The position numbers were made by a program, and so were the translations under genes. Shown in pieces: positions 1 to 64,000 of a stretch of DNA of 64,000 nucleotides (position 1 is its first letter; the number at the start of each line of letters is the position of its first letter). Source of the stretch: Bdellovibrionota bacterium (GTDB lineage Bacteria; Bdellovibrionota_C; UBA2361; JBIKUX01); the NCBI GenBank assembly GCA_044347345.1, contig JBIKUX010000005.1, positions 32,001 to 96,000 on the forward strand. The letters are read 5' to 3'. The notes beneath the pieces were generated by a model. The model did not search any database. It saw only the letters and a program-made list of their open reading frames with translations, and had not been told where the DNA came from.

Positions 1-705
1 TTAGCAAGTCGCCTAATAGATATAGGTAATGAACTCACTATCAATAAAAATAACTTTGACACACTTTTAAATGAACGCACAAACGAACCATTACCCCGAA
101 GGATTACACAGTGGTTAAATCCAGACTACGATAGACCAATTTTGTTTGAAACAAACCCGCAGACCGGTTTTATTATTCATGTTAATGGATCTAAAGATAA
201 TTTACCTGCAATTTTCAACCCTATATCCAAAAACGACACCGATACCAGAGCTAGTATATGCTACAATAACCTACCCAATCCTTATCCTACTCCTCAACAA
301 CAAGAACCCTCGGCCAATTTAAATAATGAAAATTTGTCATTAGATTATATCTTTTCGGTTTTGACCGGATATACAAATACTAATAGGTTGTACATTGATT
401 ATAACCTATATGATGATAACAACAGACCCGGACCCGATGAAATCTTAGTTCAGGTAAAAACACAAAATACTGGCTCCACATTTGACTACACTCCAGTTGC
501 CAGAATTTACCGAGATAACACTGGAAAAATACAGTTCGAAAGTTTGCTGTGTTTAAATGTTGATATTAATTACTGGGTAACTAAAATTGAAAACATATTA
601 TCGGTCTCAGGATTATACATAACCCGAAACGATGTTGGTAGTGGCTTCCGTTCGGGGCAAATCACTAACAAACCTTCGCCCCCGCCCTCTCCTTCTGCTC
701 CATAA
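1..705 (+). CDS. Hypothetical protein, 5'-truncated by the window edge; Asn/Pro-rich, ends KPSPPPSPSAP
   Basis: The frame of ORF 142..705 is open back to position 1 (LASRLIDIGNELTINKNN...); no family motif recognised. Confidence 0.7.
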   Translation, partial: LASRLIDIGNELTINKNNFDTLLNERTNEPLPRRITQWLNPDYDRPILFETNPQTGFIIHVNGSKDNLPAIFNPISKNDTDTRASICYNNLPNPYPTPQQQEPSANLNNENLSLDYIFSVLTGYTNTNRLYIDYNLYDDNNRPGPDEILVQVKTQNTGSTFDYTPVARIYRDNTGKIQFESLLCLNVDINYWVTKIENILSVSGLYITRNDVGSGFRSGQITNKPSPPPSPSAP

Positions 706-709
706 ATAC

Positions 710-1591
710 TTAAGAGCTTACCGGAAACCTTGTAGACTGACCAATAAAAAAATTTTTTATCCCTGTAAACAAGCCTGTAAACAAGCCTTGAATGTCACTT
801 TTTAGACGCTCTAAAAAACTGGGAGATGCACGATAATTCAATATCATTTTAGGCCGTTCACTATTTATATCAGGCTTCACAGGCCTTACCGAAGACCAAG
901 AATATGACCTATTCGTCGCCAAGCCTCCTCTAACACTCTCATTAGAGTTAGACTCAGCTAGTTGTAAACCTAACTTTGCTAGTTTTTGCTTTTCTTGTCT
1001 TAAACCTTGAATAAATTTGTGCCCTAGTAAAAACTGAAAGCCAAAATTTTCGCCACAAGCGCTATCGTTACTACCAGGAGATGGCATCGAATTAAAAGCC
1101 TCGATAAATTGCCTTGCTGCATGAAAAGCTAAGGTAAATTTAATGTAGGATTGGCTATTGTTATTATTATTACTATTATTGTTGTTATGGCCAGATAGAC
1201 TTGTCAGGGCACTATTTACAAAATTCTCGACATGTTGTTTTAAATTGTATCTTCCTGAACTATCTTTTTTTTCATTATAAAATGTTAACTGCTTAAATAG
1301 TGTGTTACTCTTTCGGAACAGGTTACCGAAAACAACCATTTGGTTCTTATTTAATTTCGGTAAGGAGGGATATTTTGAGATTGTGTCCCAATATTGGGGA
1401 TTAAACTCCAACCCACACAAAGTTAGTATCTTGCGGAAGACAAGCTCTTCTGGAGTTATCTCTTCTGGCCTGATTACAGGCAGGGCCGGCAGTTCGGGGA
1501 AGCTAAAATTGATAGACAAATCAGATTGTGGTTTATCTACAGCACTGTCAACCGAAGCGGTACCTGTAGATACTGGAGCACAAGCAACCAT
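710..1591 (-). CDS. Hypothetical protein with poly-Asn tract
   Basis: 293-aa ORF with NNNNSNNNNNS tract; no recognised motif. Confidence 0.65.
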   Translation of the reverse strand: MVACAPVSTGTASVDSAVDKPQSDLSINFSFPELPALPVIRPEEITPEELVFRKILTLCGLEFNPQYWDTISKYPSLPKLNKNQMVVFGNLFRKSNTLFKQLTFYNEKKDSSGRYNLKQHVENFVNSALTSLSGHNNNNSNNNNNSQSYIKFTLAFHAARQFIEAFNSMPSPGSNDSACGENFGFQFLLGHKFIQGLRQEKQKLAKLGLQLAESNSNESVRGGLATNRSYSWSSVRPVKPDINSERPKMILNYRASPSFLERLKSDIQGLFTGLFTGIKNFFIGQSTRFPVSS

Positions 1592-1713
1592 AAGAAGGAA
1601 TTAATCAAAGGATAGATTTTCTTTCTTTGATTTTAACTGTGAACTAAACGAAGAGAAAAAATTTGCTCCAATATGTGAATTTTACCCACTTGGGAAAATT
1701 ATGAATTCTCAAA

Positions 1714-4700
1714 TCATAAATCTTCCCCTTCATCATTTACAGTTAATTCACTTTCACCAAGCGATTTAGGGAACTTTTTAACAGACCGCCTAGGGATAAA
1801 GTCGAAAGGACTAGTTTTTAAATGAATATCTTGTTGAGGGAAAGATATTTCAATTCCCTCTGAGCGAAAGGCATGAAGGATTGCTACCCGTAAATCACGC
1901 TGAACAATTAGATTATCGCTTACATCCGCAACGAAAACGATTAACTCAAAGTCAAGAGAACTTGGTCCAAAATTGGTCAACAAAACCATCGGTGCTGGAT
2001 CAGCCGTTATACGTACCTCTCTAGAAGCCACACCCTCCAAAACAGCTATAACTTTTTCTGGATTACTCTCATAAGAAACACCAACAAGAATCCGCGCTCG
2101 CAAAATTCTATGCGATAAAGTCCAATTGACTATATTACCAGTCACCAAAGACTTATTTGGGATTATTAATTCCTTACGATCCCAATCTGTAATAGTGGTT
2201 GCTCTTATCCTGATCCTTGAAACGGTTCCAGAAACATTTCCAATTGTGACAATATCTCCCACCCTAACTGGTTGCTCAAACAGAACAATTATACCAGAAA
2301 TGAAATTAGCAAATACTTCTTGCAAACCAAATCCGAGCCCAAATGTAAGGGCTGCTACAAGCCAGTGTACGTTTGACCAAGAGATACCTAAGAGCCTAGA
2401 AGCCAACAGTATTCCGAAAATGATAACTATATACCGCATAAGCGTAGAAGCAGCGTAGTGAGCTCCAGAGCTAAGAGCAATACGACTTAAAATAGCGATA
2501 TCGAGAAGAGCAGGAAGTGTTCTTGTTGCTACAAGAACTACAAAGCATAGCACTCCACCTATCATAAAATCATATAGAGTAAAGGGATTAGAGTCTGGAA
2601 CAACTGATACATTTTCTGTCATCTTATTCGACAAAACCGAATCATTTACGAATGATTTTGCCGCGTCTGAATTTTTTGGAACACTCTTGGAAATATCTTG
2701 GGTAATAGATGCTGATGCTACATCACGGTCTCTTTGACCTATTTTACTGAGAAAAGGTTGGGTCTCTTCGGCTAAAGACGCCACCCTAAAATTCGGGTAA
2801 ATTTGTACTCGCTCCAAAGTAGGAAGAAGAGGAAGAACATTAGACCAAATAAACAGTAATCCAAGAATAAATATTACTGACAAATTACTCCTAAAAAGCG
2901 TAGTAGATTTTTCATCAAGCACATTTCGAGCTATCTCGGAGTCATTATCCTTTTCGAAATCCGGCTCTACTTGTACTTCATTATTTTTACCACTCGCCGA
3001 CATTACTTCGGTAAATGGTCGGTTCTTCGCAGTAAGTAGAGCTCTTACAAATAGCGCGTGTCCAATAGTCAACGCGACCAATAACAATTCAGTCCGCTTA
3101 TAGGCTCCAACAAACCCATGAGCTAAATTTTCATATCCGATTAGTGCTAAAATAGCACATACTACCGGTGATGCTATGAGAACAGTGCTCCAAAAGGAAT
3201 GTAAGCGAACTGCAAGCGGAGTTAAATCACCAGTATTCCGCTTCCAGAGATGAGCAAGCACTCCATTTTTACCAAGAAGACTTGCGACAAAAATTGAATA
3301 TAAACCCAAAAATATTGCAAATAGCAATCGAATAAAAAAATAGATTCCAGGTAGATCACTGTTATCAGCAAAAAAATCGAGTAAAAATCCAGAAACTGAT
3401 AACGGAATAATAAACTTTCTTATTAAACTTCTTACTCTGCGACAAATATCTTTATTCCAAAGAAAATAGATCTCTGCTACACCATTTTCTCTCAATAAAA
3501 GAAGGAACCACATCGGTAGATACAACATAGTAGCAAGTGCAGTAACTGAGCCCCCGATAGACTGCCCAAGATGAGTCTCAACAGAAAGAAGAAACCGCCC
3601 TAAAAACCAAATTCCAAGTGGAATTATCGCTGCCTCAACTGTTAAAATAAAAAGAGCCGCTAAAATCAGTAAGAGTGAGCTTCGACCATAATTTTGAGCC
3701 AATTCTTTTATTCGGTCATAAACCAAAGCTATTTTGCCTCGCATGAAAATAACCACAGCAAAAGCTAACGCCGATGCCACAACACCTACCCACTCCACTG
3801 CAGGTAAACTACTCAAACCCAAAAACAGAGCTCGCCATCTTTTAATCGCAAAAACCTCTGTAATACCAGCTTTAATATCTCTAAGTGGTGGGAAGACTTC
3901 CCGATGAAGAGACCGTAACCACATCACTCTAGGTGCTAAAAAGCTTCTAGCATCCTCGGTCAGATTATTAATTTTAGTTAGACTCTCTACACTTTCACTG
4001 AGAACCGATATTAGAGAACGGTACTCTCCCAATACCTCGGTAATTAATGTTTCACGCTGTGCAACAAGATCGGTAATTGCATGTCGTTGGCGCCAACTAT
4101 TACCATTTTTAATTCCGATAGCCCCCTCTAATAATCGCTTTGTCTCATCAACAGGAGGTAATATTCTATTCCTGCGTTCCTCGATACTAAAAAGGGTAAG
4201 TTGAGCATCCTGAAGCTCGCGCTCTACGGAAAGAATACGCGCGCGCAATTCCGCACTACTAGATAGCTTCCCCTCAAATGATATAAGCAATGGACCAATG
4301 CCGCTACTTCCACCAACAATTCGATATCTCTCCCATAAAGCCGAGAGACCACTTGAAAGCTCCATTTTTTCTTTTCGCGCCAAATCACGTTGAGTAGTAG
4401 CATACGCTAATTGTGCTCTGAGCCCCGTATGACCAGCTCCTTGAATTCGGCGCAAAACAGAGATATCTTCAACAACTTCATAGGCGACTGGACCTGCAAC
4501 CTCTTGCAGTTCTCTTACCTGCGCCAACTCTTTGGTAAATTGCTCCTCCTGCAAGATTGTTAAACTCTTTCTGGCCGATTCGAGCTGGTCATCTAATGTA
4601 AACAAAGCTCTTCTCAGAATAGCGACCTTATTGGGTCTAAGAGCTTGACGTGCAATAATAAGCTCTCGTTCAGCTGTTAGCGCCCGAAGTTTTGTCTCAT

Positions 4701-5388
4701 CACGCTTTCTAACTTGGCTTATGTTATCATCAAAACTTTCCTGACGACTGATAGACGAAGCTGAAGGTGTTACTTGAATTGCTAAGCTTTGCTCCAGCTT
4801 GGATGAAACTTCATTTATCTCCTTCAGTAAAACCGTGCTACGAGTCGAATCTTCCTCACCCCCTGAAATAGCGGCCTGATACTCCTCTTCAGCTTTGCTT
4901 CGTTTCTGCTCTAATTGCTCAATAATAATTTGAAGCCTATCGACAGTTTTAACAGACTCAAACGAAGTCTGAGTTGTTGGATACGGCTCAGATAATTCCT
5001 TAATTAGTTGACTCTCTTCTTCGCGAAGAGCCAACATGGCTTTTTCAAATGCTCTTATGCTTACCTCAAACCCTTGAGTTTCAGCATTTAAGGAATCTTC
5101 GGGCGCTAACTGCTGTCTGACCTCGCTCCTATTGTCACTGTCATTTTTGCTTAACTCTGATGCTATGCGCCGCCTTTCCTCTTGACCCTGAGCAATTTTT
5201 TCTTCTTTGGGAACTAGCTGAGTTTTAGACGATGACGATGACGATGATGTAGCTTGAATAGGCTGTGGCACTTGACTATATGCAGAGTAGCTACCTAAGC
5301 TATAGGCTAAAATTATAAGAAAAACCGAAAGTCTTGTGAAACGATACCAAAAAACCTCAAACTCTAAAAAACGCATTTTTACTTCCAA
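1714..5388 (-). CDS. Large MscS-family mechanosensitive channel (MscK-like architecture)
   Basis: Signal/TM, long coiled-coil region, multiple TMs, C-terminal MscS core GLGFGLQEVFANFISGIIVLFEQPVRVGD. Confidence 0.92.
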   Translation of the reverse strand: MEVKMRFLEFEVFWYRFTRLSVFLIILAYSLGSYSAYSQVPQPIQATSSSSSSSKTQLVPKEEKIAQGQEERRRIASELSKNDSDNRSEVRQQLAPEDSLNAETQGFEVSIRAFEKAMLALREEESQLIKELSEPYPTTQTSFESVKTVDRLQIIIEQLEQKRSKAEEEYQAAISGGEEDSTRSTVLLKEINEVSSKLEQSLAIQVTPSASSISRQESFDDNISQVRKRDETKLRALTAERELIIARQALRPNKVAILRRALFTLDDQLESARKSLTILQEEQFTKELAQVRELQEVAGPVAYEVVEDISVLRRIQGAGHTGLRAQLAYATTQRDLARKEKMELSSGLSALWERYRIVGGSSGIGPLLISFEGKLSSSAELRARILSVERELQDAQLTLFSIEERRNRILPPVDETKRLLEGAIGIKNGNSWRQRHAITDLVAQRETLITEVLGEYRSLISVLSESVESLTKINNLTEDARSFLAPRVMWLRSLHREVFPPLRDIKAGITEVFAIKRWRALFLGLSSLPAVEWVGVVASALAFAVVIFMRGKIALVYDRIKELAQNYGRSSLLLILAALFILTVEAAIIPLGIWFLGRFLLSVETHLGQSIGGSVTALATMLYLPMWFLLLLRENGVAEIYFLWNKDICRRVRSLIRKFIIPLSVSGFLLDFFADNSDLPGIYFFIRLLFAIFLGLYSIFVASLLGKNGVLAHLWKRNTGDLTPLAVRLHSFWSTVLIASPVVCAILALIGYENLAHGFVGAYKRTELLLVALTIGHALFVRALLTAKNRPFTEVMSASGKNNEVQVEPDFEKDNDSEIARNVLDEKSTTLFRSNLSVIFILGLLFIWSNVLPLLPTLERVQIYPNFRVASLAEETQPFLSKIGQRDRDVASASITQDISKSVPKNSDAAKSFVNDSVLSNKMTENVSVVPDSNPFTLYDFMIGGVLCFVVLVATRTLPALLDIAILSRIALSSGAHYAASTLMRYIVIIFGILLASRLLGISWSNVHWLVAALTFGLGFGLQEVFANFISGIIVLFEQPVRVGDIVTIGNVSGTVSRIRIRATTITDWDRKELIIPNKSLVTGNIVNWTLSHRILRARILVGVSYESNPEKVIAVLEGVASREVRITADPAPMVLLTNFGPSSLDFELIVFVADVSDNLIVQRDLRVAILHAFRSEGIEISFPQQDIHLKTSPFDFIPRRSVKKFPKSLGESELTVNDEGEDL

Positions 5389-5755
5389 AAAATAAAATCC
5401 TCTGTCTTTATTATATTTGACAGCCTAACTCAGACGATCACCATGCGCCACACGGTGACTTATTCTTCAGATTAATTGATTGCTTAAATATTTTGGTTTT
5501 ATTTAGTGAGGCTATATCGGCAGTAAATTTCAATAATTTCCTCAGCTCGGTATATTTTCTGTTATATCTTCTACTAAAATTTTCTCCGCCTAATTAAATT
5601 TAAAACCATGCGTGATTTGATGGGCGTACGGCTTAAACAAAATCGCATCCGCATATTTTAGGAAGTGATACAGTAACAATATTTTTTCGATACTTATTTA
5701 TATACCAAGCACCTTAGGGACTTTAAAAGCAATAGAAATTAATAAATCAGCTCTT

Positions 5756-6289
5756 ATGTACAAGCGAATCATAATTACCGGCGCTCCTGGTGTAGGCAAA
5801 TCAACCTTAATAAATGCTCTAGCTACTCAAGGATTTCAAACCGTTAAGGAACCAGCAAGAGATATTATTGCTGAGCAACGCTTAATAGGGGGAGATTGTT
5901 TATGGGGGAAAAATACCAAAAATTTTCTTTCCTTACTTCTATCTCGCTCCATTGAACGCTATCAAACCGTAAGGAGCAACCTGACTATCTTTGACAGAGG
6001 AATTCCAGATTGTATCGCCTATTCAGAGGTTGCAGGTTTCATCATGCCAACCGCACACCAAGCAACGGCCATCTACCGTTATCACCCTCAAGTATTTGTG
6101 GCTCCACCTTGGGCTGAGATATACACCACTGATAACGAACGAACCATGACTTTTGCTGCTACCCTCGACTTTCACCACAAACTTATCTCAGCATACTCCA
6201 AACATGGCTATGAATTGGTGGAACTACCGTTTACTTCAGTAGCCGAGAGGGTAAATTTTTTATTTAAGAAGCTCAAAGAGTCAGAATGA
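5756..6289 (+). CDS. Small P-loop ATPase (AAA_28/NadR-like family)
   Basis: ITGAPGVGKST Walker A, FDRGIPD, PPWAEIYTTDNER. Confidence 0.85.
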   Translation: MYKRIIITGAPGVGKSTLINALATQGFQTVKEPARDIIAEQRLIGGDCLWGKNTKNFLSLLLSRSIERYQTVRSNLTIFDRGIPDCIAYSEVAGFIMPTAHQATAIYRYHPQVFVAPPWAEIYTTDNERTMTFAATLDFHHKLISAYSKHGYELVELPFTSVAERVNFLFKKLKESE

Positions 6290-6513
6290 CATAAAGTTTT
6301 ATAGAAAGAATACCTTATGAATGACAGTGGCTGACTTTAGTACAGAGCTATCTACATTTTTATAAAATAAAATATCTTGGTAAAAAGCAGCTCACAGTGT
6401 AATCAGTGAAAAAGAGACTTTATAAAATAAATCAAAGCTAATTTAAAACATAGAAAAGTTTTAAACTTTTAAAAAGTATGCCTAATTAGGTCTTTTTTAA
6501 GTAAAAAAGGCGT

Positions 6514-7764
6514 ATGAAAAAAATTTTACATTACTTCCATAATCCTCAAGTTATAGCGGTAATTGTGGCTGCCTTAGGATATTTTGTTGATGTTTACGAT
6601 CTCGTTCTTTTTAGTGTTGTTCGAATAAGCAGTCTTAGCGACCTAGGATTATCTTCGGAAGAACAATTTTCTGTTGGGATTCAACTTCTAAATATTCAAA
6701 TGATAGGTATGCTTAGTGGAGGGATCTTATTTGGTGTGCTCGGGGATAAATACGGTCGTCTTCAAGTGCTTCTAGCGTCGATATTACTCTACTCTCTCGC
6801 TAATATCGGTAATGCCTTTATTTCTTCCGTACCACAATACTTCATTTTAAGATTTCTAGCCGGAGTTGGATTAGCTGGCGAGCTTGGAATAGGAATTACC
6901 TTAGTGGCTGAGCTATTACCCACTGAAAAACGGGGCATAGGCACTACGATTGTTGCTACAGTAGGAGTATGCGGTGCAGTAGTAGCCGCTACTTTAGGAC
7001 AGTTCTATTCTTGGCGACTCACTTACCTAATAGGTGGCTTGATGGGTCTTAGTCTTCTTTTTTTGAGAGTTCGTATTCAAGAATCCATTCTTTTTAGCGA
7101 AGTTATAAAGTCAAACCACCCAAGAGGTGATCTATGGTTACTGTTTTCTTCTCCAAAAAGATGCTTTAAATACATGCTATGCGTCCTAGCGGGAGTGCCT
7201 ATTTGGTTTAGTATTGGAGTGTTAGTCACCTTTTGTCCCGAAATAGCCAAAGCCGCGGGTTATACAGTATTACCAAGTGCCGCAGAAGCCATTAAGTTTA
7301 CTTATATTGGTCTAGTAGTAGGAGATCTAAGTAGTGGACTAATTAGCCAAAAGCTCCGTAGTCGCAAAAAATCAATGATTGCTTTCATCCTATTTAACGG
7401 CCTAGCTATAGCTGTATTTATGTCGCCTCTCATTACCACTGCTACCTTTCTTGTTTGGTGGTGTATCCCGCTAGGCTTTTCTGTAGGATACTGGGCGGTA
7501 CTTGTTACTACTTCTGCTGAACAATTTGGCACTAATCTACGAGCTACAGTGGCTACATCGGTGCCAAATTTTGTTCGAGGTTCAGTTCCCATATTATCTT
7601 TTCTTATTGAATACCTTAGAGGCTTTATGAGTACTACTAAATCTATTTCTATAGTTGGCAGTGGTATAATAGGAATAGCGTTAGTTGCTACTCTACTGCT
7701 GAAAGAATCGTTCAATAACGATTTAGATTGGATAGAAGAATCACCAGATCGATACAAGAAATAG
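6514..7764 (+). CDS. MFS transporter
   Basis: About 12 hydrophobic segments, motif A-like GDKYGR. Confidence 0.92.
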   Translation: MKKILHYFHNPQVIAVIVAALGYFVDVYDLVLFSVVRISSLSDLGLSSEEQFSVGIQLLNIQMIGMLSGGILFGVLGDKYGRLQVLLASILLYSLANIGNAFISSVPQYFILRFLAGVGLAGELGIGITLVAELLPTEKRGIGTTIVATVGVCGAVVAATLGQFYSWRLTYLIGGLMGLSLLFLRVRIQESILFSEVIKSNHPRGDLWLLFSSPKRCFKYMLCVLAGVPIWFSIGVLVTFCPEIAKAAGYTVLPSAAEAIKFTYIGLVVGDLSSGLISQKLRSRKKSMIAFILFNGLAIAVFMSPLITTATFLVWWCIPLGFSVGYWAVLVTTSAEQFGTNLRATVATSVPNFVRGSVPILSFLIEYLRGFMSTTKSISIVGSGIIGIALVATLLLKESFNNDLDWIEESPDRYKK

Positions 7765-7841
7765 AGAAATGTCTACGATAGTCATCATAGAGAGATAGCA
7801 CAGCTCTCTTTGCTGGTAATTTTTTGAGATAAACAATCTAC

Positions 7842-8996
7842 TTAAATGGACAACTTAATCAGACCTTTTTTAAGTTTTAGCCATCGAATCATAACTACTA
7901 CTCGCCATAAAATTTCTCCGTAATCTGCTCCATTTCCACTTAAATGCCTTCGCCATAAAGACATAAGCTCTCGACGACAGAAAAATTCTTCACTTTGAAC
8001 GAGAGTAGAATGAACATAATCACGAAGAACAGTACTCATAAGTTGCCCGAGTGATACTACCGGATATTTAAATAAAAATTCGCTGATATTTGAGCGACTA
8101 GAGCTTCGTATACCAAGACGCTTAATTAGATTAAGCTTACCGCCATGATAAATAACTCCGTCTTCAATTATATCCAACACCTCTTTAGCTAAGAAAGGAG
8201 TTATTACCTTAATCGGAATGCCAGCCTCTTGCACTACTAAACGAATTTCCTCTGCCCTACCATTAAGAAGCATATCCCGAGTAGCTCGCCATGCGGCAAG
8301 CGGAGAGAAATTTCTACAATGCAGATTAGTGATATCGGCTAACCTTTGATAGGATGAGAATATAGCCCCAGTGCCAAGCAGATTTGGATTTAATAACTTC
8401 ATTTTTTGCGTGCCAGATACAAACGGTCCCCGAACAAACTGAAGCGCTCCTGAGGTTACATCTCCCCTCCATATATCATTAAAATTAAGATTACTTGCAG
8501 AATTTCGTAGACAAGACCGCAGCCATTTACAACTTAAAATCCAGCGCCACCCATTAATAACAACTGGACTCTCAACGATATCTCTGCCTGTATGAATAAA
8601 TAATATCCCACTATTTTCATTCTTTAAGTGATAATCATATAAACTAACCACCAAGCTAGGGTCAGCAAGTGGCATAGTCATAGAATGTATTAATCGATCA
8701 ATTAAATGTACAAACGGGGTGTTTTGAATATGTATACTTTGCTGCGACCAATCATAATTAAGATACTTTTCAAAAATATCCTCAAGTCGGTCAAGAAGAG
8801 CCCCAACAGAATAATCTGACTTAATAAAACTATCTGATTTGAGAGTTTCGTTGGTATCTTCTTTAGTGGTAATTACTTTAGTAATCGGGGTAGAGACTGA
8901 TACGGTATCTAATTTACAATCTACTTTATACAGACACTTACCAAGAGATAAATAATCAGACATTTCCTGAAAAAATGCTTTATCGATTACTAACAT
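7842..8996 (-). CDS. Degenerate asparagine synthase (AsnB) C-terminal-like protein
   Basis: MPLADPS, ITPFLAKEV and HLSG..DYGEILWRVVVMIRW resemble AsnB synthetase-domain motifs; no Ntn glutaminase domain or SGGLDS loop. Confidence 0.6.
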   Translation of the reverse strand: MLVIDKAFFQEMSDYLSLGKCLYKVDCKLDTVSVSTPITKVITTKEDTNETLKSDSFIKSDYSVGALLDRLEDIFEKYLNYDWSQQSIHIQNTPFVHLIDRLIHSMTMPLADPSLVVSLYDYHLKNENSGILFIHTGRDIVESPVVINGWRWILSCKWLRSCLRNSASNLNFNDIWRGDVTSGALQFVRGPFVSGTQKMKLLNPNLLGTGAIFSSYQRLADITNLHCRNFSPLAAWRATRDMLLNGRAEEIRLVVQEAGIPIKVITPFLAKEVLDIIEDGVIYHGGKLNLIKRLGIRSSSRSNISEFLFKYPVVSLGQLMSTVLRDYVHSTLVQSEEFFCRRELMSLWRRHLSGNGADYGEILWRVVVMIRWLKLKKGLIKLSI

Positions 8997-9041
8997 AACA
9001 TTTAATACTACAACTAAAAATTTTAATTAAAGGAGTATATC

Positions 9042-9158
9042 ATGAATCGACACTTACTGCGTTTATTCACTAATTTTGGCTTCGTTTATACGACAGCAAT
9101 AATCGCCATAATCGCTTTTTGCGTCCTTGTGGCTCTATTATTATCATTACTGATATAA
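9042..9158 (+). CDS. Small single-TM membrane peptide, 38 aa (not in the ORF track)
   Basis: AAGGAG at 9030-9035, ATG at 9042; MNRHLLRLFTNFGFVYTTAIIAIIAFCVLVALLLSLLI; stop ends 1 nt before the stop of the convergent gene. Confidence 0.55.
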   Translation: MNRHLLRLFTNFGFVYTTAIIAIIAFCVLVALLLSLLI

Positions 9159-9159
9159 C

Positions 9160-10551
9160 CTAATCACCTTTCTGGGATATAACTTCAACAAAAAGCCTTG
9201 GAGCCCACAAAGTAGAGCCCCAATGAAAAAATCCAAACGTAGATAGATGGCGCCCGTTCACCGCATAACCTTCATAAAAACTTGGACTGCCATTTTTCAT
9301 TTTACATTCTAACATTACCGCACAGGCTGGGTCGACCTTATAGTGCCATTCTTTGCTGTGAATCCCTAACAGTTCACAACCAACATCTCCAAGTAAGTGG
9401 GGATATATAGCAGATGCTACACAAACACTAGGCTCAACTTGTGCCGAATCAAGAACCGCATCACCGTCAAGAATACCCACACCTTCATATGTTATTCCAT
9501 CTACGGTAAAAGTTTTCGACAGATAAGCTGTACCAGCGCCTTCTGAATATAAGATACCACCTTCATCTATAAAGGACTTAATACTAGATTTACCCAACAC
9601 ATTATTTGCAAGGTTAGATCCATAATCTTTCATCCGCCCTCCACATATATACACACCCTTTGTACGGGACGGCAATGAACGGTCAGCTAATGGTGAAAAT
9701 GGTACTATTTCTGCACCAAAATACCGTAATAAATCCAAATTATCGTGATACTGCATAAAAAAACATGAGTCAGCACTAACAGCAATACGGTATCGACGAC
9801 TCTTAGGGACAAAGGATGGCATAGATACAGCTACATTGGGTGCACCTTTTGCGTAGGTAATTAATTGATCAAGATCAACAGCCGATCTAAAAATAGAGGC
9901 AAGATTAGCTAAACTTTGTCGAGCAAGATGAGAACGACTACCAACTTCTGATACCACACTACTTGGAAAAGCTGCGTAGTCTTCAATATTAGGAACAGCT
10001 CCTAATGGTGCCACCAAGCCAAACCTCTCTGCAGCAGCGGCATAAAATAAATAATCACGCTTTGCCGTAGTTCTATTCATTATTGCACTAACAGGAATGT
10101 CTTTCATACCTATAGTAAATCCACCAATGAGAGCAGCGGCGCTTGTACCAAATTTAGTAGCATCAACTACTATAATTATTGGAGTAAGTGTGTTTTTGGC
10201 TATCTCACAATCAGATCCTTTTACAGAGCCAGCTAGTTCTGCATCGAATAAGCCTCCATGTCCGTCAATCAAAACAATATCTGCTCCAATAGAAGCACGG
10301 TAAAGAGTTGTTAAAATTGCTTCTTTGGATAACATAGAAGTATCAAGGGTATGGCACGCTCTATTCGTTAAATTTGTTAATAGCGCTGCTACTCCAAACG
10401 ATGTAGACGTAGTACAACAAGAAACGCTTACACCTTGAGTTCTTAAGGCTGCAGTTAGGCCAGCTACGACGAGACTTTTACCAACTCCATCACTTGTACC
10501 AGATATAAGTATACGGGGAACGGATATATTAAAATTTTGAGTCACGCTCAT
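9160..10551 (-). CDS. Cobyrinate a,c-diamide synthase (CobB/CbiA)-like protein, divergent
   Basis: SGTSDGVGKS P-loop, DGHGGLFD, FFMQYHDNLDLL..FGAEIVPFSPLAD GATase-3 domain; catalytic Cys absent (SEGAG). Confidence 0.8.
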   Translation of the reverse strand: MSVTQNFNISVPRILISGTSDGVGKSLVVAGLTAALRTQGVSVSCCTTSTSFGVAALLTNLTNRACHTLDTSMLSKEAILTTLYRASIGADIVLIDGHGGLFDAELAGSVKGSDCEIAKNTLTPIIIVVDATKFGTSAAALIGGFTIGMKDIPVSAIMNRTTAKRDYLFYAAAAERFGLVAPLGAVPNIEDYAAFPSSVVSEVGSRSHLARQSLANLASIFRSAVDLDQLITYAKGAPNVAVSMPSFVPKSRRYRIAVSADSCFFMQYHDNLDLLRYFGAEIVPFSPLADRSLPSRTKGVYICGGRMKDYGSNLANNVLGKSSIKSFIDEGGILYSEGAGTAYLSKTFTVDGITYEGVGILDGDAVLDSAQVEPSVCVASAIYPHLLGDVGCELLGIHSKEWHYKVDPACAVMLECKMKNGSPSFYEGYAVNGRHLSTFGFFHWGSTLWAPRLFVEVISQKGD

Positions 10552-12186
10552 TCACTTTTTTTCAAGCATAAACTTAGCAGCAGCCCGCACTTGCGGATGA
10601 GAATCACTAACTGAAATAACTTCAAGAACAGACCTCACAGACATCTCATCACTTTCACCCAGAACTACTACCACTTCACGCCTGACTCTATACTCTTGGT
10701 CTTTAGTAAGAGGAGTAAGCTTCTCAGCTTTTTGTTGAGCATTAGCATGCGAAAAACCACGCACAGCGGCTATTCTCACCTCAGGATCACCATGAACAAG
10801 TAAAGGAGCCACTAAATCTGGAAGTTGAGGAATATCCCGTTGTCTGGCCTCATTAATAATAGCTACTAACAGGCTAGCATCTTTTGGTAAAGTACTGAAT
10901 AAAGCAACTAAATTATCGGTAGTTACATCAGAATATAGGCCTTTAGGATGAGGTTGAAGAGAACGACCCTCACTTAAAATTATATCGTCTATTCTGGGCA
11001 GTATAGTTTTAACTTCGTTAGGTTCATTCCAAAATTGTTCAAATAAAAAAAATACGAAACATACGCAGGTCAAAAAAATCATCGCATATAACAAGCTTTT
11101 AAATTCAAAATACCTTAAAGATATCGAATCTAAGGCACCAGAGTATATATTCTCTTTTGTCTTGATTATACTTGTCTGAGCATCTTCTTTTTCTTGAACA
11201 TCCTCAGCATAGGTAATTAGCCCAATACTCTTTCTCGCAACACTAGTTTGACTATTAGTTGAAAAACGAACCGAATGAAGCCCCTTGCTGGTGAGTGCTC
11301 CCAAAACCTCAGAAGCTATTGGACTAGATAAATGGCCACCAACATCACTTACTCTGGCCTTAGCTTTCATTAAGAGTGGGGATAATTCTGAAATTAACTC
11401 TTTTCCAGAGCCAAACCGAAACTTTCTCTCCCGCGCAAATGCTCGAGCAAAAAACTCTTCAAATTCCTTTGTAGCATAAACGGGTTGAGCAACTTTGTGT
11501 TGATAAACTGATACCCAATTACCGGCCAAAATACGAGAGATAATTTCTCGAGAAGAATCGCCACTAAAAGGCTTGGTACAATACAGAATCTCATATAGCA
11601 CCACGCTTAAAGCAAAAAGGTCGGTCTTACCATCCAAAGATTCGCCCTTTATCTGCTCTGGCGCCATATAACCTGGTGAACCGATACTTTTATTACCCTC
11701 AGACTTACGCCAACGTATCTGAGAAATTCCAAAATCTAATACTCTCAACCCCCCGTCTTGTGTCAGAAAAATGTTCGATGGCTTTATATCACAATGAACT
11801 ACTCCTCGGCTGTGAGCATAATCAAGACTGCTTGCTATTAACGCCAGAATCTCGAGAGTACGATCTGGAGTTATATTATTAGCCTTATTGATAAAGGATC
11901 TAAGAGTCTCACCTTGAAGATACTCAAGAACTAAATAAGGAGAGAAAGAAGAGTCATCTTGAATACAATCATAGATAACCATGATGTTTGGGTGACTTAG
12001 CTGAGCTGCTAAACGAGCCTCTTCAATAAAATTTGCATTTTCTCGGCTGGAGTTAGTAACCACACACTTAATGGCCACATACCTACTAAGGGCAGCATCA
12101 AAGCCTAGGTAAACCACCCCCATTGCTCCTTTACCGACGAGCCCTGTGATGCGATACTTGCCTATGACTGATGGAACATCGCTCAT
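10552..12186 (-). CDS. Hanks-type Ser/Thr protein kinase with TM and C-terminal HEAT repeats
   Basis: GKGAMG, VAIK, HCDIKPSN, DFG, GSPGYMAPEQ; TM near aa 365-385; DPEVRIAAV/EYRVRREVV/HPQVRAAA HEAT-like motifs. Confidence 0.93.
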   Translation of the reverse strand: MSDVPSVIGKYRITGLVGKGAMGVVYLGFDAALSRYVAIKCVVTNSSRENANFIEEARLAAQLSHPNIMVIYDCIQDDSSFSPYLVLEYLQGETLRSFINKANNITPDRTLEILALIASSLDYAHSRGVVHCDIKPSNIFLTQDGGLRVLDFGISQIRWRKSEGNKSIGSPGYMAPEQIKGESLDGKTDLFALSVVLYEILYCTKPFSGDSSREIISRILAGNWVSVYQHKVAQPVYATKEFEEFFARAFARERKFRFGSGKELISELSPLLMKAKARVSDVGGHLSSPIASEVLGALTSKGLHSVRFSTNSQTSVARKSIGLITYAEDVQEKEDAQTSIIKTKENIYSGALDSISLRYFEFKSLLYAMIFLTCVCFVFFLFEQFWNEPNEVKTILPRIDDIILSEGRSLQPHPKGLYSDVTTDNLVALFSTLPKDASLLVAIINEARQRDIPQLPDLVAPLLVHGDPEVRIAAVRGFSHANAQQKAEKLTPLTKDQEYRVRREVVVVLGESDEMSVRSVLEVISVSDSHPQVRAAAKFMLEKK

Positions 12187-12206
12187 ATTTTGATGGGTTA
12201 GCAGTA

Positions 12207-12237
12207 TGATATTATTATACTTAGTATAATAATATCA
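12207..12237. promoter_or_regulatory. Perfect palindrome (15-bp arms, 1-nt centre) upstream of the kinase; candidate operator
   Basis: TGATATTATTATACT-T-AGTATAATAATATCA; contains TATAAT on both strands, 20 nt upstream of the kinase ATG. Confidence 0.55.
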
Positions 12238-12272
12238 CTTTTTGCTAGCTTTTTTAAAAGCTGTGCCTACAG

Positions 12273-12325
12273 AGAGTGTGCGCCAAAGAGTGTGCGCCAA
12301 AGAGTGTGCGCCAAAGAGTGTGCGC
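12273..12325. repeat. Tandem repeat, 14-bp unit x ~3.8
   Basis: AGAGTGTGCGCCAA three times perfect plus AGAGTGTGCGC. Confidence 0.97.
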
Positions 12326-12358
12326 TAGTCAGTCTTAGCAGATCCTATTCTGCAGACC

Positions 12359-12643
12359 CTATTCTTCTGATAAGCCTGTCTCATCAGGAGAAGAACTACC
12401 TTTTTGCTGCATCGCTCGCCAAGCCGCTTCAGTAAAGCGCTTTATGATACGGCCTTTAGAGAGATCATAAGGAGAGATTTCTACTATTACATGATCCCCA
12501 GGAAGTACCCGAATATAAAATCGCCTCATCTTACCTGCTAAATAGGCAAGTAACTCATGCCCATTATCACACTCAACTTTAAATGTTGTGTTAGGGAAGC
12601 ACTCTTTTACTACCCCGTGCATTTCAATACCGTCTTTTGCCAT
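12359..12643 (-). CDS. infA: Translation initiation factor IF-1
   Basis: [48 protein letters not shown]. Confidence 0.97.
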
Positions 12644-12735
12644 TACCGTGCATCCATCTTACTTATTGGGCACCTCTACGATTACCGTTACAACTTTAGC
12701 TTTACTACTTACCTTCTAAATCAGATAAAATAATT

Positions 12736-13716
12736 TCATCCTACTACCGGCCCTAAGGCACGATATTTACTGTACCTTAGCTCACGAAGTTCTTCCACAA
12801 CCAATCCACGCAAAGTCTCCATGTGCCTCACAAGAGCAACCTTTAGATTTTCTGCGCTCTCTTTATGATTACGATGAGCACCGCCAACCGGTTCAGGTAT
12901 TATTTCATCAATAATTCCATGCTTATAGAGAGAACCAGCCGTAAGCTGAAGAGCCTCTGCCATTTGCGCTGAACGAGTAGCTTGAACCTCTTGCGTGCTG
13001 TCTCGCCACAAAATTGTAGCACAAGACTCTGGGGTAATTACTGAATAACAGGCATGTTCTAGCATTAATATCCTATCGGCAACCCCTAAGGCTAAAGCAC
13101 CTCCGCTACCTCCTTCACCGATTACCACACTTATAATCGGTACGGTAAGTTCAGCCAATTCTAAGATATTTGTTGCGATAGCCTCAGCTTGACCCCGTTC
13201 TTCAGCTTCAACTCCTGGATAAGCGCCCTGAGTATCGATAAATGTTATCAGAGGAAGCTCAAATTTTTCACTCAATCGAAACAGACGCAAAGCTTTGCGG
13301 TATCCTTCAGGGTTAGGCATTCCAAAGTTACGCTTTAACCTATCAGCGGTAGTTTTACCACGCTGATGACCAACAATCATGACTGGTTGAGAACCTAACT
13401 TAGCTGTTCCACCCACAATAGCAGGATCATCGCGAAACTGCCTGTCACCATGTAATTCAATAAAGTCAGTAAAAATGTGCTTTATATAATCGAGGGTAAA
13501 TGGTCTATCAAAATGCCTAGATAGCTGCACTCGCTGATAAGCAGTGAGCTTACCATAAATCTCTTCGCGCAAACGAGCTACCTTGGTTTCAAGCCGCTTA
13601 TATTCGCTACGTCGCGATAAGTCGCCACCAGCTATATCGTCCTTAAGTTGCTCTAGTTCTGCCTCTAATTGGATGAGAGGTCCCTCAAAATCGAGAGGAT
13701 TAGAAGGTATTGTCAT
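12736..13716 (-). CDS. accA: Acetyl-CoA carboxylase carboxyltransferase alpha subunit
   Basis: HGDRQFRDD, GMPNPEGYRKALR, GEGGSGGAL. Confidence 0.97.
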   Translation of the reverse strand: MTIPSNPLDFEGPLIQLEAELEQLKDDIAGGDLSRRSEYKRLETKVARLREEIYGKLTAYQRVQLSRHFDRPFTLDYIKHIFTDFIELHGDRQFRDDPAIVGGTAKLGSQPVMIVGHQRGKTTADRLKRNFGMPNPEGYRKALRLFRLSEKFELPLITFIDTQGAYPGVEAEERGQAEAIATNILELAELTVPIISVVIGEGGSGGALALGVADRILMLEHACYSVITPESCATILWRDSTQEVQATRSAQMAEALQLTAGSLYKHGIIDEIIPEPVGGAHRNHKESAENLKVALVRHMETLRGLVVEELRELRYSKYRALGPVVG

Positions 13717-13753
13717 ATCCTTTTACTTTTCATATTTCAAACGCTCAGTTTGA

Positions 13754-14818
13754 TTAAAAAATAACTTGTCGGAGATACCACACTTGATGCGAAGTAGCTA
13801 CACCCCCGTTTTTTTCTATTAGACAGTGATACTGAGAAACAAGTGTATTGGCAACAAGATCAAAAGGAACTTCCTCAAAATAAATCTCTTCTATAGGCTG
13901 TCCACCACGAATTTGAGAATAATTCTGATTCTCTGATAAATAAAAACGAGCCCAATCTCTTTTACGAGGTTCTTGCCGCCAAAAAGTTATCTGCCTCTTT
14001 GCATAAGCAGCAGTATCTCGACATAACAATCTGTAAAGCTCCCCTTTGTCGTATTCTCCTCGAAGATATCCTAATGTATGCGAAACTCCTATTGCCTTAC
14101 AAAGGGGAACGGAAGTTAAATCATTGAACAATTCACTATATTTTATCGTTAATGCTTCAACCTCATCAATGAGTCCATGAGAAAGCATCTCCCTACTACG
14201 CTCGGCAATCCTGGATCGTAAACCAATTCTCTCTGGCATTACAGCCAATATGATTGCAGTTATTGGTGAGGGCGTATGCTTTACACCAAAGAGCTCACTC
14301 TGTGGCCTAGAAGTAATACGACTAACTTCAAGGGCTCGCTCAATACGTTGGCGGTCATTAGGGTGAAGCATTGCAGCACGATTAGGATCAACATTAACGA
14401 GTTCAGAGTAAAGCGAACTCGTGGTTCTAGAGGCAAATATCAAGCGAATCTCTTTACTAGCAGTTGGCTGAGGTGACAATCCAGTCAGAAGAGCGCTCAA
14501 GTACATACCAGAACTGCCAACTAAAATAGGTATTCGTCCATTTTTACTAACTTCACTTACCTTCTGAGTTACTAACCTCATCATTTTACCAGCATCTAAC
14601 GAATTTACTGGCGATATAAACCCATATAAATGATAAGGAATTTCCTGCTGAAACTCTAAAGGAGGGCAACACGAAGCAACTGGTACATCAGTATAACATT
14701 GCACAGTGTCGACATTAATAATTTCTCCCCCAATCTTTAAGGCTAATTTATGTGCTAGATCTGTTTTACCACTTGCTGTGGGTCCTGAAATAATGAGAAC
14801 GGGAATTGGAGTCATCAA
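13754..14818 (-). CDS. miaA: tRNA dimethylallyltransferase
   Basis: GPTASGKT, HPNDRQRIERALEV, YAKRQ; follows mutL. Confidence 0.93.
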   Translation of the reverse strand: MMTPIPVLIISGPTASGKTDLAHKLALKIGGEIINVDTVQCYTDVPVASCCPPLEFQQEIPYHLYGFISPVNSLDAGKMMRLVTQKVSEVSKNGRIPILVGSSGMYLSALLTGLSPQPTASKEIRLIFASRTTSSLYSELVNVDPNRAAMLHPNDRQRIERALEVSRITSRPQSELFGVKHTPSPITAIILAVMPERIGLRSRIAERSREMLSHGLIDEVEALTIKYSELFNDLTSVPLCKAIGVSHTLGYLRGEYDKGELYRLLCRDTAAYAKRQITFWRQEPRKRDWARFYLSENQNYSQIRGGQPIEEIYFEEVPFDLVANTLVSQYHCLIEKNGGVATSHQVWYLRQVIF

Positions 14819-14836
14819 AATAAAACTCCTTAACTT

Positions 14837-16732
14837 TTATACTGTTCGAGCAAACCAGTCGGAAAAATTCTTTACCGACAAAGCAACACTTATAGGACGG
14901 CCATGTGGGCAGGCACTAGAGTATTTTATTTCATCAAGAGATTTAGCCAAGGCGTTAATCTCAAGTGTTGATAGTTTATCGCCTCGACGAACACTGGCAT
15001 GACAGGCGAGACGAGATAAAAGCATATCTCGCGCTCTGATTGGCGTATCACTTGCAGAATCTTCAGTAAGTTCTTGGATTGTAGCAGTTACTACAGATGC
15101 TACCGAATCAATAGTCATACCACTGGTAAAAAAAATAGGCGCAATTCCAATTATATTTACAGAGCCGCTAGTAACCTCTATTTCAATACCTACTCTAGCT
15201 AACATACCAGCCATTTCTTGGAGAAGTTTCTCTTCAAAAAGGTCTGGAACTGGTAAAGCAAGCGGTAAAAGCAACCGTTGAGTTGAAGGCTCTTTACCAG
15301 TGTCACGATTTGAATTGAACCTAACCAAAAGTCGGTCAAAATTGACTCTCTCATGAGCGGCATGCGCGTCTAAAATAATACATTGATTATTCCATTCACC
15401 AACAAAGTAGACACCAAGCACTTGCCCAATAAATCTTATATCTTGATATCTAAAAGTCTCACAAAAAGGCATTGGACTGCTATTACTATCAATCTCTAAT
15501 TCTGGTATGCTGGTAACTTGGTTTTCTTGTGGATACTTAAATAATCTCGGCATAGAAGAGGGAAAGCTACCAACAATAGAGCTATCAACAACAGAAATCT
15601 CTGCCCTATAATAATTACTTTTGCCTAGCTCATCTTGAGAGATAAATCCAACAGAACTATCTCTAAAATTTTCGACTCGCCCTGAATCAACATCTCTCCT
15701 CACGATACTAATTGGAGCGCGAAAAGCAGCAAAACCTTCGACCACGGCATCGCGCACAAGAGAGTAAATATCACCGCTGTTAGCAAATCTCACTTCTGCT
15801 TTCTGAGGATGAACATTAATATCAAGTAGAGATGCAGGAAGAGTAATACTTAACATTCCAACCGGTAATTCTCGCTCGCGAAGCGCAGTGCCAAACCCCT
15901 CTCGCGTTGCTCGCACAATACCAGCATCACGAATGAGACGGTTGTTTACCAGAATATACAAAGGAGACGCGATGCTTCGTGCATTTGCAGGGTGACCAAG
16001 AAGTCCAGTGACAGACAAACAATCCCGACTAAGAGAGATGGGCACTAAGGTACCGTGTAAAATATGCCTAGCTCTATCAATAATACTTGAGGCAGGAAAC
16101 ACAGAAAATATCTCCTTACCATCATTTGATAAACAAAACCTCACCGATGGTGCCGTAAGTGAGGTTCCAGTCACCCAATTAAGTATTGCAGAAAGCTCGG
16201 TTCGCTCACTTTTTAAAAATTTACGTCGCACGGGGGTATTAAAGAAGAGATGATGCACAGCCACCGAGCTACCAACTTTAGCGGCAGGAACAGAATCTAC
16301 GGAAATTACCTTTCCACCGTGAATACGTACGACTGTCCCTTCTTTAGTAACAACGGACTTTACTTCTGGCTCTTTCGTCAGCAAATCGCGAGGAGCAGTA
16401 ATAAGCTCTACCCTACTTACCGATGCAATTGCCGCCAAAGCCTCTCCTCTAAAGCCTCGGGTAGATAATAGGAGCAGATCATCAAATTCAGCTATCTTCG
16501 ATGTAGCATGACGCTCAAATGCAAGAACTGCATCATTACGATCCATGCCTATTCCGTCATCTATCACGCGAACTAAGCGAGTGCCTCCCCCTTCTAATGA
16601 GATTAAGACTGTGCTACTGGATGCATCTAAGGAATTATCAACTAATTCTCGAACAATCGAGACCGGGCGTTCTACAACTTCACCTGCTGCAATCTGAGAA
16701 GCTACAATATCGGAGAGAACACGCACTGGCAT
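14837..16732 (-). CDS. mutL: DNA mismatch repair protein MutL
   Basis: IAAGEVVERP, GFRGEAL, DAHAAHER, ACH, CPHGRP. Confidence 0.96.
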   Translation of the reverse strand: MPVRVLSDIVASQIAAGEVVERPVSIVRELVDNSLDASSSTVLISLEGGGTRLVRVIDDGIGMDRNDAVLAFERHATSKIAEFDDLLLLSTRGFRGEALAAIASVSRVELITAPRDLLTKEPEVKSVVTKEGTVVRIHGGKVISVDSVPAAKVGSSVAVHHLFFNTPVRRKFLKSERTELSAILNWVTGTSLTAPSVRFCLSNDGKEIFSVFPASSIIDRARHILHGTLVPISLSRDCLSVTGLLGHPANARSIASPLYILVNNRLIRDAGIVRATREGFGTALRERELPVGMLSITLPASLLDINVHPQKAEVRFANSGDIYSLVRDAVVEGFAAFRAPISIVRRDVDSGRVENFRDSSVGFISQDELGKSNYYRAEISVVDSSIVGSFPSSMPRLFKYPQENQVTSIPELEIDSNSSPMPFCETFRYQDIRFIGQVLGVYFVGEWNNQCIILDAHAAHERVNFDRLLVRFNSNRDTGKEPSTQRLLLPLALPVPDLFEEKLLQEMAGMLARVGIEIEVTSGSVNIIGIAPIFFTSGMTIDSVASVVTATIQELTEDSASDTPIRARDMLLSRLACHASVRRGDKLSTLEINALAKSLDEIKYSSACPHGRPISVALSVKNFSDWFARTV

Positions 16733-16762
16733 TGATTGATTCCCTGACTAAGAAAGAGGTGA

Positions 16763-17917
16763 CTACTCAAATTTAGGCATAACCCGCACTTCTCGAGTAG
16801 AACCCCGCTGACCACCACGCTTTAAAGTAAGAGAAATAGACTCACCTCGTGGTGTTTTTAGCACCTGTTCCTCAATCTCCTCTTTGGTTCTAACTATCAC
16901 TCCATTCACTGCGACAACAAGATCGGCATTCTTAAAATCATGCACTACTCCGCGCATAAAAGCCCCACCCACTCGTCTCTCAATAGCACTAATTCCATTA
17001 GTGTCAGCCGGCCCACCCTCTAAAACTCGAAGCACCATTGGACCTTGATTTGTATCAACAAGCACCCAACCAAGGTCTGCTACTCGCACTTTACCAAATT
17101 GGATTAGTTCAGGAAGAATGCGCTTGATTTCATTAATCGGTATCGCAAATCCTATTCCCGCGGAATCACCTGATTGGCTCAAAATAGCCGTGTTTATCCC
17201 AATTAGCGTGCCAGTGATATCAAGGAGAGGGCCACCAGAGTTACCCGGATTGATGGCTGCATCGGTCTGAATTAAGCCCCTAAGAAGAGCTCCCGTCGGA
17301 CTGCGAACAGAGCGTTCCAGACTAGAAACAATACCGGTAGTTAGTGTGTGATGCAGACCAAATGGATTACCGATTGCAAGCACTCTCTGTCCAACTACTA
17401 AACTATTGGAATCACCAAGAGCCACTCCCACCAAATCCTTTGGGATATTAATTAAACGAAGCACTGCAATATCACCGGACCGGTCGTACCCTACAATCTC
17501 GGCTGGATAGTTTTTACCATTGGCGAGAGTCACTTCTATTCGCTGAGCTTCACCGACAACATGAAGGTTTGTCAGAATAATACCGCGACGCGGATCAACA
17601 ATTACTCCCGAACCCGTACCTTGCCTTGGGCGAACATCGAGAAAAATATCGAAGGGATCAATGGCAAGACTTATAGTGGTTATAAATACTACCGATTCTT
17701 TTACCTTGCGATATACTCCAATGGTTCTTATTTCTTCCTCACTTCGATAAGGACCCTCAACCTCTCTAGCGACAGCCGGTCTAATAGAAGAAGACGACAA
17801 GAAAATGCCGAAGCATGTACCCACTAAAACAGAAATAAGTACTAACAGGATTCTAGCTCTAACTGGCCTGTATTCTGAACTAAAGATACTTATATTTTTT
17901 CTTAAGAGTGTCTTCAC
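16763..17917 (-). CDS. HtrA/DegP-like trypsin serine protease with PDZ-like C-terminus
   Basis: TNLHV, IQTDAAINPGNSGGPL, N-terminal TM. Confidence 0.93.
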   Translation of the reverse strand: MKTLLRKNISIFSSEYRPVRARILLVLISVLVGTCFGIFLSSSSIRPAVAREVEGPYRSEEEIRTIGVYRKVKESVVFITTISLAIDPFDIFLDVRPRQGTGSGVIVDPRRGIILTNLHVVGEAQRIEVTLANGKNYPAEIVGYDRSGDIAVLRLINIPKDLVGVALGDSNSLVVGQRVLAIGNPFGLHHTLTTGIVSSLERSVRSPTGALLRGLIQTDAAINPGNSGGPLLDITGTLIGINTAILSQSGDSAGIGFAIPINEIKRILPELIQFGKVRVADLGWVLVDTNQGPMVLRVLEGGPADTNGISAIERRVGGAFMRGVVHDFKNADLVVAVNGVIVRTKEEIEEQVLKTPRGESISLTLKRGGQRGSTREVRVMPKFE

Positions 17918-17975
17918 GTTATAACCACTAAGAAATTTTCATAACTACTGGGAAATTGTCCAATAAAATTACCAA

Positions 17976-20276
17976 CTATTCGCGATCAAGATTAAGTGTA
18001 CTCATAAAATGAGTGACTCTTTCAACTTTAGTAACTCCAGATACTTGCTCTATAGCTCGCCGCACTCGCGATAGTTGCCCAGCATCCTTAATATGCAACT
18101 CAAAAGTCACTGTAGCTTTACCTATATTTGACGTCTTACAAGAACAACCAGATATATTCGCGCCTTGGGATGTTATGGCACTACTTAGGCCAGCCAAGAG
18201 CCCAAGCATATCTTGAGCATGTACGGTGAGCCTAACCTTTCTAAGCGCATCAACTTCTTGCTCCCATGTCACCTCAACAAGTCGTAAAGGATCTGACTGA
18301 TGCACCTGCATACAATCAGCATTATGCACGGTTACTCCCCTCCCCCGTGTTATAAAGCCTACAATTCTATCTCCTGGAAGAGGCTCACAACATCGAGCAA
18401 ATCTTACAATAACATCTTCAACACCACTGACTCTGACTCCAACTCGTTTTCGACTAGTGCGCGCCGCTCGTTGAAAAATTCGCTCAAGAGGTGAAACATC
18501 CGACACAAGAGGCGCCGTGATGGGCGAGCCATCCGGCAAAAATCGAGCCAGAACTTTTGATGGAGTAAGCTTGCCGTAACCAAGCTCTGCATACAAATCA
18601 TCTTCAGATTTTAATCCTAGCTCTTTTGCTACCTCTAAAACCTTACCACTCTTTTCAAGTTTTCTAAGGCTGAGCTTAAGCTTACGCATATCTTTAGTTA
18701 AAAGCTCTAAACCCAAAGCTAAAGAACTCGTTCTTTCTTGATGTTTTAAAAAAGCTCGGATCCGTTGCTTAGCTTTTGAGGACTGAACAAATCTTAACCA
18801 ATCTTTACTTGGTATATGCTGCTTAGATGTTAAGATTTCTACCGTATCACCATTTTGAAGTTGATAATCAAGTGGAACGATCTGACCATTTGCTTTAGCA
18901 CCAATGGTTCTATGCCCTACATCAGTGTGTACAGCATAAGCAAAATCAATCGGAGTTGCGTTGTAAGGTAAACGAAAAAGGTCTCCCTTTGGTGTAAAAA
19001 CAAAAACTTCCTCAGGGAATAATTCACTCTTTACCGATTGGATAAATTCATCTGGATTTTTAAGATAAGCTTGACTTTCTACGAGGTCTTTAACCCATCT
19101 TAAATCAAACTCACCCTCAGTTATAGATTCTCCACGCTCTTTATATCGCCAATGTGCGGCTATACCATCTTCTGCAACCCTATGCATTTCAGGTGTGCGA
19201 ATTTGTATCTCAACCCTATGACCTTCAGGCCCTATTACGGTAGTATGTAGCGACTGATACATATTTGGCTTAGGCATTGCGATGTAATCTTTGAATCTAC
19301 CGGGAACAGGGCGCCAAGAAGCATGAATTATCCCCAGCGTTTCGTAACAAGCTCGCACTGTCGGCACAATGATACGGAAACCAAGAAGATCATGAATTTC
19401 ATTAAAGGCGAGGTTTTGCCTCTCCATTTTTTGCCAAACAGAGTATGCATGCTTGACACGCCCCGTTACAGAAGCTGTAATTCCGCTGTTTTCTAGAAAA
19501 CTTGAGATCTTTTCTCCAGTTTGCTTGATGTATTGCTCACGCTCTGGAGCAGTTCGGTCAAACTCAGCGTTAATTGAGCTAAATAATTCAGGGCGAATAT
19601 GAAGAAAACAAAGGTCCTCAAGCTCAGACTTTAACCAGTGAATACCTAGTCTGTTCGCTATCGGAGCGTAAATATCTTTAGTTTCATTTGCTATGCGTAA
19701 TCTTTTTTCGGGAGCGAGCTCTCCTAAAGTTCGCATATTATGTAAACGATCGCATAATTTTACCAGCACAACGCGAATGTCTTTCGCCATTGCTATGAGC
19801 ATTTTTCGGAAACTTTCAGCTTGCTTTACTTCACGCGAAGAGAATTCAATTCTGGTGAGTTTAGTAACACCATCAACTATATGAGCAACATCCTCACCAA
19901 ACCTTGATGCAATATCCTCTCGAGTAACACCCGTATCCTCTATAGTATCATGAAGCAATGCAGCTATAACTGAAGCTGCATCTAATTTTAAGCTACAAAC
20001 TAGCAGCGTTGTCTCCTCAACATGATTAAAAAAAGGCTCACCAGAAACTCGGCGTTGCGGCGAGTGAGCAGCCTTTGCAAAACCATAAGCCTCAATTACA
20101 TGAGGAAGGTCTGGATCTGGATAATATTTTTTTAAAGCCTCACAAATCTGCCCCAACTTTCCGCAATCTGCAGAAGAAACTTCAGAAATAACCGTCTCAA
20201 CGGAACCTAGCTTTTGAAGCTTATAGGCTCGATTGGCTGGACTAATAAAGCTACGGCTACCCTTATCTTTACTCAC
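17976..20276 (-). CDS. rel: Bifunctional (p)ppGpp synthetase/hydrolase, RelA/SpoT family
   Basis: LLHDTIED (HD), YQSLHT, TGS (TPIDFAYAVHT), C-terminal ACT. Confidence 0.96.
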   Translation of the reverse strand: MSKDKGSRSFISPANRAYKLQKLGSVETVISEVSSADCGKLGQICEALKKYYPDPDLPHVIEAYGFAKAAHSPQRRVSGEPFFNHVEETTLLVCSLKLDAASVIAALLHDTIEDTGVTREDIASRFGEDVAHIVDGVTKLTRIEFSSREVKQAESFRKMLIAMAKDIRVVLVKLCDRLHNMRTLGELAPEKRLRIANETKDIYAPIANRLGIHWLKSELEDLCFLHIRPELFSSINAEFDRTAPEREQYIKQTGEKISSFLENSGITASVTGRVKHAYSVWQKMERQNLAFNEIHDLLGFRIIVPTVRACYETLGIIHASWRPVPGRFKDYIAMPKPNMYQSLHTTVIGPEGHRVEIQIRTPEMHRVAEDGIAAHWRYKERGESITEGEFDLRWVKDLVESQAYLKNPDEFIQSVKSELFPEEVFVFTPKGDLFRLPYNATPIDFAYAVHTDVGHRTIGAKANGQIVPLDYQLQNGDTVEILTSKQHIPSKDWLRFVQSSKAKQRIRAFLKHQERTSSLALGLELLTKDMRKLKLSLRKLEKSGKVLEVAKELGLKSEDDLYAELGYGKLTPSKVLARFLPDGSPITAPLVSDVSPLERIFQRAARTSRKRVGVRVSGVEDVIVRFARCCEPLPGDRIVGFITRGRGVTVHNADCMQVHQSDPLRLVEVTWEQEVDALRKVRLTVHAQDMLGLLAGLSSAITSQGANISGCSCKTSNIGKATVTFELHIKDAGQLSRVRRAIEQVSGVTKVERVTHFMSTLNLDRE

Positions 20277-20331
20277 CTGAATCTACTCATGGCCAAGTTA
20301 ATGGCTCGGTTACTCCTCGAAAAAACTTTTT

Positions 20332-20754
20332 TTAAGCAGCGTTTGGACTAAGTGGCTCAGATAACTCATCTTGAGCTAAGTTATCTCGGGCAACAGAGCT
20401 AGACTGCTCTGTAGTGCTCAGTGTTTTCCCATCAGTCGTTTTCCCGTCAGCGCGAGGATCTACTGAACCTCCACTAACACTCCCTAGTAAAGCATTTGCT
20501 CGGTCTGCTAGAGCTTCTTTTTGTTTTAACGCAGCATCTTCGCTCCTCTTGCGAAGCTCTTCATGAGACATGAGATACACCAAACCATCTGCAATTTCTC
20601 TTAGAGACACAACAACAGCTTTGTTCCCTCTCGCATCAGGGATAAGCACCTTTCCGCCGTGGAGCAACTGTTTGGTACGCTTTGCTGCTAATTGTACAAG
20701 AGCAAAACGATTTCTCTCATGAGCTAGACAATCTTCAACGGTAATTCGCGCCAT
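20332..20754 (-). CDS. rpoZ: RNA polymerase omega subunit with C-terminal extension
   Basis: [22 protein letters not shown]; upstream of rel. Confidence 0.95.
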
Positions 20755-20921
20755 ATCTATCCAACAAAGTAATAATAGAAGTCATACCAGATTAGCAAGT
20801 ATCTAACATTTTCGAAAGCCTTTAGTACCTTAAAAGATTGAGAGGGTTTTTCCACCATTTATTTTTGGCAATTATATTAAACAGAAGCTCTAGGGAAACT
20901 AATTAAAAACGATAGCTAATT

Positions 20922-22856
20922 TTAATCGCGCGTAGCGTCTTGGCGCTTGATAAAGCCCGGACGGCCATTCTTTGAGGCAAGCTTTAGCCACTCCCCGTTA
21001 AGTCTCTCTACTCTCACTTTATCCCCGCGCCTCAAAATAGCCACAGGTGCTCCAAACGGTGAGGGCTTAGACATAACTTCAGTCGAGGTGAGGATGCGAT
21101 AAAATCCAGCAGTAGTACCGGTTTTTATCTCTGCTCTGTCAACAGTATCACTGTCACTGGTGTCATTAGACTCATTTCTAGCTAAAGGAAGGCGAATTTC
21201 CGGCGATTGATGCTCTGAACGAGCCACTAACCGAGAAGTATTCTCTCGCCGGTTTATATAAGCGGTTGGAAAACTGCGAGGAGTTACTTTTTTAGTAGCT
21301 TTAAGCCCATCCGGTTCAATTGGTCCGTCAGTTCTAACCTTTTCCTTAATTTTACTTGCCTGCTGAGACTGCTGTAATGGGGTGCTGGTGCTCACCGTAG
21401 CTTCTGGAGGAGCAGAACCAGTCGGTATCGCTTGAGCAACCAATGTTGAATTTACAGGGGCAAGATTAGAGTTACTTACAGTATTTTCTCCGCTGGTGTC
21501 AGAACTGCTTACAGGATTAACCTCAGAGTCGTTTGATGCTAAATTTTCTTGAGGTTTATTCCTATCCTCAGCTACCTCGTAGTAGACCAAATCAAGTGCC
21601 GTATCAAATGAGGCTCTCTTTACGTTAGGAAGAGCTAATTTAGGATTATCTGGCACAAAAACAGTTGCGATAGAAGGAGAAGCCTCAGTTGTGACCGTAA
21701 GCCTCTGCAACCACCACCAAATTCCAATAAAACCGAGAAGCGTTGGTATAGCAAAAAATAGAAGCTTGCCTAATCCTCCTCCCTCAACGCTTCGTCCTCC
21801 TACGCCCCTTTCCGTCACTTCACTTCTTCTAGTTGAGCCGTATTGAATAGCTGGTGTCAATGGACGCCAACTGGCAGCAAGTCTCGCTTGTGTATCATCT
21901 TCATGTGCATCCTCAACAGTCGGAGGTAAAATATTTGTGCTTGGCTCTGCAACCAGTTGAGCTGCGACCGGTTGAGCTGCGACCGGTTGAAACTGGACAT
22001 CATCGCCAATAATTTTGAGTTTTTGAAGTACATCAAACAAATAACTTGGTATTTCATTTTGTGACACAAAACCGCTCAATTTTGCGCTAAGAGCAACAAG
22101 ATTAGAGGGATTTGGCTCTGGTGCTCTGCTTTGATCTTTGGTTAAAAGATCGGCAACCTCCTTGAGAGAGGCAATAACAATTCGTAATACTAGTTCTTCT
22201 CGAGGAGTAGGACTTATCTCCCCTTTTTTAAGGTAAAAATCCTCCGAAGAGAGAGTTTCAGTATCGGGAGCTATAGATGGATCTAAAAGAGCGTTATTAT
22301 GAAGATGGTCTGTTTCAAAATTATCACATAAGGATTTTATTAAATCCTCAGATAGTGACTCCAGTGGCCCTGCTAAGATTGAAATTGGGACACCATTGGT
22401 TAGAAGCTGCGCCCTAATCCACCAACAGCGAGCCTCTTGATTCAGACTAAGAATCTTAAGTCCGGTATTACCGTCAGGTAGCTCTTCACTTAAAGTTACA
22501 CTCTGAGCTTCAATTTGACTTGAAGTTTGTGCGTCATCTTTTAATTCTGGTAAGCTGGTGGGTCTTGGCTCCGGGGCACTACTAAGACTACTTGGCACTT
22601 CTTTAATTGCCATCTCACACCAAGTGATTAGGGAAGACCAATCCTTTCTTATGGCAAATTCAGCTGGTGAGCCAAGGATAATATTGCTAAGTGTATTATT
22701 ATTAAATGCCTTAGCTGGATTTGATTCGTTAGCTTGGGGATGGTTATCAATATCAGAACCATTTGGGATAGAACCAACCCTAATAAGTTCCTCCAAACCT
22801 AAGTCAACCCTACCTCTGTCCTCGTCCCTACCTCTGTCCTCATCGCCATCTATCAT
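20922..22856 (-). CDS. Single-pass membrane protein with C-terminal SH3b-like domain
   Basis: Central TM (LLFFAIPTLLGFIGIWWWL); C-terminal LRRGDKVRV..NGEWLKL...GRPGFI; start uncertain. Confidence 0.7.
   Translation of the reverse strand: MIDGDEDRGRDEDRGRVDLGLEELIRVGSIPNGSDIDNHPQANESNPAKAFNNNTLSNIILGSPAEFAIRKDWSSLITWCEMAIKEVPSSLSSAPEPRPTSLPELKDDAQTSSQIEAQSVTLSEELPDGNTGLKILSLNQEARCWWIRAQLLTNGVPISILAGPLESLSEDLIKSLCDNFETDHLHNNALLDPSIAPDTETLSSEDFYLKKGEISPTPREELVLRIVIASLKEVADLLTKDQSRAPEPNPSNLVALSAKLSGFVSQNEIPSYLFDVLQKLKIIGDDVQFQPVAAQPVAAQLVAEPSTNILPPTVEDAHEDDTQARLAASWRPLTPAIQYGSTRRSEVTERGVGGRSVEGGGLGKLLFFAIPTLLGFIGIWWWLQRLTVTTEASPSIATVFVPDNPKLALPNVKRASFDTALDLVYYEVAEDRNKPQENLASNDSEVNPVSSSDTSGENTVSNSNLAPVNSTLVAQAIPTGSAPPEATVSTSTPLQQSQQASKIKEKVRTDGPIEPDGLKATKKVTPRSFPTAYINRRENTSRLVARSEHQSPEIRLPLARNESNDTSDSDTVDRAEIKTGTTAGFYRILTSTEVMSKPSPFGAPVAILRRGDKVRVERLNGEWLKLASKNGRPGFIKRQDATRD
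21947..21991. repeat. In-frame 15-bp tandem repeat x3 (QPVAA)
   Basis: CTGCAACCAGTTGAG / CTGCGACCGGTTGAG / CTGCGACCGGTTGAA. Confidence 0.92.
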
Positions 22857-22898
22857 GACTCCATTACCTCTTCAGTCTTTATTACCTCTACAGTCTTT
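22808..22898. repeat. Two separate 18-bp tandem duplications either side of the start codon
   Basis: CCCTACCTCTGTCCTC(G/A)T x2 (22808-22843); ATTACCTCT(T/A)CAGTCTTT x2 (22863-22898). Confidence 0.9.
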
Positions 22899-23103
22899 TC
22901 CTCAATCCCTCTGGTAAGTTTTTTTCACAGACTCCCCTTATTTTTTATTTTTATTCTTAAGAGGCGAGTGCTTTCTATAAAAATGGAGGCAATCCCAACA
23001 AATTCAAAACGCTTTAAAGAGATTTTTTACCTTTTGATGTCACCCCAGTTCATCAGCTATACTTTTTTATTTCAAGCAGAATTCATAATAAGTTTATAAT
23101 ATT

Positions 23104-23610
23104 GTGCTTAATAAATATTTTTTCATTTTAATCATCTGCGCTTTAATCATCTGCGCTACATTCCCAAGCTGTACAACGACTGAGGTCATAAGCAGATTGC
23201 CAAACACCAAATCAGATAAATTCGGTACCAATAAGTGGCTCACTGCTTATTCATCAAATAAATTTTCTCGGTCTGTTGGGTTTCAATACCTTTTTGGAAT
23301 AATACCGTTTGGCAAAGTGAATCTCAAAGACCCTTTAGAAGATATTACAATATCAGTACAAGGATTGGGAGCGTTGCCGGACCCATTAAACACCGAGATA
23401 ACACTAAATGCTTTTGATCTATTTTTTACCCGCTCTCTAAGTTGCAAAATTTCAACCGTTCTAATTTGGAAAAATATTCCAAGGCTCGTGCAAGTAAACA
23501 CCTCTCACCAAGAATGGAGTGCCTTTGGATTTTCTCTTGACCTAAGTCGCGCTTGGACCAGATGCTTATGGAATTTGCAAAAAAAAGCTGCTCAAGCCAT
23601 CAAAAGGTGA
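23104..23610 (+). CDS. Hypothetical putative lipoprotein
   Basis: Hydrophobic N-terminus with FPSC lipobox-like motif; contains a perfect 15-bp duplication at 23127-23156. Confidence 0.6.
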   Translation: MLNKYFFILIICALIICATFPSCTTTEVISRLPNTKSDKFGTNKWLTAYSSNKFSRSVGFQYLFGIIPFGKVNLKDPLEDITISVQGLGALPDPLNTEITLNAFDLFFTRSLSCKISTVLIWKNIPRLVQVNTSHQEWSAFGFSLDLSRAWTRCLWNLQKKAAQAIKR

Positions 23611-23767
23611 ATTTTTCGCTTTGGCTGCCCTAACGAAATACGACCTCTGATTTCGTAGAATTGCACTCTCTTAGAATTGCGCTTTCTAGGGAGCTTCTTA
23701 TATCATTGCAAAAGAAACACCAGCTTTTACATTTGGTTTTCTAACTTTCATTTTTGGGGAATTTCTA

Positions 23768-25795
23768 GTGTCACCATCTTTTAAACTTAATCTTCACATT
23801 TGCCACAAATTAAGGCTTGCCCGGCTTTCTCTCGTGACTACATTCTTCCTCTCGCTAACCATGTCAGTTTTAGCGATTGGAATTTTTAGCTCATGTAAAA
23901 AAGCAGATAAAAGCTCCTCAAAAGATGCCTCAGTTAGTGATCTTAGCTCAAAAAATACATCTACCAATAATGATATAGTCGAAATGTCGGCTTCTAATTT
24001 ACCGGTGGGCGCGATAGCTATTTTAATTACTGATTATACCTCACTTGGTAGCCAAAAATTCTTAAGCAGTCCAAACTACGCCTCGCAAACTAAAGCTTTA
24101 TCACTAGCTCTAGCTGCAGAATCCTCTTCAAAAAAAGCTGAAGAGAGTGACAAGGGTAACGAATCTGATAAATCCAAAAACTCCGCTCTCTCGGACGCTA
24201 TTTTAAAAACTGGTATTTTAGAGTCCCCTTTTGTGATCGGTCGATCTGATAAGTTTCCAACGATTAAACGTAAAGTCTGGTATGCAATAGCCAAGGAAAA
24301 AGGTTCAAAAGATTCATCAACTACTCCTAACTCCGCTGCATCAAATCTTCCAGAAAAGGATAAGTATCCGGATATCGGAGTGGTAGTATATGGTTTAAGC
24401 GAAGACAAAAATAATGGTATAAATTTTATCCAAAATCTTATTACCCAATTCAAAGCACGAGAATTGGCAGACAACGGCGTTACGGTAACATCACTTTCAG
24501 ATGGTTTACCAGATAAGGTAGTTGGAGCTACAATAAGTCTACCTGCAGAAATACTACTTAAAAACTTACCAACAACTACTGAATGGCAATCACAAGATTC
24601 AGAATCTGAGCAAAGTAGTGCTAAAAAATCGGAAAAAACCAAGGAGTCCAAAGAAAAGTATATACCAATCACTTTTCTCAGTAACGGAAGTGTACTTGTA
24701 GCTGGTACGTCTCTTAAAGCCTCTCTCCTTCCCTTTTCGTCAAAAACTGTAGTTACAGATGGTAGCAACTTTCCCCTAATAGCCAACAATCAGGCCTATA
24801 CTGACCTTAAATCGTTGGAAGACGCTCAAACTAGCTCGACTTATGGTGTGGTATTGATTGAGCCTCTAATCTCGTCAGCGACTCAATTTAAAACTACAAC
24901 GGACTCTAAAAATACAAAATTTTCGGTTGCGACTTCTCCAGCTGATACAACCCAAGCTCTTTCTCATCTTACTTTTGTCAGAAGTTACGCCGATAGCTTA
25001 ACTGACCAAGTTGAGCTTAAATTTAGCAAATCTCAACCTTTACTTGCCATAGATACACAAGACCGACCGAGCGAGAAGCTCCTAGAAGGTGGTATTATTG
25101 GTGTAAGTTTTGGCAAAACTATAGTCAGCAAGATAGCACCGCTTCTAAGTATAGCCGTACTTACAGGTCAGATTCCGCTCAATAATGAATTAGTAGCTTT
25201 AGCTAAAGAGTTAGAATCTTTAACGCTTTCACTTCACACTGCAAAACAAGATCAGGCAGGATTAATCCCGTCCGTCATAATCTCAGCCAATGTGGCTAAG
25301 CCCGCAGAAGCTCATAAGCTTTTAGAGAAGGGAATAGTCGCATCTTTGAAGCAAGGCGGTTTACCTCTAGCTGCTTCACCCTTTGAAGATATTAAAGTTG
25401 GCGACATCTCAGCGCGGTCGCTACAGACCCCTTTTGGACTTACCGTTTTATCAGCCAATAATGACAAAGCTATCGTGTTAAGCACTTCCGCTGAGAGCTT
25501 AGCATTAGGCTTTTCTAACCAACGCGATACTTCACAGACTAAATCGGAGAAAGAATCTTTACCTGCTCATTTAGCTTATAAAATTAACTTCCCAGAGCTT
25601 TTATCTACCTTAGAGTCGCTTCAGGGAGGGCTATCCATGCTAACGGGCGGAGAGGAAGAAGGGATTTTTTCCAAAGACCGTCTAAATCAACTTAAATCAT
25701 TAAAAAGTATCGGTTCTCTTGAGGGATTCATATCAAGCAGCGATTCAAGTATTCGTGTTACGCAATTATATTCTACATCAACAACTACACCTTAA
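23768..25795 (+). CDS. Hypothetical putative lipoprotein
   Basis: 675-aa ORF, IFSSC lipobox-like motif, Ser/Lys-rich insertions. Confidence 0.75.
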   Translation: MSPSFKLNLHICHKLRLARLSLVTTFFLSLTMSVLAIGIFSSCKKADKSSSKDASVSDLSSKNTSTNNDIVEMSASNLPVGAIAILITDYTSLGSQKFLSSPNYASQTKALSLALAAESSSKKAEESDKGNESDKSKNSALSDAILKTGILESPFVIGRSDKFPTIKRKVWYAIAKEKGSKDSSTTPNSAASNLPEKDKYPDIGVVVYGLSEDKNNGINFIQNLITQFKARELADNGVTVTSLSDGLPDKVVGATISLPAEILLKNLPTTTEWQSQDSESEQSSAKKSEKTKESKEKYIPITFLSNGSVLVAGTSLKASLLPFSSKTVVTDGSNFPLIANNQAYTDLKSLEDAQTSSTYGVVLIEPLISSATQFKTTTDSKNTKFSVATSPADTTQALSHLTFVRSYADSLTDQVELKFSKSQPLLAIDTQDRPSEKLLEGGIIGVSFGKTIVSKIAPLLSIAVLTGQIPLNNELVALAKELESLTLSLHTAKQDQAGLIPSVIISANVAKPAEAHKLLEKGIVASLKQGGLPLAASPFEDIKVGDISARSLQTPFGLTVLSANNDKAIVLSTSAESLALGFSNQRDTSQTKSEKESLPAHLAYKINFPELLSTLESLQGGLSMLTGGEEEGIFSKDRLNQLKSLKSIGSLEGFISSSDSSIRVTQLYSTSTTTP

Positions 25796-25909
25796 CTGGT
25801 GGCTATGGTTACGGTAGTTAGGTTTGTGGCTAACTCACTGACATAACTCAGTGACGATGAAACGAATCTGAGATACAGCTCAGTACATCCTTACAGGTAC
25901 CTCGTAATT

Positions 25910-26158
25910 TTGCTCACTACAATTTTAAAATTGATTGCGGAGGAGAAGGTGGAAACTGTGCAAAAACTACAAGAGCTATCTAATAGAATAGAGCATCTGC
26001 AATCTTTAGCTGATTGGGTAACTCGAGAAACAACTCATAGCGATAATGCAGTATCACAAACAGCTACCCTAATCACGGTTTTAGCTGAGGATATAAGAGA
26101 GAGAGTATATGAAGTAGTACGCGAATGTGAGGAATATACGGCTCTTCACGTTCAGTAG
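25910..26158 (+). CDS. Small helical hypothetical protein (true start probably GTG 25949 or 25958)
   Basis: GGAGGAG at 25939-25945 before in-frame GTGs; amphipathic helical sequence. Confidence 0.6.
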   Translation: MLTTILKLIAEEKVETVQKLQELSNRIEHLQSLADWVTRETTHSDNAVSQTATLITVLAEDIRERVYEVVRECEEYTALHVQ

Positions 26159-26166
26159 TAAGCCAG

Positions 26167-26949
26167 TTACATGATGGAACGTAGAATTTGAAGCCCTGAG
26201 TCGCCGCCTATCCATCCTACTAGAGGCTCAGCGGCTCGCTCCGGGTGTGGCATCAATCCGACTACATTTCTTTGAACATTACAAATACCAGCAATACTTT
26301 CAGTTGAACCATTTGGATTACTAGTTCGACTATTTTCACAAACTTCGCCGTCACTACCAACGTATCTAAAAACTATCTGACTATTTAATTTGAGACTGGC
26401 TAGAGTGTCTGGCGGAGCAAAGTAGTTGCCTTGAAAGTGTGCTACCGGACATTTAATTACTGTGCCTTCACGAACAATTCGGGTAAACGGGGTAGATGAC
26501 TGCTCAATTCTTATATTTACAAACCGACTGATGAACCGAGTCGTGACATTTTCCAAAAGCGCTCCGGGCAAGAGCCCTGCTTCGCACAAAATTTGAAATC
26601 CATTACATATACCCAAAACAGGGCCACCACCTTCAGCAAATTCTTTTACTCGCTGCATAACCGGCGACATTCTAGCTATAGCTCCTGATCTCAGATAATC
26701 CCCGTAAGAGAACCCGCCGGGAATCACTATTACATTTGAGTCTTTAAGTGAAGTATCTTGATGCCATAGTGAAATCACTTCACATCCAAGAATATCGCGA
26801 TAAACGTGTATTACATCTCGGTCACAATTAGTACCCGGAAAAACCAATACACCTACCCTTAAAGGGAAATTGGGTTTAGTGTAATCGGTAGAGAGTGTAT
26901 TAGAAGTGCTGGAACAAGAGTCTGTCATAAAAATAAGTCCTAACAGCAA
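26167..26949 (-). CDS. purQ: FGAM synthase glutaminase subunit
   Basis: FPGTNCD, GGFSYGDYLR, GICNGFQ, MPHPER. Confidence 0.97.
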   Translation of the reverse strand: MLLGLIFMTDSCSSTSNTLSTDYTKPNFPLRVGVLVFPGTNCDRDVIHVYRDILGCEVISLWHQDTSLKDSNVIVIPGGFSYGDYLRSGAIARMSPVMQRVKEFAEGGGPVLGICNGFQILCEAGLLPGALLENVTTRFISRFVNIRIEQSSTPFTRIVREGTVIKCPVAHFQGNYFAPPDTLASLKLNSQIVFRYVGSDGEVCENSRTSNPNGSTESIAGICNVQRNVVGLMPHPERAAEPLVGWIGGDSGLQILRSIM

Positions 26950-26950
26950 T

Positions 26951-27202
26951 CTAAACTTTTTTTATCTCATAAGTTTCAATTACTGGATTGCTAAGAAGCG
27001 ATTCACATAATACCCCAGCCTTATCTAAAGCATCCTGCTCACTATCAGCTGTCACCGTAAGTTCTATTAGTTTACCAACTCGAATATCGCTTCCTAAAGG
27101 TAAATAAGGCGAGTCTCGAAGGCTTTGTTCAATGGTCTTACCTTGAACATCTAAAACTCCTTCACGGAGCCGCACCAATACTTGTAAACGAAACTCTACC
27201 AT
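26951..27202 (-). CDS. purS: FGAM synthase subunit PurS
   Basis: VLDVQGKTI, RVGKLIEL, LLSNPVIETY. Confidence 0.95.
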   Translation of the reverse strand: MVEFRLQVLVRLREGVLDVQGKTIEQSLRDSPYLPLGSDIRVGKLIELTVTADSEQDALDKAGVLCESLLSNPVIETYEIKKV

Positions 27203-27255
27203 ATACTCTTTGTTGAATATTTAGTTATTAGCCAATTTGAAAGTTATACAATCTC

Positions 27256-28578
27256 TTATTGAGGTTCAAATGTTCGCGCAAAAATCTCCTCAACGTGTAG
27301 AAAATGTCGTTCTAATGAAAATACTTTACGCAACTCTTCTGGTGTGAGCAAAGAAGATATTGTAGCATCTTTCTCAATTAACTCTTGAAAACTCGCTACA
27401 TTACCGGCATCCTGAACCGAACCGGCATCCCGAGCAGTCAGAGCGTATTTTTGCACTAAAGCATATGCGTCTTCTCTTGACATACCTTTATCAGCGAGAC
27501 TTATCAACAGAGACCCTGAAAATATGAGCCCCCCTGTAAGATCGATGTTAGACCTCATCTTGTCATCATGAACAACTAGAGTCTCAATCAAATAAGCTAC
27601 TCTGGCAAGCGCAAAATCAAGAAGCACGCATGCATCAGGAGCAATTATGCGTTCAACAGAGCTATGACTGATATCCCGCTCATGCCATAGAGCGACATTT
27701 TCAAGAGCACTGACAGCATAGCCCCTTATTAGTCGAGCAAGCCCTGAGACGTTCTCTGAAAGTATCGGATTTTTCTTGTGTGGCATGGCAGAAGAGCCTT
27801 TCTGTGCTTTACCAAAGCCCTCCTCTACCTCAGCTACTTCAGTTCGCTGCAAATGGCGAATCTCTGTTACCATGCGCTCCAAAGAGCTAGCTATCAAAGC
27901 AAGTGACGTAAAATAAGCCGCATGACGGTCTCTATGAACAATCTGAGATGGAACAAGCTCTGGCGTTAGACCAAACTGTCTTAAGACTTTTGCTTCAACG
28001 CTTGGTGACACTGATTGATAAGTGCCAACTGCCCCAGCAATTTTCCCCGTAGCTACTTCTTGAGTGGCTTGATTAAAGTGATGTCTTCTCCGAAGTAATT
28101 CTGCATAAAACGACGCTAACTTAAGACCAAAGGTAGTAGGCTCAGCGTGGATTCCATGACTCCTTCCAATCGTCGGTAAATACTTGTATTCAATGGCTCG
28201 GCGATGCAATACGGATAAGAGCTTTTCAAGCCCTTTATCAAGGAGTGTAGATGCTCGCGTAAGTTGAATTGCAAAAGAAGTATCTAGAAGATCGCTTGAG
28301 GTCATTCCTCGATGAAGAAATCTTGCTGGCTGACCAGCCTGCTCAGCTATAGCGGTAAGAAAGGCGATAACATCGTGCTTAACCTCGGCCTCAATCTCAA
28401 CAATGCGCTCAATATCAATTTTAGCTTTGCCTCTAATCTGAGAAGCTGCCCCCTGTGGAGCAACTCCCTCTTCTTCCATGGCCTGAAGCGCCGCAAGCTC
28501 CACATCAAGCCAAATCTGATACTTGGTTTCTTCTGACCAAATAGCCACCATTTCAGGGCGAGAATACCGCTTAATCAT
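27256..28578 (-). CDS. purB: Adenylosuccinate lyase
   Basis: MIKRYSRPEM, GRSHGIHAEPTTFG, GSSAMPHKKNP. Confidence 0.97.
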   Translation of the reverse strand: MIKRYSRPEMVAIWSEETKYQIWLDVELAALQAMEEEGVAPQGAASQIRGKAKIDIERIVEIEAEVKHDVIAFLTAIAEQAGQPARFLHRGMTSSDLLDTSFAIQLTRASTLLDKGLEKLLSVLHRRAIEYKYLPTIGRSHGIHAEPTTFGLKLASFYAELLRRRHHFNQATQEVATGKIAGAVGTYQSVSPSVEAKVLRQFGLTPELVPSQIVHRDRHAAYFTSLALIASSLERMVTEIRHLQRTEVAEVEEGFGKAQKGSSAMPHKKNPILSENVSGLARLIRGYAVSALENVALWHERDISHSSVERIIAPDACVLLDFALARVAYLIETLVVHDDKMRSNIDLTGGLIFSGSLLISLADKGMSREDAYALVQKYALTARDAGSVQDAGNVASFQELIEKDATISSLLTPEELRKVFSLERHFLHVEEIFARTFEPQ

Positions 28579-28770
28579 TGATTCGTAGACCTACAGTTTT
28601 GTAACAACTTCCAGAAAAATCCTAGAGCCACCAAAAAAACTCTAAGCCTCGCTGGAAAGTAACACATTCATTAGAGGGTAACACTGTTTTTTGAAATTAA
28701 ACCCGTCTTTTGAAATATAAACTATGGCCGTACAAAAAACCAATCCCTGAGCATATAATCTTAGAGTTTT

Positions 28771-28971
28771 TCAGGATCTACTATCTAATAAAAAGTAGAG
28801 CAAAAATATCTCACTAATCATAACTGTAATTCCAGTCATTGATAGAAAAAACGCATCCCCATACACCGAAACGTTTAGAATTGAGTAAAGAGCTCCAAAA
28901 GCAAGAACTGCTTCAGCTAATCGCGCTCTGATACCAACAAAAAATACCTTAAATTTACTTTCTGTTTTCAC
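28771..28971 (-). CDS. Small 2-TM hypothetical membrane protein
   Basis: 66 aa, two hydrophobic segments, purine-rich AAGGGGG upstream. Confidence 0.45.
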   Translation of the reverse strand: MKTESKFKVFFVGIRARLAEAVLAFGALYSILNVSVYGDAFFLSMTGITVMISEIFLLYFLLDSRS

Positions 28972-29124
28972 GTCACTAACTAAGCCCCCTTTTTTCGCTT
29001 AGAGGTTATCATGAACCGCTAATAGCTCATGCTTAGCACAACCTGCTAAACAACCGTTAAACAAAAATAAAAGAGGCTATATTTAACTTAAAATGAAACA
29101 ATTATTAGAATATTTAGGTATTAT

Positions 29125-29331
29125 TTATTGGGGAATATTATTTTTAGTCATCCATTCTTGGAGGTTTGCTTGAGTAAACGTCCAGCCCCGCGGCGGTGGC
29201 GTGCCCGCACGGTTTCTATAAGAACTATAGGCATCATAAAGCGCTCTAGCGTCATTTTGAGTGATACTCAACGCGGCATTTGCACTATGACTAAGATCAT
29301 CCATCCCCGTCGGCCAATTAAGGGAAAACAT
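29125..29331 (-). CDS. Small hypothetical protein or gene fragment
   Basis: 68-aa ORF, protein-like composition, locally GC-richer than its flanks. Confidence 0.35.
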   Translation of the reverse strand: MFSLNWPTGMDDLSHSANAALSITQNDARALYDAYSSYRNRAGTPPPRGWTFTQANLQEWMTKNNIPQ

Positions 29332-29431
29332 AGTTCTTATGAAATTGTAGTGCTCCAGTAATTTAGTTACTAGCTCAGTAACTAGTCGCGGTTAATTAAA
29401 GTTTAATTCCAAAAAAACTAGATAATTTATT

Positions 29432-30841
29432 TTAATAAGCGTTTTTTCCTTTAAGGCCTTGGAATAATGTTAAAAATAAAATTTTTATATCTAATAACAG
29501 TGACCAATTCTGAATATAAAATAAGTCACATTCTATTCTTTGGTCGATAGAAGTGTCCCCTCTCCAGCCATTTACTTGTGCCCAGCCAGTAATGCCAGCT
29601 GGGACTTTGTGTCTTAACATATACTTAGGTATTCGCTTTCGAAATTCTCTAATAAATACCGGCCTTTCAGGACGAGGACCTACAAAAGACATGTCACCCT
29701 GCAAAACATTTATAATTTGTGGAATTTCATCGAGGCTGTAGCGCCTTAAAAATCTGCCAAGAGGCATAATCCGGTTATCTCCCTCTTTTGTCCATCCTGG
29801 TCCATTTATCTCCGCATCAAGCGCCATGGTACGAAATTTTAGGATTGAAAAAGGGGTACCATCAAGACTCACTCTTTCTTGAGCGTAAAATATTGGGCCT
29901 TTAGAAGTCAGCTTTATGAGAAGAGCAATAAAACTACATATGGGGATACTAACCAGACCAACAATCAATGCTAGAGTAATATCAAAGATTCTTTTAATTA
30001 CTCTCCCCTTTCCATCTAAGGGCGTAGTCTGGACATTTAAAACAGGGATTCCCTCAAATTCCTCTATTGCACCTGCAAGAGAAATAAACTGATAGTGATC
30101 AGGTACTATCTTTACCTCAGCCATCGTTTGTCTGGTGCTCTCCATAACAGCCGGCAGATAGCTATGATCCTCTAATGGAAGTGCCACGATAACTTGGTCA
30201 ACCTGGATTGAGGAAAGATACCTCATCAAGTCACCGTCACCGTAACCGCCAATAATTGGGATACCGCACGGACCGTCTGCTAAAGTTGCTTGCCGTGCAA
30301 AACATCCAACTATTTGTAGACCAAGCTCTGTATGATTCTGACATCTAACGATTATATCCTGCGCAGCTCTACCGGTGCCAATAACCACGACGTAGCGTAA
30401 ATTATAACCTTTTCTCCTTATTTCGCGCAGTACAGCTCTAAATAAAGACCTCTCAACGATGGTAAATATGGTGGCTAATACCCAAAAATAGGCAAATACC
30501 AGACGAGAAAATGGCACTGTTTTTTCACGAAAAAGGTAAACTACCGCTAAAAAAAGGAGGATTGCTAAGCTATTTCCTTGTAAAAGAAGCCACCTTTCTT
30601 TTCCGCGCCTAGCTCCCCTCATAGGTTGATAAAGCCCGAGACGTCCAAAAACTATAGGCCAAATAAATAATATAAAAACGGTAAGTGAAAGATAGTTAGC
30701 AATTGGCGGGACGCCTTTCTCAACTGGAAATATCTCTAAATCAAACCTTAACCAGTAAGCACAAATCCAAGCGATTGAAACCACCAATAAATCGGCCAAA
30801 CCGAGGAGTACTTCAAAAAATTGTCTTTGCTCTCGAAGCAT
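29432..30841 (-). CDS. Undecaprenyl-phosphate sugar phosphotransferase (WcaJ-like)
   Basis: Four N-terminal TMs, KRIFD, KFRTM, SLDEIPQ, VGPRPER, GITGWAQVNG. Confidence 0.95.
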   Translation of the reverse strand: MLREQRQFFEVLLGLADLLVVSIAWICAYWLRFDLEIFPVEKGVPPIANYLSLTVFILFIWPIVFGRLGLYQPMRGARRGKERWLLLQGNSLAILLFLAVVYLFREKTVPFSRLVFAYFWVLATIFTIVERSLFRAVLREIRRKGYNLRYVVVIGTGRAAQDIIVRCQNHTELGLQIVGCFARQATLADGPCGIPIIGGYGDGDLMRYLSSIQVDQVIVALPLEDHSYLPAVMESTRQTMAEVKIVPDHYQFISLAGAIEEFEGIPVLNVQTTPLDGKGRVIKRIFDITLALIVGLVSIPICSFIALLIKLTSKGPIFYAQERVSLDGTPFSILKFRTMALDAEINGPGWTKEGDNRIMPLGRFLRRYSLDEIPQIINVLQGDMSFVGPRPERPVFIREFRKRIPKYMLRHKVPAGITGWAQVNGWRGDTSIDQRIECDLFYIQNWSLLLDIKILFLTLFQGLKGKNAY

Positions 30842-30866
30842 AGATTTTACTTAATAAGTGAATTTT

Positions 30867-32054
30867 CTAGTTAAATTCTTTTAATAACATTCTATGCCAT
30901 TCGTGAAAAAACCGCTCAGGAGAAAACTGCCGAGAACGCTCTATGCAAGCAGAAGTAGATATATGCCCTTCTGCTTGCTCGATAAAATAACGTATCGCTA
31001 CAATAAGGTGTTCAACACAAACTCTGCCCACTTTTGCATTAAGTGACGCTCTAGGCATCAGTACTCCGGTAGTTAAAGGATTAAACGGGGGAGATGTACC
31101 AGGAGCTACACCAATTACGCTCTCAGCTACTCCACCTCTATTGACACCAATTACCGGGCGACCAGCCGCCATCACCTCTACTGGTATCATGCCAAAATCT
31201 TCAATTGCCGGAAAAACCAAGGCACGTGAAAGACCGTAAACTTCAGCTAGCTCATTATCGCTAATACGACCAAAAAATGTGATGTTTTTCTTTGCTACTG
31301 ACCTTAAAACCTTGGCATCTGGCCCATCACCTACCACCCAAAGTGGCAAACCTAAAGTGTTAAATGCCTCAATAACTACCTGAGCTCCCTTATAAGGAAC
31401 TAATGCCCCTGCAAAGAGAAAAGCTTCACCTTGTTTCGGTTTGGTAGTACTCGGCTCTAGATTTACAGCCTCTAAATTTACCGGGGATTTGATCCAAGAT
31501 GTATCCACAGGCGGATAAATTACTGAAGAATTCCTGCGATAAAAGCACCTGGCTCTGGCAGAAACAAATCTGCTTATAGACACAAGCTCATCTACTTTGG
31601 TACTACCGTTAAAATCCCACCTGCGAAGTGGTGCCAAAATTGGCCACAAAATATGCGAAGCGCACCGACCAAAATAAGCTTGTACTTGATCCCAGATGTA
31701 CCTCATTGGTGTGAAAAGATACACTATGTGGCGGGTTCCATGAGGTACTTTAACATTTTTTGCGGCCGCATGACTTAAAGATATCACTACATCATATTTG
31801 CCCGGCTCGATATTTATCGAGCGAACAGCTAGGGGAAATAATGGCAATAAACATCGGTAATATCTTTCAATTCTTGGAAGTTGTTGCAACCATGAAGTAC
31901 CCCGCACATGCTCGTCTATCAATGAGCTCGTAGCACCTGGAAGATGAAAAAGCGAGTAAACGTGAGCGTCTGGAAATAGCGTCAAAAACTGCTCTAGGCA
32001 ACGCTCTCCTCCTCGCATTCCGGTAAGCCAATCATGTATTAGTGCTACTCGCAT
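30867..32054 (-). CDS. Glycosyltransferase family 4
   Basis: HDWLTGMRGGE, TPMRYIWD, EDFGMIPVEVMAAG. Confidence 0.93.
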   Translation of the reverse strand: MRVALIHDWLTGMRGGERCLEQFLTLFPDAHVYSLFHLPGATSSLIDEHVRGTSWLQQLPRIERYYRCLLPLFPLAVRSINIEPGKYDVVISLSHAAAKNVKVPHGTRHIVYLFTPMRYIWDQVQAYFGRCASHILWPILAPLRRWDFNGSTKVDELVSISRFVSARARCFYRRNSSVIYPPVDTSWIKSPVNLEAVNLEPSTTKPKQGEAFLFAGALVPYKGAQVVIEAFNTLGLPLWVVGDGPDAKVLRSVAKKNITFFGRISDNELAEVYGLSRALVFPAIEDFGMIPVEVMAAGRPVIGVNRGGVAESVIGVAPGTSPPFNPLTTGVLMPRASLNAKVGRVCVEHLIVAIRYFIEQAEGHISTSACIERSRQFSPERFFHEWHRMLLKEFN

Positions 32055-32099
32055 TAAAAATTACCAAATAAAAATAGAAATAACCTGCCCTTACCGAGA

Positions 32100-33356
32100 C
32101 TATACAATTTGTAGTGCTGATTCATACACTCTTAAGGTCTGCTCCGATACAGAAGCAATGGAAAATCGTAATGAAGGAGGTTCTGGTACAGAGTCGCTGA
32201 CCCAAGCACTAGCCAGAGCATCAGCTAGAGAAGAACTAGAAAAATCTCTCGCTACAGTATCTGCCTTCCCAAGCAGTTCAGTTATTGCTGGAACAGGTGT
32301 TGTCACTACCGGTACTCCAGCCGCATGCGCCTCAAGAACTGGAATACAAAACCCTTCTACGGTTGATCCCACCAAAAGTAATCTAGCTTTTTGATACAGG
32401 TGTTCAAACAAGTCAGATGGCAGAGCACCATAAATTTTAATTATGCCCTTAGCACATGCATTATCAACAGCACTTAGTAAGGAGGGCGAAAGCTGCCTTC
32501 TCCATCCGTCATCTTTAAAGGCATACCCTGCCAAAGTAAGTGCGGCAGGAGAAGATAACGATGATGTGGTAGTAGAACACGCTGGCTCTAATAAACCACT
32601 ATTTTTAGCCATTAAAAATGCTTCAATAATTCTAGTTACCCCTTTATGAGGCTTACAATTTGATAAAACGGCAAGAATATCCGAGCGCTCTCTGAGAGGA
32701 TAACCTCTAACAGCGCTATCATTATTATCATCACCATCCGTGCTCCCATCTTTTTTAGCCGTACTGGCACAATTACCTTTATTTTTTGTCCATTCAATTT
32801 TTTCTGCTACTGAGCTTGGAGCGGCATTAGGTATGAGATTAATTCTACGGCCACTAAAAGAAAAACTCCTACTGAGAGAACTCAATGTTTTTCTACTTGC
32901 TTCGCTCACTGTAATTATTTCATTTGCACAAAATAGCGACCGAAGTAGTACAGGGCCTGTAATGAAGGGATAATACCACCGTTCAGGTGCTGAAAGATGA
33001 ATAATATCGTGGATAGTAACTACTGAAGGTATTTGCATTCGAATTGGCAAAGGATAATGTGGGGTATGAAAGAGGTCCCACTGATTAGCAGTTATCTCTC
33101 TACCTAATTGCCAAAATTCTCCTAAAGAATAAGGACGATGAGATGTAGTTACGATGTTAACAGAGCGTTTACTAAATAACTCAGTGTATCCTTTCTCAGT
33201 GTGTTTTTTCTCAGTGTGTTTGTTGACGAGAAGCGTCAAAGATACCCGAGCAAGGCATAAAGTGTTTGTAGTTAACCCTTCAATCAAACGCTCAAGATAA
33301 ACCCCTATTCCACCATCACCTAGCTTTCTTGCATCAAGGAGTAAACGGATTTTCAA
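32100..33356 (-). CDS. Glycosyltransferase family 4
   Basis: GGIGVY, VTIHD, EGFCIPVLEA. Confidence 0.9.
   Translation of the reverse strand: MKIRLLLDARKLGDGGIGVYLERLIEGLTTNTLCLARVSLTLLVNKHTEKKHTEKGYTELFSKRSVNIVTTSHRPYSLGEFWQLGREITANQWDLFHTPHYPLPIRMQIPSVVTIHDIIHLSAPERWYYPFITGPVLLRSLFCANEIITVSEASRKTLSSLSRSFSFSGRRINLIPNAAPSSVAEKIEWTKNKGNCASTAKKDGSTDGDDNNDSAVRGYPLRERSDILAVLSNCKPHKGVTRIIEAFLMAKNSGLLEPACSTTTSSLSSPAALTLAGYAFKDDGWRRQLSPSLLSAVDNACAKGIIKIYGALPSDLFEHLYQKARLLLVGSTVEGFCIPVLEAHAAGVPVVTTPVPAITELLGKADTVARDFSSSSLADALASAWVSDSVPEPPSLRFSIASVSEQTLRVYESALQIV
33180..33224. repeat. In-frame 15-bp tandem repeat x3 (HTEKK)
   Basis: CTCAGTGTATCCTTT / CTCAGTGTGTTTTTT / CTCAGTGTGTTTGTT. Confidence 0.85.
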
Positions 33357-33398
33357 GACTCAAACCTAACTTAAAATGCCAGCTTATTTACCAATTAA

Positions 33399-34430
33399 CT
33401 AGTCGTTTACCGCTTGAGCAGAAGATGCTTGAGCCGAGGATATAGCTACAACGGTTTTATCATCTTCTACACCTTGACGATGAACATTTCTAACTACGTA
33501 AGTCCGGCGCTGTTGCGACTCATAATAGGTACGAGCCAACATTTCAGCTAAAAGCCCAAACACCAAGAATTGTAAGCCCATTAAGCAAAGCATCACTCCA
33601 AGTGATAAAAGCGGCCTGTTACCCATGGGAACATTTTGTACGAGCCGCTGCCAAGTCAAAAAAAACAGGAGAGCTATACCGCCACTACCCATAAATAGCC
33701 CTACACTACCAAATAAGTGGATGGGTCGTTTTGAGTATCCGAGAAGGAATTTTACAGTGATAAGATCAAGAATAACTCGCACTGTTCTGGAAATACCATA
33801 CTTAGAGACCCCGTGCTGTCTTTCTCTATGATTAACCGGCACCTCAACGATACGCGCTCCCAGCTCGTCAGCAAGAGCTGGAATAAATCTGTGCATCTCA
33901 CCATAAAGCCGAATGCCGCGAGCAATATCACCTCGCATTACTTTTAACGTGCAGCCGTAATCATGAAGATGAACCTTAGTTATAAAGGATATTAATCTGT
34001 TAGCTATCAGGCTGGGCACCTTACGACTGATTAGGCGATCTTTGCGGTGTTTTCTCCATCCCGCTACCAAATCAGCACCACCTCTTAAAATCTCAACCAT
34101 TTTCGGAATCTCTTTTGGGTCGTTTTGAAGATCACCATCAAGAGATACCACCGTTTCGTAGCGTGTATAATAAAAACCAGCGGCCATAGCGGCGGTTTGA
34201 CCAAAATTGCGCCGAAACTCAACAACAACCACAGATTTATCGACCTTAGCGACCTCAAGTAATCGCGTAAGAGTACGATCTGAGGACCCATCATCAACAA
34301 AAATGATCTCATAAGGTTCTGCTAATGACTTAAGCACGTCACGAACCTCTTTATAGCAGTCAAACACATTGTCTTCCTCGTTATACACGGGAATTACTGC
34401 TGATATTCCTCGAGGCTCTAGTACCGACAT
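33399..34430 (-). CDS. Glycosyltransferase family 2 (ArnC/GtrB-like polyprenol-phosphate glycosyltransferase)
   Basis: IPVYNE, DDGSSD, RNFGQ, DGDLQNDP, two C-terminal TMs. Confidence 0.93.
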   Translation of the reverse strand: MSVLEPRGISAVIPVYNEEDNVFDCYKEVRDVLKSLAEPYEIIFVDDGSSDRTLTRLLEVAKVDKSVVVVEFRRNFGQTAAMAAGFYYTRYETVVSLDGDLQNDPKEIPKMVEILRGGADLVAGWRKHRKDRLISRKVPSLIANRLISFITKVHLHDYGCTLKVMRGDIARGIRLYGEMHRFIPALADELGARIVEVPVNHRERQHGVSKYGISRTVRVILDLITVKFLLGYSKRPIHLFGSVGLFMGSGGIALLFFLTWQRLVQNVPMGNRPLLSLGVMLCLMGLQFLVFGLLAEMLARTYYESQQRRTYVVRNVHRQGVEDDKTVVAISSAQASSAQAVND

Positions 34431-34651
34431 AGAAAATTCTCATTAGTTAGTATGTAGTGTAAACAAATATTTACATCTATTATAAAGTTTAAGTGATACT
34501 CAAACGTAATGGTAATATATCTTAAAAGTTTCTCATATACCGACAGCTCTAACCTTTGTATCTTCTGTTAGTACCAGACCAAGAGCTATCCTTTCTAAGT
34601 AGGTTTAATTCATCTAACGAAGTTAATGTTTTTTAAGCAGGTAACGTATAC

Positions 34652-35509
34652 GTGTTTCCCACAATTATTTTAGCTGGTGTAGCGATATTTTTCTCAACCT
34701 CATATCTAGTAATTAAATCAACAAATTTGCCAGCGGTTACTTTTGCTTTATTTCGTGGTCTAGTGCCAACTATTCTTCTATGGTCTATTCCATCTGTAAG
34801 ATCTGAGATCAAACGAAATTACTCCCTACCCTTAATTTCACTCGGATTTTTAACAGCGCTTAGAATTTTTGCTTGGATCTCAGCGGCAAAACTTGCACCA
34901 ATGGGGCTTGCATCAGTTGTGCTTTTTGTTTGGCCGGTATTTTTTGTTCTAGCAGATTCAATACGCCGCAAATCACCACCATCTTATACGGAATTTGGTG
35001 GAGCGCTTTGTGCATTTTTAGGGATAGCGATTGCTAGAGTAGGATTTCCAAGAGCTCTAACTACAGATGAATTTTTAGGATTAGTGCTAATATTTTTTGT
35101 CGCCATAGGCAATACATTTGTTTTGATGGTTAACCGTTCTTTACAAAATCGAATTTCACCAGAGGTATTGCTATTTTATGACACAGCTCTAGTAGGGTTA
35201 ATATTTCTCCCCTTTGCTGCTGAACCCATTATTGCCGCATCTTGGCAAGATTTAAAGATGGCTCTTTTTTTTGGATTTGCTTATGGCTGCCTAGGTTGGT
35301 ACCTGATGTTTCGTATCACCCAAACACTTCCAGCTCACATTACTGCGTTTGTAATGTATCTTGAACCAGCCGCAGCGATTGTCTTTGGTTGGCTGTTTCT
35401 TGATGAGCCTCTTACTTTTATCACCATCTTGGGAGGTCTTCTTTTAGCTTGTGGGGGCGTAATAACAAAACTACACTCTATTAAAAGTCTGGGCTCTGCC
35501 TCCAAGTAA
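34652..35509 (+). CDS. EamA/DMT family transporter
   Basis: About 10 TMs, YLEPAAAIVFGWLFLDE. Confidence 0.88.
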   Translation: MFPTIILAGVAIFFSTSYLVIKSTNLPAVTFALFRGLVPTILLWSIPSVRSEIKRNYSLPLISLGFLTALRIFAWISAAKLAPMGLASVVLFVWPVFFVLADSIRRKSPPSYTEFGGALCAFLGIAIARVGFPRALTTDEFLGLVLIFFVAIGNTFVLMVNRSLQNRISPEVLLFYDTALVGLIFLPFAAEPIIAASWQDLKMALFFGFAYGCLGWYLMFRITQTLPAHITAFVMYLEPAAAIVFGWLFLDEPLTFITILGGLLLACGGVITKLHSIKSLGSASK

Positions 35510-35539
35510 AATACCCCCAAGTAAAGTAAGAGTAGATAA

Positions 35540-36835
35540 CTATTGCTGGCGAGCTCTTGCTTTAGAATCTGTCAATAATTTCCAGATTAACTCCTCATAC
35601 TTATCTGTGATTGAATCCCAACTATACCGAGCTTTGGCTCTAATTTTTGCATGATGTCTGTATGCACCAAGTAGTTCAGCATTAGATAAGAGTCTGGGAA
35701 GCAGGTCAGCCAATTCAGAAAAATCATTTTTCTGATAGTAAGCACCTGCTCCACCCAAAACTTCGTAGTGTTCAGGCACTCCATTTGCTACTATAGCGTT
35801 TCCGTAAACCATAGCCTCAAGAAGCGCTGGATGAGTACCACCCACCTCTGAGGCTTGAATATAAAGAGCAGGGTGAGTCCGGAGTTCTCGGTAAGCTGCT
35901 CCAAACTGATATCCAGTAAATATGACTTTATCGTTTGCGGCTTCTCTTAGTAACTTTTTGTAACTAGATGCATACGGGGCGTCTCCTACTACCACCAAAG
36001 GCATCTCAAGTCCTGAGGCTACATAAGCCTGAATCACACCCAAGGCATTATTCTCTGGCTCAAGGCGACCGACATACAAAAGATAAGCTCCAGATACTAA
36101 TCCAAACTTAGCTAAAATATCTCCTGAGGGCACCGCCTCTTCCAGTGCACCGTAGTCGATATGAGTGCTGTCGCAATCGTAACGCGAGCAATAATACTGC
36201 TTAATAACAAGAGCATCAGTTACCACAACTGATGCAAACTGCACCGAACACCATTCACCTAAACGATACCAAGCGCGACCAATAGAGCTCCACTTAGTCC
36301 GCTTTCGCTCTATTCCGTCTACATTTATCGCTGTCGGAATGCCCGCTAAACGTGGAATACAAGCAAAGGGGCTTGTAGCGGCATTGCAGAGTATGATTAC
36401 ATCGGTGTCGCCTCGCATTGCTACATCTACAAGTGAACTAAATGCTGCAAGTGGAGTATCTAAATATTTGTGCCTGAGTGTAAAAGTTTTTCGGCACCGT
36501 ATTCCACGGTACAAAGTCTCCGGGTACAGAGACTGTGGATAACTAGACTGTGGGTACTTAGACTGTGGGTACTTAGACTGTGGGTACCAATCTTTCCGGT
36601 ACCGCGACTCATCGCTAAAATTATCATCAATAATATCAGATAAATACCTTCTACCGTATACCGTTACCGGATACCCCCTGGCCACAAGCTGAGAGCCAAG
36701 CTCCTCGGCAAATGTCTCGAAACCACCGTAACTAGCTGGAACTCCTCTAGTACCCATTATTGCTACACGGGGTCTCCAAACGGATTTCTTTAATAATAAT
36801 TCCATCAAAAATCTATATTTAACCAACTTAATCAA
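35540..36835 (-). CDS. Glycosyltransferase family 4 (DUF1972-type N-terminus)
   Basis: GTRGVPASYGGFETFAE, NVDGIE, GRLEPEN, EVGGTHPALLEAM. Confidence 0.92.
   Translation of the reverse strand: MIKLVKYRFLMELLLKKSVWRPRVAIMGTRGVPASYGGFETFAEELGSQLVARGYPVTVYGRRYLSDIIDDNFSDESRYRKDWYPQSKYPQSKYPQSSYPQSLYPETLYRGIRCRKTFTLRHKYLDTPLAAFSSLVDVAMRGDTDVIILCNAATSPFACIPRLAGIPTAINVDGIERKRTKWSSIGRAWYRLGEWCSVQFASVVVTDALVIKQYYCSRYDCDSTHIDYGALEEAVPSGDILAKFGLVSGAYLLYVGRLEPENNALGVIQAYVASGLEMPLVVVGDAPYASSYKKLLREAANDKVIFTGYQFGAAYRELRTHPALYIQASEVGGTHPALLEAMVYGNAIVANGVPEHYEVLGGAGAYYQKNDFSELADLLPRLLSNAELLGAYRHHAKIRAKARYSWDSITDKYEELIWKLLTDSKARARQQ
36515..36589. repeat. In-frame 15-bp tandem repeat x5 (YPQSK)
   Basis: AGACTGTGGGTACTT units; protein YPQSK YPQSK YPQSS YPQSL YPETL. 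Confidence 0.95.
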
Positions 36836-36969
36836 TAATCTTTTGCAACTTATGCTACAACAATAGCAAGTATGTAGATTAACAAAAAAATGACCGATAG
36901 GTAGTTACTAACTGGATGGGATAAGCCATACACATTTAATGGCGTTTGTTGTTTAATCGAGAAATTTAA

Positions 36970-39468
36970 GTGCAAAATTTTTTGGAGGATTTACTTCTTT
37001 CTACTTTATCCTGGTTTTTTACCTGGAACGGAGGGCTCATACTTGTTTGGCTAGGAGCAATTGCCGGAATTGGTTATCAATTCTTGCGGGGCAAAGGAAA
37101 TATGACCCCAGCATTAATTGGTTTTGGTTTTCTTCTAGCAGCGCTTTATCACATGTCGAAAGGTGAGTCTTTTGCTCGGTCAGTTGAAGAATATTTAAAG
37201 AGACGCGACTCTTCAGACTTTTATCGACCAGCAGCTCCCTTAGGAGAAAAACTATTTTCGTCTTTCCTTGGTGATCCATCCGAAAGGAGTTTTGTGTCTG
37301 AAATATTTCTTGTCTTTTTTGTCTGTTATATATTTATCGCACTTCTTGAGTCTTTTAGGGCTCGTAAAGGGCAAACAATAGGCAGTCAGTCGGCCTTAAG
37401 CTCTCTCTGGAGCCTATTTGCTCGTAAGCAACAAATTCGTCCTGCTCGTTCCTACACTAACGAGTTAGGTTCAGGAGATCTCGCTACCACAGAACAAATC
37501 CTTAAGTGGTGTAAACCTTCAGGTAAGCCTGGGGATACTGTTCTTAAAGTTACCGACCTTCGTGGCTCTGAAGGTATAGCCCTCAAGAACGGTGCGGTAG
37601 TCTGGCCCCGTGACATGCGTAATCGTCACATTCTAATTATTGCTAAAACAGGTAGCGGTAAAACTACAAAAATGATTTTACCTGTTCTCTATAGTGACTG
37701 CATATGTAAGACGCGCTCCACTATTGTTATCGACTCTAAACCTGAAATGTGGAAGAAGCTGGCAGGGCTAACCGCAAAGTATAACCCTGAAAAGGAGATT
37801 CTACTTTTTAATCCTCTAGACCGAATTAGAAGCTTAAGTTGGAACATTCTCTCCAAGATAAGTGACGATACAGACGCTAAGCTTATCGCGAACACTATCG
37901 TAATGGCTACCGATGTACCTGGTGCTAAATCAGACAGCCCTTTTTTTCGTAATAATGCTCTTGCTATCCTAAATGCGATAATGGTCGGGCTTCTTCATGA
38001 CCCCAATGATGTCTTATCAATGCCACGCATACATGAGCTTGTTCAATCAGGGATAAAACCCCTATGCTCGTGGCTTGAACAACATCCTCAAGCTTACCGA
38101 ACTACTAGAACATTTACCGAGCTTGCCAAATCTGGTTCACAAAATGCCGATACCATAATGTCGGAATTAAGTATGAGACTTGCCGCCTGGGATTTAACGG
38201 CGATAAGAGCGACAACTAGTGAAAATGAGTTGGATCTTGAAAAATTAATTGAAAAGCCAACGCTTCTTATAGTTGAGTTTCGAGAGTCAGAGCTCGAGAT
38301 GCTACGCCCAATGGCTAACGTAATCGTTGTAGAGATTCTCCGATTTCTCACCAAGCGTGCTGAACAGATGGAGGGAGTTACTCTGCCCCGGCCAGTAAGT
38401 TTAGTCATAGATGAGTTTGCTTCGGCACTAGGTCGCTTACCCGATATTCACGTTAAACTAAACACCATCAGATCTAGAAACGTCAGCATTTGTGCCGCGA
38501 TACAGTCTACTGCGCAAGTTAAGGCTAATTACGGCGACGATGCAGACTCCGTACTTGCTGGTTTCAGCACAAAGATATTCATGCCAGCGCTAGACTTGGT
38601 TGACTCCGAATGGGCCTCTAAGGAATCCGGTCAGATGACAATCAGATTTAAAACAGCTTCGATTGGTTCCAATAAAAAAATTATTGAATTCTTTGCGAGC
38701 CGAAACGATAGCGTGCAGGAGCAAGTGCAACAGCGCGCTGTGCTCACGCCTGACGAAATAGGTCGCCCTGTAGATAACATTTCTACCTTCTTTTTACCAA
38801 GTACCCCAGTGTTTCAAGGGTTTTTGGTGCCGTATTATGAAGATTCTGAAATAGGATCGCGTATCAATGAGGCTGAGCATTCTGAGACTGAATACCAGCT
38901 TCGTAATGAACCAATATCTTTTAAAGAAAAACTACCCGACCCTCCGACAACTGACCAATCGTCTGGTATGTTCATGCCTCTAGGAATATCGAATACTAAG
39001 GGGTGGAGTGATGAACAACTGCGTAGCAGACTAGAAGCTATTAAGAAAGATTACTTAGAATGGCCAAAAACCTCTGGTAGCGCTAAGAAGTGGTGGGAAT
39101 CTTTTGAAAGTGAAAATCAAAACAGGCTCGCTTTAGTTTTCCGTCTTGCAGAAGAACTTAAGAATCGTAAAGCTACCATTACCGAATTCTTTCTCTCATA
39201 CGTTTACAGTAATACAGATAATATCCAAGCTAACCTTCATTATCTTGACTACACCCGCATTAAAAAAGAAGAAGAGCGTAAGCGTAAAGAGGCTGCACAA
39301 CAAGCAGCTACCGAAAAGAATAATAGCGACAAAGATAACAAGACTAGTACATCAGAAGCTAAACCTTCAAGCAGCACTCCATCTCAAAAGGAAAATAAGG
39401 AAAATTCTGTTAATACTAATACCAATACAAAAACTAATAAGAGCGGAAACCAAGTAGCAGCCGCTTAA
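36970..39468 (+). CDS. VirD4/TraG-like type IV coupling protein with extra C-terminal domain
   Basis: N-terminal TMs, IIAKTGSGKT (Walker A), VIDSKPE, FNPLD...SWN, VIDEF (Walker B), AIQSTAQVKANYG, LTPDEI. Confidence 0.85.
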   Translation: MQNFLEDLLLSTLSWFFTWNGGLILVWLGAIAGIGYQFLRGKGNMTPALIGFGFLLAALYHMSKGESFARSVEEYLKRRDSSDFYRPAAPLGEKLFSSFLGDPSERSFVSEIFLVFFVCYIFIALLESFRARKGQTIGSQSALSSLWSLFARKQQIRPARSYTNELGSGDLATTEQILKWCKPSGKPGDTVLKVTDLRGSEGIALKNGAVVWPRDMRNRHILIIAKTGSGKTTKMILPVLYSDCICKTRSTIVIDSKPEMWKKLAGLTAKYNPEKEILLFNPLDRIRSLSWNILSKISDDTDAKLIANTIVMATDVPGAKSDSPFFRNNALAILNAIMVGLLHDPNDVLSMPRIHELVQSGIKPLCSWLEQHPQAYRTTRTFTELAKSGSQNADTIMSELSMRLAAWDLTAIRATTSENELDLEKLIEKPTLLIVEFRESELEMLRPMANVIVVEILRFLTKRAEQMEGVTLPRPVSLVIDEFASALGRLPDIHVKLNTIRSRNVSICAAIQSTAQVKANYGDDADSVLAGFSTKIFMPALDLVDSEWASKESGQMTIRFKTASIGSNKKIIEFFASRNDSVQEQVQQRAVLTPDEIGRPVDNISTFFLPSTPVFQGFLVPYYEDSEIGSRINEAEHSETEYQLRNEPISFKEKLPDPPTTDQSSGMFMPLGISNTKGWSDEQLRSRLEAIKKDYLEWPKTSGSAKKWWESFESENQNRLALVFRLAEELKNRKATITEFFLSYVYSNTDNIQANLHYLDYTRIKKEEERKRKEAAQQAATEKNNSDKDNKTSTSEAKPSSSTPSQKENKENSVNTNTNTKTNKSGNQVAAA

Positions 39469-39532
39469 AAAGCCCTATTTGTTTATTTAATGGGTTGCTT
39501 GCTTTATTAAGTGGAGGCGCAGAGGAAGAGGA

Positions 39533-41272
39533 TTAGGAGAGCGGGCCCAATCCGGTACTTTCTCTTAAATTGGGTGCGTCGTTTAAAAGTGTTGCACGGT
39601 CTGTACCAAGTGCGCTACAAGCAGCATCTACCAAAAATTGGAAATTGCTCTTTTTTGAAGAGTGTCCCTTTTGCATATCCAACTCATCTATCAATTTTAG
39701 TAAAAGTGGCCCAGCAACCTCTTTTAGTTCAGCTCGGCTAACACTATCATCGTTAAGACCGTACAAAAGCGTGATAAAAACTTTAAGATACATCTCCAAA
39801 TTTTTATCGCTATTTCTACCTCTGCCAAAGAATACGGCAAGTATGCCAACATTCACATTCACATTAAAATTATTTATCACTACTTTTAAATTATTCGTAA
39901 ACTCATTAACAACAGCCCGCTTGTCTTGGCCAGAGGTAGCATAATAGAAACGGCATACGAAAGCTTTTAAGGTTTCATTTCCATAAATTGTTTCAATATC
40001 TGGAGGCGTAATTCGATTTTCACCTGCTTCTTGAGCCTTCGTACTAAAACTGTTAATTAAACTTTGAAATTGTTCTTTTGTTGTAGTAGTCGAATTTGGC
40101 ACGGGTGTGTTAACCTCATACGTAACGACTCTTCGTGGCGCAGTGTAATTAACTAATCCTGTTCTTTCTAACATGCTTACAATTCTGTTCAGTTCTTGTG
40201 CAGTTAAATCACGATCTGGCGGCTGATTCATCCTAGCTAGCAGTTTGGCTATCTCTTTCTTAATATCAATAATATCACCGCTGTTATTAGTAACCCTTGA
40301 AACTATTGTACTAACCTTTAAATTTAGGTCTCTCAATTCTCTCTCAACATCTGTTATCTGTGTCCCGTAAAGGGCCCTAAGTTCCTCCAATTCTAGCCCC
40401 AGACTTGAAACTGCCCTTTCAACATTTCCAAGTCTTCCTTCAACATCACTCTTTAACATTTCTAGTGACGCTTTTATGGAATCTACAATACTACGTAAAC
40501 CATTATAATCTGTCTTTACTTCTCTAATAGCTTGCTGGTTTAGCATTGCTAGTTTTCCAATATCATCTATTTGCTGCGAATGGGTCTTAATAGTGCTTTG
40601 TATTTGACCTAACTGGTCTTGAAAACCTTGTATTGCTTGCCTGTTTTCCGCAATATTGCTGGTGTTTTTGTTAACCTGTTGAGTAAGTTTTCCTACGCTG
40701 GTTCTTAAATTTTCCAAATTGTGAAACAACTCTGTAATTTGAGTCTTATATTGATCTAGCACGGATTCAATATTAGTTACCCGACCTTCAAGAGTTTCTA
40801 TCGCCTGCGTGTTTTGAGCTATCGCAGCCGTGTTTAGGCCTACCTGTTGTTCTATTTGCTAAAAAAGCGTTTGAAGCCTTTCAGTGGTTTTTAAGGCTAA
40901 TTGGGCAGTCTTTTCAACATCCTGTAATCTACCTTCAAACCCGTCAAGCCTTTTGGCTTGGTCATACTGTGTTCTAAGTATTTGTTCTATAATAGTTTGA
41001 GTTCTAGTACGTTCCTCGTTGAGCTCTGTAATTTGTTTATCGTGGTAATCTAATCTGGTTCCATGATTAGCCTGTGTGTTTTGTAAAATCGTTATTTTGC
41101 TCTCCAAACCTGCAATTGTTGCTCGCAACTGATTAACTTGTGCTAGAGCTGCGTTTCCATCTGAATTGTTGCTTCGAGCTAAAAAAGCTTTATCAAACGA
41201 CGTTTAATCTACGACTTCAACATCGCGGTGAGGGATATCATCTCCATCTGGAGCAGGCAATAGATTGGCCAC
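39533..41272 (-). pseudogene. Long coiled-coil protein gene interrupted by two in-frame stops (TAA 41204-41206, TAG 40859-40861)
   Basis: ORFs 40859..41128 and 39533..40762 share a frame and the 32 codons between them continue the heptad pattern; frame traceable to GTG at 41272. Confidence 0.75.
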
Positions 41273-41406
41273 AAATTAATCTCGAAAATATAACACTAGT
41301 TAAACAAGTTAAACCGAATCTTAAGATACATCGTTTAAATACTAAGACAAGAAAAAAAGATGCTAGAGGCTTACAAAATTTAAGTGTTAATAATATCAGA
41401 TAGTTA

Positions 41407-42111
41407 TTATAATCCGAGATAGGATTCAATAATTCTTGAATCAGCTTTAACTTGTTTAGAACAGCCGTTAAATACGAGTTTACCAAGCTCAATTACATAA
41501 GCCCTACTGGATAGATCTAAAGCTCGTTCAATATTTTGTTCTACTAATAAGATGGTTAAGCCAGCTTTAGATAAGAGTAGTAAAGTTTCAAAAATAGCAT
41601 CAACAATAATAGGAGCTACTCCCATTGATGGCTCGTCAAGTAGGAGTAATTTAGGATTACTCATAAGTGCCCGCCCAATCGCTAACATCTGTTGCTCACC
41701 GCCAGAGAGAGTTCCAGCAATCTGAGAGCTCCGCTCTAGTAACACAGGGAACAGCGAGGTGACTCTGTCATACATCTCATTACGCTTATGTTTATCATGA
41801 ATAACATAAGACCCTAATTGCAAATTCTCAAACACAGTAAGTCTTGGAAAGACCTTGCGACCCTCTGGGACAAGAGCCATTCCTAGAGATACCCGCTTAG
41901 ATGTTTCTAAACGAGTGATATCTATCTCTGATAAAAAACACTCACCACTCCTTATAGGAATAAGACCAATTAAGGCTCGCATTAAAGTAGTTTTTCCAGC
42001 TCCGTTGGCGCCAATAATACTAACCAATTCTCCTTGAGAAACTTGTAGCGAAATAGACTCAAGTGCCGTCACTGTACCATAAGCTACAGATATACCCCTT
42101 ACATCAAGCAT
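41407..42111 (-). CDS. livF: Branched-chain amino acid ABC transporter ATPase
   Basis: GANGAGKTT, VPEGRKVF, LSGGEQQMLAIGRALM, DEPSMG. Confidence 0.93.
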   Translation of the reverse strand: MLDVRGISVAYGTVTALESISLQVSQGELVSIIGANGAGKTTLMRALIGLIPIRSGECFLSEIDITRLETSKRVSLGMALVPEGRKVFPRLTVFENLQLGSYVIHDKHKRNEMYDRVTSLFPVLLERSSQIAGTLSGGEQQMLAIGRALMSNPKLLLLDEPSMGVAPIIVDAIFETLLLLSKAGLTILLVEQNIERALDLSSRAYVIELGKLVFNGCSKQVKADSRIIESYLGL

Positions 42112-42124
42112 ACAGAAACTCTAT

Positions 42125-43243
42125 CTACTTAATCTTACTTTCCCGCTTACCAAGGTATGCCTCTATTACCTCCGGATGAGAAGCTATTTCTTCAGGAGAA
42201 CCTGACGCTATTAACCGGCCATAATTAAGCACATTAATGTAATCAGAAATCCCCATAACAACTTTCATATGATGCTCAATAAGAGCTACTGTCACACCAG
42301 TCTCATTAATAGCACGTAATACCCCCATTAGCTGCAAGATCTCAACCGGATTCATCCCAGCCGCAGGTTCATCGAGAAGAAGAATTGAGGGAGACGTACC
42401 TAAAGCTCGAGCTATCTCTACACGTCTCCTTTGCCCGTAAGAAAGCACAGAGATATCCTTATCACTAACATCAGATAAGCCCACTACTTTTAAAAGATCA
42501 TCAGCATGATGCGCAGCCCATGAAATTTCGCTCCGTAACGATGACGAAAGAAGGGTGTTACGCCACCATCTACGCAACCAAGATATTTCTCGCCAAGACC
42601 CTTCTCGCCAAGATTCTGCTCTGTCGTTTAGTGACATTCCTAACATTACATTTTCCCGTACCGAATGGCCGGCAATAAGCCTTATATTCTGAAATGTCCT
42701 TGCTACTCCTAATGTCGATAACACCTCAGGGCTAATGACGTTACGGCGCCAAATTATGTATCCACCAGCACCCCCAATTATTCCACCAACTAAGGGCGGC
42801 AGTAGCACAGAATACCAATGCGTCGAGCTAAAATAGTTTAAAAAACGGGCAAAGGCATTGACCCAAGAAAATGGTTCAAGATATCGGTACTGAGATACAA
42901 TTACATGCTCCCAAAGAGGCACCAGGTGAAAAAGAAAAACAAAAAATAACCCCGATAGAGACGCAAAAAAACAGATCCGAAGTAATACTTTTAAGTCGAA
43001 AGAACGGCTCGCTAATACACCATTAACTAATACAGAACCTTCTGACGGCGGATGTACTCCAGTAATCGCATTAAAAAGAGAGGTTTTTCCAGCCCCATTC
43101 GGGCCAATAATTGAGGTGATTTTACCGTGAGGTACGTTTAATGACACGTTATTAACGGCAGTAAGACCGCCGAAACAAACCTTTAAATTAACAACCGATA
43201 ATGCAAAAGTTGGTGATGACGACATAATCATAACCCTAAGCAC
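42125..43243 (-). CDS. livG: Branched-chain amino acid ABC transporter ATPase with hydrophobic insertion
   Basis: GPNGAGKT, GVARTFQNIRL, LSYGQRRRVEIARAL, DEPAAG, EAYLG. Confidence 0.9.
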   Translation of the reverse strand: MLRVMIMSSSPTFALSVVNLKVCFGGLTAVNNVSLNVPHGKITSIIGPNGAGKTSLFNAITGVHPPSEGSVLVNGVLASRSFDLKVLLRICFFASLSGLFFVFLFHLVPLWEHVIVSQYRYLEPFSWVNAFARFLNYFSSTHWYSVLLPPLVGGIIGGAGGYIIWRRNVISPEVLSTLGVARTFQNIRLIAGHSVRENVMLGMSLNDRAESWREGSWREISWLRRWWRNTLLSSSLRSEISWAAHHADDLLKVVGLSDVSDKDISVLSYGQRRRVEIARALGTSPSILLLDEPAAGMNPVEILQLMGVLRAINETGVTVALIEHHMKVVMGISDYINVLNYGRLIASGSPEEIASHPEVIEAYLGKRESKIK

Positions 43244-44309
43244 CCATACCCATTTTTCGCTCAGGTGGAAGCAATCCCTCAGGCCGCCACCTGATCATTA
43301 AAATAAGAGCTAGTCCAAACACAAAATATTTCCAATTGTTTGGCGATGCATACACAGAGCCTCCCGCTACTACCCCTTGCACAGATAGTAACCGCGTTAA
43401 CCATCCAAGGAATAATGAGGTAAATCCCACGACTAATGCAGTCCCTAAAACGCTGCCCACAAGACTGCCCAGACCTCCAGTTATCACTATACACAAGGCG
43501 ATAATAGATACTTGAAAATCAAAGTTACTCGGCTCACCACTAGTACCGAGCGAAGCCGCCCACAATGCCCCAGATAATGACGCTAGTGCCGCCCCAAGAA
43601 ATAGAGCTCGCATTTTATTTTTTGTCACCGATATCTTCATACAACCGGCAACAATTTCATCAAGTGCCACTGATCTCCAAGACATTCCTTGAGGCGAGCG
43701 CTCGATATTAGCGATTGCCCAAGTGATAAAAAATACCATAACGCAAAGTGTGTAATACCATAGTACGGGGCTGCCGGTTACAAGCGATATCCCGAACAAT
43801 TCGGGAGAAGGTAAGGGAGAAATACCTTGCGTGCCTTTGGTAATAACTTCAAGGTTCTTCAAAATATCCTGAACTATTTCACCAAATCCTAAGGTAACAA
43901 TAGCTAAATAATCTCCTCTTAATCTGAGGGTAGGAATCCCCAAAAAACAGCCAAACGCGCCTCCAAAAAGCCATGCTATAATCAGAGCTAACCACCCATT
44001 CAACTGAAAGGGATAAATTTGAGCGGTAAGAATAGCATAACTATAGGAACCTATAGCCATAAATGCGGCGATACCTAAATGAAGCAATCCGGTAATACCA
44101 GTTATTATGTGCAAAGAAAGACCAAGAAGAGTAAAAATGAGAATGTTCTGAACCGGTCGAATAAAATTACCATTCGCCGCAAATATAATATCTATTAGTG
44201 GTAAAAAAGAGAGAAACAAAGCATAGAGCAAGCCAGCTTTACGATGCGAAAACCTCGGAATCCCTGAATCGTCCAAACGCTCTGAAAATATTGCCATCAA
44301 GTACGCCAC
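43236..44309 (-). CDS. livM: Branched-chain amino acid ABC transporter permease
   Basis: LRLRGDYLAIVTLGFGE, GGLGS, RPEGL. Confidence 0.92.
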   Translation of the reverse strand: MAYLMAIFSERLDDSGIPRFSHRKAGLLYALFLSFLPLIDIIFAANGNFIRPVQNILIFTLLGLSLHIITGITGLLHLGIAAFMAIGSYSYAILTAQIYPFQLNGWLALIIAWLFGGAFGCFLGIPTLRLRGDYLAIVTLGFGEIVQDILKNLEVITKGTQGISPLPSPELFGISLVTGSPVLWYYTLCVMVFFITWAIANIERSPQGMSWRSVALDEIVAGCMKISVTKNKMRALFLGAALASLSGALWAASLGTSGEPSNFDFQVSIIALCIVITGGLGSLVGSVLGTALVVGFTSLFLGWLTRLLSVQGVVAGGSVYASPNNWKYFVFGLALILMIRWRPEGLLPPERKMGMGA

Positions 44310-46558
44310 TACACTTTTTCTTTAATTTCACTACCCATTATGCCCCCAGGCCTGAATATCAAAACGGCTATAAGCACGGAAAATACCACAACATTAGTCC
44401 AGCTAGTTGCAATATAGTGATCACTAAAAGCCCGCAGAACACCGATCAACAAGCCGCCAATACAGGCACCAAAAAGGCTTCCAATACCACCAAGAACCGC
44501 AGCGACAAAGGCGTCCATTCCTACTCTGTAGCCCATCTGAAAAAAAACTGTGCCGTTAAACAAGGCGTACGCTGTCGATGCTACTCCAGCAAGAGCGCCA
44601 CCAAGAAAAAAAGTGCGGGAAATTATTTTATCGACAGGGATACCCATTAACCGAGCCGCATCTACATTTTGTGCAACTGCTCGCATCGCCATACCCGTTT
44701 TAGAGTATTTGATAAAAATGGATAGAGATAATAGCAGTGGAATCGTGATAACTGTCACCAAAAGATCTCGAGTGGTAAATGTAAGCCCTGACCCTGCGCT
44801 GAAAAGATTAACTGAAGAAAACAACGTTGGAAAATTCTTTGGAGCTGATGCAGCGTGCCCATTATCAAATACTTCAAGTGGCAAACCGCCCCAAAAAAGG
44901 CCGATATTGAGAAAAATAAAAGACACCCCTATTGCCGACACCAGCGGGGCTAAGCGAGAGGACTGCCTTCTCAGAGGACGATAAGCATAACGCTCAACCA
45001 AACAATTTAAACCACCAGTAAATAAAGGAACTAGTACCACTAACAGTATCCAAGTCAAAGGAGATGTTGAACCGAATATGCCGACAATCGTTAAAGCTAA
45101 AAATGCCCCAAGCATAAACAAATCACCGTGAGCAAAGTTAATAAGCTCAATGATGCCGTATACCATAGTGTACCCGAGCGCAATCAGCGCTATTATTGCA
45201 CCATTAGAGAGCCCGGTTATAATCTGCTGGCGCAGTGTAGCTGAATTCGAAAATGCTGCCTCCTGAAAAGAGCCAACATCCTGAAAAGAGCTAACGGCTG
45301 CCTCATCAGTAGTATTTCTATTTGCAGCGGCAGGAGGAGTCACTATTTTACTCAAAAGAGAGTCATCTAGCAGCTCAACAAAATAAAAATTACCATTTTT
45401 TATGCCATTAAGACTCATCGTCTTAAGAGAAATATCACCGCTATCTTCAAAACTCCAAGTACCTAAGGCACCAGTGAAATCTTTGATATTCCGAACTTCT
45501 GCTATAATCTTACGCCTGTCTGCACTCTTAGCTCTGCGAAGACCTTCCAGAACTACCTTTGCAGCCTCATAACCATAAATTGCAAATGCCTCTGGCTGGA
45601 CGCCAAAGGTTGCTAGATATTTCTTCACAAAAACTGCACCTAGCCCCGTCAATTTTTGAGGCGGAAGACCGCCGAAGGTAAAAAAAGTATTTCCCTCCAA
45701 AACAGCAGCTCCAGCAGATGAAATAAAAGCCTGCTCAAAGCATCCATCTGGAACTATTAAAGTTGCGGTCACGCCGGAGTTACGCAAATCTTTTGCCAGT
45801 TGACCCCCGTTAGTTTGCGTAGTGCCACCGTAGTAAACAATATCCGTTCCTCGACCACGAAGTAATGTAGCTAATGCCCTATAGTTAGAAGCCTTAGAAT
45901 CAATGCCTTCATAACCTACTACTGAACCTCCGCGCATTTTAAACTCACGGGCGAAAAGATCCGCTAAGCCCTTACCGTAAAGCTCTCTATCATGAATAAC
46001 AAAGGCTCTATGTTTTCCTTGGGCACGCGCCCATTGAGCCGCTCGAGGGCCCTGAATATCGTCAGTAGGAAATACTCTAAAATAAGTTACCTCACCACTC
46101 GGTCGGTAAACCAAGGGTTCGCTAGCTTCACCGAATCCAGGTTTAGTCAAACCTGGCCAGGAATTAGCCGGGCTAACCATAAGCAGCGGTGCTCGGTTAA
46201 GTTTAGGCATTGAAATTTTTGCAGCACCTGAGTTGTAGGTTCCAATGTAGGCTATAACACGAGGGTTAGCTATGGCACGATCAGCATTAGCGCCCTCAAC
46301 TGCTGGATCCCAAGCTCCACGCTCAGGAGTAGCGTCATCCCAATCTTCGTAACGAATATCAAATTGAGATAAAGATGAACGCTCTTCCTCTATGGCAAGT
46401 GTAATACCATTAACTATTGCTGAGGTTTGTGAGTGCACACTTCCAGTTCTCGGCAAACTTGATACAATAATTACTTGATTATCGATTGCGTAACCGACTT
46501 GGAGAAAAATCAAGGTAGATAAAAGAGATAAAGTTAAGAGAAAAAAAATTGCTCTCAT
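44309..46558 (-). CDS. Fused LivK-type substrate-binding protein and LivH-type permease
   Basis: N-terminal IGTYNSG, FRV.PTDDIQG, YGYEA; C-terminal ALGYTMVYGIIELINFAHG, GMAMRAVAQN, VLGGIGS. Confidence 0.92.
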   Translation of the reverse strand: MRAIFFLLTLSLLSTLIFLQVGYAIDNQVIIVSSLPRTGSVHSQTSAIVNGITLAIEEERSSLSQFDIRYEDWDDATPERGAWDPAVEGANADRAIANPRVIAYIGTYNSGAAKISMPKLNRAPLLMVSPANSWPGLTKPGFGEASEPLVYRPSGEVTYFRVFPTDDIQGPRAAQWARAQGKHRAFVIHDRELYGKGLADLFAREFKMRGGSVVGYEGIDSKASNYRALATLLRGRGTDIVYYGGTTQTNGGQLAKDLRNSGVTATLIVPDGCFEQAFISSAGAAVLEGNTFFTFGGLPPQKLTGLGAVFVKKYLATFGVQPEAFAIYGYEAAKVVLEGLRRAKSADRRKIIAEVRNIKDFTGALGTWSFEDSGDISLKTMSLNGIKNGNFYFVELLDDSLLSKIVTPPAAANRNTTDEAAVSSFQDVGSFQEAAFSNSATLRQQIITGLSNGAIIALIALGYTMVYGIIELINFAHGDLFMLGAFLALTIVGIFGSTSPLTWILLVVLVPLFTGGLNCLVERYAYRPLRRQSSRLAPLVSAIGVSFIFLNIGLFWGGLPLEVFDNGHAASAPKNFPTLFSSVNLFSAGSGLTFTTRDLLVTVITIPLLLSLSIFIKYSKTGMAMRAVAQNVDAARLMGIPVDKIISRTFFLGGALAGVASTAYALFNGTVFFQMGYRVGMDAFVAAVLGGIGSLFGACIGGLLIGVLRAFSDHYIATSWTNVVVFSVLIAVLIFRPGGIMGSEIKEKV

Positions 46559-46621
46559 TGTTCTATAACAAACCCCTGTTCTACCGTTACATAATTTCGC
46601 AGTTATTAATACTGATCTACT

Positions 46622-47401
46622 TTAGAAAACTTTATTTTTACCTACTGCTACAGTCGTATTTGGAGGAATAGACGAAACCACCCAAGCGTTACCACCAATC
46701 ACGGAATCATGCCCAATAATAGTATCACCGCCAAGCACAGTAGCGTTAGCGTAAATTATAACTCTATCTTGAACAGTCGGATGTCGTTTTTTACTTGCTT
46801 GCTCTTTTGATACAGAGAGCGCCCCTAAAGTCACCCCCTGATAAATCTGCACTCTATCTCCGATTGTTGTAGTCTGTCCGATAACAACTCCAGTGCCGTG
46901 ATCAATTGAAAAACCTTTACCGACCGTAGCCCCGGGATGAATATCAATACCAGTTCTTTCATGGGCATAATATGAAATAATACGTGGAACAAGCGGCAAT
47001 CCTTTAAGATACAAAAGATGCGCTATTCGGTAAAACGCTATTGCTACAAATCCTGGGTAGCACAGAATAACTTCTTCTACTGATGTAGCCGCCGGATCCT
47101 GCTCAAATTGAGCCTCTGCGTCTAACATTAAAGCTTGGTGTAGAGCTTGCAAATTATCCCAAAAAAAATCCAACGCCTCCTTGTTACTCTTCGAAGAAGG
47201 AATTTTAGTTTGTACACTCTGAATTAACGCACCTAAAAGAACTTTTATTTCACTCTCCTGAAGCCGCCTTTTTCTTCCTATAGGAAAAAGAAAACTAAAT
47301 AATTCATCAACAAATAGCCGGACATCTGCAACAGAGAGAGTCACAGCAGACACGCTTTTATTAACATCAGATAAATCATCAGATACACGCATCGGAATCA
47401 T
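46622..47401 (-). CDS. cysE: Serine O-acetyltransferase (EpsC-type)
   Basis: DPAA, TGIDIHPGA, IDHGTGVVIG, YQGVTLG, KRHPT. Confidence 0.93.
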   Translation of the reverse strand: MIPMRVSDDLSDVNKSVSAVTLSVADVRLFVDELFSFLFPIGRKRRLQESEIKVLLGALIQSVQTKIPSSKSNKEALDFFWDNLQALHQALMLDAEAQFEQDPAATSVEEVILCYPGFVAIAFYRIAHLLYLKGLPLVPRIISYYAHERTGIDIHPGATVGKGFSIDHGTGVVIGQTTTIGDRVQIYQGVTLGALSVSKEQASKKRHPTVQDRVIIYANATVLGGDTIIGHDSVIGGNAWVVSSIPPNTTVAVGKNKVF

Positions 47402-47408
47402 TGCTTAA

Positions 47409-48176
47409 TTAACCAAATTTTCTAGTCACATAATTTAAAGTTTCACAATCTTTCGGTGACGAAAAAATCTGCCCTGTCTCACCATATTCACGAAGTGAGC
47501 CATCTAGAAAAAAGGCAGTATTATCCGCTAACCGCTCCGCTTGACCTAAATTATGAGTAACCATAATTAGTGATACAGATTTTTTTAAATTAGTCAGTAG
47601 CTCCTCAATTCGAGCAGTAGAACGTGGATCAAGAGCAGAGGTGGGTTCATCTAAAAGAAGCACAGAAGGTCTTACCGCCAAAGCTCTGGCTATACATAGG
47701 CGCTGCTGCTGACCTCCTGACAAGGTAAGAGCAGATGAATGCAATCGGTCTTTGACCTCGGAAAAAAGTTCGGCCGATTCTAAGGCCTGTTCAACTCTTT
47801 GCTCTAATTCTCCGCGCTGCTTTATCCCGTGAAGACGAAGACCAAAGGCAATGTTTTCAAAAACACTTTTCGGGAATGGATTGGGCTTTTGAAATACCAT
47901 TCCTATCTCTCTTCGTAATAGTACTGGGTCAGGATCAGCTAAGATGTTTCTTCCAGCAAAATAAATCGCTCCTGAAACGCTCATCCCCAAAACTTCATCG
48001 TGCATTCTATTTATTGCCCGTAGGAAGGTAGATTTTCCGCACCCTGAAGGTCCAATAATTGCAAAAAGTAGTTGCTTAGGAATAGTTACTGATACATTCG
48101 ATAGGATAGTTTTAGTATAAAACTTTACCGATAAATCTTTTATGGAAAGCACTGTTTGAGCTGAATTCAGAATCAC
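47409..48176 (-). CDS. pstB: Phosphate ABC transporter ATPase
   Basis: GPSGCGKST, GMVFQKPNPF, LSGGQQQRLCIAR. Confidence 0.95.
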   Translation of the reverse strand: MILNSAQTVLSIKDLSVKFYTKTILSNVSVTIPKQLLFAIIGPSGCGKSTFLRAINRMHDEVLGMSVSGAIYFAGRNILADPDPVLLRREIGMVFQKPNPFPKSVFENIAFGLRLHGIKQRGELEQRVEQALESAELFSEVKDRLHSSALTLSGGQQQRLCIARALAVRPSVLLLDEPTSALDPRSTARIEELLTNLKKSVSLIMVTHNLGQAERLADNTAFFLDGSLREYGETGQIFSSPKDCETLNYVTRKFG

Positions 48177-48209
48177 AACTTATCTTTTTAGTTAAGCATA
48201 TTGAAAATT

Positions 48210-49064
48210 TTAACCCCTCGAAGAGTATATATATCTAATACTCCAGGAAATACCGTTTAAGATAGCTACAAGCGCAAGTAATAACATAATAGTTGAGGCA
48301 GCAATTACATGGAATGCCTCCTGCGGACGATTAAGCCAAGAAAATACTGCTAGCGGAAGAGCCGTAAAGCTATCCAACAGACTTGTTGGCACAAATCCGA
48401 TATAAGCGTAAGCTCCAATTGCAAGTAGTGGCGCAGTTTCACCAATAACTCTAGCAAATGCTAGAAAGCAACCGGTAAAAATAGCGGGAGTTGCGGCTGG
48501 CAACAAATGACTTGTAATTACTTGCCACCGCGAAGCCCCTAAAGCCAGTGCTCCCTCTCTAACTCCAACAGGTATTTGCCTGAGTGCTTCTCTTGCTATG
48601 GTAATAACAACTGGAAGAACTAGAAGAGAAAGCGTGAGTGCTGCCGCTAGAATACTCCGACCTAAACTCATTTGACGAACAAAAAAATGCAATCCTAATA
48701 ATCCAAATAGAATGGAAGGAGTTCCTGCTAAAGTTATCAGATTAATCTCCATCAACCGTGCAAGCTGTGGTGGTGGCGAATATTCCTCCAAATATAAAGC
48801 TGTAGCAAGGGCTAAGGGCGTTGCTATAAAAATAGTGAGAAGCACTAGAGCTAGTGACCCAATAAGAGCAGGTAATACACCAGCTCTATGAGGGCTTGGT
48901 GACGGAAAACCGAGAAGAAAACTTAAGGTTATCCCCTCTGTGCCTCTTACAAAAATCTGAATCAATAAAAAAGCGAATACTCCCAGCACTCCAATTAGAA
49001 GACTCAGAGCAACAAACTTAAACAGGCTCTCAAAAAAAAGGTGAGGTCTATTGATAATAGTCAC
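48210..49064 (-). CDS. pstA: Phosphate ABC transporter permease
   Basis: LAGTPSILFGLLG, ARVIGETAPL; operon context. Confidence 0.93.
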   Translation of the reverse strand: MTIINRPHLFFESLFKFVALSLLIGVLGVFAFLLIQIFVRGTEGITLSFLLGFPSPSPHRAGVLPALIGSLALVLLTIFIATPLALATALYLEEYSPPPQLARLMEINLITLAGTPSILFGLLGLHFFVRQMSLGRSILAAALTLSLLVLPVVITIAREALRQIPVGVREGALALGASRWQVITSHLLPAATPAIFTGCFLAFARVIGETAPLLAIGAYAYIGFVPTSLLDSFTALPLAVFSWLNRPQEAFHVIAASTIMLLLALVAILNGISWSIRYIYSSRG

Positions 49065-49135
49065 AATTTTAAGCTCGCAAGAAAGAAACCAAAGTTACTG
49101 ATATGCACAACTTACTTTCAACAAACCTATTGTTA

Positions 49136-50020
49136 TTAGTTATTTCGCTCAACTGTACCCCTCAACCAAACTACAATACCATTAACCAATAAAGTTAAAA
49201 AAAATAATCCCGCTGCAACGACAAATATTGACCTATATTCAAGTGAATCCTGAGAAATATCTCCCAGAGAGACCTTTGCAATATAGGTAGTCATTGTTTC
49301 CACCGAGGAGAAAGGATTAAACGTCAAACTTGCCTGCTGGCCAGCAGCCATGGTGACAATCATAGTTTCACCGATAGCCCGCGCTAAGCCAAGTAAAATT
49401 CCAACAAATATTCCGTCCTTTGCAGCCGGAACAACAATATGTGTAATTACTGAAAGACGACTAGCTCCAAGAGCACTAGCTGCTTCTCGAAGTGAGATAG
49501 GCACAGCTCGTAACGCATCTGAAGACACTGCTACGATAGTTGGAAGTATCATTAAACCCATCACCATGCCAGGGCTTAGCGCGTTAAAAGCGGGTAAATT
49601 GGGAAAAATCAATTGAAGTAAAGGAGTAACAGAAGTTAGTGCGAAATAACCCAAGACTACTGTCGGGATACCAGCAAACAATTCAATTATAAAACGTGCA
49701 ATTTTAACAAATCTAGTGGTAGGTAACTCAGAAAGATAGACTGACAAAACTATACCAATAGGGGTTGCTACAAAGAGTGCTATCATGGATGTTAAGCATG
49801 TTCCTGATAAAAGTGGCCAAATACCATAACGCTTTTCTGAAAAAAGTGGCGTCCATACAGAGTCAAGAAAAAATGCTGAAAAAGAAACTGACTTAAAAAA
49901 GAGTGCGGCCTGCCAGAGGAGTACAACTACTGTAGTCACCGTTATAAAGAGTGTAAAAGAGGCAATACTTGCAAGCATTGGACGAATAAAATAACGTTCA
50001 ACCTTGTAGCTAGAGCTCAT
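49136..50020 (-). CDS. pstC: Phosphate ABC transporter permease
   Basis: AGIPTVVLG, ARAIGETM; operon context. Confidence 0.93.
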   Translation of the reverse strand: MSSSYKVERYFIRPMLASIASFTLFITVTTVVVLLWQAALFFKSVSFSAFFLDSVWTPLFSEKRYGIWPLLSGTCLTSMIALFVATPIGIVLSVYLSELPTTRFVKIARFIIELFAGIPTVVLGYFALTSVTPLLQLIFPNLPAFNALSPGMVMGLMILPTIVAVSSDALRAVPISLREAASALGASRLSVITHIVVPAAKDGIFVGILLGLARAIGETMIVTMAAGQQASLTFNPFSSVETMTTYIAKVSLGDISQDSLEYRSIFVVAAGLFFLTLLVNGIVVWLRGTVERNN

Positions 50021-50024
50021 AAAT

Positions 50025-50068
50025 TTTCCTATGGTGCTTATTTCCGACGGTGCTTATTTCCTACGGTG
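50025..50068. repeat. 16-bp tandem repeat x ~2.75 filling the pstS-pstC gap
   Basis: TTTCCTATGGTGCTTA / TTTCCGACGGTGCTTA / TTTCCTACGGTG. Confidence 0.9.
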
Positions 50069-51161
50069 ATGGCACGAGCGAATTTTGCAGAGGAAGTAAC
50101 CCAACTTCTGTGGCTAACCTGTTTCTATTGGCTCTTATAAAAGTCATAAACCGATCTACTATTTTCAATTTTTTGGGATTACCCCCTTGAGAAATGGGGT
50201 CTTTCTGAGAAGTTTGGTAGTAAATAAATAGTGGCCTAGTAAGTGGCGCATAGTCACCAGAGGCTACAGATTCATAAGACGGAAGTACGAACTTTTTTAT
50301 TGGTGGGCGAGGATCTTGAACAAAAGAGTTCGCCTGTGATTTTACCACTCCTGCAATACTTTTTTGCTCAATTGTATTTTGTTCTACGATCTTTTGTTCT
50401 AAGATCTTTTGTTCTATTGCTACTGCTCTTAGCTTGTCTCTTTGCGCAAAATAATAAGAATATCCCAGATACCCTAATGCATATTTATTCCGCGATACAG
50501 CCGAAACAATTAAATTGTCATCTTCGCTACTGGTAAAATCACTCCTTGTTGCACCCGCAGTACCGACTACTACCTTTGTGAAAAAATCAAAGGTACCTGA
50601 ATCAATACCAGGACCAAATAGATTAATCGGAGTGTCAGGCCAATTAGAACGAATATCTCGCCAATTTTTAATTTTGTGTGCTTTATATCTAGGTGCTGGC
50701 TGCCAAAGTGACTTTAGCTCGTCAAGAGTTAATTCATAAGCCCAATCGTTATCACGATTAACGACTATAGCTATTGCATCAAGCGCTACTGTCTCCTGCT
50801 TAAAATTAATTCCGCGAATTTTACAATCATTAGCCTCCTGAGATTTCATCTCACGAGAAGCTTGCGCTAAATCTATCTCACCTCGACAAAACCGCTTCAG
50901 TCCACCACCTGTACCTGACACCCCTACGGCCACTCTAATATCGGGCATTTCTTTAAGAACTGCCTCGGCAGCCGCCTCCATAAGTGGATACACCGTGCTT
51001 GACCCATCTATCCTTAGTTCGGGAAAATTATTAACACCGATACCAATCTGACCAATAAATAAGGTCGCCAAAAGGGATGCATATACAACTACCACCAGAC
51101 CAATAAGAAAGGTTTTCATCAGATTTAAAAGACTACTTTTTAGCTCTTCGGTCTTGAACAT
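50061..51161 (-). CDS. pstS: Phosphate-binding protein (true start probably ATG at 51119)
   Basis: IDGSSTVYP, SGTGGG, DSGTFDFF, SEDDN, YAPLTRPLFIY. Confidence 0.93.
   Translation of the reverse strand: MFKTEELKSSLLNLMKTFLIGLVVVVYASLLATLFIGQIGIGVNNFPELRIDGSSTVYPLMEAAAEAVLKEMPDIRVAVGVSGTGGGLKRFCRGEIDLAQASREMKSQEANDCKIRGINFKQETVALDAIAIVVNRDNDWAYELTLDELKSLWQPAPRYKAHKIKNWRDIRSNWPDTPINLFGPGIDSGTFDFFTKVVVGTAGATRSDFTSSEDDNLIVSAVSRNKYALGYLGYSYYFAQRDKLRAVAIEQKILEQKIVEQNTIEQKSIAGVVKSQANSFVQDPRPPIKKFVLPSYESVASGDYAPLTRPLFIYYQTSQKDPISQGGNPKKLKIVDRFMTFIRANRNRLATEVGLLPLQNSLVPSP
50362..50421. repeat. In-frame 15-bp tandem repeat x4 (EQKIL)
   Basis: TTTTGTTCTA(C/A)GATC units; protein IEQKILEQKIVEQNTIEQKSI. 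Confidence 0.88.
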
Positions 51162-51897
51162 CTATGTCACTTGGAAAAGATGCTTCAAAAAAATCTGACG
51201 GCAACTTTGGCTCGATAACTAAATCACGAAGTAAAATTGCAGTCTCATTTCCTCCAACATCAAGTGTCTTAGCACCTACAGGCAGATACGTAGAGCTACC
51301 AATTAGGAGTGTAAACATCCTTAGTTGTTCGTCTTTACTACCGTTAGTTACTCCCTTGATCTTAGGAAGAAGCTTTAGCACGATCCCATCAAAATTCCTA
51401 CAGCCACTATCTGCAATAAACTGCTCCTTTAGAGAGCCAATACCCATCAGAAAAGCAACAGGAAGCTCCGATAGTAACATCTGCTCCATTTTATCGATTA
51501 ATAGCTGTTTTTCCCTAGGCTGATACAGCCAGAAGGTGCTATCAGCAATTAGAAAAGTTTGAGGCTCAGGCTTAGAGTACTCCCACCGCATTTTTCCTGG
51601 CTTAGCAAAAACAACTGTCCCACCACTTTGTTCACTTATTTCCAGCGCCTTTAAAAATGAATCTTGTTCAAAGGATGCTCGCAAGGCGGCTATTCCCTCG
51701 TATCGTTCTTGCGTCTTATTTAGAGCCTCCTGTAGCTCTGAGCTAGAGAGCCGATTATCACTGTTAGGCTCACACAAAAATTCTCGAGGCTCTGCTCGAG
51801 CTGCTGAGATAACAAAAAAATTGCTCAAAAGAACCAGTCCGGTAACTATGATGTAAACAGAATTACCAATTACTTTGAACCAATTTAAAACAAACAT
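51133..51897 (-). CDS. lolA: Outer-membrane lipoprotein carrier LolA family protein
   Basis: ASFEQ, KPGKMRWEY..PEPQ; downstream of ftsK. Confidence 0.85.
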   Translation of the reverse strand: MFVLNWFKVIGNSVYIIVTGLVLLSNFFVISAARAEPREFLCEPNSDNRLSSSELQEALNKTQERYEGIAALRASFEQDSFLKALEISEQSGGTVVFAKPGKMRWEYSKPEPQTFLIADSTFWLYQPREKQLLIDKMEQMLLSELPVAFLMGIGSLKEQFIADSGCRNFDGIVLKLLPKIKGVTNGSKDEQLRMFTLLIGSSTYLPVGAKTLDVGGNETAILLRDLVIEPKLPSDFFEASFPSDIDVQDRRAKK

Positions 51898-51945
51898 ACA
51901 TCCACCGCTTGATAGTTTAACAACGAGAGTGCTTTTTAATATTTT

Positions 51946-54690
51946 TTAAAGTTTTACTGTTTTTGGCTCACTCTCTTGGGGAATTTTTTCAATTAAAACC
52001 TCTCTCGGCTTTACGCCATCCATTGGCCCTACGATTCCTTCTCTCTCCATCTGCTCAATGAGCCGAGCAGCCCGATTGTATCCTATTCTAAGAGCTCTTT
52101 GAACCATTGATGTACTAGCTTGCCCCTTGGCAACAACTAATGCCACAGCTTGGTCGTACTGAGGGTCATAATCCACACCAGTTACCTCATCATCTCCGCC
52201 TTGTCCCTGCTCCTTTGCTTCTTCCCGTTCATACAGAGCTAAAATGCGTTTATCGTACCTAGGAGAGGAAGTCATCTTTAGTTGCGTAACCCACGAAACA
52301 ACTTCTTCATCAGCGACAAAAGCACCATGCACTCTGCGTAAAGGGCCAGCTCCGGGTAACATTAATAACATATCACCCCGACCAAGCAGTCGTTCAGCTC
52401 CCATGGAATCAAGAATAGTTCTAGAATCAATCCTGCTAGCCACTCTAAATGACATTCGCGCCGGAAAATTTGCCTTAATTAAACCTGTAACTACATCGAC
52501 TGAGGGACGCTGGGTTGCTACCACTAAATGAATACCGGCGGCACGAGCTTTTTGAGCTAACCTAGTTATAAGCTCCTCAACTTCTCGCCCAACCTGAAAC
52601 ATTAGGTCGGCTAGCTCATCAATGACTATAACTATTTTTGGAAGTGGCTGAAGCCGCTCTACTACCTGCGAGGCTTCAAGGTCTTCTGAAACCTCTGTAG
52701 CTGGTACCTCACTGAATAATACTGCATCAACACCTTGCCCGCCAGCCCCTGCCCCTGCTCCCTCCCCTTCTCCTTTGACAAAGGCATTGTAGCTATCAAT
52801 ACTTCTAACTCCAAACTGTTGCATCAGTCTATAACGCCTATCCATTTCTTTAACAGCCCAGTCAAGTACCACTCGAGCGCGACGACAATCAGTAACCACT
52901 GGAACACGAAGATGCGGAATATCCTCATAAACGCTTAGTTCTAAAATTTTCGGATCAATTAAAATAAGACCCAACTCATCAGGACTGGCTCGATACAGTA
53001 AACTAAGCAATATACTATTTATACAAACAGATTTTCCTGTACCCGTAGCACCAGCTATAAGTAGATGTGGCATTTTTGCTATATCAAGTACAACAGGTAT
53101 GCCGCAGGCATCCTTTCCCACAGCGATGGTTAACGAAGAAGCACTAGATGTGAATTGTGATGATTCAATTACATCTCTTAAAGAAACTACTTCCCTTTCA
53201 GGGTTGGGGACTTCAATACCTACTGTATCCTTGCCTGGTATTGGCGCTATAACCCTAATAGCTGAGGCTTTTAACCCCATTGCTATCTCGTCTTGCAGAG
53301 AAGTAATCCGCCCGACTTTAACCCCCCTTGCAGGCTGAAACTCATAGAGAGTCACAAGCGGTCCAGTGTGCCGCTCAGTAACCTGCCCTTGGATATTAAA
53401 AGAAGCAAGCTGTTCCGAGATAGCAAGCTCAACTTTACGAAAATCACCCTCACCTAATCTGATATTACTTACTTCACCGGTTGATAATAACGAAATTGAG
53501 GGGGGTAAATACTTGTTATTATCGTTAGAAAGGTCACTCACTAAATTACGAGATACTTTTCTTTGTTTTAAAAACTGACGTATTTGCAAAACAGACGGAG
53601 CTCTTACCGTATTGTCGTCACTACTCTTTGGTACTGAGGAACTAGTAGCTTGAAGAAAAGCGCCTGTGCGACTAATCAGAGGTTGAGAAGAGCTAGCACT
53701 TATTATACCGCCCAATTTATCGTTGATTTGGCTCACTGTATTTTGCTTCAGCCCAGCTGAGTTTATAGACTCATAATTATCAAGTTTAGCAGGACGGCGA
53801 GAAATAAAAGTTACTTGCCCTACTTTTTTAGCTACTACTACAAAAAAGCAGGATAACTTGCGTGAGGCTAACCGAATAAAGCCACATAAAGCTGATGTAG
53901 TGTCTTTACACAAAGGCCAGACTTTTTTATAAAATTTAATACCGGAGAGACGACAGGTTTTAATAGTATAAACCATGACATTGCGACTCCAGATAATAAT
54001 CTGTCTTGCGCTACTTATGAACGTGACTAAGGCAAGTTTTTTTAGATTTGGATGTAGTGCAAACAAAGCCGCAGAAGCAACCACAACAAGACCCCATACT
54101 CCAATATGTGGCGTAAGAAACCGTAGTGTTTGATATGAAAGATTACCACCCCACCATTGCCCACCAAGCGCTGAGGCTATTAACGCTAGACTTACAGCAC
54201 TAAATAAACCTCGCGCAAGACGCACCAACCTCTCTAAGCGTGCTAATCTTGGGCGATAGGTAGCTTGCCATACAGAAATTGGTAAAAATAAAGCTGATAC
54301 CCCTAACCACTGAATCACAAACAATGCTGCGCTTGACCCAGTCGACCCTACAATACTTCCAGGTGGTCTTGACAAAAAGTCTGTTTCAGCTAGCAGAGTG
54401 ATAATTATACAGCCAGCCGTATAGACAGATAGTAATCGAAAAATAAACCTACATCCGGAATAAAAAAAACTAACAGAGGAATTAGGCAACGAGACTAAAT
54501 CTTTCTTAAAAAGTGATGGAGAAGGCAGATCTATAACAGTTACCTGTTCAAGATTTTCCCTAAATTTCTTTTGAACATTATCTTTTGTGCCCTTAATTCC
54601 AATCGAACTTTTACTATGTCGCTTAGTTGTGCTTACCATTTTTACAGTGGAATTACCGAGACTCTTACTTGCTGACTTTTTTTCTGACAC
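51946..54690 (-). CDS. ftsK: DNA translocase FtsK
   Basis: N-terminal TMs, PHLLIAGATGTGKS, VIDELADL, ATQRPS, gamma domain LRIGYNRAARLIE. Confidence 0.97.
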   Translation of the reverse strand: MSEKKSASKSLGNSTVKMVSTTKRHSKSSIGIKGTKDNVQKKFRENLEQVTVIDLPSPSLFKKDLVSLPNSSVSFFYSGCRFIFRLLSVYTAGCIIITLLAETDFLSRPPGSIVGSTGSSAALFVIQWLGVSALFLPISVWQATYRPRLARLERLVRLARGLFSAVSLALIASALGGQWWGGNLSYQTLRFLTPHIGVWGLVVVASAALFALHPNLKKLALVTFISSARQIIIWSRNVMVYTIKTCRLSGIKFYKKVWPLCKDTTSALCGFIRLASRKLSCFFVVVAKKVGQVTFISRRPAKLDNYESINSAGLKQNTVSQINDKLGGIISASSSQPLISRTGAFLQATSSSVPKSSDDNTVRAPSVLQIRQFLKQRKVSRNLVSDLSNDNNKYLPPSISLLSTGEVSNIRLGEGDFRKVELAISEQLASFNIQGQVTERHTGPLVTLYEFQPARGVKVGRITSLQDEIAMGLKASAIRVIAPIPGKDTVGIEVPNPEREVVSLRDVIESSQFTSSASSLTIAVGKDACGIPVVLDIAKMPHLLIAGATGTGKSVCINSILLSLLYRASPDELGLILIDPKILELSVYEDIPHLRVPVVTDCRRARVVLDWAVKEMDRRYRLMQQFGVRSIDSYNAFVKGEGEGAGAGAGGQGVDAVLFSEVPATEVSEDLEASQVVERLQPLPKIVIVIDELADLMFQVGREVEELITRLAQKARAAGIHLVVATQRPSVDVVTGLIKANFPARMSFRVASRIDSRTILDSMGAERLLGRGDMLLMLPGAGPLRRVHGAFVADEEVVSWVTQLKMTSSPRYDKRILALYEREEAKEQGQGGDDEVTGVDYDPQYDQAVALVVAKGQASTSMVQRALRIGYNRAARLIEQMEREGIVGPMDGVKPREVLIEKIPQESEPKTVKL

Positions 54691-54801
54691 TTTTGGTTAA
54701 GATAATTCGAGCCAATAGAGCCATGATAAAGTATGATGCTAGTCTGGCACCATAGTAAGCAATCAGTGATAATAAATAGTTGTATCTTAAAATAACGCTC
54801 C

Positions 54802-55581
54802 TTACTCAGGCTGAGTAAAACCGGCTTCTCTCTGTGTCTGTAATTTACGAGCCGCGGCATGGAAAGCTTCTCTAGCCAATACATCAGTATTTTTCCAGCC
54901 TGTCCCTGTACCACCACCCTCAGCACGTTTCTTCAGTGCCAATAGGTTATCTGTAAACGCCTTATCATGAAATGAGTAGCTTGCTCGCCACATCGTTTTC
55001 CCGTCTGAGACCCGAACTAAAACCATCCGAAATGCTACTTCTCCCGGACTAGCCGAACCCATTTGCGACCCTTCTCTGCTTGAAAATCTATCTATATCTG
55101 AGAATAAAATAGCGTCTATCCCCTTTGAACGAGCCGTTAATAAGATTTTTTGTCGCCATTTTTGCGATTGTTCAGAAGAAGCACTCAATTTTAATCTTGG
55201 AGCTTCTAATAAATCAAATATCTCTAATGAAAGTTCATCTCGAAAAGCTTGAACTATCTCCTGAGATAAGCGCTCGCGGTCAGACGTCCCTCCAGAAAGA
55301 GCACCATTGTTAAAGTAGGGAGTAACCACACCGATTGATGTTAACTTTATAAGTTCACGATAATCTGAATTTTGTGTGTCGAGCGACCGAATGGAATCAA
55401 TACCTTTAGCAGTTGTAGTACCAGCATACTCCATGCAACCCACTACAAGAGTTAAAACAGCCGCTAAAAAAACCCTTTTTTTGTTAATTAGGAGTTTTTT
55501 GCCAAATTTAAGTAAACAAGGAGCAAAATTGGAACTTCTCAATAATTCTGGACGGTAAATTTTTTTCAAAACGTTTTTCAA
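54802..55581 (-). CDS. Putative lipoprotein
   Basis: LVVGC lipobox; IDAILF..I.RF..REGS..EVAF.MVLVRV.DGK.MW pattern; AAGGAG before the TTG start. Confidence 0.7.
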   Translation of the reverse strand: MKNVLKKIYRPELLRSSNFAPCLLKFGKKLLINKKRVFLAAVLTLVVGCMEYAGTTTAKGIDSIRSLDTQNSDYRELIKLTSIGVVTPYFNNGALSGGTSDRERLSQEIVQAFRDELSLEIFDLLEAPRLKLSASSEQSQKWRQKILLTARSKGIDAILFSDIDRFSSREGSQMGSASPGEVAFRMVLVRVSDGKTMWRASYSFHDKAFTDNLLALKKRAEGGGTGTGWKNTDVLAREAFHAAARKLQTQREAGFTQPE

Positions 55582-55595
55582 AGAGTGCTCCTTTA

Positions 55596-55625
55596 AACAG
55601 TCTATTGCTTAACAGTCTCTTGCTT
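55596..55625. repeat. 15-bp tandem duplication
   Basis: AACAGTCTATTGCTT / AACAGTCTCTTGCTT. Confidence 0.88.
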
Positions 55626-56020
55626 GCTCGTAACAACAATGAGCTTTTGTTTTGATACGCAAACGCATCTTACCACTCATATGAGCTCCACTGAAGATAA
55701 GTAAATAACTCAGTAAAAAAGTAATTAAGAAGTTCCCTCTGAGCGGAAGATTTATCTACTATTGTTACTGCAGTCTAGCCCTTTTTATCTAGCAGACTTT
55801 TTAAAGAAAGTAACTTTTTAAATAATGGCGAATCAAAAAATCACTAATTTACTTCCGCCTCTAACTGAGCGAGACTTACTAATAAGTGATAACTTTTTAA
55901 CAAAAATTTACAGAAAGTAACAATCAGCTTGCTCTAGGCTCTTGCGTCGGCCTCGTCATTCTGATTAGTTGAGGGTCGAAAAATAATCGTCGTTGCTTGG
56001 AATATTAGTGGAGTTCACTC

Positions 56021-56464
56021 GTGGCAAAGCCAACTGAAAAGATAATTGATGCGCTTACTCAACTCATGGAAGCTTTTGTAGAGCTTCGTGACAGTATAGA
56101 GGAGAGTGAGGAAGGGGAAGGTGAAGAAGAGAGTGAGCTTGAGGATGATGAAGAAGGCGGCCATCAGTCGCGTTTGGTATCCGAATTCAGAACTGCTCTT
56201 GACTCGGTTATTGAAGCCGAAGATTTTTCGCCGGATGATTTTGCATCTCTCATCTCATCTCTTACCGAAGCCCTTGAAGAAGTAGATCCAACTATTTTTG
56301 AAGATGAAGGAGAAGAGGAAGACGAAGAATACGAAGAAGAAGACGACGAAGACTACGGCGAGGACGACGAGGATTACGACCTCGATGAAGACGACCTAGA
56401 CGAAGACGACCTCGATGAAGATGAAGAGGAAGAGGAAGATGAGGATGAAGATGAAGATGACTAA
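56021..56464 (+). CDS. Hyper-acidic small protein
   Basis: GGAG SD before GTG; helical N-terminal part; 46 of the last 54 residues are D/E. Confidence 0.85.
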   Translation: MAKPTEKIIDALTQLMEAFVELRDSIEESEEGEGEEESELEDDEEGGHQSRLVSEFRTALDSVIEAEDFSPDDFASLISSLTEALEEVDPTIFEDEGEEEDEEYEEEDDEDYGEDDEDYDLDEDDLDEDDLDEDEEEEEDEDEDEDD

Positions 56465-56582
56465 ACATTAGACTTCATTTTTCAAAATTAGGTTGAGATT
56501 GCCTAACATAGCAAAAATACTTCTTTTTAGACCTAATATATTTTTGTGCAGTGGCAGTACTAATTCCTACTAAAAAGCTGCC

Positions 56583-56646
56583 AAGGCCTTACAGTAGCAA
56601 GGCCTTTCAGTAAAAAGGCCTTGCGGTAAAAAATCTTGTGGCAAAA
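56583..56646. repeat. Intergenic 16-bp degenerate tandem repeat x3-4
   Basis: AAGGCCTTACAGTAGC / AAGGCCTTTCAGTAAA / AAGGCCTTGCGGTAAA plus a decayed fourth copy. Confidence 0.85.
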
Positions 56647-56693
56647 AAAGTAGTTGATGTGGTTTAACCTGCAAGCTCTACCAACTAAAAGCT

Positions 56694-59006
56694 GTGACTA
56701 AGAGACTGTGGGTAAATAGACTGTGGGTAAGAAACTACGTGTTAGAATCTGTGCCCCACTCAAAATTGCATTCCATACCATTTGGCTTCTCGCTTCCATT
56801 GTTCATCTTTGCAGCTCTCGCAACTTTTATAGCTCGTTTTGAATGTTTTGATCGAATCAATACTCACTCACTAAGCGGTACGTTAGGAGATGGGGGCATC
56901 TATTTATGGCTCTTATCCGTTGTGCCGCAAGCCTTAGATCCCGAAAATTGGTACAATGTTCCTGCCTTTTACCCTTACGGTCAGGCCTTAGCTTGGAGTG
57001 ATAATTATATTCTACCCTCCCTGCTATTAATGCTGCTAAGGTCATTTTCGACTCTTGCCCTACCCGTTCAATCACTAATTGTAGCACACAATGGTCTACT
57101 ACTTGGGGCTACTGCTCTTACTGGTTGGTGTGTCAGTCGCCTGACTTTTCGTTTAACTGGCAGTTTACTACCAAGTTGTTACTCGTGTTTAGCCGTTATC
57201 TTCTGTCATTTTTTTATTGAGCATTTGGGTCATCCACAACTTCAGTATGGATTTTTTTTACCGCTATCGGCAGAAGTTGCTTTGCTGATAACGTCTGCAT
57301 CGACATCAAAATCGGACAAAAAAGCTACAAAGATACTGAGAGCTGTGCTCCTAGGTATAGTCGTTGGATGTGCCTTCCTAACCGCGGTATACTACGGAAT
57401 TTTTTCAGCCTCTATTGCCATAATTATCCTTCTTTGTTGGTTAGCAACTGCATTTAGTCGCCGTTGTATAGCTGAGCTAACTTATCTGGTCTTTGGAGGC
57501 ATTCTCGGATTTTCTCCTTTTATCCCTTTTTTATTGCCTTATTTTGCTACCGAGGCAACTTTTGGACAAAGAAATCTTTACGAAGCTTATTACTTTTCAG
57601 CACATCTTTTATCTTATCTTTCAGCAGGACCGCTCCATACCTATTCTGGTATACTTGGAAAATCAACCTGGTCTCACAGTGAAGCACATCTGTCATTAGG
57701 AATTATAAGCCCAATTCTCCTTCTTTGGGGTGCAGTTTCAACAAACTATTTACATAAATATAAAATTGGAATAACCGTTTGCTTTGCTTCCTTAATGTTA
57801 GCACTTGCTACTAATATTCATGGCTTAGGAATTCCTAGTCTAAAAGTTGCAAGCGCATTTCTTGCATGGATAGCTCTTACAAGTGGTGTTTTTGTATTTA
57901 TCCAAAGCCAAAAACTTACTAACTCAAATTCCATCCATTTAGGGGCATTAACGCTAGTAATACTTACTTCAATTATTTTCTCATTAGGACCTCTTGGTAA
58001 TCCAGTTAAAGGTGAACTCGCTTTAGGTCCATTTGCAGTAGCTCATCAATTCATACCTGGTATGGGGGGGATTAGAGCTGTAAGCAGATGGGGAGTGGTG
58101 GTATTAATCTTTTTACCTGTTATAGCTGCAGTCCTGGCTCACAGGGCTTATAAACAAATAGCCCTAGCAAAAACATACAAACGAGCCTTTTTTCAATATT
58201 TTTTTTGGTTATCCTTCATGATTCTAGTGTTTCTAGAGCAATACACCACAGGATACGGGAAAGGGATGGAAGAATTACCGAAGATTCCTCCCGTAGTACA
58301 CAGTATGACAAGAAGTGAAAAAAATTCAGGAGCAATCATTTTTCTGCCGATGAGTCATCCTCTTAGCTCTACTGGAGAGATACTATCTTGGAGCGATTTT
58401 ATTCGTCGAAATATCACCGCTATGAACGCATCAGTTCACTTAAATATGCCTACTGTTAATGGATATTCGGGAGTAAAAACAAAAATTATGCGAGACTTAC
58501 CAAGAAGAACTCGCTTGTTTCCTGACGAAAGAAGCTGTACAGCTCTTCAAGAAATATCAGGATTAAAATTTGTAGTTTGGGAACAACACAATAAACTCGT
58601 GATACCAAAATCTTTACCATCATGCCTTAGCTATCTAGGTCATGACGATACCGGCTATCATCTATTTAAAATAAAAGATGAGGTTCCGCTAAATGGTGAA
58701 CGCACCGTAATAGCCTCTCCAACATCAACAAGTATTTTACTACAATTTAGTGGCTGCAACGCAGTTACTATCCAAGAATCAATTAATAAAAACGTCATTT
58801 CGACTAGCGATCTTAATCTAGTTGGTCATGCTACAAAAAGAGTTATTTGCCCATCTAAAATTACATCAACAAAAATGGCACCGCGCTATTGGCAAATTAA
58901 ACCTAGCTCATCAAAGCCAGAAAATACCTGTTTTTTCTCAGTAACAAAAGCCCCATCTGTGCCCTATTCGATTGATGAAATTGCTGGTAGATGCTTTTTG
59001 GATTAA
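56694..59006 (+). CDS. Polytopic membrane protein, probable GT-C fold glycosyltransferase (YfhO-like)
   Basis: [12 protein letters not shown] loop, [26 protein letters not shown], many TMs; start uncertain. Confidence 0.65.
56703..56732. repeat. 15-bp tandem duplication with AGACTGTGGGTA core
   Basis: AGACTGTGGGTAAAT / AGACTGTGGGTAAGA. Confidence 0.88.
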
Positions 59007-60733
59007 GAGTCTGTGATACATCCAAGCGAAGCAGATGCTACAAGCGCTCGATATTTTTTAAGCACACCATGCAACTTTACCTCTTTGTTTCCATAACCTT
59101 GAGTTTGATGACGTTGTTTATCTGAGTTAACTTGCCAACTAGCACGTCGCTCAGCCAGTGTATTATCGTCTACCACTAAAACTAATTTACCGGAAACTGC
59201 ATCGATACTAATTTGGTCACCGTCCTCTACAAGAGCTAATAATCCCCCGACATAAGCTTCTGGAGTGATGTGACCTACCACAAAACCGTGAGTACCCCCT
59301 GAAAAGCGCCCATCAGTAATAAGAGCTACAGACTTTCCTAACCCTCTCCCCATGATTGCCGCGGTTATTTTAAGCATCTCCCTCATCCCAGGACCGCCTT
59401 TTGGACCTTCGTAGCGAATAACCACTACGTCGCCGCTTTTTACCTTACCTTCCTGAATACCGATTAAACATTCTTCCTCTGAATTAAACACTCTAGCCGG
59501 TCCAGAAAAGTGCTCACCTTCTTTACCTGTTATTTTTGCTACTGATCCCTCAGAGGCAAGATTTCCATATAAAATTTTAAGATGACCAGTCTCTTTTACA
59601 GGATTACGGGGTGAAAAAATAATCTTTTGGTTTGCCTTTAAATCCGGCCATTCAGCTAGATTCTCCGCCAATGTTTTTCCTGTTACTGTTAAACAGTCAC
59701 CATTAAGTAGGCCTTCTTTAAGTAATAATTTCATTACTGCTGGTAACCCTCCGACCTCAAAAAGATCCTCCATTACATAAGTACCACTTGGCTTAAGATC
59801 AGCAAGAAGAGGAGTTTTGTTATTTATACGAGTAATATCATCTAATGAAAAATCAACTCCAGCTGAGTAAGCTATTGCTAGAAGATGGAGTACGGCATTA
59901 GTGGATCCCCCGGTAGCTACAACTACAGAAACGGCATTCTCTAAACTCTCCCGCGTAATAATTTTGCTGGGAGTAATATCATGTTCAAGACATAATTTAA
60001 TCGCCTCTCCGACCCTTTGAAGGCACTCTTCTTTCTTCTTGTCATGAGTAGCTGGAATTGATGAACTGTTTGGAAGACTTAAGCCAAGTGCTTCAATAGC
60101 ACTTGCCATAGTGTTAGCTGTGTACATTCCACCACATGCCCCAGCTCCCGGGCATGAATGTTTCAACACTTCTCGGTACTCTTTTTCAGATATGGTTCCA
60201 GCTAAAAACTGACCATAAGCTTCAAAAGCTGAGACAATATCTAACTTTTGCTCTTTCAACCATCCTGGTCTAATTGTCCCACCATAAACCATAATAGATG
60301 GGCGGTTAACTCTGGCCATGGCGATAACTGACCCTGGCATATTTTTATCACAGCCAGGAACAGCTACTAAAGCATCGTAATACTGAGCTCCCATGACTGT
60401 TTCAATTGAATCAGCAATCACATCTCGGGAAACCAGCGAATACTTCATACCCTCTGTGCCCATTGAGATACCATCACTAACGCCAATTGTGTGAAATATA
60501 AGCCCCACTAAACCTGCTGATTTAACACCTGTCTTGATATCTTGAGCGAGGCTGTTCAGATGCAAATTACAGGTATTTCCCTCCCATCCCATGCTTGCAA
60601 TACCAACTTGAGCACGAGAAAAATCTTCATCAGTTAATCCCACGCCATAAAGCATTGCCTGCGACCCAGACTGAGTTGGATCTTGAGTTAAACGACTACT
60701 AAATTTGTTAAGGGGTTTGTTATTAGGCGACAT
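59003..60733 (-). CDS. ilvD: Dihydroxy-acid dehydratase
   Basis: [41 protein letters not shown]. Confidence 0.97.
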
Positions 60734-61057
60734 GATTACTAAGCAATTATTCAGAAATAAAATTTATTGAAACCACAGGGTCGATTACAGGCTCTGACTT
60801 AGATTCCACCCCTCTTGATGTATTGTCAAATTTATTGATTGAGCTCGAATAATTTAGGATCTTATAAAGTAATTTTCACTTTATTCTTTACGCATTGAAG
60901 AACCTAAAGAATAAATAAAAAGGCCGACAAAGAGAAGTATAAGGAGTCTAGCAAATTGGTGACTTGCATTTCCTGACACCTTCAGAGAGAGGCCGCTTGC
61001 AAGACTAACTAATATAAGTAGTGAAAAACCGATAACTACGTACCGAGAAATATCCAT

Positions 61058-61089
61058 AGCACCTTACTTAAACAGCACCTTGCTTAAAA
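61058..61089. repeat. Intergenic 16-bp tandem duplication
   Basis: AGCACCTTACTTAAAC / AGCACCTTGCTTAAAA. Confidence 0.85.
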
Positions 61090-61180
61090 CCACAACTTCC
61101 CAAAATTGTTACTTTTTTTTAATTAAAATGCAAGCTTAGTTGAGTATAAAAAAATCTTAGTAAGAATTATCCATCAAAAT

Positions 61181-62407
61181 CTAATTCCTGTTTTTACAGC
61201 CATAACAGTCCGATTTAATAACTGCGACCACTCTTCCCGGATACTTTTGCATACCTGCGCGAAATCCTGATTTTTCACCAGTACCAAAAAAAATATCAAC
61301 CCTTTCAACTCCTACAATTGCTCCCCCCGTATCTTGAGCTGACATAATACCCATAAGTGGCTCTAACTTGAACTTTTCCTCGCTACTACCCTCAGAATCT
61401 ACTGCTACAGTTTCAACAAAAAGAGGAGTACCTAAGGGATATATCTTAGGGTCGACAGCAACACTTCTTTGTGGTGTAAGCGGTACTCCTAAACTCCCAA
61501 TCGGCCCTTCGCCCTCTGCAGAGGATATAATCCGAAAAAACACGTAACTTTCATCATAGGTGAGAGTTTGTTGCAGATATTGCGGATTTTCTCGAAGAAA
61601 AGCCCTGATTCGTTGCATTGATACCTCACTACTTGTCAAAAAACCTTGTTCAATAAGGTAGCGACCAATAGGACGATATGGATGTCCATTTTTGTCTGCA
61701 AAACCGACTTTAACTATTCGATTATCAGGCAACACTATTTGACCAGAACCTTGAATATGAAGAAAAGCTCTATCAACTGGATCTTTTAACCAAGCAATTT
61801 CCAATCCTCGCCCTGAGAGCGCTTGCTCATAATCAATCTGTTTTCTCGAAAAGTATGGGACTAATGAACCATCACTAATCCGTCTAGCTCTTCCCAAAGT
61901 AAATCTTTTCGAATCTTCACTATGAACAAGGTCATCAGGTAATCCGTAGAGAGGGAATCTATGTGCAGGTGTTGGCACAAGAGAGCCGTAAATAACCGGC
62001 TCATAGTAGCCTGTTATTAGGCCTTTTCCTGAGTCTTCACTGCAAATAGCAATAAAATTACGTTCAAGAAATTTTGCCAGTGCTTCTCCCTCTCCCCACT
62101 GACGTACGCTATCAGCGATAATAAGATTAGACGATATGAGATCTGAACGCGTAACTGTTAGAGGTCCAAGAGTCAGAAGAGCAGAAGAGTCACGTTTTGC
62201 AAGACTTGATGCAGTTGCCTCAAGGGTACGAGCTACTTGTTCCCGATCCGAAAAGCTAGAAGCACTATTATTATCACCGCTAAAAATTTTGGCTAGAGTG
62301 CCAGACTCACATATAACTAAACTGATAGGACTAATCTTGCGTGCACACCCAAATCCACCGCAAAAAAAGATCGCGATAAGCGCTAGTAATCTCAAAAAAT
62401 GATACAC
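61181..62407 (-). CDS. mltA: Membrane-bound lytic murein transglycosylase A
   Basis: Lipoprotein signal, TGYYEP, HIQGSG, SYVFF, SVAVD, QDTGGAI, DIFFG. Confidence 0.93.
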   Translation of the reverse strand: MYHFLRLLALIAIFFCGGFGCARKISPISLVICESGTLAKIFSGDNNSASSFSDREQVARTLEATASSLAKRDSSALLTLGPLTVTRSDLISSNLIIADSVRQWGEGEALAKFLERNFIAICSEDSGKGLITGYYEPVIYGSLVPTPAHRFPLYGLPDDLVHSEDSKRFTLGRARRISDGSLVPYFSRKQIDYEQALSGRGLEIAWLKDPVDRAFLHIQGSGQIVLPDNRIVKVGFADKNGHPYRPIGRYLIEQGFLTSSEVSMQRIRAFLRENPQYLQQTLTYDESYVFFRIISSAEGEGPIGSLGVPLTPQRSVAVDPKIYPLGTPLFVETVAVDSEGSSEEKFKLEPLMGIMSAQDTGGAIVGVERVDIFFGTGEKSGFRAGMQKYPGRVVAVIKSDCYGCKNRN

Positions 62408-63538
62408 AAACCCTCCCCCCCTCTAACACGAAGAAATACTGACTCATCAGAGCTATACGATCATGCTTGGGAGTATATCACCGCATTTCTCTCGCAGAAG
62501 AGCCCTGAAACTCAACGTACCTACAAAACTGTTCTTAGGGAATTTACCTCTTTTTTGGGAAGTAGTTACGGTACGAGTAAAGCAGCTCAGGTTTTGTGTC
62601 GCGTTGATGAACGAATTGTTCTATCATACAGGGAATGGATAACTCACCTGCCAGGACAAACAAGCACGGTAATTCGTGCGAGTTATTCAAATTCAAATGA
62701 ACAATGTTCCCCTACCACTACTTATCTTTTTAACCAAAGTCCCGTCCACCCAACCCAAACGCCACACTCCAAGCGTGATGGTTTTCAGAGAACAGCGGGA
62801 AACGCCACGATAAGAAAAAAACTCACCATAATGCGACGTATCTACCGCGCGTTGTCGCCGATAATTTCTCATAATCCTTTCGATACCGATCTAATCTCCA
62901 TACCCTCCGAAAGGTCTGGAATGAAACGTCCTACACAATTGCTCTCTAATTTGGAGGTCACTAAACTTCTTGCACTTCCAGATCGTGCATCTATTAAGGG
63001 CTCACAAGACTACTGTATCCTTGCTCTTTTATTTGGATGTGGGCTAAGGCGAGGAGAAATAGCGCGGCTAGCTATGGGAGACATAGGAACCTCAAGAAAA
63101 AAAGACCTTCTAACGGTTACTCTTAGAGCGCCCAAAGGAGGAAAAGATGCAACTCTGCCACTACCATCTTGGACAGCCTCAGCAGTAAAAACCCAAAAAT
63201 TTCTGCGTGAAAGTCACGGAGCCTCATCCAGAGATCCACTGTTTGTTGGATTTAGCGGAAGAGGCGGTATTATTCCAACAACTCGCCCTATCTCAGTTGA
63301 AAGTATTTATACGATGTTTCTAAGATACTCTAAGCTGGCGAATCTAGCTTTAGGAGTTGCGCCTCATGCCGCAAGAGCAACAGCTATTACTACATTGCTT
63401 GATCGTGGGTTTTCCCACCGAGATGTAAAAAACTTTTCTCGGCATTCTAGTATTCAAATGGTAGAGGTATATGACAAACGTCGACTTGAAATAGAAGATA
63501 ATCCTGCTTTAAGTCTTGATTATGAAACTAAAAACTAG
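62399..63538 (+). CDS. Tyrosine recombinase (XerC/D-like)
   Basis: GLRRGE (R), KGGK (K), HAAR (HxxR), RHSS (H), EVYD (Y). Confidence 0.9.
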   Translation: MIHKPSPPLTRRNTDSSELYDHAWEYITAFLSQKSPETQRTYKTVLREFTSFLGSSYGTSKAAQVLCRVDERIVLSYREWITHLPGQTSTVIRASYSNSNEQCSPTTTYLFNQSPVHPTQTPHSKRDGFQRTAGNATIRKKLTIMRRIYRALSPIISHNPFDTDLISIPSERSGMKRPTQLLSNLEVTKLLALPDRASIKGSQDYCILALLFGCGLRRGEIARLAMGDIGTSRKKDLLTVTLRAPKGGKDATLPLPSWTASAVKTQKFLRESHGASSRDPLFVGFSGRGGIIPTTRPISVESIYTMFLRYSKLANLALGVAPHAARATAITTLLDRGFSHRDVKNFSRHSSIQMVEVYDKRRLEIEDNPALSLDYETKN

Positions 63539-63605
63539 CCCTATAGTTTACCACAAGATCTAGTAGCTAAAGCGCGGATACAAACTAAGTTTATTATTAA
63601 AAACC

Positions 63606-64000
63606 ATGGTTCAAGGATTATCTAAAAGTTTCGCTGATGAACAACTAAAAAAATTTGGGCCTAATGAATTACCTTCAGCACAACAAAAGCAATTATGGAG
63701 AATCGCCTATGAGGTTCTCAAAGAGCCAATGTTTCTGCTACTTCTTTTAAGTGGCACTTTTTACTTTCTTTTAGGAGATTACAAAGAAAGTCTGGTTCTT
63801 CTCTCCACAATTTTCGTTATCATCAGTATCACCTTTTATCAATACACAAGAACCGAACGAGCCCTTCAATCATTAAGAGACCTTTCATCCCCTCGAGCAC
63901 TAGTTATCCGTGATGGCCAGGAGATTAGAATAGCAGGCAGAGAGGTGGTGCCAATGGATTTACTAGTTTTAAATGAAGGAGACCGTATACCGGCTGATGC
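63606..64000 (+). CDS. Cation-translocating P-type ATPase, 3'-truncated by the window edge
   Basis: My translation: MVQGLS...FGPNELP...EPMFLLLL...ERALQSLRDLSSPRALVIRDG..EVVPMDLLVLNEGDRIPAD. Confidence 0.92.
   Translation, partial: MVQGLSKSFADEQLKKFGPNELPSAQQKQLWRIAYEVLKEPMFLLLLLSGTFYFLLGDYKESLVLLSTIFVIISITFYQYTRTERALQSLRDLSSPRALVIRDGQEIRIAGREVVPMDLLVLNEGDRIPAD

Follow-up and report, generated by a model that had tools for sequence, protein, structure and literature searches.

Small tandem duplications arise in mammalian cells when staggered breaks undergo fill-in and end joining; their length is, as that report describes it, the length of the overhang (PMC8355091). Staggers of 15-17 bp are reported for the ISTde1 subgroup of the IS1202 family (bioRxiv 10.1101/2022.12.17.520857) and of 14-15 bp for casposases (PMC6977970), both in target-site duplications whose copies flank an element. 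For yeast rad27, which lacks a flap endonuclease, the spectrum is described as insertion-biased, with short direct duplications of 1-91 bp that may recur at a site and have short direct repeats at their bounds (PMC5677150). Template switching behind a repair polymerase, also in yeast, yields duplications whose short and narrow length, 12 bp on average, is put down in that account to how the synthesis machinery is built, and whose junction microhomology averages ∼6 bp (bioRxiv 10.1101/2023.10.09.561461). Microsatellites and VNTRs (contingency loci), finally, shift copy number by slippage, the units of microsatellites being 1-6 nt long and reiterated many times.

The tandem arrays reported here were found in a 64-kb window, the whole stretch of bacterial DNA that was analysed. 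Like the target-site duplications of ISTde1 and casposases, as these are described, they have a nearly fixed length (14-17 nt) and lack junction homology; their copies, however, abut, and neither such an element nor a transposase nor a target motif is seen in the window. Assignment as long-stagger target-site duplications thus agrees in length and fails on the flanked element and the target preference. Exact local doubling is shared with the mammalian duplications, although that published work is eukaryotic and involves engineered breaks. As in rad27, the duplications are short and direct, yet they show no junction repeats and span only 12-18 nt; direct-repeat-mediated duplication is disfavoured, given that neither the bounding repeat nor the broad length range is seen. 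With the template-switch products they share a short and narrow length, but not the microhomology reported for those junctions. Unlike microsatellites, the arrays are built of 12-18-mers that are usually present just twice, their loci being unrelated, and microsatellite slippage was rejected on unit size; the arrays of 3-5 copies probably changed copy number by slippage likewise. The distinction from 1-6-nt slippage drawn in an initial annotation of this DNA is upheld (12-18-nt units, 2-5 copies, excess at 14-16 and 18 nt).

Results

Array census and excess over background

Tandem Repeats Finder (TRF; score at least 40, period 12-18) returned 23 arrays in the 64 kb, compared to a mean of 0.96 and a maximum of 3 in 50 order-3 Markov shuffles. 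At a score of at least 50 there were 17 arrays, 10 of them with period 15, whereas 30 shuffles gave 0.2. Of the control loci, 20 unrelated ones with a GC of at least 0.35 (288 kb) gave 1.33 per 64 kb, and an AT-rich set of 60 gave 3.1 per 64 kb. The shuffles rule out chance. Arrays of 14-16 nt also occur in other bacteria, their density in the control loci being about one tenth of that in the window.

The micro-duplications claimed in the initial annotation are present: 17 of its 23 were recovered by TRF at the same position and period, and three more (22808-22843, 23656-23687, 56703-56732) pass a scan run at uniform false-positive rate. The remaining three are visible by eye, but each stands at or near chance level (matches between copies: 31455-31484, 12/15; 33412-33441, 13/15; 27403-27438, 14/18), the last of them, in PurB, having separate support from protein alignment. 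Additional to that list are arrays at 12338-12365 (14 nt), 15565-15595 (15 nt, in MutL) and 56311-56353, and a doubtful 21-nt array at 25183-25222. Comparison with shuffled sequence, which the annotation had proposed genome-wide, was made for the window and reveals the excess. Units are complex 12-18-mers in 2-5 copies, mostly two; identity between copies falls from 100% to ∼73%, indicating events spread over time.

The arrays inside ORFs are as follows (strand. in all cases):

762..788, 12-nt unit x2.25, copies identical; aa 268-277/293 (C-terminal part) of orphan ORF 710-1591(-), the product of which was found unchanged in public collections
15565..15595, 15-nt x2, 88%; MutL aa 380-390, beyond the N-terminal region matched by NCBIfam models (about aa 1-335)
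20418..20452, 15-nt x2.3, one indel; C-terminal tail of RpoZ, aa 101-113/140, outside the conserved 60-residue core
21947..21991, 15-nt x3, 90%; middle of orphan ORF 20922-22856(-), PVAAQ-type repeat
22808..22843, 18-nt x2, 94%; first 17 codons of ORF 20922-22856(-), start codon putative
23127..23157, 15-nt x2, identical; hydrophobic N-terminus, aa 8-18/168, of orphan ORF 23104-23610(+)
25183..25222, 21-nt x1.9, 79%; orphan ORF 23768-25795(+), membership of the class doubtful
27403..27438, 18-nt x2, 78%; PurB aa 381-392
31455..31484, 15-nt x2, 80%, at chance level singly; glycosyltransferase ORF 30867-32054(-), aa 191-200
33180..33224, 15-nt x3, 87%; glycosyltransferase ORF 32100-33356(-), aa 45-59
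33412..33441, 15-nt x2, 87%; glycosyltransferase ORF 33399-34430(-), end residues aa 330-340/343
36515..36589, 15-nt x5, 80% overall, two inner copies identical; glycosyltransferase ORF 35540-36835(-), in frame, YPQSK-type repeat
42578..42616, 15-nt x2.6, 79%; LivG-like ABC ATPase aa 210-222, in a ∼113-residue insertion relative to a solved homologue
45261..45296, 18-nt x2, 89%; aa 421-433 of ORF 44309-46558(-), separating the binding-protein domain (35-372) from the permease domain (446-733)
50362..50421, 15-nt x4, 73%; PstS aa 247-267, EQKIL-type repeat
56311..56353, 15-nt x2.9, 79%; Asp/Glu-rich tail of ORF 56021-56464(+), membership ambiguous because the sequence is of low complexity
56376..56422, 15-nt x3.1, 84%; acidic tail of ORF 56021-56464(+), DLDED-type repeat
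56703..56732, 15-nt x2, 87%; first 13 codons of ORF 56694-59006(+) (start putative), or the 5' region before it

Those between genes are (strand. likewise):

12270..12325, 14-nt x4, 98%; upstream of Ser/Thr kinase gene 10552-12186(-)
12338..12365, 14-nt x2, 93%; 12 nt from the preceding array, with an unrelated unit
22863..22898, 18-nt x2, 94%; intergenic, 11/18 identical to 22826-22843 and in register, hence probably part, together with 22808-22843, of one older 18-nt array of about five units
23656..23687, 16-nt x2, 88%; intergenic
25831..25856, 13-nt x2, 85%; intergenic
50025..50068, 16-nt x2.75, 89%; pstS-pstC spacer, overlapping the pstS stop by 8 nt
55596..55625, 15-nt x2, 93%; immediately upstream of ORF 54802-55581(-), inverted copy of 56700-56724
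56583..56646, 16-nt x4, 73%; downstream of the acidic-protein ORF
61058..61089, 16-nt x2, 88%; between ilvD and mltA

Unit length and reading frame

The narrow length window noticed at first reading proves to be bounded on both sides. When periods were scanned with an equal per-position false-positive rate at every period, one array was obtained at period 12, two at 14, seven at 15, five at 16 (two of these hits overlap on one array) and four at 18 (one of these hits is a low-complexity acidic tail), with zero arrays in the 64-kb window at 10, 11, 13, 17 and 19; the peaks are thus at 14-16 and 18 nt, and the length peak is not an artefact of detection. The suggested filter by reading frame is likewise borne out, with unit lengths that are multiples of 3 in 18/18 arrays in long ORFs compared to 2/9 between genes, where array density is 4.4 times that inside ORFs. 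Intergenic units are 13-18 nt long (mean 15.3, sd 1.5, n = 9), and a normal distribution fitted to these nine predicts that in-frame events number 1.2 at 12 nt, 13.9 at 15 nt and 2.9 at 18 nt; the observed counts in ORFs are 1, 13 and 3.

Junctions, boundaries and shared sequence

New here is that the two-copy events show neither junction microhomology nor a boundary motif. The periodic span minus the unit is -0.87 nt on average in the 15 two-copy events, compared to +0.33 (sd 0.58) in simulated clean duplications, which argues that junction microhomology is absent. Copies abut exactly, without filler bases at the junctions, and 48 boundary views revealed no base preference or motif at the array boundaries.

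The description of the units as mostly unrelated applies to most arrays, but not to three or four with a common core. A 12-13-mer is common to 36530-36587 and 56703-56732; 55597-55621 is an inverted copy of 56700-56724, the pair being inverted around a gene; and three arrays with a common 7-nt core stand just upstream of ORF starts. The best shared 7-mer is present in 4/25 array regions, which is not significant (P = 0.068 after correction). A dispersed short repeat family (REP- or MITE-like) was rejected, since the same unit does not recur at many loci and only three or four arrays are related.

Search for mobile elements

No element flanked by direct repeats of the 14-17-nt type was found in the 64 kb. 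Direct-repeat pairs of at least 11 nt within 4 kb numbered 103, without excess over the 67-110 in 20 shuffles. The window ORFs scanned (NCBIfam 43, Pfam 18, mostly the same ORFs) include no transposase, casposase or Cas1-like integrase, nuclease or end-joining gene, and tRNA genes are absent from the window. Encoded in it are a tyrosine recombinase and a VirD4-like coupling protein.

Comparison with homologues

Alignment of orthologues, as envisaged in the initial annotation for PurB and PstS, places the PurB array in an 8-residue insertion that is missing in 10/11 aligned homologues and the PstS repeat, missing in 9/9, within an insertion of 36-40 residues. The nearest homologues found are 69% (PurB), 57-61% (PstS) and 41% (MutL) identical, and the insert of the closest PstS is shorter and without the repeat. 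Judged from these alignments, the copies in PurB and PstS are lineage-specific insertions. In structure models the PurB site is low-confidence coil and the PstS site unstructured or low-confidence coil, so both insertions are predicted to fall in disordered loops. Many window proteins exceed their family profiles in length.

Database look-up of 10 window proteins retrieved 7, the same proteins being present in four public sources (NCBI, JGI/IMG, ENA, Logan). The clusters hold just start-codon variants, fragments and one point variant, and all copies therefore belong to one genotype. The scope of the analysis is this one genotype over 64 kb, with about 24 founding events.

Discussion

Every test run supports the core reading of the initial annotation, namely that ∼15-16 nt of local sequence is copied, sometimes repeatedly, and that frameshifting copies are selected out. 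The arrays are real, mostly independent local tandem duplications, and the lineage-specific process behind them would have a length ruler and a raw unit of 15.3 ± 1.5 nt; it would require no particular sequence and no pre-existing short repeats at the junction. That a length-ruled mutational process combined with a selection filter is at work, we regard as very probable. An origin of the duplications from staggered nicks is proposed tentatively as the likeliest molecular route, in preference to the ligation of Okazaki flaps left unprocessed or to slippage between direct repeats, and the best overall explanation, which blends the length-ruled process with this origin, has a plausibility that approaches an even chance without attaining it. 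Two nicks ∼15-16 nt apart, hence one and a half helical turns, would be placed on opposite strands; fill-in and rejoining of the ends would then leave a duplication by the same chemistry as in target-site and staggered-break duplications. The exact doubling, lacking junction homology and filler, conforms to staggered-break fill-in. Purifying selection would remove about two thirds of the copies as frameshifts, together with those in structured protein parts, and would leave insertions of 4, 5 and 6 residues, located in loops, linkers, tails or signal-peptide-like ends, with all lengths surviving between genes. From two copies, arrays would grow to 3-5 by unit-length slippage and subsequently decay by point mutation. 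Such a second process is needed, given that a staggered cut by itself leaves the 3-5-copy arrays unexplained. Counting against our preferred explanation, the window ORFs scanned include no nuclease, transposase, casposase or end-joining gene (Ku/LigD), no element in the 64 kb has such repeats at its flanks, and the three or four arrays with a common core are unpredicted by a purely random local process.

A more specific proposal, put forward with reserve as somewhat doubtful, is lineage-specific 'ruler' mutagenesis in which an enzyme nicks the strands one and a half turns apart throughout the chromosome. The enzyme could perhaps be a long-stagger integrase, whether domesticated or hit-and-run, or else a repair nuclease acting together with end joining. 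If true, a 15-16-nt duplication would be seeded about every 2.5 kb, tantamount to a natural pentapeptide-insertion scanning of the proteome. The literature searched yielded no published counterpart of such a bacterial mutational signature.

An unlikely alternative is replication error, through slipped-strand mispairing or through ligation of unprocessed 5' flaps (weakness of FEN or the Pol I 5'-nuclease), in which case the size of the flap or patch, or replisome architecture, would determine the length. It would draw on the insertion-biased spectrum reported upon flap-nuclease loss (PMC5677150) and on the short template-switch duplications described behind a repair polymerase (bioRxiv 10.1101/2023.10.09.561461), and slippage would produce the growth to 3-5 copies; the GC skew of the window is, moreover, uniform, which puts all events on one replichore. 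Against it, the route as described needs short direct repeats (ABA to ABABA), of which the 15 two-copy events have none, and the rad27 inserts cover 1-91 bp compared to the 12-18 nt seen here (PMC5677150). The flap or slippage cause considered in the initial annotation is thus weakened, for such mechanisms leave microhomology at the junction. The MutL of the window appears intact. Loops of 15 nt are, in any case, not known to be a substrate of mismatch repair.

Footprints of a cut-and-paste element, the exact excision of which leaves a doubled target of 14-17 nt, are improbable as the source. Fixed length without need for microhomology would follow directly, families with matching stagger are reported from many phyla (bioRxiv 10.1101/2022.12.17.520857; PMC6977970), and the tyrosine recombinase and VirD4-like protein testify to past mobile DNA; yet there is no target motif and no tRNA gene, the 3' ends of which casposases are described to favour (PMC6977970). 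Of this cause, also raised in the initial annotation, the fixed length fits, whereas the 64 kb contain no such element, transposase or occupied site. Junctions are exact and free of filler bases, and for the 3-5-copy arrays a single site would have to be hit repeatedly. Transposases of the IS3- and IS481-like kinds work by copying out and are not known to excise from the donor.

Ordinary duplication with a monotonic length spectrum, coupled to unusual retention, is quite improbable. Arrays below 12 nt would be hard to detect and longer copies lost fast, with weak selection or a low deletion rate letting many copies persist. Control genomes do carry 14-16-nt arrays at low density, and window proteins longer than their family profiles suggest that insertions are tolerated. 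The equal-false-positive scan, however, gives none at 10-11 nt and a single array at 12 nt, although proteins should tolerate an in-frame gain of 12 nt at least as well as one of 15 nt; and the controls retain arrays of 21-30 nt, for which the window offers just multiples of shorter arrays and the one doubtful case of 21 nt. Function (sites 15 nt apart, useful peptide repeats), assembly or amplification artefacts, or chance are very improbable and, as a general account, refuted: three arrays with a 7-nt core do stand upstream of ORF starts, one pair is inverted around a gene and some arrays lie in low-complexity acidic sequence, but units are otherwise unrelated, enzymes, linkers and spacers all carry units of these lengths, reading frames are respected in 18/18 cases, copies have diverged, and shuffles lack the excess.

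Lastly, the arrays would serve well as strain-typing markers for the host organism. If genome-wide, they would represent a clean natural mutational signature of fixed length, without junction homology or sequence preference, and would suggest that a bacterial lineage of which few members have been sampled has a specific enzyme or repair route. The process would furnish a steady supply of five-residue loop insertions, seen in the window even in PurB, PstS, MutL, RpoZ and several glycosyltransferases, and with it a natural data set on insertion-tolerant protein positions and on the birth of tandem peptide repeats.

Abundance and unit length of the tandem arrays

Short tandem arrays are in clear excess in the window. 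With Tandem Repeats Finder (TRF) at periods of 12-18 nt and a score of at least 40, we found 23 non-overlapping arrays, whereas 50 order-3 Markov shuffles averaged 0.96 and never exceeded 3; at a score of at least 50, 17 arrays were found, 10 of them with period 15, compared to 0.2 in 30 shuffles. At this higher score, 20 unrelated loci with a G+C of at least 0.35 (288 kb) gave 1.33 arrays per 64 kb and 60 AT-rich loci gave 3.1 per 64 kb, against 17 in the window, and the control periods range over 14-30 nt whereas those of the window concentrate at 15. The excess claimed in the initial annotation is thus confirmed against both shuffled sequence and unrelated loci. The 23 arrays listed there fared unevenly: TRF recovered 17 as described, a uniform scan added 3, and for 3 (those starting at 31455, 33412 and, in PurB, 27403) the DNA evidence alone is weak.

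The uniform scan, covering periods 10-45 with a match threshold for each period that gives an identical per-position false-positive rate, was performed because TRF misses two-copy arrays with units below ~10 nt. Matches numbered 1 at period 12, 2 at 14, 7 at 15, 5 at 16 and 4 at 18, with ~0 in the shuffles; periods 10, 11, 13, 17 and 19 had none in the window, and the matches at longer periods were multiples of known arrays or lay within an acidic low-complexity tail. Given these empty periods and shuffles, the narrow unit-length window, also proposed earlier, is no artefact of detection on either the short or the long side.

Filtering by reading frame

The 57,422 nt of long-ORF DNA hold 18 arrays and the 6,578 nt of intergenic DNA hold 9, so that intergenic density is 4.4-fold higher. 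Units inside ORFs are multiples of three in 18/18 arrays, as the initial annotation had it for coding sequences (probability 2.6e-9 at an expected one third). The intergenic units measure 13, 14, 14, 15, 16, 16, 16, 16 and 18 nt (mean 15.33, sd 1.5), and a normal curve fitted to them predicts 1.2, 13.9 and 2.9 in-frame events at 12, 15 and 18 nt among 18. Seen in the ORFs were 1, 13 and 3, together with one doubtful 21-nt array. A single length distribution, filtered by frame, therefore accounts for both classes, and selective purging of frameshifting copies is well supported. The arrays at 22808 and 56703 fall in the first 17 codons of their ORFs on the basis of predicted start codons. Based on the excess, the frame filter and the length fit, the reading as a duplicating mutational process combined with selection is well supported; as explanations of the whole pattern, function, artefact and chance are effectively ruled out.

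Location of the arrays in proteins

Within the window's ORFs, the arrays occupy tolerant places of the protein.

Protein sites of the ORF arrays
MutL (14837-16732, minus strand): variable region past the N-terminal domain
RpoZ: C-terminal tail
Fused Liv protein (44309-46558, minus strand): between the binding-protein and permease domains
Further ORF arrays: a hydrophobic N-terminus; the final residues of two proteins; an acidic tail; lineage-specific insertions

In PurB, the copies belong to an insertion of 8 residues lacking in 10 of 11 aligned homologues, the eleventh having a different insert in the same loop; this site is modelled as coil, and pLDDT falls below 50 at residues 388-392. PstS has a pentapeptide repeat in four copies, placed in an insertion of 36-40 residues that follows a conserved strand. 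The repeat is missing from all nine aligned homologues, the closest of which has a shorter insert without it, and the model is unstructured there (pLDDT below 50, residues 256-276). Both alignments agree with the earlier expectation of inserted units. One of two glycosyltransferases had no match in the structure database, and the second gave weak N-terminal alignments only, suggesting a ~32-residue insertion around the repeat. Compared with a solved homologue, the LivG-like ATPase is expanded by ~113 residues around its repeat. This ABC ATPase (42125-43243, minus strand) has 372 residues compared to ~255 in its family, and the extra residues, placed between the Walker A and signature regions, include long hydrophobic stretches of membrane-embedded appearance. 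In the Liv fusion, a single ORF encodes both a LivH-type permease (aa 446-733) and, N-terminal to it, a periplasmic binding-protein domain (aa 35-372). Several conserved proteins exceed their family profiles in length (RpoZ 140 vs ~60-72, PstS 366 vs 295, LolA 254 vs 202, PurQ 260 vs 222, MltA 408 vs 366), which fits a long-term build-up of insertions.

Age and growth of the arrays

Identity between adjacent copies extends from 100% (762, 23127, the inner copies of 36515, and 12270) down to ~73%, bearing out the earlier description of perfect to decayed units, and the copies differ by 51 transitions and 50 transversions. Copy number is 2.6-5 in nine arrays; as separate hits at one site are implausible, slippage by whole units probably extended these arrays once the first duplication existed. 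The 18-nt arrays 22808 and 22863 share one register and 11 of 18 positions, hence probably derive from a single old array with re-duplicated units. The neighbouring 14-nt arrays, examined likewise, matched at 6/14 positions (P = 0.82) and were rejected as a single array. Protein clusters for 10 ORFs, looked up for copy-number polymorphism with predicted starts and 3 of them unmatched, contained only trivial variants of a single genotype.

Sequences shared between arrays and other repeats

Words of the ACAGTC type occur in 4 arrays against 0.16 expected, a figure that precedes comparison with the best word of random sets. Against the best word in 500 such sets, a shared unit motif was rejected (7-nt core in 4/25 array regions, P = 0.068; 6-mer, P = 0.22). 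A common 7-nt core stands directly upstream of ORF starts, sense to each ORF, in 22863-22898, 55596-55625 and 56703-56732; it could be a cis-regulatory motif, its enrichment being not significant after correction. The segments 55597-55621 and 56700-56724, from two 15-nt arrays, are inverted copies, 80% complementary, whose first and second units show the same A/C difference, and bracket 1.1 kb containing an acidic-protein ORF (56021-56464). A third array, 20 kb away at 36530-36587 in a glycosyltransferase gene, has a 12-13-mer in common with them on the plus strand. The three might delimit a small unit, mobile or regulated, or result from templated copying from one locus to another. A perfect, AT-rich 15-nt inverted repeat with a 1-nt spacer (12207-12237) lies in the 549-nt spacer that holds both 14-nt arrays. 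Two unrelated genes share an exact 16-nt repeat (15767-15782 and 40271-40286; looser copies at 45430 and 58410); chance alone should yield roughly half a pair of this kind.

Genomic setting

The window has a G+C of ~41% and a uniformly negative GC skew, and 34 of its 45 long ORFs are on the minus strand. It encodes housekeeping functions (AccA, MiaA, MutL, HtrA, RelA/SpoT, RpoZ, PurQ, PurB, LolA, FtsK, IlvD, MltA), a polysaccharide gene cluster and Liv- and Pst-type transporters; no RNA families or tRNAs were found in the 64 kb. The closest PurB homologue is 69% identical among 5.8 billion proteins and 57% in one-genome-per-species contigs, and the closest relatives of MutL and PstS are 41% and 57-61% identical, which indicates a poorly sampled organism. 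The few names on moderately similar proteins are Bdellovibrionales, SAR324, Deltaproteobacteria and unclassified Pseudomonadota, and a genome-collection scan for relatives returned distant species only. At 41% identity, the MutL relatives were too distant for testing a shared duplication habit and were dropped.

MutL itself is of the endonuclease type: by eye, it keeps putative C-terminal metal-site motifs, the first with one substitution. This suggests mismatch repair lacking MutH. Mismatch repair is not known to handle loops of more than a few nucleotides.

Neither Pfam nor NCBIfam matches seven of the long ORFs (710-1591, 7842-8996, 20922-22856, 23104-23610, 23768-25795, 54802-55581, 56694-59006). 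The 644-residue product of 20922-22856 has one predicted membrane segment and a C-terminus that looks SH3-like by eye; it returned zero matches, itself included, in a word-indexed protein search, so that its start and the coding assignment of 22808-22843 rest on prediction. A VirD4/TraG-like coupling protein (36970-39468, plus strand) and a tyrosine recombinase (62399-63538, plus strand) amid the housekeeping genes may be remnants of integrated conjugative DNA. Two long spacers, 28579-29431 (853 nt) and 40763-41406 (644 nt), contain short ORFs only and no RNA-family match; in the latter, a coiled-coil-like ORF of 89 residues resembles the adjoining 39533-40762 in style.

Origin of the duplications

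If a duplication arises by slippage at short repeats or by flap misalignment, its periodic span equals two units and the length of that repeat. The 15 two-copy events had a matched span minus unit of -0.87 nt on average, compared to +0.33 (sd 0.58) for simulated clean duplications of equal mismatch number, which shows no junction microhomology. No boundary base preference appeared in 48 views (lowest P 0.009 of 16 positions, not significant after correction). Given the fixed length and the lack of both homology and motif, paired staggered nicks with subsequent fill-in, which would create a tandem duplication, are favoured over slippage or unprocessed flaps and rank first, if tentatively, among the origins considered; we infer both the nicking enzyme and the rejoining step, candidate genes for which did not turn up in the window. 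Flap processing, one of the causes put forward initially, and slippage have accordingly lost ground on account of the homology-free junctions, and a staggered-cut type of event has gained. In mammalian cells, filled-in staggered breaks are described as giving small tandem duplications by end joining (PMC8355091). Prokaryotic staggers of the right size for the unit length are reported for the ISTde1 subgroup of IS1202 (15-17 bp; bioRxiv 10.1101/2022.12.17.520857) and casposases (14-15 bp; PMC6977970).

A replication or flap origin may apply instead, but it expects junction repeats, which the 15 events do not show. Duplications are more frequent in E. coli polA 5'-nuclease mutants. Yeast without the flap nuclease acquires ABA-to-ABABA insertions, with inserts of 1-91 bp (PMC5677150), in contrast to the fixed length and homology-free junctions here; the account of repair-synthesis tandem duplications gives a mean of 12 bp and ~6 bp of microhomology (bioRxiv 10.1101/2023.10.09.561461), unlike the two-copy events. 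Strict transposon footprints may also be considered, but separated direct repeats of at least 11 nt, as expected around a resident element that makes target duplications of this kind, show no excess in the window, which encodes no transposase, long-stagger-type integrase or end-joining gene and has no convincing element among its inverted repeats. IS3/IS481-like transposases work by copying out and are not known to excise. An effect of retention or ascertainment may also play a part. All array evidence comes from one 64-kb window of one genotype.

A signature of ~15-nt homology-free duplications in a bacterial genome was not found in full-text searches, a weak indication of absence as most subscription journals lie outside their coverage. 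Whichever the process, junctions free of microhomology place a concrete new constraint on its cause.
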